Shown piece after piece: positions 1 through 64,000 of a stretch of DNA of 64,000 bases. Numbering within the stretch: the stretch's first letter is position 1; each line of letters opens with the position of its first letter. Below the pieces are notes generated by a model. It did not search any database. It was not told the DNA's origin and saw only the letters and a list, made by a program, of their open reading frames with translations. The stretch is from Guillardia theta CCMP2712 (lineage: Eukaryota; Protista; Cryptophyta), in NCBI RefSeq assembly GCF_000315625.1, contig NW_005434667.1:405160-469159 (forward strand), given 5' to 3'. The translations under genes and the position numbers were made by a program.

Positions 1-1
1 T

Positions 2-2464
2 CCAATAATTTTCAGATTCCTCTGAGAAGCCCGTAGTTATAGTAAAAGTATGAAGACACACATCTATGTTGTGTTCACTTATCAATCTTGGATTCTTGAT
101 GTACTTTTTTTGTTCTTCTTTATTATCCCCTGTGATTATGAGATGTTTGATGGCATGTTTATTGAATTCCTCTTCAAACCGTTGCTTGTTGCACTTGAAG
201 ACCACCACCCCACATATCTTATGTCCATTCTTCACATCCTCTATAATGTTTTTCAAGAAGTACTCTGATACATTGTACCTTTCTCTGTCAATATTTTTAG
301 AGTATCTACGTATATCACAGCGCAGGTTGTATCTCTGCTTGAAACGGATATCGTCTGTATGATAGAAATCTACCGGTTTGTTGAACCTCTTCGACAGATC
401 ATATAGAAAATCTACAGAGGCCCTGCTGAATCTAAATAGAGCTTCCGCAAATATTACCCTCTTCAGATCACTATAGGTGAATAGATCATTCAACACATTA
501 ACTATTTCCTCTCTCACATTCTTGTTCTTTCGCTCATCGGTTGTTGGATTTACCAATGAATTGGTGAGCTCATCTAACTCATCTATTATGATATATTCGT
601 AATCGAAGCGTTCTAACTTGCTAAGGGATTGGATAGAGATAATAAGACGTCCTTTCTTGAAGCGATCAGGAACTGTTATGTCATTGTACAGACTAAATGT
701 TTGGAGCCATTTCTCCATCATTATCCCATTCACTCTTGTCTTTAGAGTGGTTGCTAGATTTATGTTGGACACTATGATCAGAACATTATCTTCGCGGTTC
801 ATTATATCTTGGAGCATGTATTCGGTCTTCCCAAATCCCATTGAGGCTGATAGAGCAATGAATGTCTTATCTGACTCTATCTTCTCTCCAAATGAGGGAT
901 AAGGGAGCACATTGAACCTTTCCTTGATATAATCTAGACTGACTGTTGTGTTCCTTGGTAGGTTGTGTCTGTGCCACGATGAAACCACATTCTCATCATA
1001 CAACTTGGCAATCATTACAAGACTGCCAATTGGATCTGCCCATTGTAATGTAGACTTATGAAGCATGCTGTTTAGTCTTGACAACATCTCTTGTAGGGTC
1101 ATGTTCATTGAATCTGGACTGCCTTCCCTAAATGACTGTAGCAAACCATGTAAAGAACATAACTTTGTTTCATATAAGGACATTATGTTGTTTCGATGTA
1201 TCTCCACATCATCCGTTCTCATGGTTGGACACAGTCTCTCTAGCTCCTCGATCATCTGTCCTTTTGACAGGCTCCCATACCTCTTGACCTTCAATTCCTT
1301 ACACTTGTTCAGGAGTGTCACCTTGTTCCATGTTAGGTATTGACAATGATTTACATAGGCCTGATGGGTCCATTCTGTCATGAGTGATAGAAACACATCA
1401 ATCCTATCTTCATATTTGATGTGGACAGAGCCCTGTAAGTCATTGAACAATTCCTCAGAGGTTTCTGTCAAGAAGTTAGTGACTGTTAAGATTAACTTCT
1501 TCCAGTTATATGTGTCGATCGAATTTATATCATTCTTGATAGTCTTTATCACGAACATGACAAAGTGTTCATTAATATCTGGCTTCAATACATGTACATT
1601 GTTGTTCAATTGTAATGTCTCATTCACACGCCTTATAGGAACTATCTTCAAGGTCTTCTTTTTTTCACTCAATATACTCGGATCGAATTTAGAGAATCTA
1701 TTTGATTCTTCATATTCACCTACAAGGTATTTGTAGAATGGTTCTCCTCGTGGTTTTACCGCTCTCTTTATTGTAGGTGTTATGATGTATCGGTTGTTGT
1801 GGTAGATCATCTTGGATTGGTTGATAAGCCTGAATTGTTGATGCTGTTTGTAGATTGCCATGTCAATGACATTCTTCTGAAGACTTGGTAGATGTCTCTT
1901 TATCTTCACCTCAAAATCTGTTACAGGCACCTCTATTATCTTCATTAGGTCTCGACAATATCTCCAATCAAGGTATATTGGGAGTATCACATGGTAAGAC
2001 AATTTGTATCTTGCTTCCGCATGCTGTCTGCCACTCGATTCACATATGATTACATCGTCAGCATTCAATCCTTCAATGCCCAATTCAACTGTCATAACGT
2101 CTATGCTGTTCTTGGCGAACTCTATGATCTCATCTAATAGAGGATATTGGCCTTCTGATTGCATCTTCTCATATTCATTGGCCTTCTCTTCATCCTCAAC
2201 CATTATGTCTATATCAATTGGCAAACCTGTGTTTCTGCCATGTTTCAGGATCTCATATAGATTCAGGTTTTGGTCTATCATTGGATTCTTGTAATCTGTA
2301 ACACAGAACTCCTTTGTGACTTTCTTTTTGAGATCATTTGCGTGAATATTCTTCTTGTCACTGCTTAGAATGATGCTTGATCTTCCAAGAGGGTTCTCTT
2401 GGAAGAGTTTCCCATCTTTTATCTGACCATACCATTTCTTCACATGATCTGTCTTTTGTGACAT
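2..2464 (-). CDS. AEP (PrimPol-type) primase fused to a herpes UL9-like origin-binding SF2 helicase; 3' partial, >820 aa
   Basis: Hand translation from ATG 2464 (MSQKTDHVKKWYGQ...). AEP motifs LPIDIDI, KLSYHVI, IDMAIYKQHQQFRLINQSK. Walker A SASMGFGKT, Walker B YIIIDE, later motif DVCLHTFTITTGFS. The same frame still encodes helicase motifs at the window edge, which is why it is absent from the ORF track. Confidence 0.85.
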   Translation of the reverse strand, partial: MSQKTDHVKKWYGQIKDGKLFQENPLGRSSIILSSDKKNIHANDLKKKVTKEFCVTDYKNPMIDQNLNLYEILKHGRNTGLPIDIDIMVEDEEKANEYEKMQSEGQYPLLDEIIEFAKNSIDVMTVELGIEGLNADDVIICESSGRQHAEARYKLSYHVILPIYLDWRYCRDLMKIIEVPVTDFEVKIKRHLPSLQKNVIDMAIYKQHQQFRLINQSKMIYHNNRYIITPTIKRAVKPRGEPFYKYLVGEYEESNRFSKFDPSILSEKKKTLKIVPIRRVNETLQLNNNVHVLKPDINEHFVMFVIKTIKNDINSIDTYNWKKLILTVTNFLTETSEELFNDLQGSVHIKYEDRIDVFLSLMTEWTHQAYVNHCQYLTWNKVTLLNKCKELKVKRYGSLSKGQMIEELERLCPTMRTDDVEIHRNNIMSLYETKLCSLHGLLQSFREGSPDSMNMTLQEMLSRLNSMLHKSTLQWADPIGSLVMIAKLYDENVVSSWHRHNLPRNTTVSLDYIKERFNVLPYPSFGEKIESDKTFIALSASMGFGKTEYMLQDIMNREDNVLIIVSNINLATTLKTRVNGIMMEKWLQTFSLYNDITVPDRFKKGRLIISIQSLSKLERFDYEYIIIDELDELTNSLVNPTTDERKNKNVREEIVNVLNDLFTYSDLKRVIFAEALFRFSRASVDFLYDLSKRFNKPVDFYHTDDIRFKQRYNLRCDIRRYSKNIDRERYNVSEYFLKNIIEDVKNGHKICGVVVFKCNKQRFEEEFNKHAIKHLIITGDNKEEQKKYIKNPRLISEHNIDVCLHTFTITTGFSEESENYW

Positions 2465-2568
2465 TGTTTGATATGTTTTTTAAATTCAAATACTCATTTA
2501 TTCTTTAAGTATTTTTACGCATCTTGAAAAACAATTTAAGCATAATTAAGATATTATATTATATACAA

Positions 2569-2955
2569 ATGGAAACACCTACCTTATCCCCTGAAGAAAT
2601 CAAGAAAATCAAAAGGAGAGAGTATCAGCGTGAATATCAGAAAAACTACTGGACTGATAGAAAAATTGCTTATCAAAAAGCATACCAAAAAAACTACCAG
2701 CGAGGGTATCAATTACAATATCAAAGGACTCATCATACTACCTTGCAAAGGTATCATAACAAGACCCCCGAAGAAAAACAACAGGTCATCGAATACAACA
2801 AACAGTGGTTACAACAATTGTCTCCTGAAAAACAACAGGAATACAAGGATAATCATCGTGAAGCCTCTCTCAATTGGTATCATCAGAACAAAGATGAGAT
2901 CAATCGAAAGAGACGCGAAAGATATCAACAAAAGAAACTACTACAGAATTCCTAA
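2569..2955 (+). CDS. Small basic Y/Q/K/R-rich viral hypothetical protein
   Basis: ORF 2524..2955, first ATG at 2569 (METPTLSPEE). YQxxYQ repeats; C-terminus RRERYQQKK. Confidence 0.65.
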   Translation: METPTLSPEEIKKIKRREYQREYQKNYWTDRKIAYQKAYQKNYQRGYQLQYQRTHHTTLQRYHNKTPEEKQQVIEYNKQWLQQLSPEKQQEYKDNHREASLNWYHQNKDEINRKRRERYQQKKLLQNS

Positions 2956-2995
2956 TTCTTGTTTTTCCATTAAGCTATCCATTGCTTAATATTTT

Positions 2996-3180
2996 ACACG
3001 ATCACGTACCAAGCTTTTAGAAAAACCTTGACCAAAATATTCCATATGATACCTCTATATCACTCTTTAAATACTATACAGGCATGTTGTGATCATTCAA
3101 CCAAGATATCAACTATCATCTATATGGCGTTTGAAGAGATCATATAGAGACATATATGGATCTTGTACCAAGCATTGTGT
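2996..3180 (+). repeat. Structured non-coding element, copy 1 (long imperfect hairpin)
   Basis: Starts ACACGATCACGTAC, ends TTGTACCAAGCATTGTGT. Internal complementary blocks TCCATAT/ATATGGA, CTCTATAT/ATATAGAG, CTCTTTAAAT/GTTTGAAGAG. Confidence 0.85.
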
Positions 3181-3194
3181 ATTTATGTGTCAGT

Positions 3195-3533
3195 CTAAGC
3201 GCGTTCGGGGCGCTCCCCGATAGCTCTCTTCTGCTCCTGATACCTCTCACGTCTTCTTGCCTTGATCCGTTCCCGTTTTACAGGGTCTTCATATTGCTTC
3301 CTGTTGCCTTCCTTGACTCTCTCTCTGAATTCTTCATCTGCTTTGTACCTATCATTACGGTAACGTCTTAGATAGTCATTGATTCTTTCTCTGAATTCTG
3401 GATCTGTATTATATCGAGTCTTGTTATACTCTGCAATATAATCATAAATCTCTTGTATTGTCCCATCCTCTTTTCTTCGTTGTAGATAGGCTTTGTTGTA
3501 TTGTCTCATAGCTTCTTTCTTGTCTTCCGACAT
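3195..3533 (-). CDS. Small basic Y/R/K/E-rich viral hypothetical protein, probable paralog of 2569..2955
   Basis: ORF 3195..3575, first ATG at 3533 (MSEDKKEAMRQY). C-terminal RRRERYQEQKR. The last codons lie inside the GC-hairpin repeat. Confidence 0.65.
   Translation of the reverse strand: MSEDKKEAMRQYNKAYLQRRKEDGTIQEIYDYIAEYNKTRYNTDPEFRERINDYLRRYRNDRYKADEEFRERVKEGNRKQYEDPVKRERIKARRRERYQEQKRAIGERPERA
3197..3220 (+). repeat. GC-rich hairpin motif AAGCGCGTTCGGGG-CGCT-CCCCGA
   Basis: Perfect TCGGGG/CCCCGA stem. Recurs at ~3782, 5848, 5878, 5945, 6935 and three times inverted at 16750-16902. Confidence 0.85.
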
Positions 3534-3580
3534 CCTCTTCTCTCTATATATTATACATTTTCTCTTTATATCCAACCTTT

Positions 3581-3740
3581 ACACGATCATGTACAATACA
3601 CAATATCACTGTTCTATAGCATTCTCTTTATATCATAAAGGTACGTTGTGATCATTCAACCAAGATATCTACTATCATCTATATGGCGTTTGATGAGGTG
3701 ATATAGAGACAATATATGGATCTTGTACGAGATGTTGTGT
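3581..3740 (+). repeat. Structured non-coding element, copy 2
   Basis: ACACGATCATGTACAA...TTGTACGAGATGTTGTGT. The left arm resembles copies 4/5 and the right arm resembles copy 1. Confidence 0.85.
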
Positions 3741-3878
3741 TATGTATTCATGTAGGCCTTACCTCAGTCTTACCTCAGTCTTAGCGCGTCCGGGAGGTCC
3801 CCTGTATCACACATCATCCTCATAACAAATTGATATAAGGAATAAACGAATATATATAGGTAGGTAGGTAAGTAAGCA

Positions 3879-5438
3879 ATGACTTCTAATAAACCCTCCC
3901 CTTTCGACTTTCTAGGCCATCTTGTATATGATGCCCAAGATCTCAAAAAGTTCAATCCCTCTTTTTTCTATGGATGTTCCTCCAAAGGTGTCCGACAAAT
4001 CATCATCAAACAATCTATCCCTCAGTCTGAATACTTCTTCGGACTTCTCACTAAGAATATCTGGAAGCAGTTCGACGCAGACTATAAGAAGGCCAAGCTC
4101 CTTCTCTCCCAACGGTGGGTCCTCGAACATGTCCCTAACATGATAGATCAACCTACACCTGTCCAAGAACAACCCGAACCTGTCAAAGAACAATCCGAAC
4201 CTGTCAAAGAACAACCCGAACCTGTTGAGGAGCAGACCGTCACACAGTGTGAGCCTGCGCCACCTATCATCGAGCTCAAGGATGAAGAGAAGTTCAAGGA
4301 TGATAAAGGAAAGTGTCTTGAGATTGAGGTCAGAGGGGAGAGAGAACATAATAAATGCTTCTTCAAGGTTTCGGATGTATCCAGAGCATTCAAGATGGAT
4401 AATATCCGAACTACTATTCTACATGCTGATAGAGGATATGTTGAAAGAGTTCATTATAAAACGTTTATTACGGTGCTCAATGAGCACACCACCGAACAGA
4501 ATAAAACGAATACACCGAATAAAACCTTTCAGAAGAGGCTCTTCCTTACATACAATGGCATGTTGAAGGTGTTGTTCTCTTCTAGGAGTGGCAATGCTGA
4601 AAATTTCCAAGAATGGGCTTCAAGGATCCTCTTTACGGTCCAGATGGGAACTATTGAACAGAAACAGGAATTGGCATCTACTATGCTTGGTGTAAACATT
4701 GATTCATTCAGGGAGTTCTTGAGTTGTGGGATCACACCCGAGGTGTCATGCTTGTATTTGATAACTCTGGGATATGTCAAGGATGTGAGAGATGATATGG
4801 ACATCCCTAAGAGACACAAGGACAATGCCATTGTTTGTAAGTTTGGTATAAGTAATAATATAGATCAGCGTTTGATGCAGCACAAGAGGGGGTTCAAGGA
4901 CATCGAGAGAATGGATATGAGAGTTAAATGTTTTGGATATATAGATAAGACGTATACTAGTAAGGCAGAGACGGAATTGAAACATGAGTTGTATGATGGT
5001 TTGGTGGCGGATGAGGAGATATCTGTGAGATTGGAGTATAAGAAGCATACGGAGATAGTGGTATTGACACCATTACAATTCAAGCATGTGACACAGAGTG
5101 TGTATCCGAATCTTACAAAGAGGTACGGTCAATCAGTGGCAAGATTTACGCAGGATATAGAGGAGTTGCGTAAGGAACTTGAACGACAGCAAGTGGAGCA
5201 TAAGAGGGAGCTTGAGCAACAAGAGAGAGAACATAAGAGGGAGCTTGAGCAACAAGAGAGAGAACATAAGAAAGACCTTGAACAACATGAGAAGGAGATG
5301 GAACATGTACGAGAGAGACATGAACTGGACATACAATTGCGGGTTGAACAGGAAAGGAATAAATCACTGACAATAATATCTGAACTGAAGGATACACTCT
5401 TAGCTATGTATAAAGCTTCACCTAAGATTCCCTTTTAG
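3879..5438 (+). CDS. NCLDV-type Bro-N-like DNA-binding protein with T5orf172/MUG113 (GIY-YIG-like) domain and coiled-coil tail
   Basis: 519 aa. PPIIELKDEEKFKD..EIEVRGER..CFFKVSDVSRAF..LFLTYNGMLKVLFSSR..FQEWA (Bro-N-like). LYLITLG..KFGISNNIDQRLMQH..AETELKH (T5orf172-like). EHKRELEQQER repeats. Confidence 0.75.
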   Translation: MTSNKPSPFDFLGHLVYDAQDLKKFNPSFFYGCSSKGVRQIIIKQSIPQSEYFFGLLTKNIWKQFDADYKKAKLLLSQRWVLEHVPNMIDQPTPVQEQPEPVKEQSEPVKEQPEPVEEQTVTQCEPAPPIIELKDEEKFKDDKGKCLEIEVRGEREHNKCFFKVSDVSRAFKMDNIRTTILHADRGYVERVHYKTFITVLNEHTTEQNKTNTPNKTFQKRLFLTYNGMLKVLFSSRSGNAENFQEWASRILFTVQMGTIEQKQELASTMLGVNIDSFREFLSCGITPEVSCLYLITLGYVKDVRDDMDIPKRHKDNAIVCKFGISNNIDQRLMQHKRGFKDIERMDMRVKCFGYIDKTYTSKAETELKHELYDGLVADEEISVRLEYKKHTEIVVLTPLQFKHVTQSVYPNLTKRYGQSVARFTQDIEELRKELERQQVEHKRELEQQEREHKRELEQQEREHKKDLEQHEKEMEHVRERHELDIQLRVEQERNKSLTIISELKDTLLAMYKASPKIPF

Positions 5439-5453
5439 AATCATGTTTTCTTC

Positions 5454-5640
5454 ACACGATCACGTACCAAGCTTTTAGAAAAACCTTGACCAAAATATTC
5501 CATATAACACCTCTATATCACTCTTTAAGTATTATATCAGCATGTTGAGATTATTCAACCTAGATATCACAACATGCCTATATTGTACTCCAGAAGCAGT
5601 GATAGAGAGTATCATATGGATCTTGTATGAGGTATTGTGT
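5454..5640 (+). repeat. Structured non-coding element, copy 3
   Basis: First ~75 nt are near-identical to copy 1. The right arm has diverged but still pairs (TATCACT/AGTGATA, GCATGTTG/CAACATGC). Confidence 0.85.
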
Positions 5641-5670
5641 GTGATTCATATAGGCCTTATTGTGTCCTTC

Positions 5671-5831
5671 ACACGATCACGTACAATACACAATATGACT
5701 CTTCTATATACTTCTCTTATGATCATATACAAAAATGTTGAGAATACAAAAATTAGGACATTCAACGAATATGTATAGAGTAAAAGAGCGGTACATAGCA
5801 GCATGATATAGTGTTGTACGAGACATTGTGT
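5671..5831 (+). repeat. Structured non-coding element, copy 4
   Basis: ACACGATCACGTACAA...TTGTACGAGACATTGTGT. The 5' ~95 nt are near-identical to copy 5. Confidence 0.85.
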
Positions 5832-5847
5832 CTGCCTGCCTAGGTCT

Positions 5848-5968
5848 AAGCGCGTTCGGGGCGCTCTCCCCGACAATAAGCGCGTCCGGGGGCGAAGCAA
5901 CGAAGTTGCTAAGCTTAGGAGCAAAGCTCCTTCGCATCCCCGGGGCGCGTTCGGGGCGCTCTCCCCGA
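5848..5968 (+). repeat. Cluster of three GC-rich hairpins; the middle one is a cloverleaf
   Basis: GCGCGTTCGGGGCGCTCTCCCCGA twice, flanking CCGGGG-GCGAAG[CAAC-GAA-GTTG][CTAAGCTTAG][GAGC-AAA-GCTC]CTTCGC-AT-CCCCGG. Confidence 0.85.
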
Positions 5969-5985
5969 TATGTGTTTTAGAATAA

Positions 5986-6713
5986 ATGTCTATAGGAAGC
6001 ATTCAAGATCACTTCAAATCATTCCACAAGTCTATGGATGATCTCTTGTTTATTCTAAAGGGTGTTCAACCGCGGATATTGGATAGAATTGATCGCATAT
6101 ATTATATAAATTTGGATAAGAGGATTGATAGGAAGGAGCATATAGAGAGGGAGATCCGAGAGATACTGGATGAGGATCTAAGTAAGACGGTGAGGATACC
6201 TGGAGTGATATATGATAAATTTGGTGGGAGATTGAGGGTGCGATAGGTTGTAGTATGGCGCATAGGAATGCGATAAGATTAGCGATAGAAGAGGATGTGA
6301 GAAATGTGATAATATTGGAGGATGATTTTAAATTTGTGTGTGATCGTGATAGATTGAAGTGTAATTTGGAGGGTTTTATGTTGAGATATGTGGATTATGA
6401 TATGTTGTTGTTTGGAGTGAGTTCACCGGAGGTGGAATATGAGAGAGAGTATGAGGATTTTAAGAGGATAAATTACAGTCAGACGACATCAGGGTATATG
6501 TTGTCGAAGAAGGGGTTAGAGAAGATGAGGGGTGTATGTGAAGTGAGCATAGATTCTCTCATTCAAACTAAGAATGTATCGAAGCATGCGATAGATATAC
6601 AATGGAACTCGATAATGAGAGAGGGGGAGGTGTATGTGTTTCCGTTTAGGGTTGGAAAACAGATAGAGAGCTACAGTGACATTGAAAGCAGATTTGTCTC
6701 ATATGGTGTTTAG
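5986..6713 (+). pseudogene. Glycosyltransferase family 25, split by a 1-nt frameshift at ~6226-6229 (pseudogene or sequencing error)
   Basis: IYYINLDKRIDRKEH in the first ORF; AIGCSMAH and IILEDD in the next frame. Adding one G to GGTGGGAG restores ...KFGGEIEGAIGCSMAHR... Confidence 0.8.
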
Positions 6714-6756
6714 ACCTTCTTTAAATCGTCTATATTGGTCTTTCCACGATGTCTTC

Positions 6757-6917
6757 ACACGATCACGTACAATACACAATATCACTCTTCTATATACTTC
6801 TCTTATGATCATATACAAACATGTTGAGAATACAAAAATTAGGACATTCAATGAACCTGTATGAAGAACAAAGATCATATATAGGAGCATGATATAAAGT
6901 TGTACGAGACATTGTGT
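6757..6917 (+). repeat. Structured non-coding element, copy 5
   Basis: Same termini as copy 4; followed 17 nt later by the cloverleaf GC hairpin. Confidence 0.85.
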
Positions 6918-6934
6918 CATTTGCATCCGGATGA

Positions 6935-7035
6935 AAGCGCGTTCGGGGGCGAAGCAACGAAGTTGCTAAGCTTAGGAGCAAAGCTCCTTCGCATCTCCCC
7001 GATAGCTATCCCCGACCCCGACCCCGATTCCGGGA
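6935..7035 (+). repeat. Cloverleaf GC hairpin plus short CCCCGA tandem
   Basis: 44-nt core identical to 5892-5935, followed by repeated CCCCGA. Confidence 0.8.
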
Positions 7036-7324
7036 TATAAGTCTATTTGCTAGAACGAGATATTCGAATGGTATTTTCTCATGGATGGTGTGCTAAGTGA
7101 TTTTGAATACACAGTTCATTTTTACCATCTTGTATAAAAATTATAGAATGTAAGAAGCAAAACAATCATGCTACAAAATAGTGAATGATTTGCATATAAC
7201 TACAGAGAATGATGAAGCTGAGATCTGTTGCGGATCTTAGCGGCTAAGACGGTCCGAGCCACATTTGCTATAGCACTTTTACTCATTATAAAGCATTTTG
7301 TAACCATTTGTAACCGTTTTAGGT

Positions 7325-7419
7325 AAAAGTGATCACGGTCGTTTAGTCTTCCCTCAACCAAACACCTACACAACCAACCCGCAACACCCGCTCTACCAAC
7401 ACCAACAGACAGATACACA
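7325..7419 (+). promoter_or_regulatory. Putative viral early promoter AAAAGTGA plus C/A-rich 5' leader, repeated before each HMG paralog
   Basis: Near-identical ~95-nt block upstream of 7420, 8192, 8937, 12259 and 12979. Resembles the Mimiviridae early motif AAAATTGA. Confidence 0.6.
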
Positions 7420-7983
7420 ATGGCCCCTACCACCATCAACACCGTTATCTCCATCATCACCTCCGACTTCCAGGATGTCATCGACAAGAAGGAGCTCATC
7501 CAGGTCCTCAAGACCAAGCAGGCCGAGATCAAGAAGGAGGCAAAGAACGCCAGAGCCGACAGGCCGCCCACTGCCTACAACGTCTACATGTGGGAGAAGA
7601 TGAAGTCAGAGGATCTAGCCAACCTCAAGCCCAAGGAGAGGATGTCCGTCATCTCAAAGCAATGGAAGGATGATGCCGAACAGTACAAGGCCGACAAGGC
7701 GTGGTATGACCGCGCCTCGGAGGAGATGAGACAGGAGAAGGATGCGAAGAAGACAGAAGACAAGGACACATCCAAGGATGCCGAGAAGGAAGCCAAGAAG
7801 GCTGAGAAAGAGGCTGAGAAGGAAGCCAAGAAGGCTGAGAAAGAGGCTGAGAAGGAAGCCAAGAAGGCTGAGAAAGAGGCCGCTAAGGAAGCCAAGAAGG
7901 CCGCTAAAGAGGCTGAGAAGGAGGCAAAGAAGGCCGCTAAAGAGGCCGAGAAGGAGGCCAAGAAGGCCGCTAAGACTAAATAG
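7420..7983 (+). CDS. HMG-box-like protein with EAEKEAKKA(A/E)K repeat tail, paralog 1
   Basis: RPPTAYNVYMWEKM..KPKERMSVISKQWK..EQYKA matches the HMG-box pattern. 11-aa repeat tail. Confidence 0.8.
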   Translation: MAPTTINTVISIITSDFQDVIDKKELIQVLKTKQAEIKKEAKNARADRPPTAYNVYMWEKMKSEDLANLKPKERMSVISKQWKDDAEQYKADKAWYDRASEEMRQEKDAKKTEDKDTSKDAEKEAKKAEKEAEKEAKKAEKEAEKEAKKAEKEAAKEAKKAAKEAEKEAKKAAKEAEKEAKKAAKTK

Positions 7984-8034
7984 AGTGTGAACTCATACAC
8001 TCGGGCATATAAAGGAAGATAATCCTTTTTATGC
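7983..8034 (+). terminator. Double 3' hairpin after the HMG gene (also after 8722, 9512, 12768; variant after 13581)
   Basis: GAGTGT-8nt-ACACTC followed by GCATATAAAGGA-AGATAA-TCCTTTTTATGC. Confidence 0.55.
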
Positions 8035-8191
8035 TTTCATCATATTTCCTTTCATGATACTAAATGTATTTGTAGCAATCTGTTTCAACTCAAAGCAAAA
8101 GTGATCACGGTCGTTTAGTCTTCCCTCAACCAAACACCTACACGACCAACCCGCAACACCCGCTCTACCAACACCAACAGACAGATACACA

Positions 8192-8722
8192 ATGGCCCCT
8201 ACCACCATCAACACCGTTATCTCCATCATCTCCTCCGACTTCCAGGACGTCATCGACAAGAAGGAGCTCATCCAGGTCCTCAAGACCAAGCAGGCCGAGA
8301 TCAAGAAGGAGGCAAAGAACGCCAGAGCCGACAGGCCGCCTACTGCCTACAACGTCTACATGTGGGAGAAGATGAAGTCCGAGGATCTAGCCAACCTCAA
8401 GCCCAAGGAGAGGATGTCCGTCATCTCCAAGCAATGGAAGGATGATGCCGAGCAGTACAAGGCCGACAAGGCGTGGTATGATCGTGCCTCGGAGGAGATG
8501 AGACAGGAGAAGGAGGCAAAGCAGACAGAAGGCAAGGACACATCCAAGAAGGCTGAGAAGGAAGCCAAGAAGGCCACCAAGGAGGCCGAGAAGGAAGCCA
8601 AGAAGGCCATCAAGGAGGCTGAGAAGGAGGCCAAGAAGGCCGCTAAAGAGGCTGAGAAGGAGGCAAAGAAGGCCGCCAAAGAGGCCGAGAAGGAGGCCAA
8701 GAAGGCCGCTAAGACTAAATAG
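8192..8722 (+). CDS. HMG-box-like + E/K/A repeat protein, paralog 2
   Basis: N-terminal ~107 aa nearly identical to paralog 1. Confidence 0.8.
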   Translation: MAPTTINTVISIISSDFQDVIDKKELIQVLKTKQAEIKKEAKNARADRPPTAYNVYMWEKMKSEDLANLKPKERMSVISKQWKDDAEQYKADKAWYDRASEEMRQEKEAKQTEGKDTSKKAEKEAKKATKEAEKEAKKAIKEAEKEAKKAAKEAEKEAKKAAKEAEKEAKKAAKTK

Positions 8723-8936
8723 AGTGTGAACTCATACACTCGGGCATATAAAGGAAGATAATCCTTTTTATGCTTTCATCATATTTCCTTTCATGATACT
8801 AAATGTATTTGTAGCAATCTGTTCCATCTCAAAGCAAAAGTGATCACGGTCGTTTAGTCTTCTCTCAACCAAACACCTACACGACCAACCCGCAACACCC
8901 GCTCTACCAACACCAACACCAACAGACAGATACACA

Positions 8937-9512
8937 ATGGCCCCTACCACCATCAACACCGTCATCTCCATCATCTCCTCCGACTTCCAGGACGTCATCG
9001 ACAAGAAGGAGCTCATCCAGGTCCTCAAGACCAAGCAGGCCGAGATCAAGAAGGAGGCAAAGAACGCCAGAGCCGACAGGCCGCCCACAGCCTACAACGT
9101 CTACATGTGGGAGAAGATGAAGTCCGAGGATCTCGCCAACCTCAAGCCCAAAGAGAGGATGTCCGTCATCTCCAAGCAATGGAAGGATGATGCCGAGCAG
9201 TACAAGGCCGACAAGGCGTGGTATGACCGTGCCTCGGAGGAGATGAGACAGGAGAAGGAGGCGAAGAAGACACAAGGCAAGGACGCATCCAAGGAGGCTG
9301 AGAAGACAGAAAGCAAGGAGATCGAGAAGGAAGCCAAGGAGATCGAGAAGGAAGCCAAGAAGGCCGCCAAGGAGGCAGAGAAGGAGGCTAAGAAGACCGC
9401 CAAAGAGGCTGAGAAGGAGGCTAAGAAGGCCGCCAAAGAGGCCGAGAAAGAAGCGAAGAAGGCCGCCAAGGAGGCTGAGAAGGCTGCTAAGAAGGCCGCT
9501 AAGACAAAATAG
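8937..9512 (+). CDS. HMG-box-like + E/K/A repeat protein, paralog 3
   Basis: Same as paralogs 1 and 2, with a different tail composition. Confidence 0.8.
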   Translation: MAPTTINTVISIISSDFQDVIDKKELIQVLKTKQAEIKKEAKNARADRPPTAYNVYMWEKMKSEDLANLKPKERMSVISKQWKDDAEQYKADKAWYDRASEEMRQEKEAKKTQGKDASKEAEKTESKEIEKEAKEIEKEAKKAAKEAEKEAKKTAKEAEKEAKKAAKEAEKEAKKAAKEAEKAAKKAAKTK

Positions 9513-9644
9513 AGTGTGAACTCATACACTCTGGCATATAAGGGAAGATAATCCTTTTTATGCTTTCATGAGTGTTGTCATTTATAATTGTACACATCTA
9601 AGGATGTATGTAAAATAAAAAATAGTGTGTATAGTTGATAATAA

Positions 9645-10781
9645 CTAAATGATGTCATAGTAGGTTTTACATTCTTCACAATCCATGACAAACCTTTCAT
9701 GTAAACACATCATGGGTTGAGAGCTAGCTTGAACATTGCTTTTATTCTGATTTTTTATTTCGATACAATCCTTGCAAGCAGAACGTCTTCTATTGTGTTC
9801 ACATATAGCTCCACCGCCACACTCCTTACATCTAGTCCTAAGCCTATCATGTTGACATAAGGAGCCACCACCGCAATCTTTACAAACTACCCTTCGTTTA
9901 TTATGCTGGCATATTCCCGCACCACCACAATCCTTGCATTCATATCTATATCTGCCATGTTCGCAAACACAACTGCCACCACAATCTTTACATCTGTTGA
10001 ACCGTTTGTTGTGTGGACATATATATGTGCCATGACATTCGCTACATAGATTCTTTTGTTTGTTGTGTGGACATATTCCAGAGCCACCACATTCCCGGCA
10101 AAGAGTCCTGATCATTTTGTGTTGACAGATAGATCCACCACCACAATCCTTGCATCTGTTCTTGATTATGTTGTGAACACATATTCCACTGCCACCACAA
10201 TCCTTACATGTGCGCTTCATCCTTTTATGAATACATATCTCGCTGCCACCACAATCCTTGCATCTGCTCCTGATCCTGTTGTGCTGGCATATTGAGCTGC
10301 CACCACATTCCTTACATTTAGCTTTTGCTTTATTATGTTGGCATATTCCTTTGCCGCCACATTCCTTGCAGATGTGCCTGACTTTGTTGTGAATGCATAT
10401 TGAACTGCCACCACATTCCTTGCATCTATTCTTGATCCTGTTGTGCGGACATATTGCGCTGCCACCACAATCCTTGCATCTGCTCTTGATCCTTTTGTGA
10501 ACACATAGCCCACTGCCACCACAATCCTTACACACATTCTTGATTCTATTGTGAACACATATTGCGCTGCCACCACATTCCTTACAGATGGTGTTGATCC
10601 TGTTGTGCTGACATATTGCGCTGCCACCACAATCCTTGCATCTGTTCTTCACTCTATTGTGAACACATAGCCCACTGCCACCACATTCCTTGCATACAAA
10701 TTTCTGTCTCTTGTGTGGACATATAGCAACACCATCACAGTCCTTACACTTATGCTTATTCCTATTATGAATACACCTCAT
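9645..10781 (-). CDS. Tandem zinc-finger-like repeat protein: 19 units of 18-aa C-x-H-x6-C-x2-C-GG plus one degenerate unit
   Basis: Repeats counted in the translation; AAAAAATGA ~39 nt upstream. Confidence 0.85.
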   Translation of the reverse strand: MRCIHNRNKHKCKDCDGVAICPHKRQKFVCKECGGSGLCVHNRVKNRCKDCGGSAICQHNRINTICKECGGSAICVHNRIKNVCKDCGGSGLCVHKRIKSRCKDCGGSAICPHNRIKNRCKECGGSSICIHNKVRHICKECGGKGICQHNKAKAKCKECGGSSICQHNRIRSRCKDCGGSEICIHKRMKRTCKDCGGSGICVHNIIKNRCKDCGGGSICQHKMIRTLCRECGGSGICPHNKQKNLCSECHGTYICPHNKRFNRCKDCGGSCVCEHGRYRYECKDCGGAGICQHNKRRVVCKDCGGGSLCQHDRLRTRCKECGGGAICEHNRRRSACKDCIEIKNQNKSNVQASSQPMMCLHERFVMDCEECKTYYDII

Positions 10782-10865
10782 GTTTTGTTTCTAGTAAGAT
10801 GATGGTTCTATTTCTAAAGTCATTTTTTAGAACAATAAAAATATACCTAAAATACATGCTTTTTT

Positions 10866-11354
10866 TCATTGAGAGATATGTTTGTAGAACATAGATGCCG
10901 AAATAGAATCTGGTGGAATGTAGTGATATAATATGAAATTGAAGAAGCCTGAATAATTTATATTTCGAGCATCATCCCATATGATGCGATCGTTGAAGAT
11001 GATCTCAAAAGTGAATATATCTGCGTCTTGTTTTATAGATCTCCATACACTCTTTGTCTCTTCAGAAGAATGTAGAAAGAATGTAACATATACCTTGTTT
11101 GTTACACCAGATGGTTCATTTGGTTTGGAAGTTATATCTTCTATATCTAGATTCATGCTCTTACAGATCTCTTTCATAATCAAACAGCATCTATCAAGGG
11201 TCTTGAACGCATCCGTCCATTCTTTCAATTCTGGATAGAGTGGAACAAGATCTCTTGTTATCCGTTCATACTCAATACAGTTTTTTTGATATTCTTGATA
11301 GAATGACAGTATATTCAGAACAGGCAGAGACATTGTTTGTTGTGTCATGCTCAT
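10866..11354 (-). CDS. Viral hypothetical protein
   Basis: 162-aa ATG ORF with AAAAAATGA just upstream; no recognised domain. Confidence 0.6.
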   Translation of the reverse strand: MSMTQQTMSLPVLNILSFYQEYQKNCIEYERITRDLVPLYPELKEWTDAFKTLDRCCLIMKEICKSMNLDIEDITSKPNEPSGVTNKVYVTFFLHSSEETKSVWRSIKQDADIFTFEIIFNDRIIWDDARNINYSGFFNFILYHYIPPDSISASMFYKHISQ

Positions 11355-11404
11355 AGTCTAGCATATAATCATTTTTTACTTAGAATGATGATAACATCAT
11401 GTCC

Positions 11405-12043
11405 TTATATCATCTCATCATTGAAGAATTGTTGAATGCTCTTACATTCCTTGCAACGATATTTCATTCGGTTGTGCGGACAGATGGAATTGCCGCCACA
11501 ATCCTTGCAACGACATTTTATTCGATCGTGTTTACACAATGACGCTCCACCACAGTCTTTACATATGCTCCTTACTTTATTGTGTGAACATATGGATCCA
11601 CCACCGCAGATCTTGCATGTGCTCCTTATTCGATTGTGTTGGCATATAGATCCGCCACCACATGCCTTGCATGTGCTCCGTCGTCTATTGTGTTGACATA
11701 TTGATGATCCACCGCACTCTTTGCATCTTGATCTGAGCTTGTTGTGTTCACATATTGATGATCCATGGCACTCCTTACATACACTTCTACGCCTCTTGTG
11801 TTTGCAGATAGATGATCCTCCACAATCCTTGCATCTATTGATTATGCGTTTGTGAGGACACAATGATTTACCCCCACAATCCCTACAATATTTTTTATTT
11901 CGCTTGTGCTTGCATAAATATTTTATCTGGCACTCTTCACACTTGTTCTTTATATGATTGTGATGGCAGAGTAAGAACGATTGGCACTCGTGACATTTCT
12001 CTTTATGTCTATTGTGTGGACACATCAACATGTGAACATTCAT
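11405..12043 (-). CDS. Tandem zinc-finger-like repeat protein: 11 units of C-x-H-x6-C-x2-C
   Basis: Same repeat unit as 9645..10781. Confidence 0.85.
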   Translation of the reverse strand: MNVHMLMCPHNRHKEKCHECQSFLLCHHNHIKNKCEECQIKYLCKHKRNKKYCRDCGGKSLCPHKRIINRCKDCGGSSICKHKRRRSVCKECHGSSICEHNKLRSRCKECGGSSICQHNRRRSTCKACGGGSICQHNRIRSTCKICGGGSICSHNKVRSICKDCGGASLCKHDRIKCRCKDCGGNSICPHNRMKYRCKECKSIQQFFNDEMI

Positions 12044-12258
12044 TGCTAAACAAGACCTAGAGCAGCTATTTTAGAGATGTATCAATAAAGATAATGAACA
12101 TAACTTTTATGTATTTTTGTACAACCTTCAATGTATTTGTAGCAATCTGTTCTATCTCAAAGCAAAAGTGATCACGGTCGTTTAGTCTTCCCTCAACCAA
12201 ACACCTACACAACCAACCCGCAACACCCGCTCTACCAACACCAACAGACAGATACGCA

Positions 12259-12768
12259 ATGGCCCCTACCACCATCAACACCGTTATCTCCATCATCACC
12301 TCCGACTTCCAGGATGTGATCGACAAGAAGGAGCTCATCCAGGTTCTCAAGACCAAGCAGGCCGAGATCAAGAAGGAGGCAAAGAACGCCAGAGCCGACA
12401 GGCCGCCCACTGCCTACAACGTCTACATGTGGGAGAAGATGAAGTCCAATGATCTCGCCAACCTCAAGCCCAAGGAGAGGATGTCTGTCATCTCCAAGCA
12501 ATGGAAGGATGATGCCGAGCAGTACAAGGCCGACAAGGCGTGGTATGATCGCGCCTCGGAGGAGATGAGACAGGAGAAGGAGGCGAAGAAGACACAAGGC
12601 AAGGACACATCCAAGGCGGAAGCCAAGGAGGTCGAGAAGGAGGCTAAGAAGGCCGCCAAGGAGGCTGAGAAGGAGGCTAAGAAGGCCGCCAAGGAGGCTG
12701 AGAAGGAGGCTAAGAAGGCCGCCAAGGAGGCCGAGAAGCAGGCCAAGAAGGCCGCTAAGACAAAATAG
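12259..12768 (+). CDS. HMG-box-like + E/K/A repeat protein, paralog 4
   Basis: Near-identical N-terminus, leader and 3' hairpins. Confidence 0.8.
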   Translation: MAPTTINTVISIITSDFQDVIDKKELIQVLKTKQAEIKKEAKNARADRPPTAYNVYMWEKMKSNDLANLKPKERMSVISKQWKDDAEQYKADKAWYDRASEEMRQEKEAKKTQGKDTSKAEAKEVEKEAKKAAKEAEKEAKKAAKEAEKEAKKAAKEAEKQAKKAAKTK

Positions 12769-12978
12769 AGTGTGAACTCAAACACTCGGGCATATGAAGG
12801 AAGATAATCCTTTTTATGCTTTTGTCTTACAATTCCTTGAATGATATCAAATGTATTTGTAGCAATCTGTTCTATCTCAAAGCAAAAGTGATCACGTTCG
12901 TTTAGTCTTCCCTCAACCAAACACCTACACAACCAACCCGCAACACCCGCTCTACCAACACCAACAGACAGATACACA

Positions 12979-13581
12979 ATGGCCCCTACCACCATCAGCA
13001 CCGTTATCTCCATCATCTCCTCCGACTTCCAGGACGTCATCGACAAGAAGGAGCTCATCCAGGTCCTCAAGACCAAGCAGGCCGAGATCAAGATGGAGGC
13101 AAAGAACGCCAGAGCCGACAGGCCGCCCACTGCCTACAACGTCTACATGTGGGAGAAGATGAAGTCCGAGGATCTCGCCAACCTCAAGCCCAAGGAGAGG
13201 ATGTCCATCATCTCCAAGCAATGGAAGGATGATGCCGAGCAGTACAAGGCCGACAAGGCGTGGTATGATCGCGCCTCGGAGGAGATGAGACAGGAGAAGG
13301 AGGCGAAGAAGACAGAAGACAAGGACACATCCAAGGAGGCAGAGAAGGAGGCTAAGAAGGCTGAGAAAGAGGCTGAGAAGGAGGCTAAGAAGGCCGAGAA
13401 AGAGGCTGAGAAGGAGGCTAAGAAGGCTGAGAAGCAGGCTGCCAAGGAGGCTGAGAAGGAGGCTAAGAAGGCCGAGAAAGAGGCTGAGAAGGAGGCTAAG
13501 AAGGAAGCAAAGAAGGCCGCTAAGGAGGCCGAGAAGGAGGCTAAGAAGGCCGAGAAGAAGGCCGCTAAAAACAATAAGTAA
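12979..13581 (+). CDS. HMG-box-like + E/K/A repeat protein, paralog 5
   Basis: Near-identical N-terminus; longest tail. Confidence 0.8.
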   Translation: MAPTTISTVISIISSDFQDVIDKKELIQVLKTKQAEIKMEAKNARADRPPTAYNVYMWEKMKSEDLANLKPKERMSIISKQWKDDAEQYKADKAWYDRASEEMRQEKEAKKTEDKDTSKEAEKEAKKAEKEAEKEAKKAEKEAEKEAKKAEKQAAKEAEKEAKKAEKEAEKEAKKEAKKAAKEAEKEAKKAEKKAAKNNK

Positions 13582-13690
13582 TATTATAAAACATTGGCAT
13601 AGACAAGGAGAGTATGATCTTCTTTTTATGCCTTCACAACAAGAATGAAAAAAAACACACTTATATTCTTCAATTTGTAATTGATGCTAT

Positions 13691-14125
13691 TTATGAAGAC
13701 AGAGTTTCATTCTCAACATGTTCCATAAATTCTTGAACATTATTCTCTCTGTCTAATTCTTCAATGAGTTGTATTGTATTGATATTGTTGTGTTTCTCTT
13801 CATATGTATTCCAAAACTCCAATAGCCTTTTCTTGAGCGGTGTTGGCGTGCGATTCGGCAATACGGAATATTTGTGTTGGATTGACCAACGACTTATATT
13901 GAAGAATCTACAACATTGTGTGAGTTGTTTTTTTGATACATTATAGATGTTAGAGATATCTGACTTCTTCATGTCCATCATAGCTATAAGCGTATCCTTT
14001 GTTATTGGAATGTCAATATAGTCTTTTGATCGCAAAACATAACATCTTGGAGAAGGAATTACATCTCTCATATTTGTATGAGACAATGATGATATGTTCT
14101 TATGTTGGTTCAATGCTTTGTCCAT
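13691..14125 (-). CDS. Divergent RWP-RK-domain-like protein
   Basis: ITKDTLIAMMDMKKSDISNIYNVSKKQLTQCCRFFNISRWS follows RWP-RK spacing (L...F.LP...AA..LGV..T.LK..CR..GI.RWP). Intronless, with CAAAATGA upstream. Confidence 0.6.
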   Translation of the reverse strand: MDKALNQHKNISSLSHTNMRDVIPSPRCYVLRSKDYIDIPITKDTLIAMMDMKKSDISNIYNVSKKQLTQCCRFFNISRWSIQHKYSVLPNRTPTPLKKRLLEFWNTYEEKHNNINTIQLIEELDRENNVQEFMEHVENETLSS

Positions 14126-14227
14126 TGTTGTATGGTGAAAATCTGAAAATCAATCATCATTTTGATTCACATCTTGCCTATGGCATAAGTGATATAAATA
14201 TTTTTTTGATAAGAGAATTCAAGAATT

Positions 14228-14761
14228 ATGGTAAGATATTATTGTCTGTATTGTGGATACAACACGCCACGCCATTATAGCTTCAAGCGCCATTATAAGC
14301 GAAAGACGCAATGTGTGGAGATCTTATGGAACAAACCGAATCCAACCGGGATTGTGAATGAATTTGGCAAGGAAACTATCTTACACATATCTGAGATATT
14401 CTTCACAAGATGTGTCAACAACTATGCGAAAGGATTCAGAGATCTCTTCACCAAGATACACTTTGACAATCCTGCCAACAACAACATTCGCGCTGGCACT
14501 ATTGATAGTGATCACATTGAGATCTTGAGGGATGGCCAATGGAGATCATGCCATGAGAAGGATGTGTTTGCAGATATTATATCACGATACAGGTCAATGC
14601 TCCTAGATTTCTATCGAAACAATGAGAACATGCAAAAGATAGACCATGATAGAGAGAAATATGAATACATCTCAAGCATTGAATACAATACACAAGAGTG
14701 TAGCATCATAGAAAAGTTGCTCTCTCATGTCATGAAGCAATCAACACAATCATCTAACTAA
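14228..14761 (+). CDS. C2H2 zinc-finger NCLDV protein (MIGE-like family)
   Basis: YYCLYCGY..FKRHYKRKTQC, then NEFGKE and KIHFDNPANNNI, a motif set typical of multicopy Mimiviridae zinc-finger ORFs. Confidence 0.6.
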   Translation: MVRYYCLYCGYNTPRHYSFKRHYKRKTQCVEILWNKPNPTGIVNEFGKETILHISEIFFTRCVNNYAKGFRDLFTKIHFDNPANNNIRAGTIDSDHIEILRDGQWRSCHEKDVFADIISRYRSMLLDFYRNNENMQKIDHDREKYEYISSIEYNTQECSIIEKLLSHVMKQSTQSSN

Positions 14762-14795
14762 GAATAAAAATAATAGAGATATGTCTCATAGCATT

Positions 14796-15773
14796 TCAGA
14801 AGATTCTTTGCTTCTTCCGTGCCATCTTATATGTATCATTTTCTTTCTCGAGACTTTCATTGTCCTCTGCCAACAAACGGACATGATTCTCCAATCCTCT
14901 TGTCTTTAGAAGCAGATCAGAGTTTTTCTTATCGAGTTCTTTCATGGCCTTTACCTTCTCATCAAATTGCTGGTTGAGTGATTCATTTGTTTTAGAGATC
15001 TGTGTGTATTTTATATCAAGATTGTGTATCTTTGCTATCAATCGCATGCGCTCTTTGTTTAGATCATGTAGACTCTTCTTGAGCTTATCATTTTCTTCAA
15101 CCATGCGAGCATTTGTTTCTTCAATCCGCTTTGAGTTCTCAAGTCTGTTGAAAAGAGATTGATTCTCATATGATACCGCTAACAATCTGTTGTTGGCTTC
15201 AGTGCTGTTCACTCTTAGTTGTGCACACTCCATGCGCAAACCTGTTATATCCTGCTTGAGCTTCTTATTCTCTTCCAATGTTTTCTTGAGCTTCTTATTC
15301 TCTTCCATCATAGTCATATTTTTTTCATGGAGTTGCTTTATGATGTTGTCCTTTTGATAGAGTTCATTTGATGTCCTTTTATTGCATAGGTATTTGTTAG
15401 ATGGCACCTGTGATTGTGTGAACTCTTCCAATGTCTTCTTCAGCTTTTTGTTCTCTTCAAGGATCTTGGCATTCTCAAGCTCCATTCCTTGTGTCCTCTC
15501 ATTCAATTCTCTTATATGCTCTTGCGATTTAGATGCTGCAGTGTTTGGTTGATCCTCATTGCTTTCTTGTTGCGATGCCAAAAGACGGTTCGACAGATTT
15601 GCGTTCAATATACAGACATTGTACAACTTGTTGTTGAACATGTTCCTTTCATTCTGTAATCTTGTTATCTCTTTCTTGAGCTCGTTGATATCTTCATCCT
15701 TGTTCTTGTTATACAGGTCAAACATCTTGACCTTCTCCTTCAGAATCATTATCTCATCACTTTGAGTGTCCAT
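14796..15773 (-). CDS. Coiled-coil viral hypothetical protein
   Basis: 325 aa, repeated EENKKLKKTL, basic NLS-like C-terminus RKKQRIF; TAAAAATGA ~35 nt upstream. Confidence 0.7.
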   Translation of the reverse strand: MDTQSDEIMILKEKVKMFDLYNKNKDEDINELKKEITRLQNERNMFNNKLYNVCILNANLSNRLLASQQESNEDQPNTAASKSQEHIRELNERTQGMELENAKILEENKKLKKTLEEFTQSQVPSNKYLCNKRTSNELYQKDNIIKQLHEKNMTMMEENKKLKKTLEENKKLKQDITGLRMECAQLRVNSTEANNRLLAVSYENQSLFNRLENSKRIEETNARMVEENDKLKKSLHDLNKERMRLIAKIHNLDIKYTQISKTNESLNQQFDEKVKAMKELDKKNSDLLLKTRGLENHVRLLAEDNESLEKENDTYKMARKKQRIF

Positions 15774-15897
15774 ATCAGATTGCCTAAACTATAGTGATAT
15801 AGTCCAATCATTTTTATATCCATCTGTATTCTTTTGCTGTCAATGAGCTCTTGAATAAAAATGAATGTGTATTATATATTCAACACAATATCAATCA

Positions 15898-16692
15898 ATG
15901 GATCTGAGAGACCTTATTGAATCCAAGGACTTCTTGGAAGAATCTATAAATGAAACAGACATTGTCATCAAGAGCATCAAGAAGGATGATCTCGTGTACA
16001 TTTTCCGAAACATCAATGACAATGCCACAGAGAAGTTAGAAGATGATCGAGAGCGATGCAAATTCATGATATACAAGCATAGGACCTATACAGACAGGTA
16101 TATAAGGAATGTACATTTGCTGATCAAGAAGCTGTTGGAGCATGACAGATCTCTCTTCAAGGAATTGCCTGAAGAGCACGTGATCCAAATCTTTGTGTAT
16201 CTCAACTATGATGAATCATATCACAATGAGTGTGTCGAATTCATCAAATTGTTCGAGGATGATAAGGATTGGTTGGAAAGATTCATTAGGAAAGATACCT
16301 ATGATCATTGTAAGCTTCCTATATTCGATACACCAGTGGATGTAAATGTGTATCTTCTTGTGAGAGCCATGCAATATGATGCCTTGTTGTATGATATCGA
16401 TCATTGCCATCATATCACTCTGTACAATGCGGATTCAATTCTACAGAGATTGAGGGATCTATCTAAATTGAAGAAGAAGAACACCATCTTCATGAAGCGC
16501 CTGAGGTTGCTTATAAAGATCTTAGACAAATTACAGAAGAGGAGCGAGGTTTGTATGGTAGGCAATCTAGAGCATTATGAACGAGAGATTGAGATATTTG
16601 ACGCGTCAAATCCATCACTCATGAAGAAAAAGAGCGATGGTTTCTTCGATCTGACTTCTATGGTTGACTATGATACCATAAAAAACTTGTAA
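15898..16692 (+). CDS. Viral hypothetical protein
   Basis: ORF 15865..16692. ATG 15898 is preferred because it lies ~34 nt after AAAAATGA (15857-15864). Confidence 0.65.
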   Translation: MDLRDLIESKDFLEESINETDIVIKSIKKDDLVYIFRNINDNATEKLEDDRERCKFMIYKHRTYTDRYIRNVHLLIKKLLEHDRSLFKELPEEHVIQIFVYLNYDESYHNECVEFIKLFEDDKDWLERFIRKDTYDHCKLPIFDTPVDVNVYLLVRAMQYDALLYDIDHCHHITLYNADSILQRLRDLSKLKKKNTIFMKRLRLLIKILDKLQKRSEVCMVGNLEHYEREIEIFDASNPSLMKKKSDGFFDLTSMVDYDTIKNL

Positions 16693-16749
16693 CAAAAAAC
16701 ATATTCATATGTCTTATATTTTATTGTCTGAATTTATGGATGAAACATG

Positions 16750-16902
16750 TCGGGGAGCGCCCCGAACGCGCTTTGACTGAGGTGAGGTTGACATAACATC
16801 TCGGGGAGCGCCCCGAACGCGCTTTGACTGAGGTGAGGTTGACATAACATCTCGGGGAGCGCCCCGAACGCGCTTTGACTGAGGTGAGGTTGACATAACA
16901 TC
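16750..16902 (-). repeat. Three tandem 51-bp units: scaffold 3' end + 17-nt segment + GC hairpin
   Basis: Unit on the minus strand: GATGTTATGT-CAACCTCACCTCAGTCA-AAGCGCGTTCGGGGCGCTCCCCGA. Confidence 0.9.
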
Positions 16903-17072
16903 CTTTGCGGACTCATATCATGTTCCTATGTATTCTTATTCTCATACCTGTGTGCTATGTCGTTGGTATAAATTTTCCTAATATCTCTTTTTTAGGTCCA
17001 GTCTCAGAAATAACATGATTTTGGTGTACATCATAAAAATTATACTAAAGGTTTTTGTAAGGATTTTGCCTG
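16893..17072 (-). repeat. Divergent sixth copy of the structured non-coding element, inverted
   Basis: Minus-strand ATAGGAACATGATATGAGTCCGCAAAGGATGTTATGT aligns with the copy-5 end ATAGGAGCATGATATAAAGTTGTACGAGACATTGTGT. Arms ATCCTT/AAGGAT and ATCATGTT/AACATGAT. Confidence 0.55.
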
Positions 17073-17175
17073 TTCCGGCATAAAAATGAAGGAAGGATGA
17101 AAGCCATACATCAACCAATCGCTACACACACAACCAGTTTATCAAAGACCCAATCCATCTCAAGACCAACAGACA

Positions 17176-17733
17176 ATGTCCACCATGAACTTTCAGTCCA
17201 TCATTGCTCTCATCAATGAGGAGTTTGATGATGCCATCGACAAGAAGCAACTCATCCGTGCCATCAAGACCAAGGAGACTGAATTGAAGAGGGCAGCCAA
17301 GGAGGCAAAGGCAGATAAGCCTCCTTCAGTGTACAATGTGTACATGTGGGAGAAGATGAAGAACCTTGATCTTGGAGACATTGCTCCAAAGGAAAGGATG
17401 TCATACATCTCGAAGATGTGGAAGGAAGAGGCCGATCAATACAAGGCCGATAAGAAGTGGTATAATGCCACATCAGAGAAGATGAGACAGGACAAGATCA
17501 TAAGACAAGCGGACAAGGATGCCAAGAAGGCTGAAAAAGATGCCGAGAGAGAGGCTCAGAAAGAAGCGAAAAAGGCTCAGAAGGAAGCAGAGAAAGATGC
17601 CAAGAAGGCAGATAAGAAGAAGGAGGCTGCGAAGGAACCTGCTGTAGATTCCGAAGCAGAACCTGAAGCAGAACCCGTGAAGAAAGAAGTCAAGAAGGTT
17701 GCCAATCAAGCAGCCAAGAAAACAAAGAAATAA
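17176..17733 (+). CDS. Divergent HMG-box-like + E/K/A tail protein, paralog 6
   Basis: KPPSVYNVYMWEKMK..PKERMSYISKMWKEEADQYKADKKWY; TAAAAATGA and a C/A-rich leader upstream. Confidence 0.8.
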   Translation: MSTMNFQSIIALINEEFDDAIDKKQLIRAIKTKETELKRAAKEAKADKPPSVYNVYMWEKMKNLDLGDIAPKERMSYISKMWKEEADQYKADKKWYNATSEKMRQDKIIRQADKDAKKAEKDAEREAQKEAKKAQKEAEKDAKKADKKKEAAKEPAVDSEAEPEAEPVKKEVKKVANQAAKKTKK

Positions 17734-17815
17734 TCATATCGATGTAAGAGATTATGTGTGATTGTGTATAACTAAAGTAATATTTTATAATTTTTATCAT
17801 TGTTCAGCATTAGAT

Positions 17816-18040
17816 TCATATCTTATCTTTATCTGATATGTAGGATTCAACACTCCAATCATGTGTGTTCTGCCATCTGAGTGTGATGTAATAGACAATC
17901 TCATCATCTCTTGATCTCACAATGAATGTATTGCCATTCTTTATATCTTCATTTACACTCTTCATAGCGAGTCCATCTGCTGTTATCTGGTCTATGTAGA
18001 ATTGTTCTTTGCTCCACATGATGTTCAAGTCAACAACCTC
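17816..18040 (-). pseudogene. 5'-truncated viral ORF at the virus/host junction
   Basis: The AT-rich frame continues to ~18,040, enters GC-rich sequence and meets an upstream stop with no proper start or promoter motif. Confidence 0.45.
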
Positions 18041-19089
18041 GGAGGCGGGCTTGCTTTCACGCTTCTGAACAATTCACTGACGAGTCCCGCCGCTGCCAGT
18101 TACTACGTGACGGTCAGAGTCCGTCCGACAGCCCGGGTGCGGTAGGCTGTTCAAGATCAACTCGCTCTAGCATTCAATCCCGGGCCGATTTTTTAGCCGC
18201 AACTTGAGGGCCGGGCGGCCCGCAATCCCGGCGTTCCGGCGGCCCTCATTCCGAGGGCCCGATCAGGATGAAAAGATTAATAACGGTGCTGGCAGAAAAG
18301 GAGTCCGAAAAATGCTTTCGCCGAAAATAACAGAAAAGGCTATGATATGACAAGGAGAAACAATACTGATACCTCATGGTCAAACGGTCAACCCTACTTC
18401 ACAGAGTCAAGTTCGTCCGATTCCACTGCCTTCAGTCTCATACTAGTAGCCGTGTTGACCCGCGGCCGCGAGTCCGATGAGGTCACGCTTGCCGCAGTGC
18501 ACTCCGACAAAGCTACTGATGAGTCAGTATGACCGGGCACTGCGGCACTGCAGTCCTGCCATGATGGCCTCAAAGACAACAGTAACGGTTGAGTAACGGT
18601 TAGTGAGGACACGAGGACCCGGCGCCTCCCTTGTTCGAAGACGGTGGGTGCGAGAACTTTATTGAGGGGGTGGGGTATAGAATGTCTAGGGTACTTTTAT
18701 ATGAATCTTGTGGTATACAGACGGGGTGGTATGATCAGTGAGTTTGGGGTGAAGGGGGGTGGGTGTGAGGCGATGGTGGAAGGGCAAAGAAGGCAGGAGA
18801 ACGCATGGTAGTAGTAGTGAAGCCGGCGACGTAATGGGTGGAGAAGGACGGTAGGGGGGCAGAGGAGGAACAAGAAGGGTGACGAAGCAGAGAAGAAGAG
18901 CAAGATGAGCTGATGAGCAGGAGCAGGAGCTCATTGAGGAGCTGAAGGAGTAGATGAGCTGATGAGTTGTACGAGGCGGTGGAGGAGGTAAAGGAGTCAG
19001 ATAGCTTTGTGGAGTGGCTCAAACCTGGAATTCTTGATCAAATATTGGCTCATGATGCTTTCTGATGACGCAGTTTACCTTTATAGAAT

Positions 19090-20405
19090 ATGGCACGAAG
19101 CCGAAGCCGAAGCCGGAGTGAAAGTCGCAGTCGCAGCAGGAGCAAAGGGCGCAGAGACAGGTCAGACATTCCTTGTAAAGTTTTTCAATATGTAATGTCT
19201 TCCCTGCCGCGCAGGAGGCGAGGTCGTCCTGCAGATGACTACGGGGCCGGCAAGGACTTTGACAAGGAGCATGAGAGAAGGTTCGGGAGATTTGCAAGCT
19301 TGAAGCCAAGTATGAATCTTGTTGAGCAGCTCCCGTGATTACCGAGGTGACTATCGCCGTGACCGAGAAGAGAGGGAACGTGGACGAAACAGAAGCAGTG
19401 AGACACCATGCTTGATGCCGATCTCCATTCGAACCCTCACCTCCTGTTCCAGAGAGTAGGAGCAAGAGCAGGAGCCGATCCAAAGACAGGAAACGGAATC
19501 GAGATCAGAGCAGGAGCAGGTCGAGGGACAGGAGGAGGGACAGAGGTGGTCCTTTCATCTCTTGTTGGCTGGGATATGACGCTTTCTTCTGTGAAGGCGG
19601 AAGGCGCAGGAGAGACAACAGACCTGAGGTACGTGACAAGGGATTAGTTGGACTGAGATGGCTCACTTTGTTCTAGCTGGATGAGTTCGGCCGTGTCATT
19701 GACTACTCGAGGGAGAGGAGTGTTTCTCCTGACAGGGACCGTCGCAAATTCGACCCCAGGAGGTGATTTGTCGGTCCTGTCCTCCCTTCTCCCAACCATC
19801 TCCCCCCCTCGTTCCTCTTCCCTTTGAGCCGTACATTGATCTCAAGGTTTCAGCATTCGAAGATCCGAATCTCCGGATCGGGACATTGAGCCAGAACCTG
19901 CCAAGGAAGTCGATGCCCCCAACCCCTTTCAGGTGGAATCTATCTTCACTGAGTTCGATGCATTGACTGCAGTGAAGGTCAACGAAGATGATGATCCGGA
20001 GACAGCAGCTGCGAAGATGGAGATGGAGATGATGGCGAAGATGGGCATCCCGGTAAAGCATGAGAGTGGTGCTGTGTTATTACTGATGGCTTCTGAAAGG
20101 TTGGCTTCGATACAACGAAAAACAAGGGTAATGTGCAGTCGGACTTTGACGCTGTACAGGCATGACCATTTCGGTCAACGAGATGCTTTCCTGACCTTGT
20201 CTTCTTCAGGGTTGTGTCCGAGTGAAACCACAGCGACAGCCTCGTCAGTACATGAATAGGAGGTATTCGTTCTTCACAGCATCCTTGTTTCGTTTGCTCA
20301 CTTTTTGTCAGGTGCGGATTCAACAAACCCCTACCAGCAGAGCACACGAGGGCAGTGAAGGGCGTTGGCTCTTCGCAGTATGAAGGAAGCAATGTCACCT
20401 GGTAG
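19090..20405 (+). CDS. SNRNP27: U4/U6.U5 tri-snRNP 27-kDa protein-like (RS-rich N-terminus + DUF1777), multi-exon
   Basis: MARSRSRSRS..., MMAKMGIP, GFDTTKNK, RQYMNR, GFNKPL across short GT-AG introns. Confidence 0.8.
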
Positions 20406-21118
20406 ATCCTCGCTACAGGCAGCGGTTCTCTGGTTTTTCTTCTTGGTGCTGCTTCACGTTCTGCTGCCTCAGGTAGCAGCAAACAGTGGCAGAATAATTC
20501 TGTATCAAACTTTGTTGCATAAATCGTTTTCAAGATAAATGCTGTTTGAAACGCCCCGGTTGCCAAGGCTTGTAGCAGCAAGCCTTCAAGCCTGACTACA
20601 CTTGAGTTGCGGGCCTCGGAGTCGGCGACTCGACCGGAGTGAACCTGTGGTCACTGCGGCATGGCATGACTCAGTGACTGGTGACAGGACTGGTGAGCTG
20701 ACTGGTGAGTGAACCCTCATTGTAGGGTTGGCCCGACTCGCAATAAATCTGTAATTTTGTGATATGTTCTATGTGCCGATACAATAAAATCAACAATAAA
20801 TATTCTGAGGCAGGCTTGAATTACACGGCGCTTTCTCTTTTCCCCTTCACAAGGTTTATAGGATATATACTGATGGTCACAAAGGCTGTTTCACCGAAAA
20901 GGCATGGCGCGGGAACGGGAAAGGGGAGGTAGGTGAAAGACGGAAAGGAGACCACGGGAAGAGCTGACGTGTCCCGTTGACAGAGATGAGATGAGATCCT
21001 GCTGCAGTCTGCAGGACAGGAAGGATGTCATCAGAAGCAGTGGAAATGCGCCTGCCTGTCAGACCCGTGAAATGCAACTCCGCGACTTGAAGTAAGTTGT
21101 CTGGGAAACTCAGAGATC

Positions 21119-24100
21119 ATGCGGATTGTCAACGTTGCAACCGGAAAGCCTGCCAAACTACTCATTGTATTGATACTTCTGTCAAATATTCTTTTTAGCC
21201 ACAGGTGAACAAGGTGTGTTTGATTGCATGTGATTGACCTTATACCAACAGCATTCCATGCGATCCAAACTTCTATTCAAATGACGTCACTTGCGAACAA
21301 TGTCCATCAAATTCAATCTCAGAAGCAAATTCTACAAGCATTCTTGACTGCATATGCGACGCGGGGTACACAGGGCTGAACGGGTCGAACTGCACGGCGT
21401 GTCCAGCGGGACAGTACAAGGCGAGCAACGGGTCATCGCAGTGTGCTCCATGCTCCGCAGGTACCTACAATAACGCGACGGGGGCCACCGTCTGCTCGGG
21501 CTCGTGTGCTGAGACCTTCACGTCACCGGAGGGGAGCTCATCAGAAGAAGCCTGCGGCTGCGTACCCGGGCTGAGTCCGGTCAACGGAACGTGCACGTCA
21601 TGCGAGGCGGGCAAGTACAAGGACGAGCTAGGGACGGCCACGTGTACTGCCTGTCCTGTCAACTCCACNNNNNNNNNNNNNNNNNNNNNNNNNNNNNNNN
21701 NNNNNNNNNNNNNNNNNNNNNNNNNNNNNNNNNNNNNNNNNNNNNNNNNNNNNNNNNNNNNNNNNNNNTCGCTAAGCAACTGCACGTGTGTCGGGGGATA
21801 CTACGGGTCGATGGGGAACTGCACCATGTGCCCGGACAACTCCATGTCAGCGGGAGGCTCTACGGTGCTGACGGACTGCAAGTGCAACGCTGGTTACGTG
21901 TGGGAGAACACGACATCAACGTGCTCGGCATGCAGCAGGGGGACCTACAGGGGCGAGAACGACACCGAGTGTCTGGCATGCGAGGCCGGGAAGTACTCAT
22001 CGACGGAGGGATCACCGGAGTGTCAGATGTGTCCGGAGCATGCAAGCTCGCTTGCGGGATTGACTGCATATGCGACGCGGGGTACACAGGGCTGAACGGG
22101 TCGAACTGCACGGCGTGTCCAGCGGGACAGTACAAGGCGAGCAACGGGTCATCGCAGTGTGCTCCATGCTCCGCAGGTACCTACAATAACGCGACGGGGG
22201 CCACCGTCTGCTCGGGCTCGTGTGCTGAGACCTTCACGTCACCGGAGGGGAGCTCATCAGAAGAAGCCTGCGGCTGCGTACCCGGGCTGAGTCCGGTCAA
22301 CGGAACGTGCACGTCATGCGAGGCGGGCAAGTACAAGGACGAGCTAGGGACGGCCACGTGTACTGCCTGTCCTGTCAACTCCACATCGGAGGTAGGGAGC
22401 ACGTCGCTAAGCAACTGCACGTGTGTCGGGGGATACTACGGGTCGATGGGGAACTGCACCATGTGCCCGGACAACTCCATGTCAGCGGGAGGCTCTACGG
22501 TGCTGACGGACTGCAAGTGCAACGCTGGTTACGTGTGGGAGAACACGACATCAACGTGCTCGGCATGCAGCAGGGGGACCTACAGGGGCGAGAACGACAC
22601 CGAGTGTCTGGCATGCGAGGCCGGGAAGTACTCATCGACGGAGGGATCACCGGAGTGTCAGATGTGTCCGGAGCATGCAAGCTCGCTTGCGGGAAGCATG
22701 GAGCTTACAGACTGCATATGCGACGCGGGGTACACAGGGCTGAACGGGTCGAACTGCACGGCGTGTCCAGCGGGACAGTACAAGGCGAGCAACGGGTCAT
22801 CGCAGTGTGCTCCATGCTCCGCAGGTACCTACAATAACGCGACGGGGGCCACCGTCTGCTCGGGCTCGTGTGCTGAGACCTTCACGTCACCGGAGGGGAG
22901 CTCATCAGAAGAAGCCTGCGGCTGCGTACCCGGGCTGAGTCCAGTCAACGGAACGTGCACGTCATGCGAGGCGGGCAAGTACAAGGACGAGCTAGGGACG
23001 GCCACGTGTACTGCCTGTCCTGTCAACTCCACATCGGAGGTAGGGAGCACGTCGCTAAGCAACTGCACGTGTGTCGGGGGATACTACGGGTCGATGGGGA
23101 ACTGCACCATGTGCCCGGACAACTCCATGTCAGCGGGAGGCTCGACAGTGCTGACGGACTGCAAGTGCAATGCTGGTTACGTGTGGGAGAACACGACATC
23201 AACGTGCTCGGCATGCAGCAGGGGGACCTACAGGGGCGAGAACGACACCGAGTGTCTGGCATGCGAGGCCGGGAAGTACTCATCGACGGAGGGATCACCG
23301 GAGTGTCAGATGTGTCCGGAGCATGCAAGCTCGCTTGCGGGAAGCATGGAGCTTACAGACTGCATATGCGACGCGGGGTACACAGGGCTGAACGGGTCGA
23401 ACTGCACGGCGTGTCCAGCGGGACAATACAAGGCGAGCAACGGATCGGCAAACTGCTCGCTGTGCCCGGCGGACACGTTTGCAGATTCCGTAGCTACATC
23501 TCAATGTAAGTCGTGCCCGTGGAATGCAACTTCTTATCCCGGCAGCGTCAGCTCTCTGGATTGTCGTTGTAAATTCCCGTATTACGGGACTTTTGAGCTT
23601 GGCTGCAGGCTTCTCAACTGTACAGAGTCGAATTTCACTTGTAATGGTTACCAGCAAGAATGCATAGCATATGATTACTGCATATGCAACAAGGGGTTTG
23701 ATATGAATATGACGACCAAGGAATGCCACAACATCAACGAGTGCGGTAAATCTATTCCTTTTTTATATGATTGATGAGAGATTGACTTTCTTTCTTTTCT
23801 CAGTTCTAGAAGAATATCAAACCTGTGATTTGAATGCTTATTGTATGGACACTGAAGGTTCATTTCAATGCGAATGTCTTCCTGGTTATGTGGGGAATGG
23901 GACCCATTGCATTGAAGAATGTAACACTGGGAGTATTCAATGTGCTGAAAACGGGCAGTGCATATTTGATATATTCAGCATGGAAAATTACTGCATCTGT
24001 AACGAGGGCTACGAAGGAGATGCTTCGGTCTCTTGCATAAACATAAATGAATGCCTCAACAATCAAACATGTCCGGTCAATACAAACTGCACAGACACGG

Positions 24101-27100
24101 ACGGCAGCTTTCTCTGTTTATGTAAGGAAGGATTCGACCTGATCAATGATGTTTGCACTGATATCAACGAATGCATTGACTATACAGACTGTCCATTGAA
24201 TTCTAATTGTACGAATACTATTGGATCGTTTGAGTGTATTTGCAATGCTGGTTATTTTCATTCTCCAGATCAGTCGTCGTACTGTTCGGACATCAACGAG
24301 TGTCTAGAAGGGTATGACACCTGTGCGATCAATTCTTCGACTTGTACCAACGTGATTGGCTCCTTTGAATGCACATGTAATCCTGGTTACTCGGGTGACG
24401 GAATCACGTGCGTCGACATCGACGAATGCAACGCTACGGACACCAACAACTGTGACATTCACTCTGTGTGCAGCAACACCATAGGTTCCTTTCTTTGCGA
24501 CTGTACCGAAGGATACACAGGGACCGGAACTCTTTGCCAACTGTGTGAGGCAGGCAAGTACAAGGACCTGGTGGGGCCTGCAGCATGCACACCGTGCTTG
24601 AACCACTCTTACAGCCCTGTGGGCAGTCGGAACAGTTCAAGTTGCTTGTGCGTCGAAGGGTTCTACAGAGATCCACTGGGCAACTGCTCGTCGTGTCCAG
24701 CTGACACGTTCAAAGAACAGATCGGAGACGAATCCTGCACCCCCTGCCCGTTGTACATGGTCGGGCCTGTTGGAAGCAGCAACTCATCTTTGTGCCAGTG
24801 CCAAGAGGGATACACCTTGAAGAATCTCTCAGACACTTCAACATGTGTGGCATGCGATCCAGGAACCTACAAGGACCAAGTTGGTCCTGAGGGATGCTCC
24901 GCCTGCCCTCCACATACAGTATCAGCTGTCGGAAGCGCCAGCAAATCTGAATGCATCTGTGTTCCGGGCTACACTGGTGCAGGAGGAGTTTGTGTGGCGT
25001 GTGAGAGTGGCAAGTACAAGGATGTCAACGGAAGCTCGGAATGCAAGTTCTGTCCGTCCAAGGCTTCTTCGGAACCGGGCAGCAGCAGCTCAACAGACTG
25101 CCGTTGTGACTACGGTTCGTACGGTGATGGCTGCCTGCCATGCCCTGTCGGCAAGTACAAGGACAACATCGGGTCCGAGGCCTGCCAGCAGTGCCCCCCC
25201 AACTCTACTTCGAGCACAGGCGCTCGCCACATCGAAGAATGTGCATGTAATGCCGGCTTCTTCGGGGTAAACGGCGGAGTCTGCGTGCAGTGTGAAAGTG
25301 GCAAGTACAAGTCCGTGTATGGCTCCGAAGACTGCGACGTCTGTATCCCCAACTCGTACTCAGCTGTCGGGAGCATCTTGCCGTCAGACTGTGTCTGCAA
25401 CGTTGGTTACCAGGGGAGTGGCGACACCTCCTGCACGGACTTCAACGAGTGTCAGGTTGGCACCGACGATTGCGATCACACCCGAGCTGTGTGCATCAAC
25501 ACTGTAGGAAGCTTCCAATGCTCTTGCGTTCAAGGATTCACAGGCAATGGGACGACCTGCCTTCCTGAAAACATTATCAAGTCCTTTTCCTTCTTGATGT
25601 CTTTTCCAAGTTCGTACTTGCTCAACACCAGCTCTCTTTTCCTAGCGATTTCTGGTGCTTTGAATGTCGAATTTCCTTTGAATTTGACCGTGAGTCTGGT
25701 GAGCTCGGGTGGAAACTATTTGAACCATTCGAATCATTCCAATCTTGAGATTTGGCGAGTCATCTTTGCAATGAGAGTGACCAGCATCGACCAGTTCGAC
25801 ACGTACAATGAAACTTTGGTGGTTCAAACTCTTCTCAAGGCAGGGTTTGCGTTGCCTTACAACTTTACCGACACTGTCGTGGTGTCAGAGTGTGGAAATG
25901 GACGGATAGAGGGATACGAGATGTGCGACGATGGGAATTCAGTTGAAGGCGATGGCTGTGACGCCATATGCCGAATTGAGTCAGGTTGGACCTGCAAAAT
26001 TCAGCAGATTCCTGCTTCTCCTGACAACTCAACCACAAGTGCTTGTACTGACATCAACGAGTGTTTGCATCCAAGTGTAGTTTGCAGTCCTTATGCCAGG
26101 TGTTACAACAAGCCTGGAAGTTTCGACTGCGTCTGCTTGCGAGGCTTCTTTGGAAATGGAAAAGAATGTACGGATGACTTCCAAGACAACACTCTTTTGC
26201 AGGAGAACACCATTTTCTCCTCTCTTCCTGTCAGCGTGATATCTAACGTAACCATCAAGGATTTCGGAGCTTCGATTGCGCTGGAGAAGAATATGCTGCT
26301 TGTGGGCTCGGATGGGTTAGGAGCCTTGTTGTACGAGAGAGAGTTGGAGGGGAAATGGGACAGTAATCTCAAGTTTCACTTCAGAGCGTCTCAACATCTG
26401 ACAGGTTTTGGCATCTCGTGCTGCATGTACTCCAATGACATTGGGGATGTCACGAAGCCCAGCAGGAGTCAAGCTGTGATTGGGTCCAAGCAGAACCAAG
26501 TTTACATCTTTGAACGAGAGAACCAGGGTACATGGGCCCTTGCAGCCGTGTTGAAGCATGAGAGTCTCTTCTTCGGCTCTTCTGTCGCAACCTACAAGGA
26601 CGATGTCTTGGTGGGAGCTTACGGCGATCAACAGGCCTTCGCGTTCCGACGAGATGCTGTTACGGGTTGGTCCTCCAGTCCTAGTCGAGTGTTTCTCCCA
26701 GACTCCAACTTGGGCTTGTTTGGCAGCGCAGTTGCAATCAGAAACTCAGTGGCAGTGATCGCTTCCTTGTACAGCGAGAGAGTATACGTGTTCTTCCGTG
26801 ACTTGAACGGGCAGTGGTTGGACGCTCCTCAGATCTTATCGTACGCAGGGTCAGACTCGTTTGCCTCGAGCTTTGGGGCTTCGATCTCGATGTCGGACAG
26901 GTTCATCTTCATCGGAGACCCGCAGAAGCGTCAGGTCCACATCTACATCAAAGACACCAACACCAGTTACAACTTCCTTCGGATCATCAGCTCGGAGTCT
27001 CGCAACTTTGGAAGCTGCGTGGCGAACACAGATCTTTACGCTGTCGTGGGTGCGATGAACATGAACAAAGCATTCATCCTCAAGGTCTCGACCAACGACA

Positions 27101-30100
27101 CTTGGAACTTCTCGAACGCGCACATTCTTGGCGAGGGCCAGAGGCCAGCGGAAGACCTTGGGTCCGCATGCTCCATCACGAACCAAGATGTCGCTCTGCC
27201 CTCCATGATGGTCAGGTCGGTGTATCTTCACGCCTCTTTCTGTGCCTACGGCTTCTACGGCTGGTCCTCGGACAACTGCACCTTGTGTCCTGCAAACACA
27301 ATTGCCAAGAATCTCAGCAGGACAATCGAAGATTGCGTGTGCGCTCCTGGCTACTACGGTCCAGATGGAAACAGCTGTGAGCTTTGCCCGGCCAATCATT
27401 TCTGCACAGGTGGATTAGAGAAGGTGTCGTGTCTAAACTATTCCTCGAGCCGTCCAGGAAGCATGTCATCAGCTGATTGTGTGTTCAATCGCTTTTTGAC
27501 TAAAAACATCAGCCAATCTACGACAAAAGCGAATCGATCGAACATCTTGACCATGATTCTCGAGCCGAACATCAATGTCTTTGTGAGTGATCATCTGAAC
27601 ATCACAGTCAGCGGTTTGCTCTGTGGTGGATCTGATTGTGCACCATGTCCCGATGGTTTCAACCTCACAGTCTCATCCTCCACAGGTAGCGTGAGCAACG
27701 TCACTATAGAGAGCAGCTCCAGCGGTCGTCTCGTCATCTCGCATACGGCTGACATGCTTGTCGGAGCCTTATACCGCTACAGCTGGTGCTTCCTCAATCC
27801 TCCCCAGGGTCAGGAATCACCAAATATCTTCATCGAGGCCTCCGCCTCCTCCCAGGCAGGCATAAGCTTCCATCCTGCCCTCATGCTCAAGGCGCCTGGT
27901 CGTTCTGCTCCCCTCGCTATCGATGGTCTCTCGCTGCTGCATGCGACGCAGAGCGATCCGAGTCAGGTGAGAGAAAGAGCTTGACATGATCGTCGCAGGT
28001 ACTGACGTGTGTGTTGGCAGCTTTCCTGGAACAACATTTCTATCTCGCTTCAATCATTTACCACTATCAACTCTCAGTCTTACATTCTTATCTATCCCCT
28101 TGAGGGAATTGAGATTTTTCCATCGTTCAATGTCACCAACACAGACAATTCAGATACTTTCTCCAAAGATGCGATCTACAATGAGACAGACAAATCTTTA
28201 CGTGTTTCTCTGTTGAAAAGCATGCAACCGTCCAACATTTATTCTTTCTCCATTGCTGTCATGAATGGCAAAGCAGCGCAGGAGGCATATCCTCTCACAT
28301 TTCAAATCTACGATACAAACGACGAGCTGATAGTGCACAAGGTTCAAGACAGCTCCTTGCTCGACTTCACGTCACCATTCACCATCGCTGGCTTCACATC
28401 CGCGGACATCTTTCAGAGTACAGCCTCTCCTTCAACGATCAACATCATCACTGTGATGCTGACAAGCTCCTTCACGCTCCTCCCTACGTCTCCCCGTGGA
28501 ATGTCTTGTATAATTCAGGGGTTGACAGGATCGTTGACTCCGGATCAACAGATTGTAGTCAACCATACAGCATACAATGTTTCCACGCACCTTCTTGCTT
28601 CTTGGGTTCAAAGCACAGGGTCTCTTCAGCTTGACATGGAGTTCGGCTTCACTGCACAAGATCCGTTCAATCTCACCTTCTCTCTTGAAAATCCTTCTAC
28701 AGCACAAGCAGCTCGAGCGGCTTCTCTCTCCTGCACTGGGATTCTAGTCGCTCCCTTCCTCTTGCAGACTCCTCAGAATCGTTACGGCCCGTTGGCAACT
28801 TCGGGCTTTGCGCACTTACGAGCTTCGCAGAGCAACGCTTGTCCTGGAGGGACAAACGAGCTCACCATCGAGTTTTCTCTCTTCGTGTCTCTTCCCTTCC
28901 AGACTGACTCGACAAGTTCGCAGCTCATCATCGAAGGTCTCGTCCATGTCGCGTCTCCCCCGGTCGTTACGCTCATGTCAGCCACCAATGCTTCCAACAC
29001 CGTCTTCCTGGACTCCACGAGTCTGCTCTCTACCAACCCGACTTGGCATGACAACCTGGGGACGCTGAGGCTGCAGCTCGAGCCCACCTCAGTCCTCGAG
29101 GCTTCCAAGTACCATCGTCTCACACTTGCCTTCACGAATGGCAACAGCGGGCAGGCAGCAGTCCAAGTCCAAGTCTCGGGGACTGGGAACATGTTCCTGG
29201 CCAAGACGGCAGCTGATTTTGTGCGAGGTGAACATGCGCCCTTGCAGATCTACGGGGTGAGCGCTGCAAGCCTCCAGCAGTCGAATGCAAATATGGATGA
29301 CTCCAACGTCATCGTCCTGACTCTTGAAAGCTGGCTTCCGCTGCTCAACGGAACAAGAATATCCGTTGACGGGCTGCCGGCTAACCTTTCTTCTGATGGA
29401 AATCTGGAAGTTCAAGTTTCACTGTATCAACAAGTCTCGACGATATCCGCCGCCTGGTCGGCTGCGTTGTTGGTACTGACCGTTCCATTCAATGCGCAAG
29501 ATGAGACCCTGCAGATCTTCGTATACACTATGCGCTTCACAATCAAGAACCCTTCCTACGGTCAAGATTCTCCTTCCTCGGTCTCGATTCAATTTGGTCA
29601 GGAAAACTGCCCGTCGTTTAACTTCAGCAAGGAAGTCACCCTGGCGAAGAAGAACTATGCTCCGTTCCTCGTTGCCGACATCCTGGAAGGATCCATCCGC
29701 CAGTCGACTGCCTCGATCAGCTCCAACAACTTTGTCACCCTCAACTTCACGTCGCGCGGAAACCTTGAACCCGGCCTGATCCTCAACCTCAAAGGCATCG
29801 AGTGCTGTCGCTGCGGAACCCGAAAGCCTCTGACGTGCAAATTTCAGATCAAGGAAGTGAGCTCCGATCAGTTTCACTGGCGGGGAGAAGAAAGCTCTGC
29901 TCCTGTGACATTCATCGCGTCAGGAAACACCAACTCGACCTACTTCACTTCCGTCATCCAGCTACAACTGCTGGTGCCAGTTCAAGCGAGACAAGCTCTC
30001 GTCATCGTCCTCATGACTCAAAACCATGATTGCGGCCAGCTGAGCTCGACAGCGATCTCGCTGTCTGTCGCGCCAGGGCCGGGTATGCAGCCCCCCTACG

Positions 30101-33100
30101 GACTGACGATCAGCGACTTTCCCTTGACTTTAGGACGAGACGCCTTCGCGCCTCTCCTGATCAACTTCTTCAACTCTACCTACATGTACCAGGACACCGC
30201 CATGGCTGATGCTAACAACACCATCTACGTGTCGTTCAGCACTGCAGCCCCGCTGCAACCCGGGGCTAAGATAGTCCTCAAAGGCATGAAGAATCTCCCG
30301 GTCAACGTGGTCGTCAAGAACTCAGTTGATGGAGTAATCTCAAACCAATCTCAGTACGAAGGAGAGGCAATCTTTCAGACAGACACTGAGTTCGAGCTTG
30401 ATGGCAACATTCTCACTGTTTTCATCTCAAGCAATAGCAGCGGAACATTGGCAGGACTGAAGTACACTTTTGCGATCTCTTTCCGAAATCCATCAGCGTA
30501 TCAGGGCAATCCTTACATCACCATACAGGCCGTTGACCCTTACGCTACTACGTACCCGGACGAGGCCAACATTGGAAGCTACCTGAACGCTCCTCTTCTC
30601 ATCGTTGACTTTGTCCAGAAAGAGATCAGGCAGAGCACAGCAGAAGCAGGGGGATTGAACACTTTCACAGTCACCCTGTCAGTGAGCACGGACATCTTCG
30701 CGCTTCCGGTAGTCACCATCACAATTGGTGGCCTCCTGCCCACTCAGACGCCGTCGGGCAGCGACACGTCAGTCTCCAGCAGCGACCTGGTGTTGGGGAA
30801 CTCGACGTGGCTTGAGACAGGGTTGCTAACCATCGAAGTGAAGCAAACGATGATGGCGGAAGTGAAGTACTCGCTCTCTTTCACACTTCGAAACCCTTGG
30901 AAGGCTCAGCCTCCCGTCCAGCCTTTCATCTCAGCAAACGGCAGTGACATCCACGAATCAATGATGGACTACTCTCTTTCCACCGCCCCATTGAAGATTC
31001 ACGTCAACCTCACTGAAAAGCTTATCAGTCAGTCAACAGTCTCTGCTGGATCTGACAACGTCATCACAGTCTCCTTGAAGTCCGCCTATGGATTTTTTAC
31101 TGGACACTCAATGACATTGGCAGGCCTCATGAAGAGCCTAACGCCCACAGGATCTCTGTTTGTGCAGACCAAGGTCGTAGATGCAGATCAGGCGGTCGTT
31201 AGCACGAAGAACATATCAGCGAAGTGGTTTCAGCACAATGGCACCTTGATGTTCGCCGACTTCAGGAGGGACGTTGATGTCTCGAACGCGTATGTGATTC
31301 AGTTCACCTTGAGAAACCCTCTCTATCCTCAGACCTCACCGGCAGTCAGCCTCTTCATGTCTGAGATCCTCGAAGAGTGGACGAACCTGACCGCTGGCGA
31401 TGGTGTTCAGGCACCGCTCCTGGTAGCTGGGTTCCTGCAGGGCAAGATATCGCAGACTTCAGCTGACCAAGGGATGGTCAACAGCATTCTGATTCGTTTT
31501 AGTCTGCGAGCTTCCCTCCCAGAGGGAGCTCTGGTCGTGGTGGGCGGGTTGGAGGAGGTGGACAGTGAGGTCAGAGATGTGCAGATCAAGGTCTTTCGAG
31601 AGAGTGGGAATACCACCGAGGACCTGCAGAGCTTCCTTCCCGCCGCTGCTTGGAATGGAACGAGCGGAACTCTGTCAATCACAGTAGGGCAGGGGCAGTC
31701 TGCGCTGTCCGAGACGGAGTACCTCATTGTATGGAACGTCACAAATCCGAACGTGAGCAGGAGCTCTCCTTCTTCCATATACCTCGTTGGAGGCGGAGCT
31801 GCTTACATGTCTCCTTTCAACATGACGAGGGATGTCTTTCTGCGTCAACCCTTCCTCGTCACTGGGCTGATCTCGGCCTCCATGGAGCAGAACGAGACCT
31901 CCATTGGTCGGGCAAACCTGGTTACCCTCAAGTTTGCGACCACCACCCTCCTCCCCCCCTACACAGTGATCTCGATATTGAGCAATCCCTTCCTCGGCTC
32001 TCTCGACGTCCTGCAGACGTTGCTACCCAGCGGATTCTCGAGGCATCTGACGGACGGTCTTGTCTTTTTCGTCGATCAGAACACAGTAGCAGGGAAGGAG
32101 TATCAGATCGGCGTTGTCATCAGAAACAGAGTCCACATGCAAGAGTCTCCAGAGCTGCATCTGCAGATGACTGGAGGAATCATTATTGTACCCTTCACCA
32201 TCTCCAAGGCCGGAGGGAATGCAGCTCCCTTCCTCATTGCAGGGTTGCTCCTGAAAAACATTTCGCAGTCGAACTTTGATCAGGATCTTGACAACACTAT
32301 AACGGTTAACGTCTCCTCGAACGTAGACCTCAAGGCGCATGTATGCCAACTCGTACTGGTTGGCCTCAAGGGTTCGCAGACCCCAACTTCTTCTGTCTTG
32401 CCGGTTTTGCAGGCGCAAGGTGTTCAGAATGTATCGCAGTGGACTGTGCAGACGGGGAGTTGAAGGTGAAAGTCGACAGGGTTGTTTCCGCCGGAGATTT
32501 TCTAAGTTTTCGTTTTGTTCTCAAGAATCCCAAGTACCTGCAATCGTCCCCTCCAGTGGATATTTACGTCGAAGGAGAAGTTCTGACAGAATCCTATGGA
32601 ATGGACAAGCCGTCGGCTGTTCGTTATCAACCACTGTTTGTGATAGGTCTGACAGAAGCGAGAGTGAAGCAAGAAACTCCTTCAGCTGGCGTGATAAACA
32701 CCATCACCGTCGATCTCGTCTTCTCAGGATCAGGTCAAGTTGACATGCTTATTTACGTTCAAGGTCTGCAAGGTATCCACAACGAGAGTAACAGCAACGT
32801 GTCAGTGACGTTTAACGCGACCGATGCGATTGTCAGTGCGGGAGAGTACACTCACAGCAACTACAGCCTCTCTGTCAGACTTCAATTCTACATCATACAA
32901 GACACCTTGTTCCGCATGCAGTTCCCTGTGCAGAACCCCCTCGAAGGGCAGGAGTCCAAACAGCTTCAGCTTCAGACGTTGTACCCCAAGATCCTCCCCC
33001 TTCAGCTCTCGGCTCCCATTGGAAACGATTCACCGCTCCTCATCGCAAAGTTCCTGTCAGCTAGCATCGGGCAGAGCAATCCCTCCATCAGCGAGGAGAA

Positions 33101-36100
33101 CGTTCTCACAGTGACCATACAGGCGAACGCGCTGCTAACTCCAGGAACGATCCTCGTCCTCAGTGGGCTAGTCAAGACGGCTTCCAACTCCTCGCGCAAC
33201 TTCAAGGTCTTTGATGCCGCTGGATTCTTGAACCCTCTTGGGACGTGGGAGAGAGACAGCGGGACCCTGAAAGCTCTGATCCTTCCAGCAGCAGGTCAAG
33301 GCCTCCCAAGAGGACAACAGCTCGTCTTCAACTTCACCGTGATCAACACGCACACGGATCAGAGCTCTCCAAACGTCTCCATCAGCAGCATCCTGTACGA
33401 AGACTCTTTCAACGACCTCCACAACCATAGCATCGAGTCGCAGGCGGGAGTGGCGATGAGTGAGACTCTTGTCAAGAACGCGCCTCTCAGCTTGTCCCCG
33501 CTCTACATCGGCAGCCTCAAGGTGTACAACCTGACTCAGAGCTCGCCCGAGGCTGGGGCCTTCAACGACATGAGCATCTTCTTCAGCTCCAACATCGCGC
33601 TGACCAAGGCGAGGACTTGCAAGCTCACCCTCGTTGGCCTCTCGGGGTCCGCGACCCCGAGCGGCGCCATCTCAATCCGCGTCAACGCCCTATATCCCGG
33701 GAACAGGAGGACTACCGATCAAGTCTCAGAGCTCGGACAAGTTGCCGTGTGGGATGCTGCCAACGGGACTTTGACCTTGACCGTGGACACTCAGACGATT
33801 ATTGGCGCCGTCTACCAGGTTACCTTCCGCCTGCTGAACTCGCTCGCTCCTCAGCTTCCACCAGAAGTCTCGCTAGTCTCTAGCGGCATCGCCATGCCTG
33901 TCGTCAAGATCCCTCAGGCTGGTCGAGCTCAGTCCGCCCTCGTGATCGCAGGCTTCTTCCACAAGCACATCCAGCAGAGCACTCCATCACAAGCCGCAAA
34001 CAACTCCCTGACAGTCTCGTTCACGTCCTCTTGTTTCCTTCCCAAGGGAAGCTACCTCACTCTCTCCGGCCTCACTGGAAGCGCCACATCGTCACCCAGC
34101 CTCGAGATCTCCTCCTCAAACCTTACCATCTTCGAGAAAGTTGCGAGCTGGACTCGTAGCACAGGCACGCTGATCTTGAGGCTGGGGAACGACACGGAGC
34201 CCCAGCTCGTCTACCAGTTCTCCTTCGTTCTTGTGAACCCGAGCAGGGGGCAGCCTTCGCGTCCTATCTATCTGTCAGTAGGAGGCCCCGTCATCGTGCA
34301 CCCGACCTTGCTGGATGCTGCGACAGGCAACAGCGCTCCCCTTGTGGTAGCCCAGTTCGTTTCCTCCTTCACCTCGAACGCTTCCATCGGACAGTCGACC
34401 CCTTATCCCGGAGAGCTTAACCTGATCACGGCAACTCTCTCCACTTCCCTCTCGCTCTCTGCTGGGTGCCGAGTCACCATCACTGGGCTGACGGGAAGCG
34501 CGACAGACGACAGCAACCTGACGGTAGCCTTCTCTAACAACGAAGAGCAGGTGGTCCGCTGGCGGAGAGCGGATGGATCTCTCTCCTTCGAGCTGTCACA
34601 GGCGCTCGCTGACCTGGTCAACTTCACCTTCTCCTTCGTCATTACCAACGGGCAGAAACGACAAGAAGCGCCGAATGTGTTCGCCGAGATCAGCGGCCCT
34701 GTCGTGGTCTTGCAGACAGCGATCGGGAAGGCTGAGGGCAACCGTGCTCCTCTTCTCATCGCCGGGTTTGTGAGCAGCCGAGTGTCCAGCCGATCGTTCG
34801 TGCAGGACGAGCTGAACTCGATCACTCTCACCTTCTCGTTGAACGTCGACGTGAGCGTGACAGACAGCATTGCTGACGGGAGCAGAGAGCTTCTTGCGCT
34901 CCTTCTGTACGTCGAAGGCCTTGAAGACATGTGAGTAAAGCAAGAGACATCTTCCCTTGGTTGAAACTAGAATATGATGACTCTTCCTCCTTCTTCTGTG
35001 ATACATCTGCAAAGCTCTGATCCTTGATACACAGGTTGAGTCTCGGAAATTTTGTGATCCTGAACAAGACTCAGGGGGATCTGAGGTACACGGTATTCAA
35101 CGAGGCAGGCCTCCTGTCGTTTAGGCTGGACAAGCCCTCGATGATAGCAGCTGGGAGCCAGTACAACGTCTCAGCTGAGTTCCGCAACCCGAGTCGTCCG
35201 ATCCAGCCCTCGAACCTCACGGTCTCCGCTGGCATATGTAGCTCGATGACCAGCAACTGCTCGGTGGAGCACGTGCTGTCAAGAGTCAAGTTTCGCATCG
35301 CGCCTGCCTCACCTGGACCGATCTTTGTGGCAGGATTTCTGCATGGCAACATCAGCCAGTCGTCCTTCTTTCCCAGCTCCATCAACGTCTCTGTCGCCAA
35401 CACCCTGACTGTATGGCTCTCATGCAACGTCGCCATCCGCCGAGGGTTCAGACTGACTGTCTCTGGTCTGAATCGCACCAGAGGAGTCGATAGGCAGGTG
35501 CCGTTGATAGCTCAGGCTCAGGATGGCACAACCCTCAACAACTTCGACAGCCTGGCGAACCTGTCAGTGACCCTCGGTCAACTTGTGCTGACAGCGAAGA
35601 ACCCGATTGCGGCCCTCTCTTCGATCTACTTGCAGTTCAACGTCACCAACCCAACAACTGGGCAAGAAGCTGTATCAGCCTCCTTATCCTCCAGTGACAT
35701 TCCTATCCCTCCCACCCTCCTCTCTCCCGCAGGCGGCCTGAGCTCTCCCCTCTTCATCGCAGGATTCCGTCAGGCATCGATCGGGCAGACGACACCTGGA
35801 GCCGGCAGTCTCAACTACCTCACCCTCAACATCTCCTTCTACAATCCTATCTTGAAGGGCCTGGTCCTGGTTGTCCGAGGCCTCGACGGAGTCTCGTTAC
35901 CCTCCAACGTGACGGTCTATGGGGATTTCTCTCCCAACGACGTGGCTGCAGTCTCGTGCGAGGCCTCTTCCTTGTGCGTGACTTTCGCCACAGAGCTCCC
36001 GTCCTCCCAGCTGTTCAGGTTCTCATTCGAGGTCACAAATCCCCTTCAAGGTCAGGAGTCTCCGGCCATGCACGTTGAAACCAAGGGCAGTGTGCGCATC

Positions 36101-39100
36101 TGGCCCTTCGAGCTGGACAAGGAGGATGGGAATCGTGCGCCTCTGCTCGTCGCAGGTTTCACTTTGCTGTCTATCGGACAGTCGAATCCGGGCAATCTGA
36201 TCGCTAACACTCTGACTGTGACCCTGGCGTCCCGAGTTACGATCGCGCAGGACGATGCGTTGACCATCTCCGGTCTCACAGGGACTGTCACTGAGTCTTC
36301 GCTCCTGCAGTTGAGTGGCAACCTGTCAAGTTTCGTGGTTGGGCAGAAAGGGAACTGGAGCGCTGAGGATGGAAAGCTGACGATGTTGTTCGGGGAACCA
36401 GTTCCGCCAGAGGTCTACGTCTTCTCCTTTACCCTCAAGAACGGCGAGGTCGCTCAATCCTCCCCTCAAGTATCCATCGAGATCAATGGAGTAACGAGGC
36501 ACGCTGGAGTACCTATGAACAAGGCTCAGGGCAATGCAGATCCGCTGCTGATTGGAGGAATGAATGTGTCAATGTCGCAGACCGTGTCCTCCCGAGGGAA
36601 TTTGAATGCGCTAAGAGTCTCGCTCTCTTGCTCGGTGCTGCTTCCAGCCGAATCGGTTCTCATCATCTCGTCTTTCATGTCAGCGAAGCTTGCGGACCCA
36701 GCGGGGATCGTCGTCAACCGAACCAGCGTGCTGGCGAGCAGCGGAGGGCTGGTGGATGTGGTTTGGAACGACTCGAGCATCCGCTTCTCCTTCTCTGAGG
36801 CTCTGCAAGCAAATGTGCGACAAAACTTCACCTTCCACATCATCAACCCTGAAGCCTCTCAGTCTTCGCCAACTTTCACAGCTCGCATAGAGGGGGACGT
36901 CCCTATTGCAAGCTCGGAAGTCGCGAGGGGAACAGGAAGGGAAGCTCCGCTCTTCGTGTCCTCGTATCTCTCCTACGCTACGATGACTCAGAGCTCTCCG
37001 TCGGTCAACAGCCTCAACACCCTGACCTTCATGTTCGCGACTCCAGACGGATTTGACGGCAGCAAGGGCATCCGGATCACCTTGTCGGGTCTTGTCAACA
37101 CGCAGACATCTGACTCCGAACAACTCGAGCTTGTCCCCTCGTGCGGTCTCAACTCCTCGGGGACTTGGATCCAGTCCCTTGGCCAGCTCGTCGTCTCGGT
37201 GATCAGCACCATTCCAGCTGACACCAACTGCTCTCTGTCATTCAACGTCACCAACCCAGCGACCGGGCAGAGTTCTCCTCCTCTCTTGTTCTCCGCTCCT
37301 CTTGCTGGCATCGCCCCGCAGCAGATCGTTGCTGCGGCAGGAAACGGTGCTCCCCTGCTTGTTGCTCGCTTCACCTCAGTTAGGATGGTCCAGTCCAATG
37401 CTTTCCCCGGAGCAAGAAACCAGCTCATCGTGGAGTTCACAGCTAACGTCGATTTCCCCTCCTCCAGCCTCTTCTGGGTTGCTGGGCTGGATGCACAGAA
37501 GATCGATTGGACCAAGTCGTTCACCGTCTGCTCCTCCCTCCCTCTCTGCGTGAGCTCTCAGCAGGTTCCCAACTCGTCCTGCCCATTCCTTGAGGTTGCC
37601 AACAACTCGACGCCGGGAGGAGGAAGCAGCGGGAGCAACGAGTGCAGCCAAGGGAGTTGCTGTACCATGTCCATCAACGCTTCCTCGTCGACTCTCTGCA
37701 AGGATTCTTCTTCCTCCTGTTATTCCTTTCAGGCATCGCCGTGGCATGACTCGACGAGTGCGCCCGACGCATGCGAGAGGTTCTTGTTCAGCGTCTCAGA
37801 CTTTCTTCCAGCAAACGTAGCACATCAGGTGACGATTGAGTTCTCGAACTCGATGGTCTCCGGCACCAACAGGTTTGCCTTATCGTTGGGAGCAGCAGGA
37901 TCAATCTGCATCAATGACGGATTGCCAGTGCTTGGGACGGGCAGCGCTCAGCCCTTCTTCATCGCGGGGTGGAACTACAAGTTCATCGAGCAGAGCACAG
38001 TCGCGACAGCCGCGTCAAACAAGATCCGTCTTGTCATTCAGATGGGAGCTGATGTGCTGGCTATGGACAACCGATCGATTCTCCTCACAGGCCTGCTGGG
38101 AAGTGCCACCCCCACTGGCTCCATCCAGGTGGTCTCGGACAGCGTCTTCGAGGCGAGAGGGATGTGGAACCAGTCCTCCGGATCTCTTCTGCTCAAGTTG
38201 TCCAACACCTTGCAGAAGGACGTCAACTACAGCATCTCCTTCGTCGTCCTCAACCCTTCCTACATGCAGGAGTCACCTGGCCCCATCCTCATCCAAGTCG
38301 TCACTGGAAGCGGGCAGGTCTTCATCCCGCCGTCCATCATGGACAAAGGGGCTCGCAACCAGGCGCCTCTCAAGGTCGCTGGCTTCACTACCGCAAGCAT
38401 AACACAGTCCTCCTCCGTTTGCGGGGCGAGCAACCGACTAAGCATCGTCCTCCAGCCCAACGTTGACCTGCAGGATCAAATCTTCGTCTTCTCCCTCTCC
38501 GGCTTGCAGAGCATGTGGCCAGGGTACCCCACCAGCATCGCGCTGGAGCAGGTGGAACCTGTCTTCCTCGGCTCGGCTCTCTGGTCCACGGGCGGTCGAG
38601 TTCTTCTCATCCTGCAGCAGAGCTTGCTGGCAGAGCAGACGACAAACATCTCCCTGGTGTTGGTCAACCCTTCGACGACGAGGAGCCCGACTCGCATGTC
38701 GGTCAAGGTCACGGCGCAGGACGTATCGCGGAACATCTTCGTTCCCTTCATCTCCAGCTTCCCCATCGCCTCTCCGCCGGACGAATGTTCCTCTGCTCCT
38801 CTGCACGTCACCCCCAACTTCAACGTCAGCGTCTTTGCTCGTGGCAACGCGTCGGTATCAGTGACTGTCGCCTCCTACCTGCAGGCCTCCCGGTACAGCC
38901 TGCTGCGCATACAGGGCCTGCCCGCGATGGACAACGAGACTCTCGCGCAGGGACTGAACGTGTCATGGTCGTCTTGCACCGGGGAGCGCAAGATCGTCAG
39001 CTGGGCCTCGTCCGACTTCAGCTGGAGTCAGAACATTCTCGATCTCCCGTCGCTCCTCCTCGAGATTGGCGTCACTTACCTTTTCGAGATACCGACGTTG

Positions 39101-39196
39101 CCCACCGCTTCGCCGCCTTCCATGCAGAACGTCTCGGTCCAGTCTGTCCCAGCTGGTGTTGATGGGTGTGGCATCGCACTGACCATCTCGCCTTGA
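21119..39196 (+). CDS. Giant (~5,900 aa) secreted protein: GCC2/GCC3 Cys-rich repeats, Ca-binding EGF, Myxococcus-type Cys repeat, FG-GAP propeller, and many ~150-aa beta-rich repeats
   Basis: Signal peptide MRIVNVATGKPAKLLIVLILLSNILF. CxxCPAGxYK, DINEC, CGNGRIEGYEMCDDGN and FGSSVA motifs; repeated ISQS..N.ITV..GL.GS.T..W...G.L..NP...Q.SP units. Introns at ~21206-21251, 23746-23802, 27967-28020 and 34931-35034. N-gap and frameshifts near 22060 and 32457. Confidence 0.8.
21345..23445 (+). repeat. Near-identical 648-bp (216-aa) coding tandem repeat, at least 3 copies, containing an assembly gap at 21669-21768
   Basis: Identical sequence recurs at 22307 and 22955 (period 648). Confidence 0.9.
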
Positions 39197-39520
39197 ATGT
39201 GAGGAGGGCAAGGAAGGTTCAGATCAAGTGGCTGACTTCTTTCGCATTTTTGTTGTAAGATAGTGTTAAAGTTCGTGAAACTCGTCCGAGTCCTCACTCG
39301 CTCTGCACTGAAATTGTCCGACTGATCTGACTGAACTGAACCGCCTTCAAGTGGTAGTGCCCCGCTGTATGTAACCGTTACAACGGAATCTCGAAGTTCT
39401 CCGACGATCCGCAGAGGAAGTTCCCCAGGTTCAATTCCACTGAATCGACTGATTTGTATTGGATTCCAACAGATTTAATCGGTTTGAATCCGATGCTTGC
39501 GGCTTCCAGAACCACGTGCC

Positions 39521-40197
39521 ATGCTGCGTTTCCTCGCTCCCCGTGTTGTCGCCGCCGCCCGCCGAGTGCAAGGTCAGCAGCTTCTCCTTCTACTCCTGCT
39601 TCTGCTTCATCTCTAGCTCTTCCTGTCCCTTTCTGCTTTCCTCTCCTCTCTCCCTCCATCGTCCTTCTTCCCCACCCTTGCGACCTGGAAGCTCTACGCC
39701 TGCTGCCACAAACTCGCAGTTGTCGTCTAACTCTGTGTCGACCAGGACCGAAGGTTGCAAGAGCCATGTGCTCCAAGTCGCTTGAGGGCACCAAGACTCT
39801 TCAAAACCTCAAGGACGCCTTCGCCGGCGAGTGCATGGCCAAAGCTCGTTACGAGTATTTCGCTCAGAGGGCTGACGTCGAGGGGTACACGGAGATAGCT
39901 GCTGCATTCAGACAAGTAGCTCAGTCGGAAGAGGGACAAGCTCTCGGCCATCTGGAGTTCTTGCAGGAGATCGGTGACCCTGTCTCTAACCAGCCGTTTG
40001 GCTCCACCATCGACAATCTCAACGCCGCCATCATTGGCGAGAACCACGATGGCAACACAATGTACCCTGAGTTCGCCAAGGTCGCGAGGCAGGAGGGCTT
40101 CGAAGACGTCGCCAACTGGTTTGAGACGCTTGCAGAAGCTGAACGCATCCAGCTCCGCAGGTTCCAACGGGCGGTGGAGAACATTGGCGACGCTTAA
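39521..40197 (+). CDS. Short-chain rubrerythrin (no rubredoxin domain) with a mitochondrial-type presequence; intron 39573-39745
   Basis: MLRFLAPRVVAAARRVQ|GPKVARAMC then SLEGTKTLQNLKDAFAGE..YFAQRADVEG..MYPEFAKVARQEGFEDVANWFETLAEAE. Confidence 0.85.
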
Positions 40198-40304
40198 ACC
40201 TGGGCAGAGCTCTCTGAAAGGCTCGAAACGCTCAGGCCGTAGACTAGATTTTCTGCATTCAACTTTGTAATCTGTTTGTGATACAAGCAAACTGAAGCTC
40301 TCAG

Positions 40305-43143
40305 CTACTGCTCCCACATGTCCTCCAAATTCGCGTCGTTCTACATCCCAGTCAGGATCACCAACATGACGAAGGTGTCTGTGTACCTGAATCTCCTTCC
40401 TCATCAACAGCATCTCTTCCAGCTTCTTGCTCGTGTCTTTCATCCGCTCGTTCTGCTCCTTGAGCTCCTCGGGGACTTTGCAGGTGTCAACCGGTCCTGG
40501 CTGTCTCCTCCGCTCGTGGTATGCGTCGACGAGCTGCTTGTGGTAGTCCCTACCACCAGGTGAACAGCTTCCTTGCTACATGAGATCAACCAACCTGTAC
40601 CAGTCCCCGAGCACCTTGCATTGTTCTGATACATCCACACTGCGGACACAGGAATGTCAAAACATATTTGTTGCTGCTTCAGCAGCGACGCCTAATCGAT
40701 TCCCCAAGGCAACAGAGAAGAAACAAGTCTACAACTTCATGCTCACTTCATGACTGATTCTGTCGTCCCGCCGCTCGAAGTATATATAGGGGTGCCGACA
40801 ATTTCATGGTCTATCTCATCCTGCACCCTTCCCAAGTCGAAGTTGGTCACGTATTTGTGGTACTTGGGAAACAGGTCGTATATGCTGTCCCTCATAATCG
40901 AGCGGATTCGAAGAACGATCTGAGATGTCATCAGGAATTCGTTGCACGAGAACTTCGATTGCATACGTTCTCAGCATATGCGAGGCAGTCCCATACATCT
41001 CTGGGGTCGTGTTCTACTTCCTGTCACCGAGGTCAACAAGGTGCATACCCATCAATGAGCCGATACAGAGGAGGACGAGGAGGAGCTGACTTCTGTTGTC
41101 GGAAGTCCCGTCACATCATCGAACACTACAGCTATGATCTGCACCACCATTGCTTCTGATCATTTCAAGACATTTCTATCGGATCGGAGCGAACGAACCT
41201 GCACTTCGTCTCGTTTCTTGTGATCATACAGTACACATTCGGCATGCAGGCAGGCGTACTCATGGCTCTGCTTCCCCGGGTATTGAAACCTTGGGATGCT
41301 CATTCTCTGGTTCAAAACTGAACATAAAGTGACAGACCTGCTCTGGAGCTTCATTCCAGATAGATTCATTGCCTGATGCGACGGCTGTCAGCCCTTCCCC
41401 GGTTTCGATCCTCCTCTTATTTTCACCTGCCAGCTCTCGAGGCGATCCTTATCAACGTGCCCATAGAGCGTTCTCCATGGCCTGCCGCGTCATCAACAAG
41501 AAAAAATGGCGTCCATCCATGAGGAATGACTTACTTGCCAATAATGTCTTCTACAGGAGGCTTGAAATGTTCCATGAAACACTCGCTGGCGTATATGATC
41601 TCGGAATCAATGCTCTGCACAAGACAACTTCAGCTGGCAATGAAATCATCGGCTTTACGCACCTCATTCTTCAAGCGCAGCAACAAGAAGGAATGGTTAT
41701 AGCTCGAAGGCTCGGACCTGATGATCTCGTCGAATCTTTCGATCAACATTCCGAAGATACCACACTGAGGAAATGCGGGAGAATAATACACAGGATCTGA
41801 GAAGTTCTCTTCTGGAAAGCTATCTTTGAAGAGCTCACTCTCATATTCAGACGACGAGACGCCAAAGTGAGAGTCAATCTCCACTTTTTCTTCGTCAGAA
41901 TTCGTGAAAGATTTCAGCAGGTCATCGTTGTTCAAATAATCATCCCAGTCGGGGTTCTCGGGAACACCCATGTCATTGGCCCTGTTTTTGTAGTATTCGT
42001 CAAAGTCTTTGTTGTCCAGGGTCTGCATTTCTGGTCCGGCTCGTCCCAAAAATTCGTCGATTTGCTCTTCGTCGAGACCTCCTCTTAAACACAAATTCTC
42101 ATCTGCACAGCGTTAAAGCATTCACGGTTGGAAATCAATGAACTGAACCTTCAAGTCCATATTCCCTCAGCCTCATGTCAAGAACCGACCTGATCGACGT
42201 CATTCCTCTCACGGGGCAGAGAAAAAAAACACTATCACTTGAAGTCATGGTTCATCCTTAAAGTAGGAGTGTAGTTCTGAAGGCATCACAATCAGTAATC
42301 AGTAGGAGGTAACGGGGCTATCAGAAGTTTCTTTACATCCTCTGGTTCCAGATCCTCGATGGTCTCATTGACGTACACAATCTGAAATCTGCTTCAGCTT
42401 CCTCACAGACAACTCTGATCAGATACTTCATGCTCACGGATACAAGCTTCTTTGCAATTCTTGTCCAGGTCTAAAATCTACACCAAGGTGCTCTCAGAAA
42501 GGAAAGTCGATGGCGTCTTATCAGCACCTCGCCACCTTCTCTGAGATACAACCACTGATCAGGAATGTCAGAGCAGTCGACATGAAACAATTCCATTCTT
42601 GACCTTCAGCCCCTCGGAATGCTGTTTGCACAGGGGTAGGAGAAATGTTCGCAGTGGTTCTTCTTCACTTATATTCAGCCCAAACTCTGCAAGTCAAACT
42701 AGATCAAGTATGTTCGGTGAACTTGAGAGCTTTACTTCGTCCTCTTGGGTCCACTATCTTGAAGTATGTCCTTCGCTGATCTGATGAGCATCGCGAAACA
42801 TTCCGATAAAATGCCATCTTCAACTTCACATCAGAGGCGAGTAGTCCTCGCATCATGATTCTTACATGACGGAAGCCGGTGTGATATGTCTTAACAAACC
42901 CTACAAGGAAACATCACGAGACACCAGACGGGATTCAAGGACATTACTGATTTCTGTTTGCCGTTCTGAATGCGACGAGCCAGTGAAGGGAGGAGGAAGA
43001 GGCGAGGAAGGAGAATGAGGAGGAAGAGACGCAGGAGCAGTAGGGCGAGAAGAAGCGAGAGGAGAAGCCTGTGGCGGTTCCGATGCCAGGGGTAGCGCCA
43101 TCCACGCTCCCACTGCAAGGACAACCATGGCCTTGCATCGCAT
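40305..43143 (-). CDS. Multi-exon hypothetical protein with an N-terminal signal peptide
   Basis: MVVLAVGAWMALPLA signal, successive minus-strand exons (41630..42094, 40743..40964) and short introns; no recognised domain. Confidence 0.5.
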
Positions 43144-43479
43144 TGTTGTCGGGATATCCTGTGGAAAGTGTTTGAAAACGCAATCTCAAAGGCAGAAAAT
43201 ATTTAAATTAGTTTCTCCGGATTTATCACCAGCCTTATCTCGAAAGACCCTCTCTCTGAAGTGACTTCATCAGCAACCTGGAGCTGGAACAAGGAGAGTA
43301 CTGACTTGAACAGCAACTCCATGTCATGGAGATGCTGATGGAGATGCTGATGGAGATGGTACTGGTGGCAATGCTGATTGAGATGTCTCGACCACTATCT
43401 CTTACCTGCGCCTCCCCTACGAGCTCACAAGTTTCAGATACTAACTCAGGAAAGTTTGATTTGAGTTTACTTGAAAACG

Positions 43480-46400
43480 ATCACTTATATTGACAAGGGT
43501 GAGAATACAAAGGGCTGGAGGAGAGTGGAGTTTGGTCAAGGATGGAAGTGAATGCACGAGGGGTAGAAGATGGGGAAGGAGAGGGGCGGGAGGAGAATGC
43601 AGAGAGGAGCGTCATCCGACTGAAACAACGTCAGAGGGCTGAAATCGTTTCCTGCTATCACGTCAGTCAGTCAAGTCAAAACCGGGAGGAGCAGGAATAC
43701 CCAGTCGAGAGCCCAGCTGCTGGCCAGCAGGACGAGGCTGCTCGAATCTCCAGATAGGTCGGCACCGCCTGGCGGTCCAGAAATAAGGTGGAGCTGAACT
43801 TCGCGCCCAGCGTCAGTCGCACGGACCCTGTCACGTGCACCTCAGCTCCGCCCTTGGAGGCAGCAGCTTTGATGAAGGCGCGGAAGAGCGCGAGGTCGAG
43901 GAGCTTCAGGAGGTCGACGCAGAGCTCTGGGGTGAGGGTGGTCTTCGATCGCGGTATCAGGAGGGGGTTCAGCGTCATGTCAGCCTCGAAGCGCCCGATG
44001 TCTCCGCCTTCCGCCTCGAGCGACAGTGAGATCTGCGAGACGCGAGCGTCTACGCTGAACGGGTTCCTGACGTCCACCCTGACGTGCACCTCCTTGTCTC
44101 TGAAGACGGGCACAGGATCCAGCATGATCGCTCTCGCTACCGTCTGCAGGCGGACAGGCAGGCCGTTGAGCTCCGTCCTCAGCCTCATCGCCCTCAGCAC
44201 AGCCTGCACCAGGGGAGCACTGGCGTGACTCTCAACGACGCTAATGTTGACTGGCCTCCCCCCCACCAGAGCTGAGATGAAGTCTGCGGCACAGGGATAC
44301 TGCTGGGGGTCAGGCGGATTCCTGTAGAGCCCGTTGACGATCAAGTGGCTCCAGCCAGAGCTGACGTGCAGAGCCTTCATCTCGACCAGCATCATCGGCG
44401 CAGGGACGAGACAACCTGTGGGGCTGATGCCGAGCGTCACGTCTCCTACGTCAGCCGACACTGCCGTGGGGTTGTTCACATTGACGTGCAGCGAGAAGGG
44501 AAGCTGATCCGACGAGTTGCCATCGACAAAGTCCAAATCTGAAACGTGGATCAGCCTGCCCAGCTCTGACCCAGACACGTGCAGAGGAAGCTCCAGCAGC
44601 AGCGGGAGAGAGTCGACAAGAATCTCTCCGAAATCGAACCTCAAAGTCGAAGAAACATTCCCTGAAAGACGCACTGACGCGCCCCCTGCCTCCTGGGCCT
44701 CCACTAGCACCTGAGCCACCAGGTCCTCGTCGAGCACAACGAGGCTCTGATCGACGAGGGAGAGAAAAAGTCGGGAGGTGGGAGCATCGTAAACGACGTC
44801 GGTTAGCGGCACCGTGAGTCTGGCAAGAGGGGAGGAATCAGCGGTACGAGAGAGGATGAGATCCGCGGACAGAGACGTGACGTCGAGAGCTGCTTCAAAG
44901 GGAAGCGTCACCTGGACCCACAGCGAGCAGCTGAACAGAATGTCCCCTCCGTCAGACAAAGAGACATCTGCTGAGGAGACGTTGAACGATTCAACGCTGA
45001 TATTGGGAGCAGGCGACTGGAAAGGAATGTTGAATGAAAGCTTCTCCACCACCTGCTGCAGCCATTCCGAGTCGAAACTTTGAGCCGACAGCCCCACAAG
45101 CTGCAGGTCGACCCTCTCCCCTCGGAGGAAGGAGCCCACAACTTGTCCAAGTTCGTCTTTTTCCTGTTGGGCAACTCGTCAGGACCAGAACTTGGAGGGG
45201 CAGCGAAGGGACATGGCTGTACCTCTTTCGAGGAAGGAAGCAAATGACCACTGACTCTCATCACATTCTTCCCGGGCCCGATGCTCATCGACTGCGAGAA
45301 CACTTGCCCGAGGCGTAACCCCCGCCGCTCGAGCGCCAGCGCGATGGCACCCAGGGACGCAGAAGCGTTAGAAGGGTTGCGGAAGGAACCCTCGGCAGAG
45401 AAGAGCAGCGATCCTCCCACAGAGCTGAACACCTGGATCGAGTCGACCTCCACGTCCCTCAGCCCCCCGCAGCCTTTCAGCACGAGGTCCTGGGTCAGGT
45501 ACACCCCCGTCAGCGTCAGGTTGCCCATCGCCGTCGTAATGTTCACGTTGCATGTGCACCGGATCTCAACCTCCAGCTCTGTGGAGTTGAAAAAGTCCAG
45601 CAGCAGCTGACTGAAGGGGACAGGGGAAACGGTCGCGAGGGAAGCGAAAGAGAGCGAATACCGGTATCTTGACAGACGCAAGATCTTGTCTGGGATGACT
45701 TGAAGATTTGCTGCCATGCTCTGCTGGTAGAAAGCTGACACCGAAAGCAGGCTGATGCCTGTCAGAGCGAACGGAGAGTCTTGTCCGAAGATGTCAACCA
45801 GCTCCAGCTGAATCTCAGCATCGAGCTCCACTATGCTTGACTCAACAGGGCGAAGAGCAAGGCGAGGAAAGAAGATTGAGGATCCTGACACAAGAGGCAT
45901 TCGTTTTCCACTGACTGTCACGTCAAGTTCTGTGCCAATCAAGCCTCCTGCGATGAAGTGATTCGACACGCTTGTGAGGTTGGCGGTGAGAAGGACAGGT
46001 CGACCATTGACGAGTGAAGAGAACAGCTCGGATGAAGAGACAACGTCTTCGGGCTGCAAAGATGACAAGGTTACATGACACATCAAGTCAACAAACGAGT
46101 CATCGGCAGGATCTTCACCTTCAGGATGCCGGAGACTGACAGTTTGTTCGTTCCTGGCACTAAGTTCTTCACTGTATCACTCGAAAAGCTTCCGATCCTT
46201 TTGTTCTTGTATGAAATGTCAAGCGTTACGATTCCAAAGTCTGCAATCTAGAAATGGAGATTATTTTACGCTGATTGAACGAGATATATCTACCTGAAAG
46301 ATGGAAGGATTATTCACCATCAACTCGGACCTTATCATCATTTGTTCCATGTCTGACGATTTCATGTCGAAATCGACAATCGATATCTGACCTTTTGACA

Positions 46401-47539
46401 ACCTGTCCATGGATTTGGCTGAGATCTCCTTCTCAACTTTGATGTCCGAGAACCCTAGGGACAACGACATGCCGAGGAAGTGCACTGCAAAACTTTGTGA
46501 GATGATACTGCAAGAGGTATTGTAGCATCACATTCTAGACTCAGAGAGATCTGTCCTTGAATGGCCATTCGCGTTTCTTGCAGGAAGAAAATGTTTCTCA
46601 CGAACTCATCGAGACATTCGGAATGGTCTGAATTCGACAATTTGATCTTCCCGTTTCTCAGCAGAACATCCGATTCTCTCCTGTTCACTCCGTCAAACAA
46701 GAGAATACAGCATGATGAAAGCTTCATGTGGAACCCACTCGATACTGAATCCCGGAAGCAGCAACTCCCCAAGCATGCATGAAACCTCACTCTTCACCCC
46801 ATGTACTGGATCATCTTGAGACGGCAAGACCGCCGAGAAGTTAGATTCGCCAATATTGATAGATCCTGGCCACAACCTAAAAGTCAAAAGGATCATTTGG
46901 GAAATGCACATTGTACACAAATCACCAGGAGGCCCATATGCCAACACTCAGTCGGCTGTCGACTTCAACAACAGGAGCCGAATCGATCCAGCCGATCACA
47001 CCTTGTTCGATCTGATTGCTATTTACAATCGTCACATTCAACTCCCTCAGATCTAAAATCGAGCTCGACATCAGGCTCTGAACTGTCAGCGGGGCTGCGA
47101 TGATTCCAATGATGATCATGATGAATGTCACGCCACAGCAAGAGATCAATCTTGGCGCAATCTTGCCGTCACAGAGCAACGGCACACACGTTCCGTGGAC
47201 TGTTTCATCATCTGCAGCATCTATTCACTCCCATAAGGGAGAAGGGACGGCAAGTCAGGCATTCACCTCGCACTTTGGACAGGAACCACCCTCTACTCCT
47301 CTCCGTGCTCGGAGGGACGTCTCTGTCTTCTGCAGCATCAAGCTAAGACCATTTGCGTCACATCCTCATGCTCACCTTGACGTCTGATCTCGTTCCATGA
47401 GGACCTGCTCACCTCCCACGTCAGCGCGTATGGGTGGGGAAAGCAGCAAGTACCCGGGCAGCAGTCGACTGGAGGGAGAGTCGCTATCATCGGCATTGCC
47501 TTCTTCCAAGCAGTCAGTGGATAACGCTGAACCATCCAT
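43480..47539 (-). CDS. Type II membrane protein with repeated LEA2/DUF3712-like domains, multi-exon, ends approximate
   Basis: TM segment GVTFIMIIIGIIAAPL; repeated NP motifs (VNNPSIFQ, FRNPSNASASLG, VNNPTAVSADVG, VRNPFSV). Confidence 0.6.
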
Positions 47540-48179
47540 ATACACTACCATTCGCATCACCTCCACTCCATATGACCGTACTGAGCACATACAGGAAGGG
47601 TCACAGGACGATGGGTCCCCTGGGGGATTACCTCGTCTTTTTCCTTGGAGGATCTACCTCAAACTTGTCAGCATTCACAGTCAAGTTCTCATCCTTGTTG
47701 TACCTCTACGCTTCTCTCTCTTCAAATACCCCGTCACAGCTTCAAACAGGCTATGAAAGGGAACGTTAGCAACCTCATTGCAACTGGCGCTCAGGCTGTC
47801 AGACCTGGTAGCCCGATCTTTCTGCGTTCTCCGCCCACCTTCATGAGTTATCACCCACATTCACGCAGAACAAGAGCAATCGAACCTCCTCCTCTCTCCT
47901 CCTCGTCGTACCAGTTGCTCATTCTCCGCCGTCACGCTGCCCCCTTCCCTCCCCAGTCCCCGTTCTGCATGTTTCCTGATTTTGGAGTGGTGTTCCAACA
48001 ACGACCAAATTTTCATCCCCCTCATGTTCAAGCTCATCTCCCTCCTACTCAGTTCATCGCCCTCATCCCCTTTCTTCTGTTTGACCAGCACAACAGCAGT
48101 ACAACCAATTTGACCGACCATATGTTTCCCGCCCTCCTTTGTAGGGTGTGTTTCACTACCCCCTATATGGGCTGATTTA

Positions 48180-48660
48180 AATGTTCAAATATCAGGTAGG
48201 GTCATACCACCCACCCTGCATCATTCCTTTCTTTTTTTGTGGGGGCGGGAAAATGTGAAGACGGTCCTTGCTGAGAAACCAGGGGTGGTCGATTTTGATA
48301 CAGGGTTATCGATATAAAAGGGTAGGGTACTTATGATATGAAAGAGGGGTAATAATTCCTAGGGTAGGTGGGTGTCTAGGTCAAGCAGATAAAGGTCATA
48401 GGGGGGATGTGGGTTTGTGGAATCCTACCAGGGGTAATGATGGGTGGGTACTAGATCAAGTACCGGTATATAAACAATTGTTTCGTGTCTCTGTACAGGG
48501 GTGATTAGCAAATGACCGGTGATTTTTACTACAAAGTTCAATTTCTGGATGGGGTGTCAAGGAACAGAATTAATTTCAAAAGGTAGGGTCATGTGAGATG
48601 GGTGGGTGTTGATGGAAATTCAAGGGGTGGTGCTAGCAGGGTCATAATCAAGGGTGAGAT
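48180..48660. repeat. Probable interspersed host repeat, G-tract-rich and non-coding
   Basis: No ORF; recurring AGGGTAGGGT/GGGTGGGT/TAGATCAAG-type motifs between divergent genes. Confidence 0.35.
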
Positions 48661-48672
48661 TGCTGCAGCCGC

Positions 48673-51600
48673 ATGGCGGGAAGCCTAGGAAAGCGCGCGC
48701 AAAGCGAGCAAGAGGCACGGGGGAATGAGAAAGCGTGACTGGCGGTCATCCAGCGAAGTACATGAAGAGCGAAGAGGATAAGACCATGCCATCGGGAATC
48801 AGCGTTCAACGAAACAACGGGAAGAAGCTTTGCAAGGACGGAACATGCATCCTGTGCAGGAAAATGCATGTTGCCGCAGCGATTTGAACTTTCAGGACGT
48901 TTACTGGAAGTCAGATCATCGATTACAGGGATAGGTATTTGTTGCAGTACGCTTGGAAATCGTTTCCCTCTCCATATCATGGCGCAACAGTTACATCGTC
49001 GTCTTTGTTGCAATTTCTGTGATTGACAATCATTCTATTTGAACTTTTGCAAGCTTGTTTTCGTTCATGATTAGAGTCAGAATAGTCCGTTGAAGGTGTA
49101 CCGGTGTAAAGGAATCTCTCGCTACGCTCAGAAATCCAACCATTGGTTCTTCTGCTGATTCCTCTGCGCAAGCACACCTGATGACCAGCACCCTGTCCAT
49201 TGCACCGCATAGCAGGGTTTCTACGCAAAGCCTGGAGTCAACTTTGACAGCCTCTTGCGAAGATGATGGCTCCTTGAGTTCTCGATGTGAAATGGGGCGG
49301 CAGACTCGACTGAGCCGTGAAGGGGGTACGGATGAACTGAGGGGTATCCCATCTACCTCTCGGGAAAGCCAAGGACATGAAAAATGCTGCGACGCAAATC
49401 AACATGAAGTGTCTCATAGAAGCTGTGGTTGCAATGCAAGCCCGAATCGTGTTCACAACATGCCTACGGATTTTTCTGATCAACAACAGGTTGACCACTG
49501 AAACATTTCACCTTGAATAAACTGACCAGTGACAACAGAAAACACGCAAGAATTCAAAGAAACCGACTGGCAAGAGGCAGAATCAAGACATGGATGAATA
49601 TGAAACAGATGAAGAAATAATGTGAGTTCAACATGGCCTTCTTATGTGTTTTGACATGAACCATTACTTCATGACTGATTGTATAGCATTACTCCTCTGA
49701 TTCATTCAATCTCAGGTGGAATAAGGTTGTGAAGCGACATCGATATTATGAATCTATTGAGAAACGGGAAACGAATGAATTCATGGAGCGAATCTATAAG
49801 ACCAAAGTCAACGACATCTTTTTCAGTAGGAAAAAGAAAAACGAAAATATTTTTGGGGTGGATATCAATTCGCCATTACTCCCCAAGGGATTGCATCTGC
49901 AAGGTAGCACCATATTGGAAAAGGCAGCAAACCTGCACCAGAAGCTTACAGGTGGTCTGGAAACGGAGGAAGACAAAACGACGCATGAGAGCTGGAGCAA
50001 CTCGCATTCTGGTATGTTAGCTGAAAGCAATCGATTGAAGAACATCAGCAGAGAATTTTCGAAGGAAGGACGAATCGATATAAAGACGTATCGCAATGTC
50101 AATCGCGATACAGCATTCGATGAAGGAATCACTTCTTCATTCTTCGCGAAATACAGCTCAGGAGAATACATCAAGTCAAAAGACGACCTCGAAGCTTCGC
50201 CATATTCCGCCAGAGATTGCAAGAAAAACGAGAGGACCACAGCCACACGGTATCCAATGCATTTCAATGAATCAGGAATTTCAAATATTGTGTTCACGCG
50301 GAAATTGAATGGGACTTGTGACAATCAAGATTCCGAACTGGATTCAGATGAACGCAGGCTATTCCAAGCCTTGTTTGCATCTTACGGTGAAGAAGCCTTT
50401 ACCATTTCAAGATTGATGTGCAATAAGAGCATCAAAGCAATCGAGAGGATGATCCGAGATTCCAGAAAGGACATTCCATGCCAAATATGCAAGAATCCAG
50501 AGCAAGGGGACGAAATGATTTTGTGTGACAGATGTGATAAAGGATATCATATTTTCTGCTTGTGAGCCCTTTGTTGGAAATCGTCGCTTGTTTCTCATAT
50601 TTGTTTGCTTTAGGGATCCTCCACTTGTAAGAATACCTGATGGAGATTGGTTTTGCTACCAGTGCAAAGAAAGCATCGATGGTGTAAATCGCTATTTGCG
50701 ACCAGGACATGAACATCGCCTGGATTGTGAGGGCCTTGGAAATGAGCTCTCTGGTCTTGAATGTACTTGAAACTTTTGCTGGTCCTATATATGATTTGTA
50801 TTGATTTGCAGGCGAGGCTGAAAAAGAGCTCGTCGAAGCTTTGAAGATCAGAAGCCTTCAAGAATTCGACAAGCTTGCGGACTCTGCAGAAGGGGGGAAA
50901 CGAATCATATCTTTGGACGACATTCATTATCCTCAATTTGAATCTATATTTGGGGTCTACTTGTTAACTTGCCCAGTTCCTGTCCATAGAGAGCAAGCTG
51001 TCGCATATCTTGTACCGCTCCGGCGGCACCTTCGCATTGTTGTCGCCTCTACTATATCCGCGTTCATGAGTCTTCAAATTGAACATATCAAAAAGGAAAG
51101 GTACAAATACATGAATGGAAGCCAATCAGAACATATGGACGTGAAGCTTAGCACAGCTCCATATGCAGCAAATGATGGATACTGGGGACGGTGAGACCTT
51201 GTCAACTACTCTTTGTTCACATGCTCGAATAAGTACACATTTGATGTTGGTGTCGATGGGCCTCGATGATTGAATGATTTCCATTCGAATGCCAAAATAT
51301 CTTCTTTTGCTTCTATTTGAGACTTGATGCTGATAAGAATTTTTTTCAGAAATCGTGCATGGATTTTACAAGTCAATCCACAATTTATGGATGTCAGAAG
51401 ATGTTTGGAACAAGAAAGAGAAATTCAATATTTTGCCAAGCAGTAAGTTGTGCCACCGGACTTTTATAATAGTCAATTGACTTTCTGTATAACAGATACA
51501 AGAAAAATTTAAGACCCGGAGACAAGATTTATTTTTGGCAATGCGACAGAGTAATCGATCGCTTGACATTACCTAAAATGATCTCTGATTTGCATTCACC

Positions 51601-53600
51601 CTCAGGTAAAACAATGTCAAAATCGCTGGAGACTGCAAGGAGGGGGTCTATTCGCTGTCGGACATGTGACTTGTGCTCCTGTTGACACATCACTGCATGA
51701 CAAGTACAGATCATACTGCAAGCCTGTGGCTCTGATGCTGAACCCTTGGAAACACCATCCAAGCATACTGATTCAACTCGATTGCTTACTTGAACAACCG
51801 ATTGTTCCAGAGAAATTCGAAACTGGCATGAATTGTGCAGAACTTCACATTTTCACCAATCCGTTTGATTCTATATATCGGATCACTGCCAAGCAGATGA
51901 CCGCAATAGACTCTCTGATAGATGGATGGATGGCACCCAGTGAATCTCGCAGGCGAGGCAGAAGTTCCCAACAAGACCTTCCGAAAGCCTTTGTCGATCC
52001 AGCTGCTTCAGATTCAGATTCCCTCGCAGGATCGGATTACGAATGTGTAGAGACGGATGTAGGCCGGAAGGATCCCACTTGGAAGGAAAAGTGCAGTCGA
52101 TTGTTGAAGGGTATGAAGAGAAATCGTAACTCTGGTCCTTTTCTACGCCCAGTAGACTTGGTGCAACTTCCGGATTATGAGTCAGTGCTGAGAGCAGCAG
52201 GCTGCTCTCCGATTTGCATCCAAGACATCGAGAACAAATTAATGAACAACGATTATCATGATCACCGAGGCTTCGTGAAGGATTTCAGAAGAATGTTTTT
52301 GAATGCTCATGTATATAATCCAGAGAGAGATCCAGTTCACAAAATGGCGCAAGAACTTTCAGAGGAGTTCGAAACAAAATGGACCAAGTTTCGCAAGTCT
52401 TTGAAGGATCGGAAGCAAGATGTAAAGTTGATGCAAAGTGCAGGCAAAGGATCCGTTTCAAACAACTTGCCTGGAGATCGCTCAGGAGACATTCTGGATG
52501 ATATGAGTGCTCGATCTTCAAATGGTACCTCATGTAATGGAGAAAATGGTCTCATGGATGGCTGTTTATCTACCGCAAACTCAGCAGGAGCGAATGGTTC
52601 AGGGAACATGAATATGGACGAAGAAGCTGACGCACAGAATGCCGTCCGCACGTGCAGAAAATGCCTGAGTTCTTCGAACGTTGAGAAGCTCTTGGTGTGC
52701 AATATGAGCGGTTCTGCATTTCACTTGGACTGCCTTGTTGAACTTCCGGAGTCCTTGACTGATGGCCCATGGGTAGCACCGATGCATCTCCTAGCCAAGC
52801 CTCATGGAGACCAAGAGAATGATGGCGGCAGCTTGCAATGTTGCTGTGTCTGCTTGCAGGAAAACGGAGAAGATTCTGTTGAATGCCTGTCCTGTTCGTA
52901 CAAGTTTCATGCCCGTTGTTCTCGAAGGAGTGAATGTGTCCACGATGAAGAGGCAAGAATTTGTCCGGATTGCAGAAATTACCTGTCGCCTGCGTCTGTT
53001 CGGGGCAATATCCTGTACAGTTTGATTCGAAGAGAGGTCTTGCTGGAGTGCAGGAGATTAATCCACTTGTAATCTGGGATATAAGTCGCAATTGTTGTCT
53101 GACTTTGATGTTGACAGGCATTGCGAACTTTGTGCAAGGGACAGGCAACGCGATCTGGACACGTATGCAAACGTAGCGTGACTTCTCACGTAGCTGACGT
53201 CATTGCAGAGAAATTCATCAATTTCGTCTCAAAAAGTCCACGGCCAGATTGTCAAAAAGGATTCTAGATTACAATGCGAACCTCCTGCGGGAGGCAAATC
53301 GTCTCCTTGTTTCCATGCATGTCGCTTGTACGAAACGATGATTCGTTTCTTGTCGTTTCTTCGAAATGTTTAGCAGATTGTTTAATAAATCAAGTAGATC
53401 CTTGACTCTCCTGGCATGTTGTGCTTCGATGATTAACTTACAGGTGCATGAGGATGCATTCACAATAGCCTGGCAGGATCTGAACGAAGGAGCTTGTTTT
53501 CAGGGAACCAGACGTCGTGATCTTGAGCCAGGTTCGATGGAAGGAGGTGGTTGAAGCACTCTTGAAAGCTGGCGCAAGACATTTCACTCGAGGGAAGTGA
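48673..53600 (+). CDS. Multi-exon chromatin reader: PHD fingers plus bromodomain
   Basis: PHD: CQICKNPEQGDEMILCDRCDKGYHIFCL|DPPLVRIPDGDWFCYQC. Bromodomain: SGPFLRPVD..PDY..IENKL..Y..FVKDFRRMFLNAHVYN. Two further PHD-like fingers. Confidence 0.8.
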
Positions 53601-53679
53601 GCATGTGAACCTCTCGCACCTCTCGGAGCAGAAGACATCTCCTTCGCTTTCCCAGGGAGGAATCACGATCTACGCTCGC

Positions 53680-55036
53680 AACTAGTCAGCATCTCCCTTT
53701 GTCTCGAAGGGGAAGGCCTTCACCTGTACCAATTCACCTCCAAACTTCATCCTTGTGGCGTAGGAATGGAGATACGTCCTCTACAACAAAGGTAAGACTT
53801 GCTCTTGCGGCGCTGTAGTCTCACGTCTACTCCTTTGGCTGCATTTCCGGCATAGATCGCATCGCCGAGGATCGGAGAAGAAAGGCATTTCATCGCCACC
53901 CTGATCTGGTGTGTCTTGCCTGGAACCAAGGGAAGGAAATCAGCAGGTAGCGAGCAGGAACGCGACTGACCTGTCGAGGGTTTGAGCAGGAACAGGCGCA
54001 GCATTGGGGGCTTCCCGTCCTCACTCGGAGGGTCTGTGAGCTCGAAGGCTGTCTGTATGAAACTAGTCACAGCGGGGTTGTCCTGGGTGCGGAGCAGCTT
54101 CCATGCTGATCGTCTGGTCCGAGCCATGTCGCCCTTGACCGTCCCTGCGCATCTATTGAGAGACCTGATGCAAGGAGGAGAGGAGGAGGAGGAGAAGGAG
54201 AAGGAGAAGGAGAAGGAGAAGGAGGAGACCTTGTTTCTTAGAGGGCTTTCCAGCGGATACAGCGACGTAGTACTTGTCGACGTTCCTCTCTCTGAACTTG
54301 GTCATCAACTCACTAGCTGCTCCCCGCGTCTTGGCGAAGAGCAGACATCCCGACGTGACCTTGTCGATTCGATGAACGGGATGCAGAGATCCACGATAGT
54401 CGAATCGCTCCTCTGCTTGCAGACTGCGGATATACTGCAAGATCCCTGCATTGCCCTGTTCGTCGACGTGGAATCCGATGCCTGGAGGCTTGTTGACAGC
54501 TATCAACCCGTCGTTCTCGAAGACTATCTTGGGTATTCCGAACTGCGTGAGGAAATCGAAAGTTCAGATTGCATGTACGCATTAGAGAAGAAGAACTTGA
54601 GCATCATTTGCAATGAAAGCACCTGATGTTGCATCCGAGGATTCACGGCAGGTCGACTGCCATGAGCGCAGGGTCTGAGAGTGATCTTGGAGCAGGTCGA
54701 CATAAAGCACGAGACACATGATACAGAAGCAAGCTGAGCAACCAATAACACGGGCAGATTATCAAGAGGGACTCGAGTACGGAGAGCTCGAGGGAGGAGG
54801 CACTTGGAGGCGGTGAACAAGAATACGTGAAGGAAGGCAAGGAGCGACGAGAGGAAGGCGAGCAGCGGTTGACTGATGAGACGAGAGAAGGAGACTATCA
54901 GAGGAGCGCGAGAAGTAGAGGAGGAGAGGAGAGGAGGAGCGCGAGAAGTAGAGGAGGAGAGGAGAGGAGGAGCATGCGACCGTGTGCGCGCGGCTGCATT
55001 GCGACCACTGGTGCTCATCGGGATCGATGACCACAC
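53680..55036 (-). CDS. RluA-family pseudouridine synthase, multi-exon, ends approximate
   Basis: IAVNKPPG, PVHRIDKVTSGCLLFAK, GKTHQIRVAM..PILGDAIY. Confidence 0.85.
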
Positions 55037-55146
55037 GTAAGGGAGAATAGAGCCCTGAAATAATTTCAGTGAAATTTCAAATATGTCTTGAAGATTTCAA
55101 ACTTACAGGAAACTGGTGACACCGTGTGAAATTCAGTGCCTCGGCC

Positions 55147-56583
55147 ATGCTGCGAGCGGTGGTGGCAGCAGTGACGGTGGCGGCGGCAGCAGAGGTGAGA
55201 GACGGGAGGTGGAACACGCTTGCTTCGCATGCAGAATGTTACCTGATGGTGGTGCGTGATGCGTTGAGCCTTTCCTTGTCCTCTGCATCAGCGTGTCATC
55301 CTCTTGACATGTAGTTGTGCCTTGAGATGCCTTTGCGTGTGTTTCCGCTCATTGCTCCCGTTAGGCTTTCAGCCTCGGCCCCTCTCCTTTCAGCGTCAGA
55401 AGCAACGAGCCGAAGATGGCATGCCAACGCGCTCCTCTGAGCCTGCAGATGCTTCTTGGAGTCCCCAAGCAGGTGCTGGTCACTGGAGCATCGGGAAGGA
55501 CCGGGTTCTTGACCTTCACGGTGAGGAGGAAAAGTTGGATGTGCGTCTCCTTTGATGTTATGCTCAGAAACTGCGAGAGCTCGAGAAGGAGTTCTACGTG
55601 CGAGGGCTCGTGCGATCGCAGAAGGGAGCCAAGAAGTTGGAGACAACCGGGGCATCCCTCGGAGACAGCGAGAAGATCAAAGAGCAGAACGCTAAGATGA
55701 GAGCCATGGGTCTTCCTGCTGATGACGACGTGGGTCTGTCTGGATGTCGGTATGCTATCTGACACGAACGTTTGGTTGATCCAGGAGCCAGAGGTGTTTG
55801 TGGGCGACATCATGGATAGGGATTCCATCCAAGAAGCCTTCGACGACCTGGACGCCCTCGTCATCTTGACCAGCGGGGTCCCCAAGTTGCGCAAGAGGGA
55901 GATTGTCAAGACGGTCCTGTCGAAGCTCATCGGACGCCAGCGCATGCCCAAGTTCTACTACGATCAGATGCCTGAGGAGGTGGACTGGTTGGGTTGCAAG
56001 TGCCAGATAGACTTGGCGAAGGAGAAAGGTATCGACCACGTCGTCCTGGTGAGCTCCATGGGAGTGAGTCCGCAGAAGAATACCCCCGACAACACGTTGA
56101 ACAAGATCGGAGGAGGAAACATCCTGGTCTGGAAGGCTAAGGCTGAAGACTACCTCAAGGAAAGCGGCTTGACGTACACCATCATTCACCCTGGTGGTCT
56201 CACCAACAAGCCAGGAGGCGAGCGAGAGCTCGTGCTCGGAACTGATGACTCTCTCCTTGACAACTACGAGCAGCTTGGTGCGAGTCAGAGTGTTGGAAGT
56301 GCGAGATGTTCTGACATGGAGGCAAGGTGCGACGCGAACCATTCCTCGGGAGGATGTGGCGAACCTGGTGATTGAGGTGATGTGGTCGGTTGGATCAGCG
56401 GGTTGCTGAGAGTTGAGACAGGTCTTGAGGCATAAGGAGCTTGTTGCCAACAAGTCGTTCGACGTTGTCACCAAGGTTGCAAGTTTCTTGCTGAGGTTCA
56501 TGCGTCCTTGACATGTATGGCAGGATGTTGGTGCTGGTGCGCCAACCAAAGACTGGGAATCGCTCTTCAAAACTCTACCCTAG
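55147..56583 (+). CDS. Plastid-targeted NAD(P)-binding atypical SDR (At5g02240/Tic62-like), multi-exon
   Basis: Bipartite leader MLRAVVAAVTVAAAAE|AFSL; VLVTGASGRTG, PEEVDWLG..QIDLAK, WKAKAEDYLKESGLTYTIIHPGGL, TIPREDVA. Confidence 0.85.
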
Positions 56584-56699
56584 AAAGATGAATTTGGGAT
56601 TGAAAAGATAAAGAGTTGCATGACTGCATGTGCTGAGTATGAGAGCATATCGGCGACATGCGTTTTTGTCACGAAGAAATTCATCTGGATCTGTGGGAA

Positions 56700-59110
56700 T
56701 ACCTCACTTTTCATTCTGTGCTGCCCTGACACTGCCCTCAAGGCTCTCAGCAGAGCATGGCGTAATTGATCTTCTCTTTCCTGAGCAGAAGCATCACTTG
56801 GCAACGTCGCACTAAAATCGTTTGCTAACCTCTTTGCTTCGCTGTCAGGAGAGAACGGCGGGTCCTTTCTCGAAGTAAGGGCATCTGGAGCCAGTAGCAG
56901 TGAGCTTCAACTGGCAGACTGAAGTTTTACAGCACCTGCATAGGGCGATGTCGAAGAATGTCTAGGGGTCACGTGAGATTGCGGTGACAGTCCGAAGTTG
57001 GGCGCTGACCTGCCAACAAGTCACATGCCCGCAAGGTCGCTCAAAGTCACTCACTCTTCAACATGCAGCCCGAAAGCCGGCTTGTCGAGCTGTTTCCGAG
57101 CAGAGTCGCAGCTATCGTTAAATCTGGGAATGGAGGGGCTCACAGAGGGGGAGACTGAGGACTTGAGGGGATGAGAGAGTCTGCCGTCATTGGAGAGATC
57201 GTTTCCGCTCAGGTTCCGCAGTGCCTCCTCCTTCTGAGAGCATTCCATCTGCAAGCGCATGATGCTTGACTCGAGCGTCTGCATCCTCGAGGTCAACCGG
57301 GAGACTTCGGAGGAGAGGTACTGCCTCTCCTTCTTAGAAAAGCTCAGCTCGTCCCGCAGATGTTCGCTTTCTCGCTCCAGTGCTGAGTACTGCTCTAGGA
57401 TGTCCTGATGAGCCCTCTGCAAGGGAGAGCTTTGATAAGACAAACCCCCAGTTGCCTGCAGCACCAAGGAGCTCAACTCCTGCAGCTTCTTGGCGGTCTT
57501 GTTTCGAGTCTGAGGGCTGAGATTCTTCTCCACATCCTGCAGTTGTCCGCTCCTCAAGCTCTCGGTGATCTGATCGATGATGGTTCGCACGTAGCTCAGC
57601 TCTGCACAGGCCTCGCATTTCACCAGGTGGGCGGAGACTCCAACCCTCGACTCCTCGTCCACCTGCTCATGTCTGCCCCGATCCCGGGGTTGCGCTCGTC
57701 GTTGACGATGTTTGGTCTGATGCTCCTGCGCCTCCTCCTTGTTCTCGCTCTCGCGTGAGACGCCATGGCCCACGAACTGCTCGGGGTTTGCATCCTGCAA
57801 GTCTGTGCGCTGCATGGGGGCCTCATCCTGATCAGCGTCGCGGTCAGTTGTGAAAGCTCAGAAACACTCGCAACCTTGTCGCCATGTTCAGCAGGAAAGA
57901 GCTCAAGACACGTTGCGCCTTGTCGCACTGTCAGTTCTAGCAAGGAAAACACCGCAGCATCTCACAGTCAAACATACTTTCCCTTTCACTTTCATCTGGA
58001 TCTCTTGGAGACATGTGAACATTTTCTTTGGGGAATTCTTGAAACAAGTTCGTATCCTTACGGAGGAATTCAGTCAGAATCTGATCATCCAACTTACACT
58101 ATCACCTTATATTCCACTATTTCATCGTTCATGACCGGTGGCTCTTTCTCCTTGAGCCCCAACAAGCGATATTTCTCGTAGGTCTCAGGGAGCTGTGCGG
58201 TACATCAGGAGCTGTGGGTTGCTACATGCAAGCGGTGAGTCTATCAACCTCTTTGAAGTCTTCTGAGTCCAAGCTGACATGATTGTCTTCGGACTTGTCC
58301 ATTATCATGCAGCTGGAATGCTGTGGAACGCCAAAAATGTCATCCTGATGTCTTCATATCACTAGTAGGGCATCTCTCACCGTCCCATCCATGTAACAAC
58401 AGAATCTCAGGTCATCATCTGGGAGGTCTTGTATTTCTCCGATCACAAAACTGTCCCTCCTGGTCAGATGAAGTCAATCTTCTCCAAGTCTCGATGGATT
58501 GTTGTACAGGAACTTGACGGTGTGATCCATGTGATCGAATTCAACAGAGATCTTATCGCCCAAGGACAAAGGATCCAAAGTTTCATCTTCGAATTCTTTT
58601 CCATCACACAGAAATCCCTTCAATCAATTTTCAGGCAATCATCTCACGTCAGATTGATGCACCTTGTTCAATACAAACCATGCCGAGCCGGATGGTAGTC
58701 GACGCAAAGAGTCATCAAGAGGTACTGAAGCTTTCTGTTCGACTAGTTCAAGAAGATAATACTAGTAATTCTAGGAATACCGCAACGCCCACAGCAAAGT
58801 ATTTGCAGTCTCCTTCAAAAACAACTTCCATACTTTGGACTTTTGGTACAGAGCCAAAAGATCCGGACAAAGCAACAGAAAAATCTAGTGGAAGATCAAA
58901 AAATATGTTTGATGTTAAGCGTTGGCCTACCTGGGATGTTCGAAACCTTTTCTACTTTCAGACCCTCTCTCTGTATCTTCATTCCATCCCCGCACAAGGC
59001 CCATCGAACAGAATAACTGGAAACCATGACCAGTTGCTGTCAACAAATCCTAGAATGCTAGAGCTCCTGCCGTCAGTGCATGATAACAATCAGCCTGTAA
59101 AGGAAATTCA
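56700..59110 (-). CDS. Multi-exon hypothetical coiled-coil protein, ends approximate
   Basis: 254-aa exon 57051..57815 with heptad pattern, flanked by further short exons. Confidence 0.45.
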
Positions 59111-59444
59111 AACATGAAAAGGATTCTTTGAGGTATCATTTGCGTATGCTGCTGACCTTCTATGTATTCTTGACGTTTATCTTATATCACTTTGATCTCA
59201 CACTCCCCGTTACTACCTTCTACTCGCTCTGCACTGCAAAACAATTCAGATGACGGATGTTATGTTTGTTTGGAGAAAATTACAAAGACACGAGGAAAGA
59301 GAGAAAAAAGGAGGGAGGGAAGGAGCGGACGGATGTGAAGGGGGCGGGCGGGCGGGCGGGGGACGGGCGGGAGGGAACAGAAGTTCAACATAGGGGTGGC
59401 TGCAAGAGAGTAGGTAAAACGTGGGGAGGGAAAGGTAGGTAGGT

Positions 59445-59650
59445 GAGAGAGGGAGCAGGATGGGAGCACGAGGGAGCGAGCAGGAGGGGAGCAGGAGGGG
59501 AGCAGGAGGGGAGCAGGAGGGGAGGGAGCAGGAGGGGAGGGAGCAGGAGGGGAGCAGGAGGGAGCAGGAGGGGAGCAGGAGGGGAGCAGGAGGGGAGCAG
59601 GAGGGAGGAAGGAGGGAGGAAGGAGGGGGAGGGAGTAGGAGGAGGGAAGA
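59445..59650 (+). repeat. Polypurine GAGCAGGAGGG-type simple repeat
   Basis: Degenerate 10-11-bp tandem units. Confidence 0.85.
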
Positions 59651-59811
59651 GCCTTGAAGAGCAACCCTGTGCCAAAAACTTGAGATGTGATCAGAAACTT
59701 TTGAGCAATATTTTCAAGAACATTTTCAAATTACATCAGTAAAATTCAAATATTAGCCATAGTCTTTTTAAAATCTAATTTCATTCTCATCTTGCCGGTA
59801 GTATCGGAGCG

Positions 59812-62800
59812 ATGGCTCGGGAGGCGTTGGATACAGCGCTAGAGTTGTTGGTGATGGCGGAGGAGGCGAGCTTGAGGAGCAGGAGAACAGTCGGATCATC
59901 ATCCTTCGCATCTGATGCCTCCAGCAACCCTCCTCCTTCCAACGCCAACTTGTCTTCATTCCTTGCCTCGTCCTCCTCTTCCTCTATCTTCACAAAACCC
60001 ATCCTTTCGTCGAAGAGAATGATGAGCAACGCACGGAGAAGGTCTTCAGTGCATTCGCATGCTCCCTCTTGGCTGAAATGGATGAGGAATGGAGCTCAAA
60101 TGTTGGACACAACCATGGAAAAGCTCAAAGACGATTCCCAAACCATCGAAAGAAAGATCATGGATGCCTCAAAGCGGCTAAACCAAGGGATACAAGGTTT
60201 TGCCATGGGGAAGTATGATTTGACACAGGAAGAGATTGTTGGGATTCTTGACATTCTGAGGATTGTTGTCATTCCAAACATTGAAGGGAGGATGAAGACA
60301 ATAAAGAGAATCATATCAGAAATCAAAACTTCGGGGGTTCAGGAATACAAGGAATATTTCGATAGCCCGTCGAGGGATTTATTCTTCTACGAGAATGAAC
60401 TTGAAAAAAGAAGCATCCAGCTAGAAGCTTCGTCAAAGGATATCGTAATCCTGAGCAGGAAACTCATTGAAGGAAAGAAAAACCATGCTGACGACACACA
60501 ACGGGCAAAGAAGTTGACAACGTCATTGTATCATTCAGCATCTCGTTCGAAGCTTGATTCTCCATCTAACAAGACGAAAGCGAATGCATTCGACGCGGAA
60601 AAGGTACTGTCATTACTGCAAAGTAAGAAACCATCAGACAAGCTGGTTGGAATACAAGCAATCAATCATCAATTGCTCGTCAATTGGGATAGTGCTCGGA
60701 TCGAACTTTTCCTCCAAGAACTGTTTTCATGCCTTTCAAACGTCAATAGTATGGTTCGGAAAAGTTCGCTTGATCTAATACCTGATTTGTTTCATAACAT
60801 ACCGGTGATTATAAGGGCATACGAAGAAGATCAAACCTTATCTCAAGAAGAAAAGACCATTATCGAGCAGAATATCTTGGATCAAAAAATACTTAGCAAA
60901 TGTTTGCAAAGTGTAGACCATCACGGACTAGAGATGAAACAAACTCTCATAAGCCTGCTGGGAAACATCGTTTGGTCGAAAGACTTGGAATCTTTGAGTC
61001 GAATGCATTCTTTCCTCGAGGATCCTTCTCCTTATGTGCGCAAAACAACAATCATATCCTTGGCAAAAATTGTTTTTCCAGAGGGGTGCACAGAAACATT
61101 TCATCGAACAGCTCAATTGCAGTACGACAAGGAATGGCTCGTCCGCGTTGAGTTGTGCACTTCACTTCCAAAGATGGCAGGGTTGGTTGCTGATGATAGT
61201 TGCAAAGCTGCTGTCAAACGGTCCATGGAGGACGATGAAGATGAAGAAGGCTTTGGAATGAGCCATTCGTACAATGTGTTTGAAATGGATTTGGATGTTG
61301 CAAAAAGCTCTCCTTCCGTGAAAAGTGAGCGAACTATGAAGGTGAGGATGTATCACCCTGATAAGATTGACAAAGACAAGATGAAGAAGAGCCTGCTCGA
61401 TATCATTGTAAGAATGTTAGATGATGACTCGTGGAATGTTCGCCGAGCAGCAGTGAAAGTTTTTGCAACATTTGCTCATAAGGGGAAAAAGACCACAGAG
61501 ACTCTCTTCCCTCTTTGTGAAGATCCCAAACTCCAAGTCTGTAAAACAACTTTCGAGTGCATTCCCAGAACAATTTCTCAAAAGACTTCAGAGTACAACG
61601 AAACAGTGCTTGCATTGCTAACAATCTTAGTGTCAAACATGAAGGACTCCCGGTCCAAAGGTTCTGCTCCTCTCTTTTTGAGTTGTTAGTGAACTTCTTG
61701 CTGCTGCAGACCTGAAGGACCTGATAGTCGAGAAGCGCAAGGCTGAAATCAGTGACTTTGCTCTGACCTGCATCCTACAAGTTGCAAAGAAGGACAACGC
61801 TCTGGTCATCAACGGTGACAGATTGTTCATGGCACCGAGGTGTCTTCTAATTTCAAAACTGCAGAGTTCGTCCGAATCCTTGAAACGAATCACAACCCAG
61901 TAATGATTATCTCTGTTCTAGAAGTTTGGCCCAAGTTGATTTCTCCTTCGGATAATCTGAACGGTAAAGCTGTCCTGACGATATCGACTGTGCTGACCTT
62001 GCGAAGCCATGAGACCCGTCTTGAATCTGCTCTGCTCCAATGAAGAGGTCGTCAGAAAACAAGTCGCTACCATTTGTCCCATGCTGTTGTCAAATCCACC
62101 CAGCAGGTCGTTAGTTTTGAGATTATGAATGATCGGATTTCGACGTTTCTAACAGGAATTTGCAGTGACATCGTTTCATTTCTTGTTGTTTTCCTTTCAC
62201 ATGAAAACATTTCTGTCAGAAAAGCAGCGATTGCGGTTCTTCAAGTATGTGATACCCCAATGGATTCCTATCATGATGCGATTCCAGGACATATCTGGTC
62301 TCAATGGCGAAGAATTAAAGAGCCGGCGTGCTCAACTACAGAAGATAGCCTTCGGATCCAAAGAGACGATTGAAGTGTTGTCGGGAGAAGGGAGGCTGAT
62401 ATCAGACGGATTGAATGAGGTCATGCAGGAGCTTGATATGTCTTGAATGCAGCCTGTGAGTTCAGTTGCAGGAAGAAGAGAGGATGTTGAGCAGGCACGG
62501 CAACGACTTCGTAGCCAAAGGACTGGTCTGCGAGATGATCAAGGTACTCGAATGTCTTGGTGGGAGGTCGAGTGAAGGAAGGCAGGGCACAAGTGGGTTA
62601 GAATCGAGTCACTGGAAGCGAAGGATTCTCCTTCTCAATCAGTACGGTATGCTCCCTCTGATGGGCCCGTGCGCTTGTGAGGGTCTTGAATCAGGCGAAG
62701 TCTGGCTCGCGTCCATGAATCATTTGCTCGATCCGATTCAAATCATCGCCAGGAACTCCGACATCGTCGTTACCAAGTTGCAGTTCGGGTCGCTCTTCCA

Positions 62801-62894
62801 ATCGGCTCTCCGTATCGATGTAGCTGGTGCGATCCTCTTCACGTGTGCGCTCGTGACATGCGGCGTGCCTGAGGTCAGATGGAAATCAGACTGA
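59812..62894 (+). CDS. HEAT-repeat protein, multi-exon, 3' end approximate
   Basis: LEDPSPYVRKTTIISLAK, DKEWLVRVELC, LDDDSWNVRRAAV, LSHENISVRKAAI. Confidence 0.7.
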
Positions 62895-62979
62895 GACGTA
62901 CAACTTGGGTTTCATCACGAGAGAAGAGTTTGTCGGCAAGCTGAAGTTTTCTGCGATGTTGTGAAATCTGACTCCCGCT

Positions 62980-64000
62980 TTCTAGCTTGGCTCTGTGATT
63001 TCATAGAGATCGAGAAGAAAAACTCTCGTAGCAATGTGCGAAAAAGAAAGGATGAACATCGTCGTGTTGATTACAACATGGTAATTGATTTTTAAGAAAC
63101 AGGGAACAAGGTTGACTGAATTTGTAACAGACAAAATATGAAGAAAATTACTATGGCAAGACAGAGATGGCACTGGATCAATTCATAACTGAGTTGATGA
63201 CTCCAAAGCTTGTAATGACAAGTCCGGACTTGACGAAACTCTGATTCGATTCTTATCAGACCTCAATAGGCGACAGGCAGAGCTCAGATAGAATGAGAAT
63301 TCTAGTCGAGAGATTGAACAATCTCGTCACTGATAAGGAGGTGAATGCTGATGAATCGGTTGATCTGATCGCGCATGCTAAGAAGGGAATCTTTAGCTGT
63401 TCTTTCGGTTTGCAGATGACTCTCAGCGACTAAACGACAGAAATCTTCGAAACCAGAACACGATCACGAACTTTGAGAGTGCAAAGATGAGCATCACCGA
63501 GCTGATTCGAATGTTGAAACATTTCGATGTATGAATTTGAGCTAACGAAGCAGATCACCTGATCATTGAGCAGTTGTTTGGAACTTACTTCAGTCCCAAA
63601 CAAGTGAGCGAAGCATGGAAGATCGCAAACTCTGGCGAAGGACCCAGCGAGGATCACGACAACCTACAGGTGAAGTTGTTGATGTGGTGCTGGCGAGTTG
63701 AGACGAGTCAAGATGGACTGGGAAGAGTTTCAAGTCTGTATCAAGACGCTAGGAAAGCAGGTTATTCGTCTTTCTCTCTCAGAGTTTTCTTGCTGAAGTT
63801 CTCGATCAGGCGGGTATTGATGTGCAATCCGAAGAAGACGAAAGATTCAAAGTGCCTCCTCGCCTGTGCACCTCAAAATCTGACCTGTCTGCTTGATAGA
63901 ACCTTCAGAAGTATCAGATCACAGAGGTCAAGAACTTGCTCTTGCAGCACTGGAATGATTTTCAGCTCTTTGCTCGATATTGCGCTGGTTATCATGGAAG
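62980..64000 (-). CDS. 3' part of a multi-exon hypothetical gene starting beyond the window
   Basis: Short minus-strand coding-like segments separated by ~50-nt GT-AG-like introns. Confidence 0.3.

Follow-up and report, generated by a model that had tools for sequence, protein, structure and literature searches.

Endogenous giant-virus fragments are already known from algae, so the class of finding reported here is not new. Only a few large viruses that infect cryptophytes have been described, and when 11 strains were surveyed with long reads, no giant endogenous elements turned up (PMC12220804). The punuivirus of Chlamydomonas reinhardtii, an endogenous giant virus, is described as a 617-kb element that reactivates and whose latency genes are expressed and intron-bearing (10.64898/2026.10.09.758095). 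For the giant virus AaV, the octamer AAAAATGA is given as the early promoter (PMC5917014). "Ariadnavirales", the group of SmDNAV, are defined by capsid/ATPase/VLTF3 phylogeny, and the available text makes no mention of a cryptophyte host (10.64898/2026.08.29.747986). For Guillardia theta itself, VLTF3 has been grouped with Mimiviridae (PMC5294986), and integrated Polinton-like viruses (PLVs) carry capsid, ATPase, tyrosine recombinase and SF3 helicase genes (PMC4642659).

We analyzed a window of 64,000 nucleotides from the G. theta CCMP2712 genome. Positions 1–18,024 form a virus-type block, which continues beyond the left edge of the window and is joined to the G. theta chromosome. With moderate confidence, we read the block as part of a large double-stranded DNA virus that was captured recently and cut short. 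The virus was likely a nucleocytovirus that used an Imitervirales-type early promoter, and the captured DNA is likely almost silent in its host.

In each of the four ranges tested, the maximum-likelihood GC change point fell at 18,036. Across the full window, GC content is 41.0% to the left of this position and 51.2% to the right. The block ORFs are dense, intact and intron-free, covering 78% of positions 1–18,036. The CpG observed/expected ratio is 0.59 in the block versus 0.81 in host DNA, and a branch-point-plus-acceptor pattern occurs at 0.17/kb versus 1.81/kb, although a more complete intron-like pattern failed to distinguish block from host (0.39/kb versus 0.46/kb). These values agree with an earlier reading made from the letters alone, which had described an intronless, AT-rich block abutting intron-rich genes with no assembly gap between them. 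The sole N run in the window (21,669–21,768) lies 3.6 kb to the right of the junction. The host flank carries genes of eukaryotic type (EGF, bromodomain/PHD, HEAT, rubrerythrin and pseudouridine-synthase).

The junction itself occupies 18,024–18,036. It had been put at about 18,040; the junction is real, but the likeness to metagenomic relatives ends at 18,024. Two contigs from a freshwater-metagenome run (X6) have loose ends at exactly this position, and the relatives of the block in X6 carry on beyond it into other sequence, so the right end of the block appears to be cut. No repeats ending at the junction were found. A contig from run X1 (16,873–21,375) bridges the junction with no differences, with 1,152 and 3,339 bases on either side, as does a contig from run X2 (17,914–18,193; 111 and 157 bases). 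Both contigs are read-derived and come from separate studies (2011 and 2021), which argues that the junction is not chimeric. The proposal of an endogenous viral element in a cryptophyte host is upheld by the bridged junction, the chromosomal flank and the G. theta gene-model match given below.

At the left edge of the window, a frame (2–2,464, minus strand) that stays open for 821 codons up to the edge encodes an N-terminal AEP primase fused to a UL9-like SF2 helicase, the R8/F1055L-type arrangement. Profiles matched herpes origin-binding protein (E 1e-14) and PrimPol (E 5e-4), and the AEP catalytic motifs are conserved in the alignment (DxD at 83–87, SYH at 156). The Atlas comparison gave 0.95 to a Herpes_ori_bp/PriCT_2 cluster, and the clusters listed also include Preplasmiviricota and fungal ones. 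The top Foldseek match of the helicase was Pyramimonas orientalis virus (E 3e-16), and six of the ten best matches were named nucleocytoviruses; identities were merely 10–19% with TM-scores of at most 0.30, and herpesvirus proteins rank among the matches. A G. theta gene model on a 1,226,574-base record matches 2,464–1,277 at 99.5%, and exact-sequence look-up found 7 of 16 other block proteins on the same record. One viral G. theta "hypothetical protein" has an annotated splice, although its frame is open without one.

Eight metagenomic relatives of the helicase sit on contigs of 5–12 kb. The nearest with legible context (L003) lies in a 6-kb unit, where 192-nt inverted repeats (98% identical) flank it together with a small ORF; this arrangement looks more like a small mobile replicon. 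A 112-aa ORF of the block (3,195–3,533, minus strand) resembles that small ORF (42% over 48 aa, pairwise E 8e-6). AEP-UL9 fusions are also known in PLVs, mriyaviruses and ariadnaviruses, and mirusvirus capsid genes occur in the G. theta assembly. The gene content, which had been called typical of Nucleocytoviricota, does have viral relatives, but it is therefore less diagnostic than that description implies.

A 519-aa Bro-N domain protein (3,879–5,438, plus strand) exceeded the Pfam cut-off (PF02498, E 1.6e-5). Its relatives, at 28–30%, lie in two IMG/VR records, one of them a giant-virus bin with VLTF3, in which the helicase profile found no match (0 of 1). The GT25-like glycosyltransferase (5,986–6,713, plus) matched Pfam PF01755 weakly in both halves, and the 177-aa C2H2 zinc-finger protein with an FGKE motif (14,228–14,761, plus) was likewise weak, both below cut-off; the latter has relatives on Logan contigs at 99% and 82%. 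All the genes named from sequence are present, GT25 and C2H2 with weak matches. At 6,235 in the GT25 gene, contigs from X1 and X6 both carry one extra base (at depths of 107 of 107 and 42 of 42, respectively); the apparent frameshift, the only one in the block, is an assembly slip, and the frame is uninterrupted there in the read contigs. The claim that most ORFs are intact is borne out.

Two proteins consist of Cys/His repeats: one of 378 aa with 18-residue repeats (9,645–10,781, minus) and one of 212 aa (11,405–12,043, minus). A 325-aa protein is a likely coiled coil (14,796–15,773, minus), and a 144-aa ORF (13,691–14,125, minus) has a weak RWP-RK-like stretch (Pfam E 0.001, below cut-off). 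Most other block ORFs received no family assignment in scans of 15–16 ORFs, including a Tyr/Gln/Arg-rich 128-aa ORF (2,569–2,955, plus), a 162-aa ORF (10,866–11,354, minus) and a 275-aa ORF (15,865–16,692, plus). A 67-aa ORF (17,816–18,019, minus) starts 5 nt inside the boundary and is either whole or 5'-cut.

A large share of the block is taken up by HMG-box-like genes, six in number, and by intergenic repeats of one family, neither of which the earlier reading had named. Repeat copies lie, on the plus strand, at 2,993–3,220 (A, whose terminal GC-rich hairpin motif overlaps the end of the 3,195–3,533 ORF), 3,552–3,810 (B), 5,451–5,975 (C and D) and 6,753–7,030 (E, with a hairpin, z −2.7). Copy D ends in a GC-rich stem-loop cluster (fold z −3.5; none of 200 shuffles was equally stable). 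At 16,744–16,902, the GC-rich hairpin motif recurs on the minus strand as a tandem array of three 51-nt units, inverted relative to the others.

The HMG-box-like genes are all on the plus strand: copies 1 (7,420–7,983, with a Lys/Glu/Ala helical tail), 2 (8,192–8,722), 3 (8,937–9,512), 4 (12,259–12,768) and 5 (12,979–13,581), and a divergent copy 6 (17,176–17,733), which shares 55% identity with copy 1 across 110 aa. Among copies 1–5 there are 14 synonymous versus 7 nonsynonymous sites (P = 3e-6), a pattern indicating that the genes are under purifying selection. The best PDB profile matches were UBF1 (E 0.009) and TFAM (E 0.011), and HMG proteins filled 12 of 13 rows; no Pfam HMG match was obtained at E 0.1, and fold searches were uninformative. 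The Atlas value was 0.88; all seven clusters among the matches listed were viral, Nucleocytoviricota being the commonest, though under 0.9.

The octamer AAAAATGA occurs six times in the block and is absent from the 46 kb of host DNA. An order-2 Markov null has a mean of 1.1, and none of 200 simulations reached six. Five of the six copies precede a start on the same strand by 8–94 nt (P = 0.003 versus intergenic positions): 46 nt before the 378-aa Cys/His-repeat gene, 22 nt before the 162-aa ORF, 42 nt before the coiled-coil gene, 8 nt before the 275-aa ORF and 94 nt before HMG copy 6. The shared upstream motif that had been noticed is thus confirmed. These five all fall within 110 nt of a start; an early-promoter octamer ahead of genes is a supporting rather than formal mark of Imitervirales-like viruses, and here the octamer is the best pointer to Nucleocytoviricota.

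The block matched best to further copies in G. theta, to metagenomic proteins and to records of giant viruses, with ordinary cellular genes not among the best matches; the nearest characterized relatives are viral for the helicase and Bro-N protein, the HMG-like protein being a lead only. Related copies at 81–85% amino acid identity occur on 577-kb and 7.9-kb G. theta records. In X6, block-like pieces are 88–99.8% identical and deeper than host-type DNA. Among the pieces listed, four in 14,042–17,784 reach 98.8–99.8%, others just 88–96%, and the two host-side pieces 93.6% and 96.0%. This pattern suggests that the block was likely inserted recently, in truncated form, from a lineage that is still alive, and that its source virus likely still circulates in fresh water; the X6 DNA could also be endogenous in another cryptophyte.

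RNA was nearly absent over the block in X7 and X21, save for one probable HMG transcript; X7 is merely guessed to be RNA, and for X21 6% of the run was read and host depth was low too. An X7 contig covers 7,382–7,760 with no differences, including four sites private to copy 1, so that this copy is probably transcribed, given the guess about X7. The block is likely almost silent. Of the earlier alternatives of recent integration or latency, recency is supported; latency is not, given the cut-looking right end and the near absence of RNA.

No hallmark gene (capsid, packaging ATPase, PolB, D5, VLTF3 or RNA polymerase) was found among the 15–16 block ORFs scanned. This agrees with the sequence-only reading, which saw no capsid or polB gene and left the lineage unfixed; assignment therefore has to draw on accessory genes and on an AT-rich 8-mer. 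The insert could instead derive from a mirusvirus (HK97-fold capsid, realm Duplodnaviria), for example of cryptophyte clade E03, with accessory genes shared with nucleocytoviruses. We consider this unlikely but credible. Clade E03 comprises 18 homologs from three cryptophyte assemblies, G. theta included and one from a freshwater reservoir (PMC10827195); the G. theta assembly was scored present for MCP, Triplex2 and maturation protease, several copies within one genome would fit, and no close IMG/VR relatives of the helicase, HMG and Cys-repeat proteins were found. No HK97 capsid, portal, triplex or terminase gene is present in the 18 kb in view. Against a mirusvirus origin, no tie of the G. 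theta capsid genes to this scaffold was found, and the core functions TBP, heliorhodopsin, histone, Snf2 and Snf7 (PMC12768974) were not found in the block. Moreover, the freshwater-prevalent order Styxvirales is intron-rich (PMC12768974) whereas the block ORFs are uninterrupted, and the octamer is identical to an Imitervirales early promoter.

A smaller integrating element (a PLV, mriyavirus or transpoviron-like replicon) with an AEP-SF2 fusion as replicase seems improbable. A sizeable minority of polisuviruses have AEP-SF2 replicases, as do some mriyaviruses, three PLVs are reported as integrated in G. theta, and the helicase relatives sit on short contigs, L003 between inverted repeats; short contigs are normal for metagenomes, though, and a larger virus may carry just the replicase as a mobile module. 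The described G. theta PLV replicases are AEP-SF3 rather than SF2, capsid, ATPase, integrase and HUH matches are absent from the 18 kb, and the length of the block goes to six-member and two-member gene families and dispersed repeats. Depth in X6 repeat bins (1,611–2,127 versus 34–43 in single-copy bins) suggests far more such DNA per genome, summed depth not being copy number. That a co-sequenced contaminant or free virus was misjoined to the host scaffold is highly improbable: the assembly may have been built from X1, whose viral contigs often have 1.3–1.7 times the depth of the junction contig, but two studies bridge the junction exactly, no N gap lies within 3.6 kb, and depth is near 1:1 (66.6 at the junction versus 89.8 on the adjoining viral contig), not many-fold different.

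For the favored nucleocytovirus fragment, the cell would have survived an infection in which viral DNA reached its nucleus and was fixed through end-joining repair. Alternatively, the insert may once have been longer and have lost its right part later, as the continuation of relatives past 18,024 would allow. The diverged copies on other scaffolds likely reflect repeated capture of related viruses. In the virus, the block genes would act early. Priming and unwinding of DNA, perhaps at the dispersed hairpin repeats, would fall to the AEP-UL9 protein, and the bulk supply of a DNA-bending protein to the HMG-box-like array. Within the host chromosome, most of the block genes would depend on a viral RNA polymerase, with one HMG copy probably read by the host's own enzyme. 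A bolder version, which we hold to be rather doubtful, is an undescribed, circulating lineage of large cryptophyte viruses, lacking close relatives in the searches made here, with hairpin origins, an amplified HMG array replacing histones, repeated Guillardia integration and a host-transcribed HMG copy. There, the UL9-like primase-helicase would replicate dispersed hairpin origins, and the HMG array, accordion-amplified, would package or remodel chromatin.

The reference cryptophyte thereby gains a verified, intact viral insert whose junction is mapped, and several of its "hypothetical proteins" are shown to be viral. The tie to near-identical freshwater DNA supplies a likely host for a virus that would otherwise be an orphan. 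The HMG-like array, selected and possibly expressed, offers a testable example of amplified viral genes and perhaps of domestication at an early stage.

With the G. theta PLVs the block shares integration into the same genome and AEP-helicase fusions, but its helicase is SF2/UL9 and no capsid, ATPase or tyrosine recombinase gene lies in the 18 kb. Mirusvirus clade E03 has the same host species and fresh, multi-copy viral signals; it is defined by the HK97 capsid, a gene that the window lacks. The pairing of AEP-UL9 (in SmDNAV) with an HMG-box protein, glycosyltransferases and intronless genes recall "Ariadnavirales". An AEP-UL9 gene and HMG-box-like genes are present here, neither kind is exclusive to that group, and the likeness is by description only, the defining markers not being in view. 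AaV and its Mimiviridae-clade relatives share the identical octamer, AT-richness and dense genes, and relatives with AEP-UL9 proteins gave Foldseek matches (Pyramimonas orientalis virus, Catovirus, Indivirus); helicase identity of 12–15% gives no sequence-level tie, and RNA polymerase and capsid genes are not in view. Compared with the punuivirus, the block shows 18 kb in view, a cut-looking right end, almost no RNA and no hallmark gene. Both nevertheless are chromosomal virus-type DNA with intact genes, and both place an AT-rich, nucleocytovirus-type promoter motif upstream of intron-free genes.

The virus-type DNA that leaves the window at its left edge (approximately 1–18,024, hereafter the block) is real and recent: an endogenous fragment, probably truncated, that a large DNA virus left in a cryptophyte. 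The sequence-only reading had described an intronless, AT-rich block beside host genes, and the composition agrees. GC content is 41.0% in the block and 51.2% to its right; in each of the four ranges tested, maximum likelihood put the change point at 18,036. The CpG observed/expected ratio is 0.59 in the block versus 0.81 in the host part (right of the junction at 18,024–18,036). A branch-point-plus-acceptor pattern is tenfold rarer in the block (0.17 versus 1.81 per kb); a fuller intron pattern did not separate the two sides (0.39 in the block, 0.46 in the host part). ORFs, in nineteen intervals, take up 78% of the block. In a Pfam scan of the host part, eight of ten frames matched clear families (EGF, ephrin-receptor-like, bromodomain, PHD, HEAT, rubrerythrin, pseudouridine synthase, and NAD-binding among others), one matched DUF3712/LEA_2, and one had no match. 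Judged from sequence, the genes right of the junction are ordinary eukaryotic ones.

The junction itself was said to lack an assembly gap. The only N run of the window lies at 21,669–21,768, and contigs from two public read runs cross the junction with no differences: one of 4,503 bases from X1 (16,873–21,375) and one from X2, a separate study and year (17,914–18,193). The assembly may itself derive from X1, which is flagged accordingly, or from X2; both contigs are nevertheless built from reads. The depth of the virus side was compared with that at the junction in X1: the junction contig has a depth of 66.6, the adjoining viral contig 89.8, and further exact viral contigs 68–115, so the viral contigs are near single copy. 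A chimeric junction is very unlikely, and with exact bridging by two contigs and this viral depth against it, an artefactual join of block and host is scarcely credible. A 67-aa ORF starts 5 nt inside the block boundary, and the 30 loose letters past the boundary in X6 contigs are, when read by eye, stop-free in its frame, which is weak evidence. A 12-mer immediately right of the junction has a second occurrence at 46,083, which, with about 55 starts tried, was taken as chance.

The first host ORF past the junction begins with an RS-repeat (19,090–19,340), approximately 1 kb from the insert. The stretch 21,238–39,196 holds a facing pair of very long host genes. The plus-strand gene encodes EGF and ephrin-receptor-like cysteine repeats, with 648-nt tandem units, and contains the N gap; the minus-strand gene has exons of 870–1,485 codons built from a repeated unit that matches no checked family. 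Just past the latter lies a rubrerythrin gene (39,358–40,197).

The leftmost ORF (2–2,464, minus strand) encodes, as had been claimed, a fusion of AEP primase and UL9-like SF2 helicase. Its profile matched the herpes origin-binding protein (E = 1e-14) and PrimPol (E = 5e-4), the DxD and SYH motifs are kept in the alignment, and Atlas placed it at 0.95 to a Herpes_ori_bp cluster. The G. theta gene model P0009, on a 1,226,574-base record, matches window 2,464–1,277 (99.5% over 396 aa), and an exact-sequence look-up placed 7 of 16 other block proteins on a record of equal length. P0009 stops after a predicted splice. Since the window frame is open for 821 codons and aligns end to end with two G. 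theta paralogs (81–85% identity, on 577-kb and 7.9-kb records), that splice is likely a gene-finder artefact. Foldseek ranked proteins of Pyramimonas orientalis virus and Marseillevirus at the top, at 14–15% identity, and identity to reference viral helicases was below 20%.

Among 1.84 billion representatives searched, just nine proteins were found at E = 0.001: P0009 and eight metagenomic relatives (27–33% identity), one of them fused to PolB. A metagenome scan confirmed at least one helicase locus among 598 stretches; scans of IMG/VR gave no relative of the helicase or of the PolB-fused P0015, and a prokaryote genome scan gave no helicase relative. P0015, encoded on a 12-kb JGI/IMG contig, is a single 2,246-aa chain comprising AEP primase, UL9-like helicase, and family B DNA polymerase with exonuclease, an entire replisome core within one protein. 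Another relative, P0016, lies in a 6.2-kb unit (2,090–8,345 of the metagenomic locus L003) between inverted repeats of 192 nt (98%). Beside the AEP-UL9 gene, the unit contains two further ORFs, one Cys-rich and coiled-coil, the other small and resembling window 3,195–3,533; we read it as a transpoviron-like replicon whose replicase is of the SF2 type.

A shared upstream motif had also been claimed. All six occurrences of the octamer AAAAATGA are in the block, and five of them lie 8–94 nt ahead of a start; the host part has none. According to PMC5917014, this octamer is the likely early promoter of Aureococcus anophagefferens virus and has one mismatch to the mimivirus motif; the mimivirus motif proper was absent from the block.

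The octamer also bears on an array of six HMG-box-like genes, from copy 1 (7,420–7,983) to the divergent copy 6 (17,176–17,733). Their common layout is a 110-residue core with a Lys/Glu/Ala tail behind it, and the tail is predicted to be a single long helix. The tail is only mildly basic (e.g., 30 K versus 25 D+E) and is thus not histone-H1-like. In PDB profile searches the core best matched boxes of UBF1 and TFAM (E about 0.01), and Atlas rows for the protein were viral HMG clusters (0.83–0.88), which we treat only as a lead. Pfam and fold searches did not bear out the HMG identity: a single-sequence model (pTM 0.30) gave no Foldseek matches at E = 0.001 and nothing but coiled coils in a wide search. 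The HMG alignment found no relative in the IMG/VR scan. Copies 1–5 are mutually 97–98% identical, and their polymorphic sites are 14 synonymous versus 7 nonsynonymous, with 19% of sites being synonymous (P = 3e-6). GC3 is 0.77–0.84 in copies 1–5, 0.57 in copy 6, and 0.34–0.49 in the remaining block genes. AAAAGTGA lies 95–101 nt ahead of each of copies 1–5, at the place taken by AAAAATGA in copy 6 (94 nt), and the copies are therefore likely to be viral paralogs rather than inserted host genes.

Five copies of a 200–270-nt intergenic repeat lie within 2,993–7,030, four of them terminated by a GC-rich hairpin motif, and at 16,744–16,902 the motif stands in three tandem, inverted copies. Its core occurs eight times in the block and not at all in the host part. 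Compared with shuffles, one hairpin cluster folds well (z = −3.5) and others more weakly, two copies being marginal (z = −2.0 and −1.7); for the AT-rich parts of the repeat, the predicted folds were no more stable than those of shuffles (z = −0.6 and 0.2). Within 3,094–5,606, contigs from X1 and the freshwater metagenome X6 link repeat copy to repeat copy and omit whole genes (e.g., an X1 join of 3,572 to 5,455 without Bro-N), suggesting either shuffled cassettes in other copies or repeat artefacts. Because the helicase is UL9-like, we would guess that the hairpin repeats serve as replication origins. Seven letters common to the motif and HSV-1 oriS Box I (PMC13483431) are too short for evidence, and the one exact IMG/VR match, intragenic in a phage-like contig of high GC, was taken as chance.

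The Bro-N protein scored above the Pfam cut-off and has two IMG/VR relatives at 28–30% identity, one in a 235-kb giant-virus bin in which VLTF3 is present and the helicase profile is unmatched. Most ORFs had been called intact. The sole apparent break, a split GT25 gene, is contradicted by one extra base at 6,235 in X1 (107/107 depth) and X6 (42/42), so no broken gene is left among those checked. In the ORF that had been labelled "C2H2-FGxE," an FGKE string is present and the zf-C2H2 match is weak; IMG/VR gave nothing beyond a 20-residue match to it, and no relative of the Cys-repeat protein. The ORF at 13,691–14,125 has a stretch with weak likeness to RWP-RK (Pfam E = 0.001, under the cut-off), possibly a captured algal transcription-factor domain.

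Of 24 candidate runs, five (X1, X2, X6, X7, and X21) were compared with the window, over 1–7,760 and 13,620–21,600. X6 covered all 30 bins of both stretches. Among the pieces listed, four in 14,042–17,784 were 98.8–99.8% identical to the window, alongside a second variant at 89–95%; those in 1–6,715 were 88–96% with one exception (99.6%), and two on the host side were 93.6% and 96.0%. Listed viral contigs had depths of 9–73 versus 6–7 for two host contigs, bin depth is 49 on the viral side of the junction and drops to 1.6 beyond it, and two contigs depart from the window at 18,024 and continue for a median of 200 other letters. As X6 viral DNA is closer to the window than the host flank is, these comparisons argue that the insertion postdates the divergence of the two hosts and that the lineage is still around. 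Alternatively, another cryptophyte could carry the X6 DNA as an insert, its own sequence failing to match the window. An insertion younger than the host split accords with the earlier claim of recent integration.

At transition sites, the window has A/T where X6 or the X1 paralogs have G/C more often than the reverse (94 versus 57, 162 versus 127, and 74 versus 46; P = 0.003, 0.045, and 0.013; the first count includes host positions). This excess and the low CpG ratio may reflect methylation-driven decay of the window copy. Compared with host genes, the block is near-silent in X21 RNA (6% of the run), with a mean depth of at most 0.44 in each block bin versus a host-gene peak of 4.5. X7, which is RNA by guess, covered 3 of 30 bins; its contig on HMG copy 1 begins 38 nt ahead of the start and agrees at four sites private to that copy, a pattern more readily explained by a transcript than by carried-over DNA.

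No hallmark gene was found among the block ORFs scanned, in line with the earlier remark that neither capsid nor polB is in view. Of the claimed Nucleocytoviricota origin, the viral insert is real; the phylum is moderately probable, supported by accessory genes and promoter. We favor it on the promoter octamer, the Bro-N and HMG neighbors, the Foldseek ranking, and the grouping of a VLTF3 from G. theta with Mimiviridae (PMC5294986); cryptomonad giant viruses are known in Imitervirales (PMC12747079). Capsids of mirusvirus clade E03 are present in G. theta (PMC10827195), but a mirusvirus origin of the block seems to us rather unlikely. Still more doubtful is a small element of the PLV (Polinton-like virus) or mriyavirus type, although AEP-SF2 replicases occur in PLVs (10.64898/2026.10.13.758929) and mriyaviruses (10.1101/2024.02.29.582850), and P0016 lies with the small ORF like 3,195–3,533 between inverted repeats 6 kb apart.

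We found no published description of the block in the accessible portions of the literature; it could figure in the scaffold maps of PMC10827195 (Fig. 4), the region tables of 10.1101/2025.04.19.649669, or the ariadnavirus supplements. Its pairing of AEP-UL9 and HMG proteins recalls the "Ariadnavirales" (10.64898/2026.08.29.747986), and the block works like a giant endogenous viral element.
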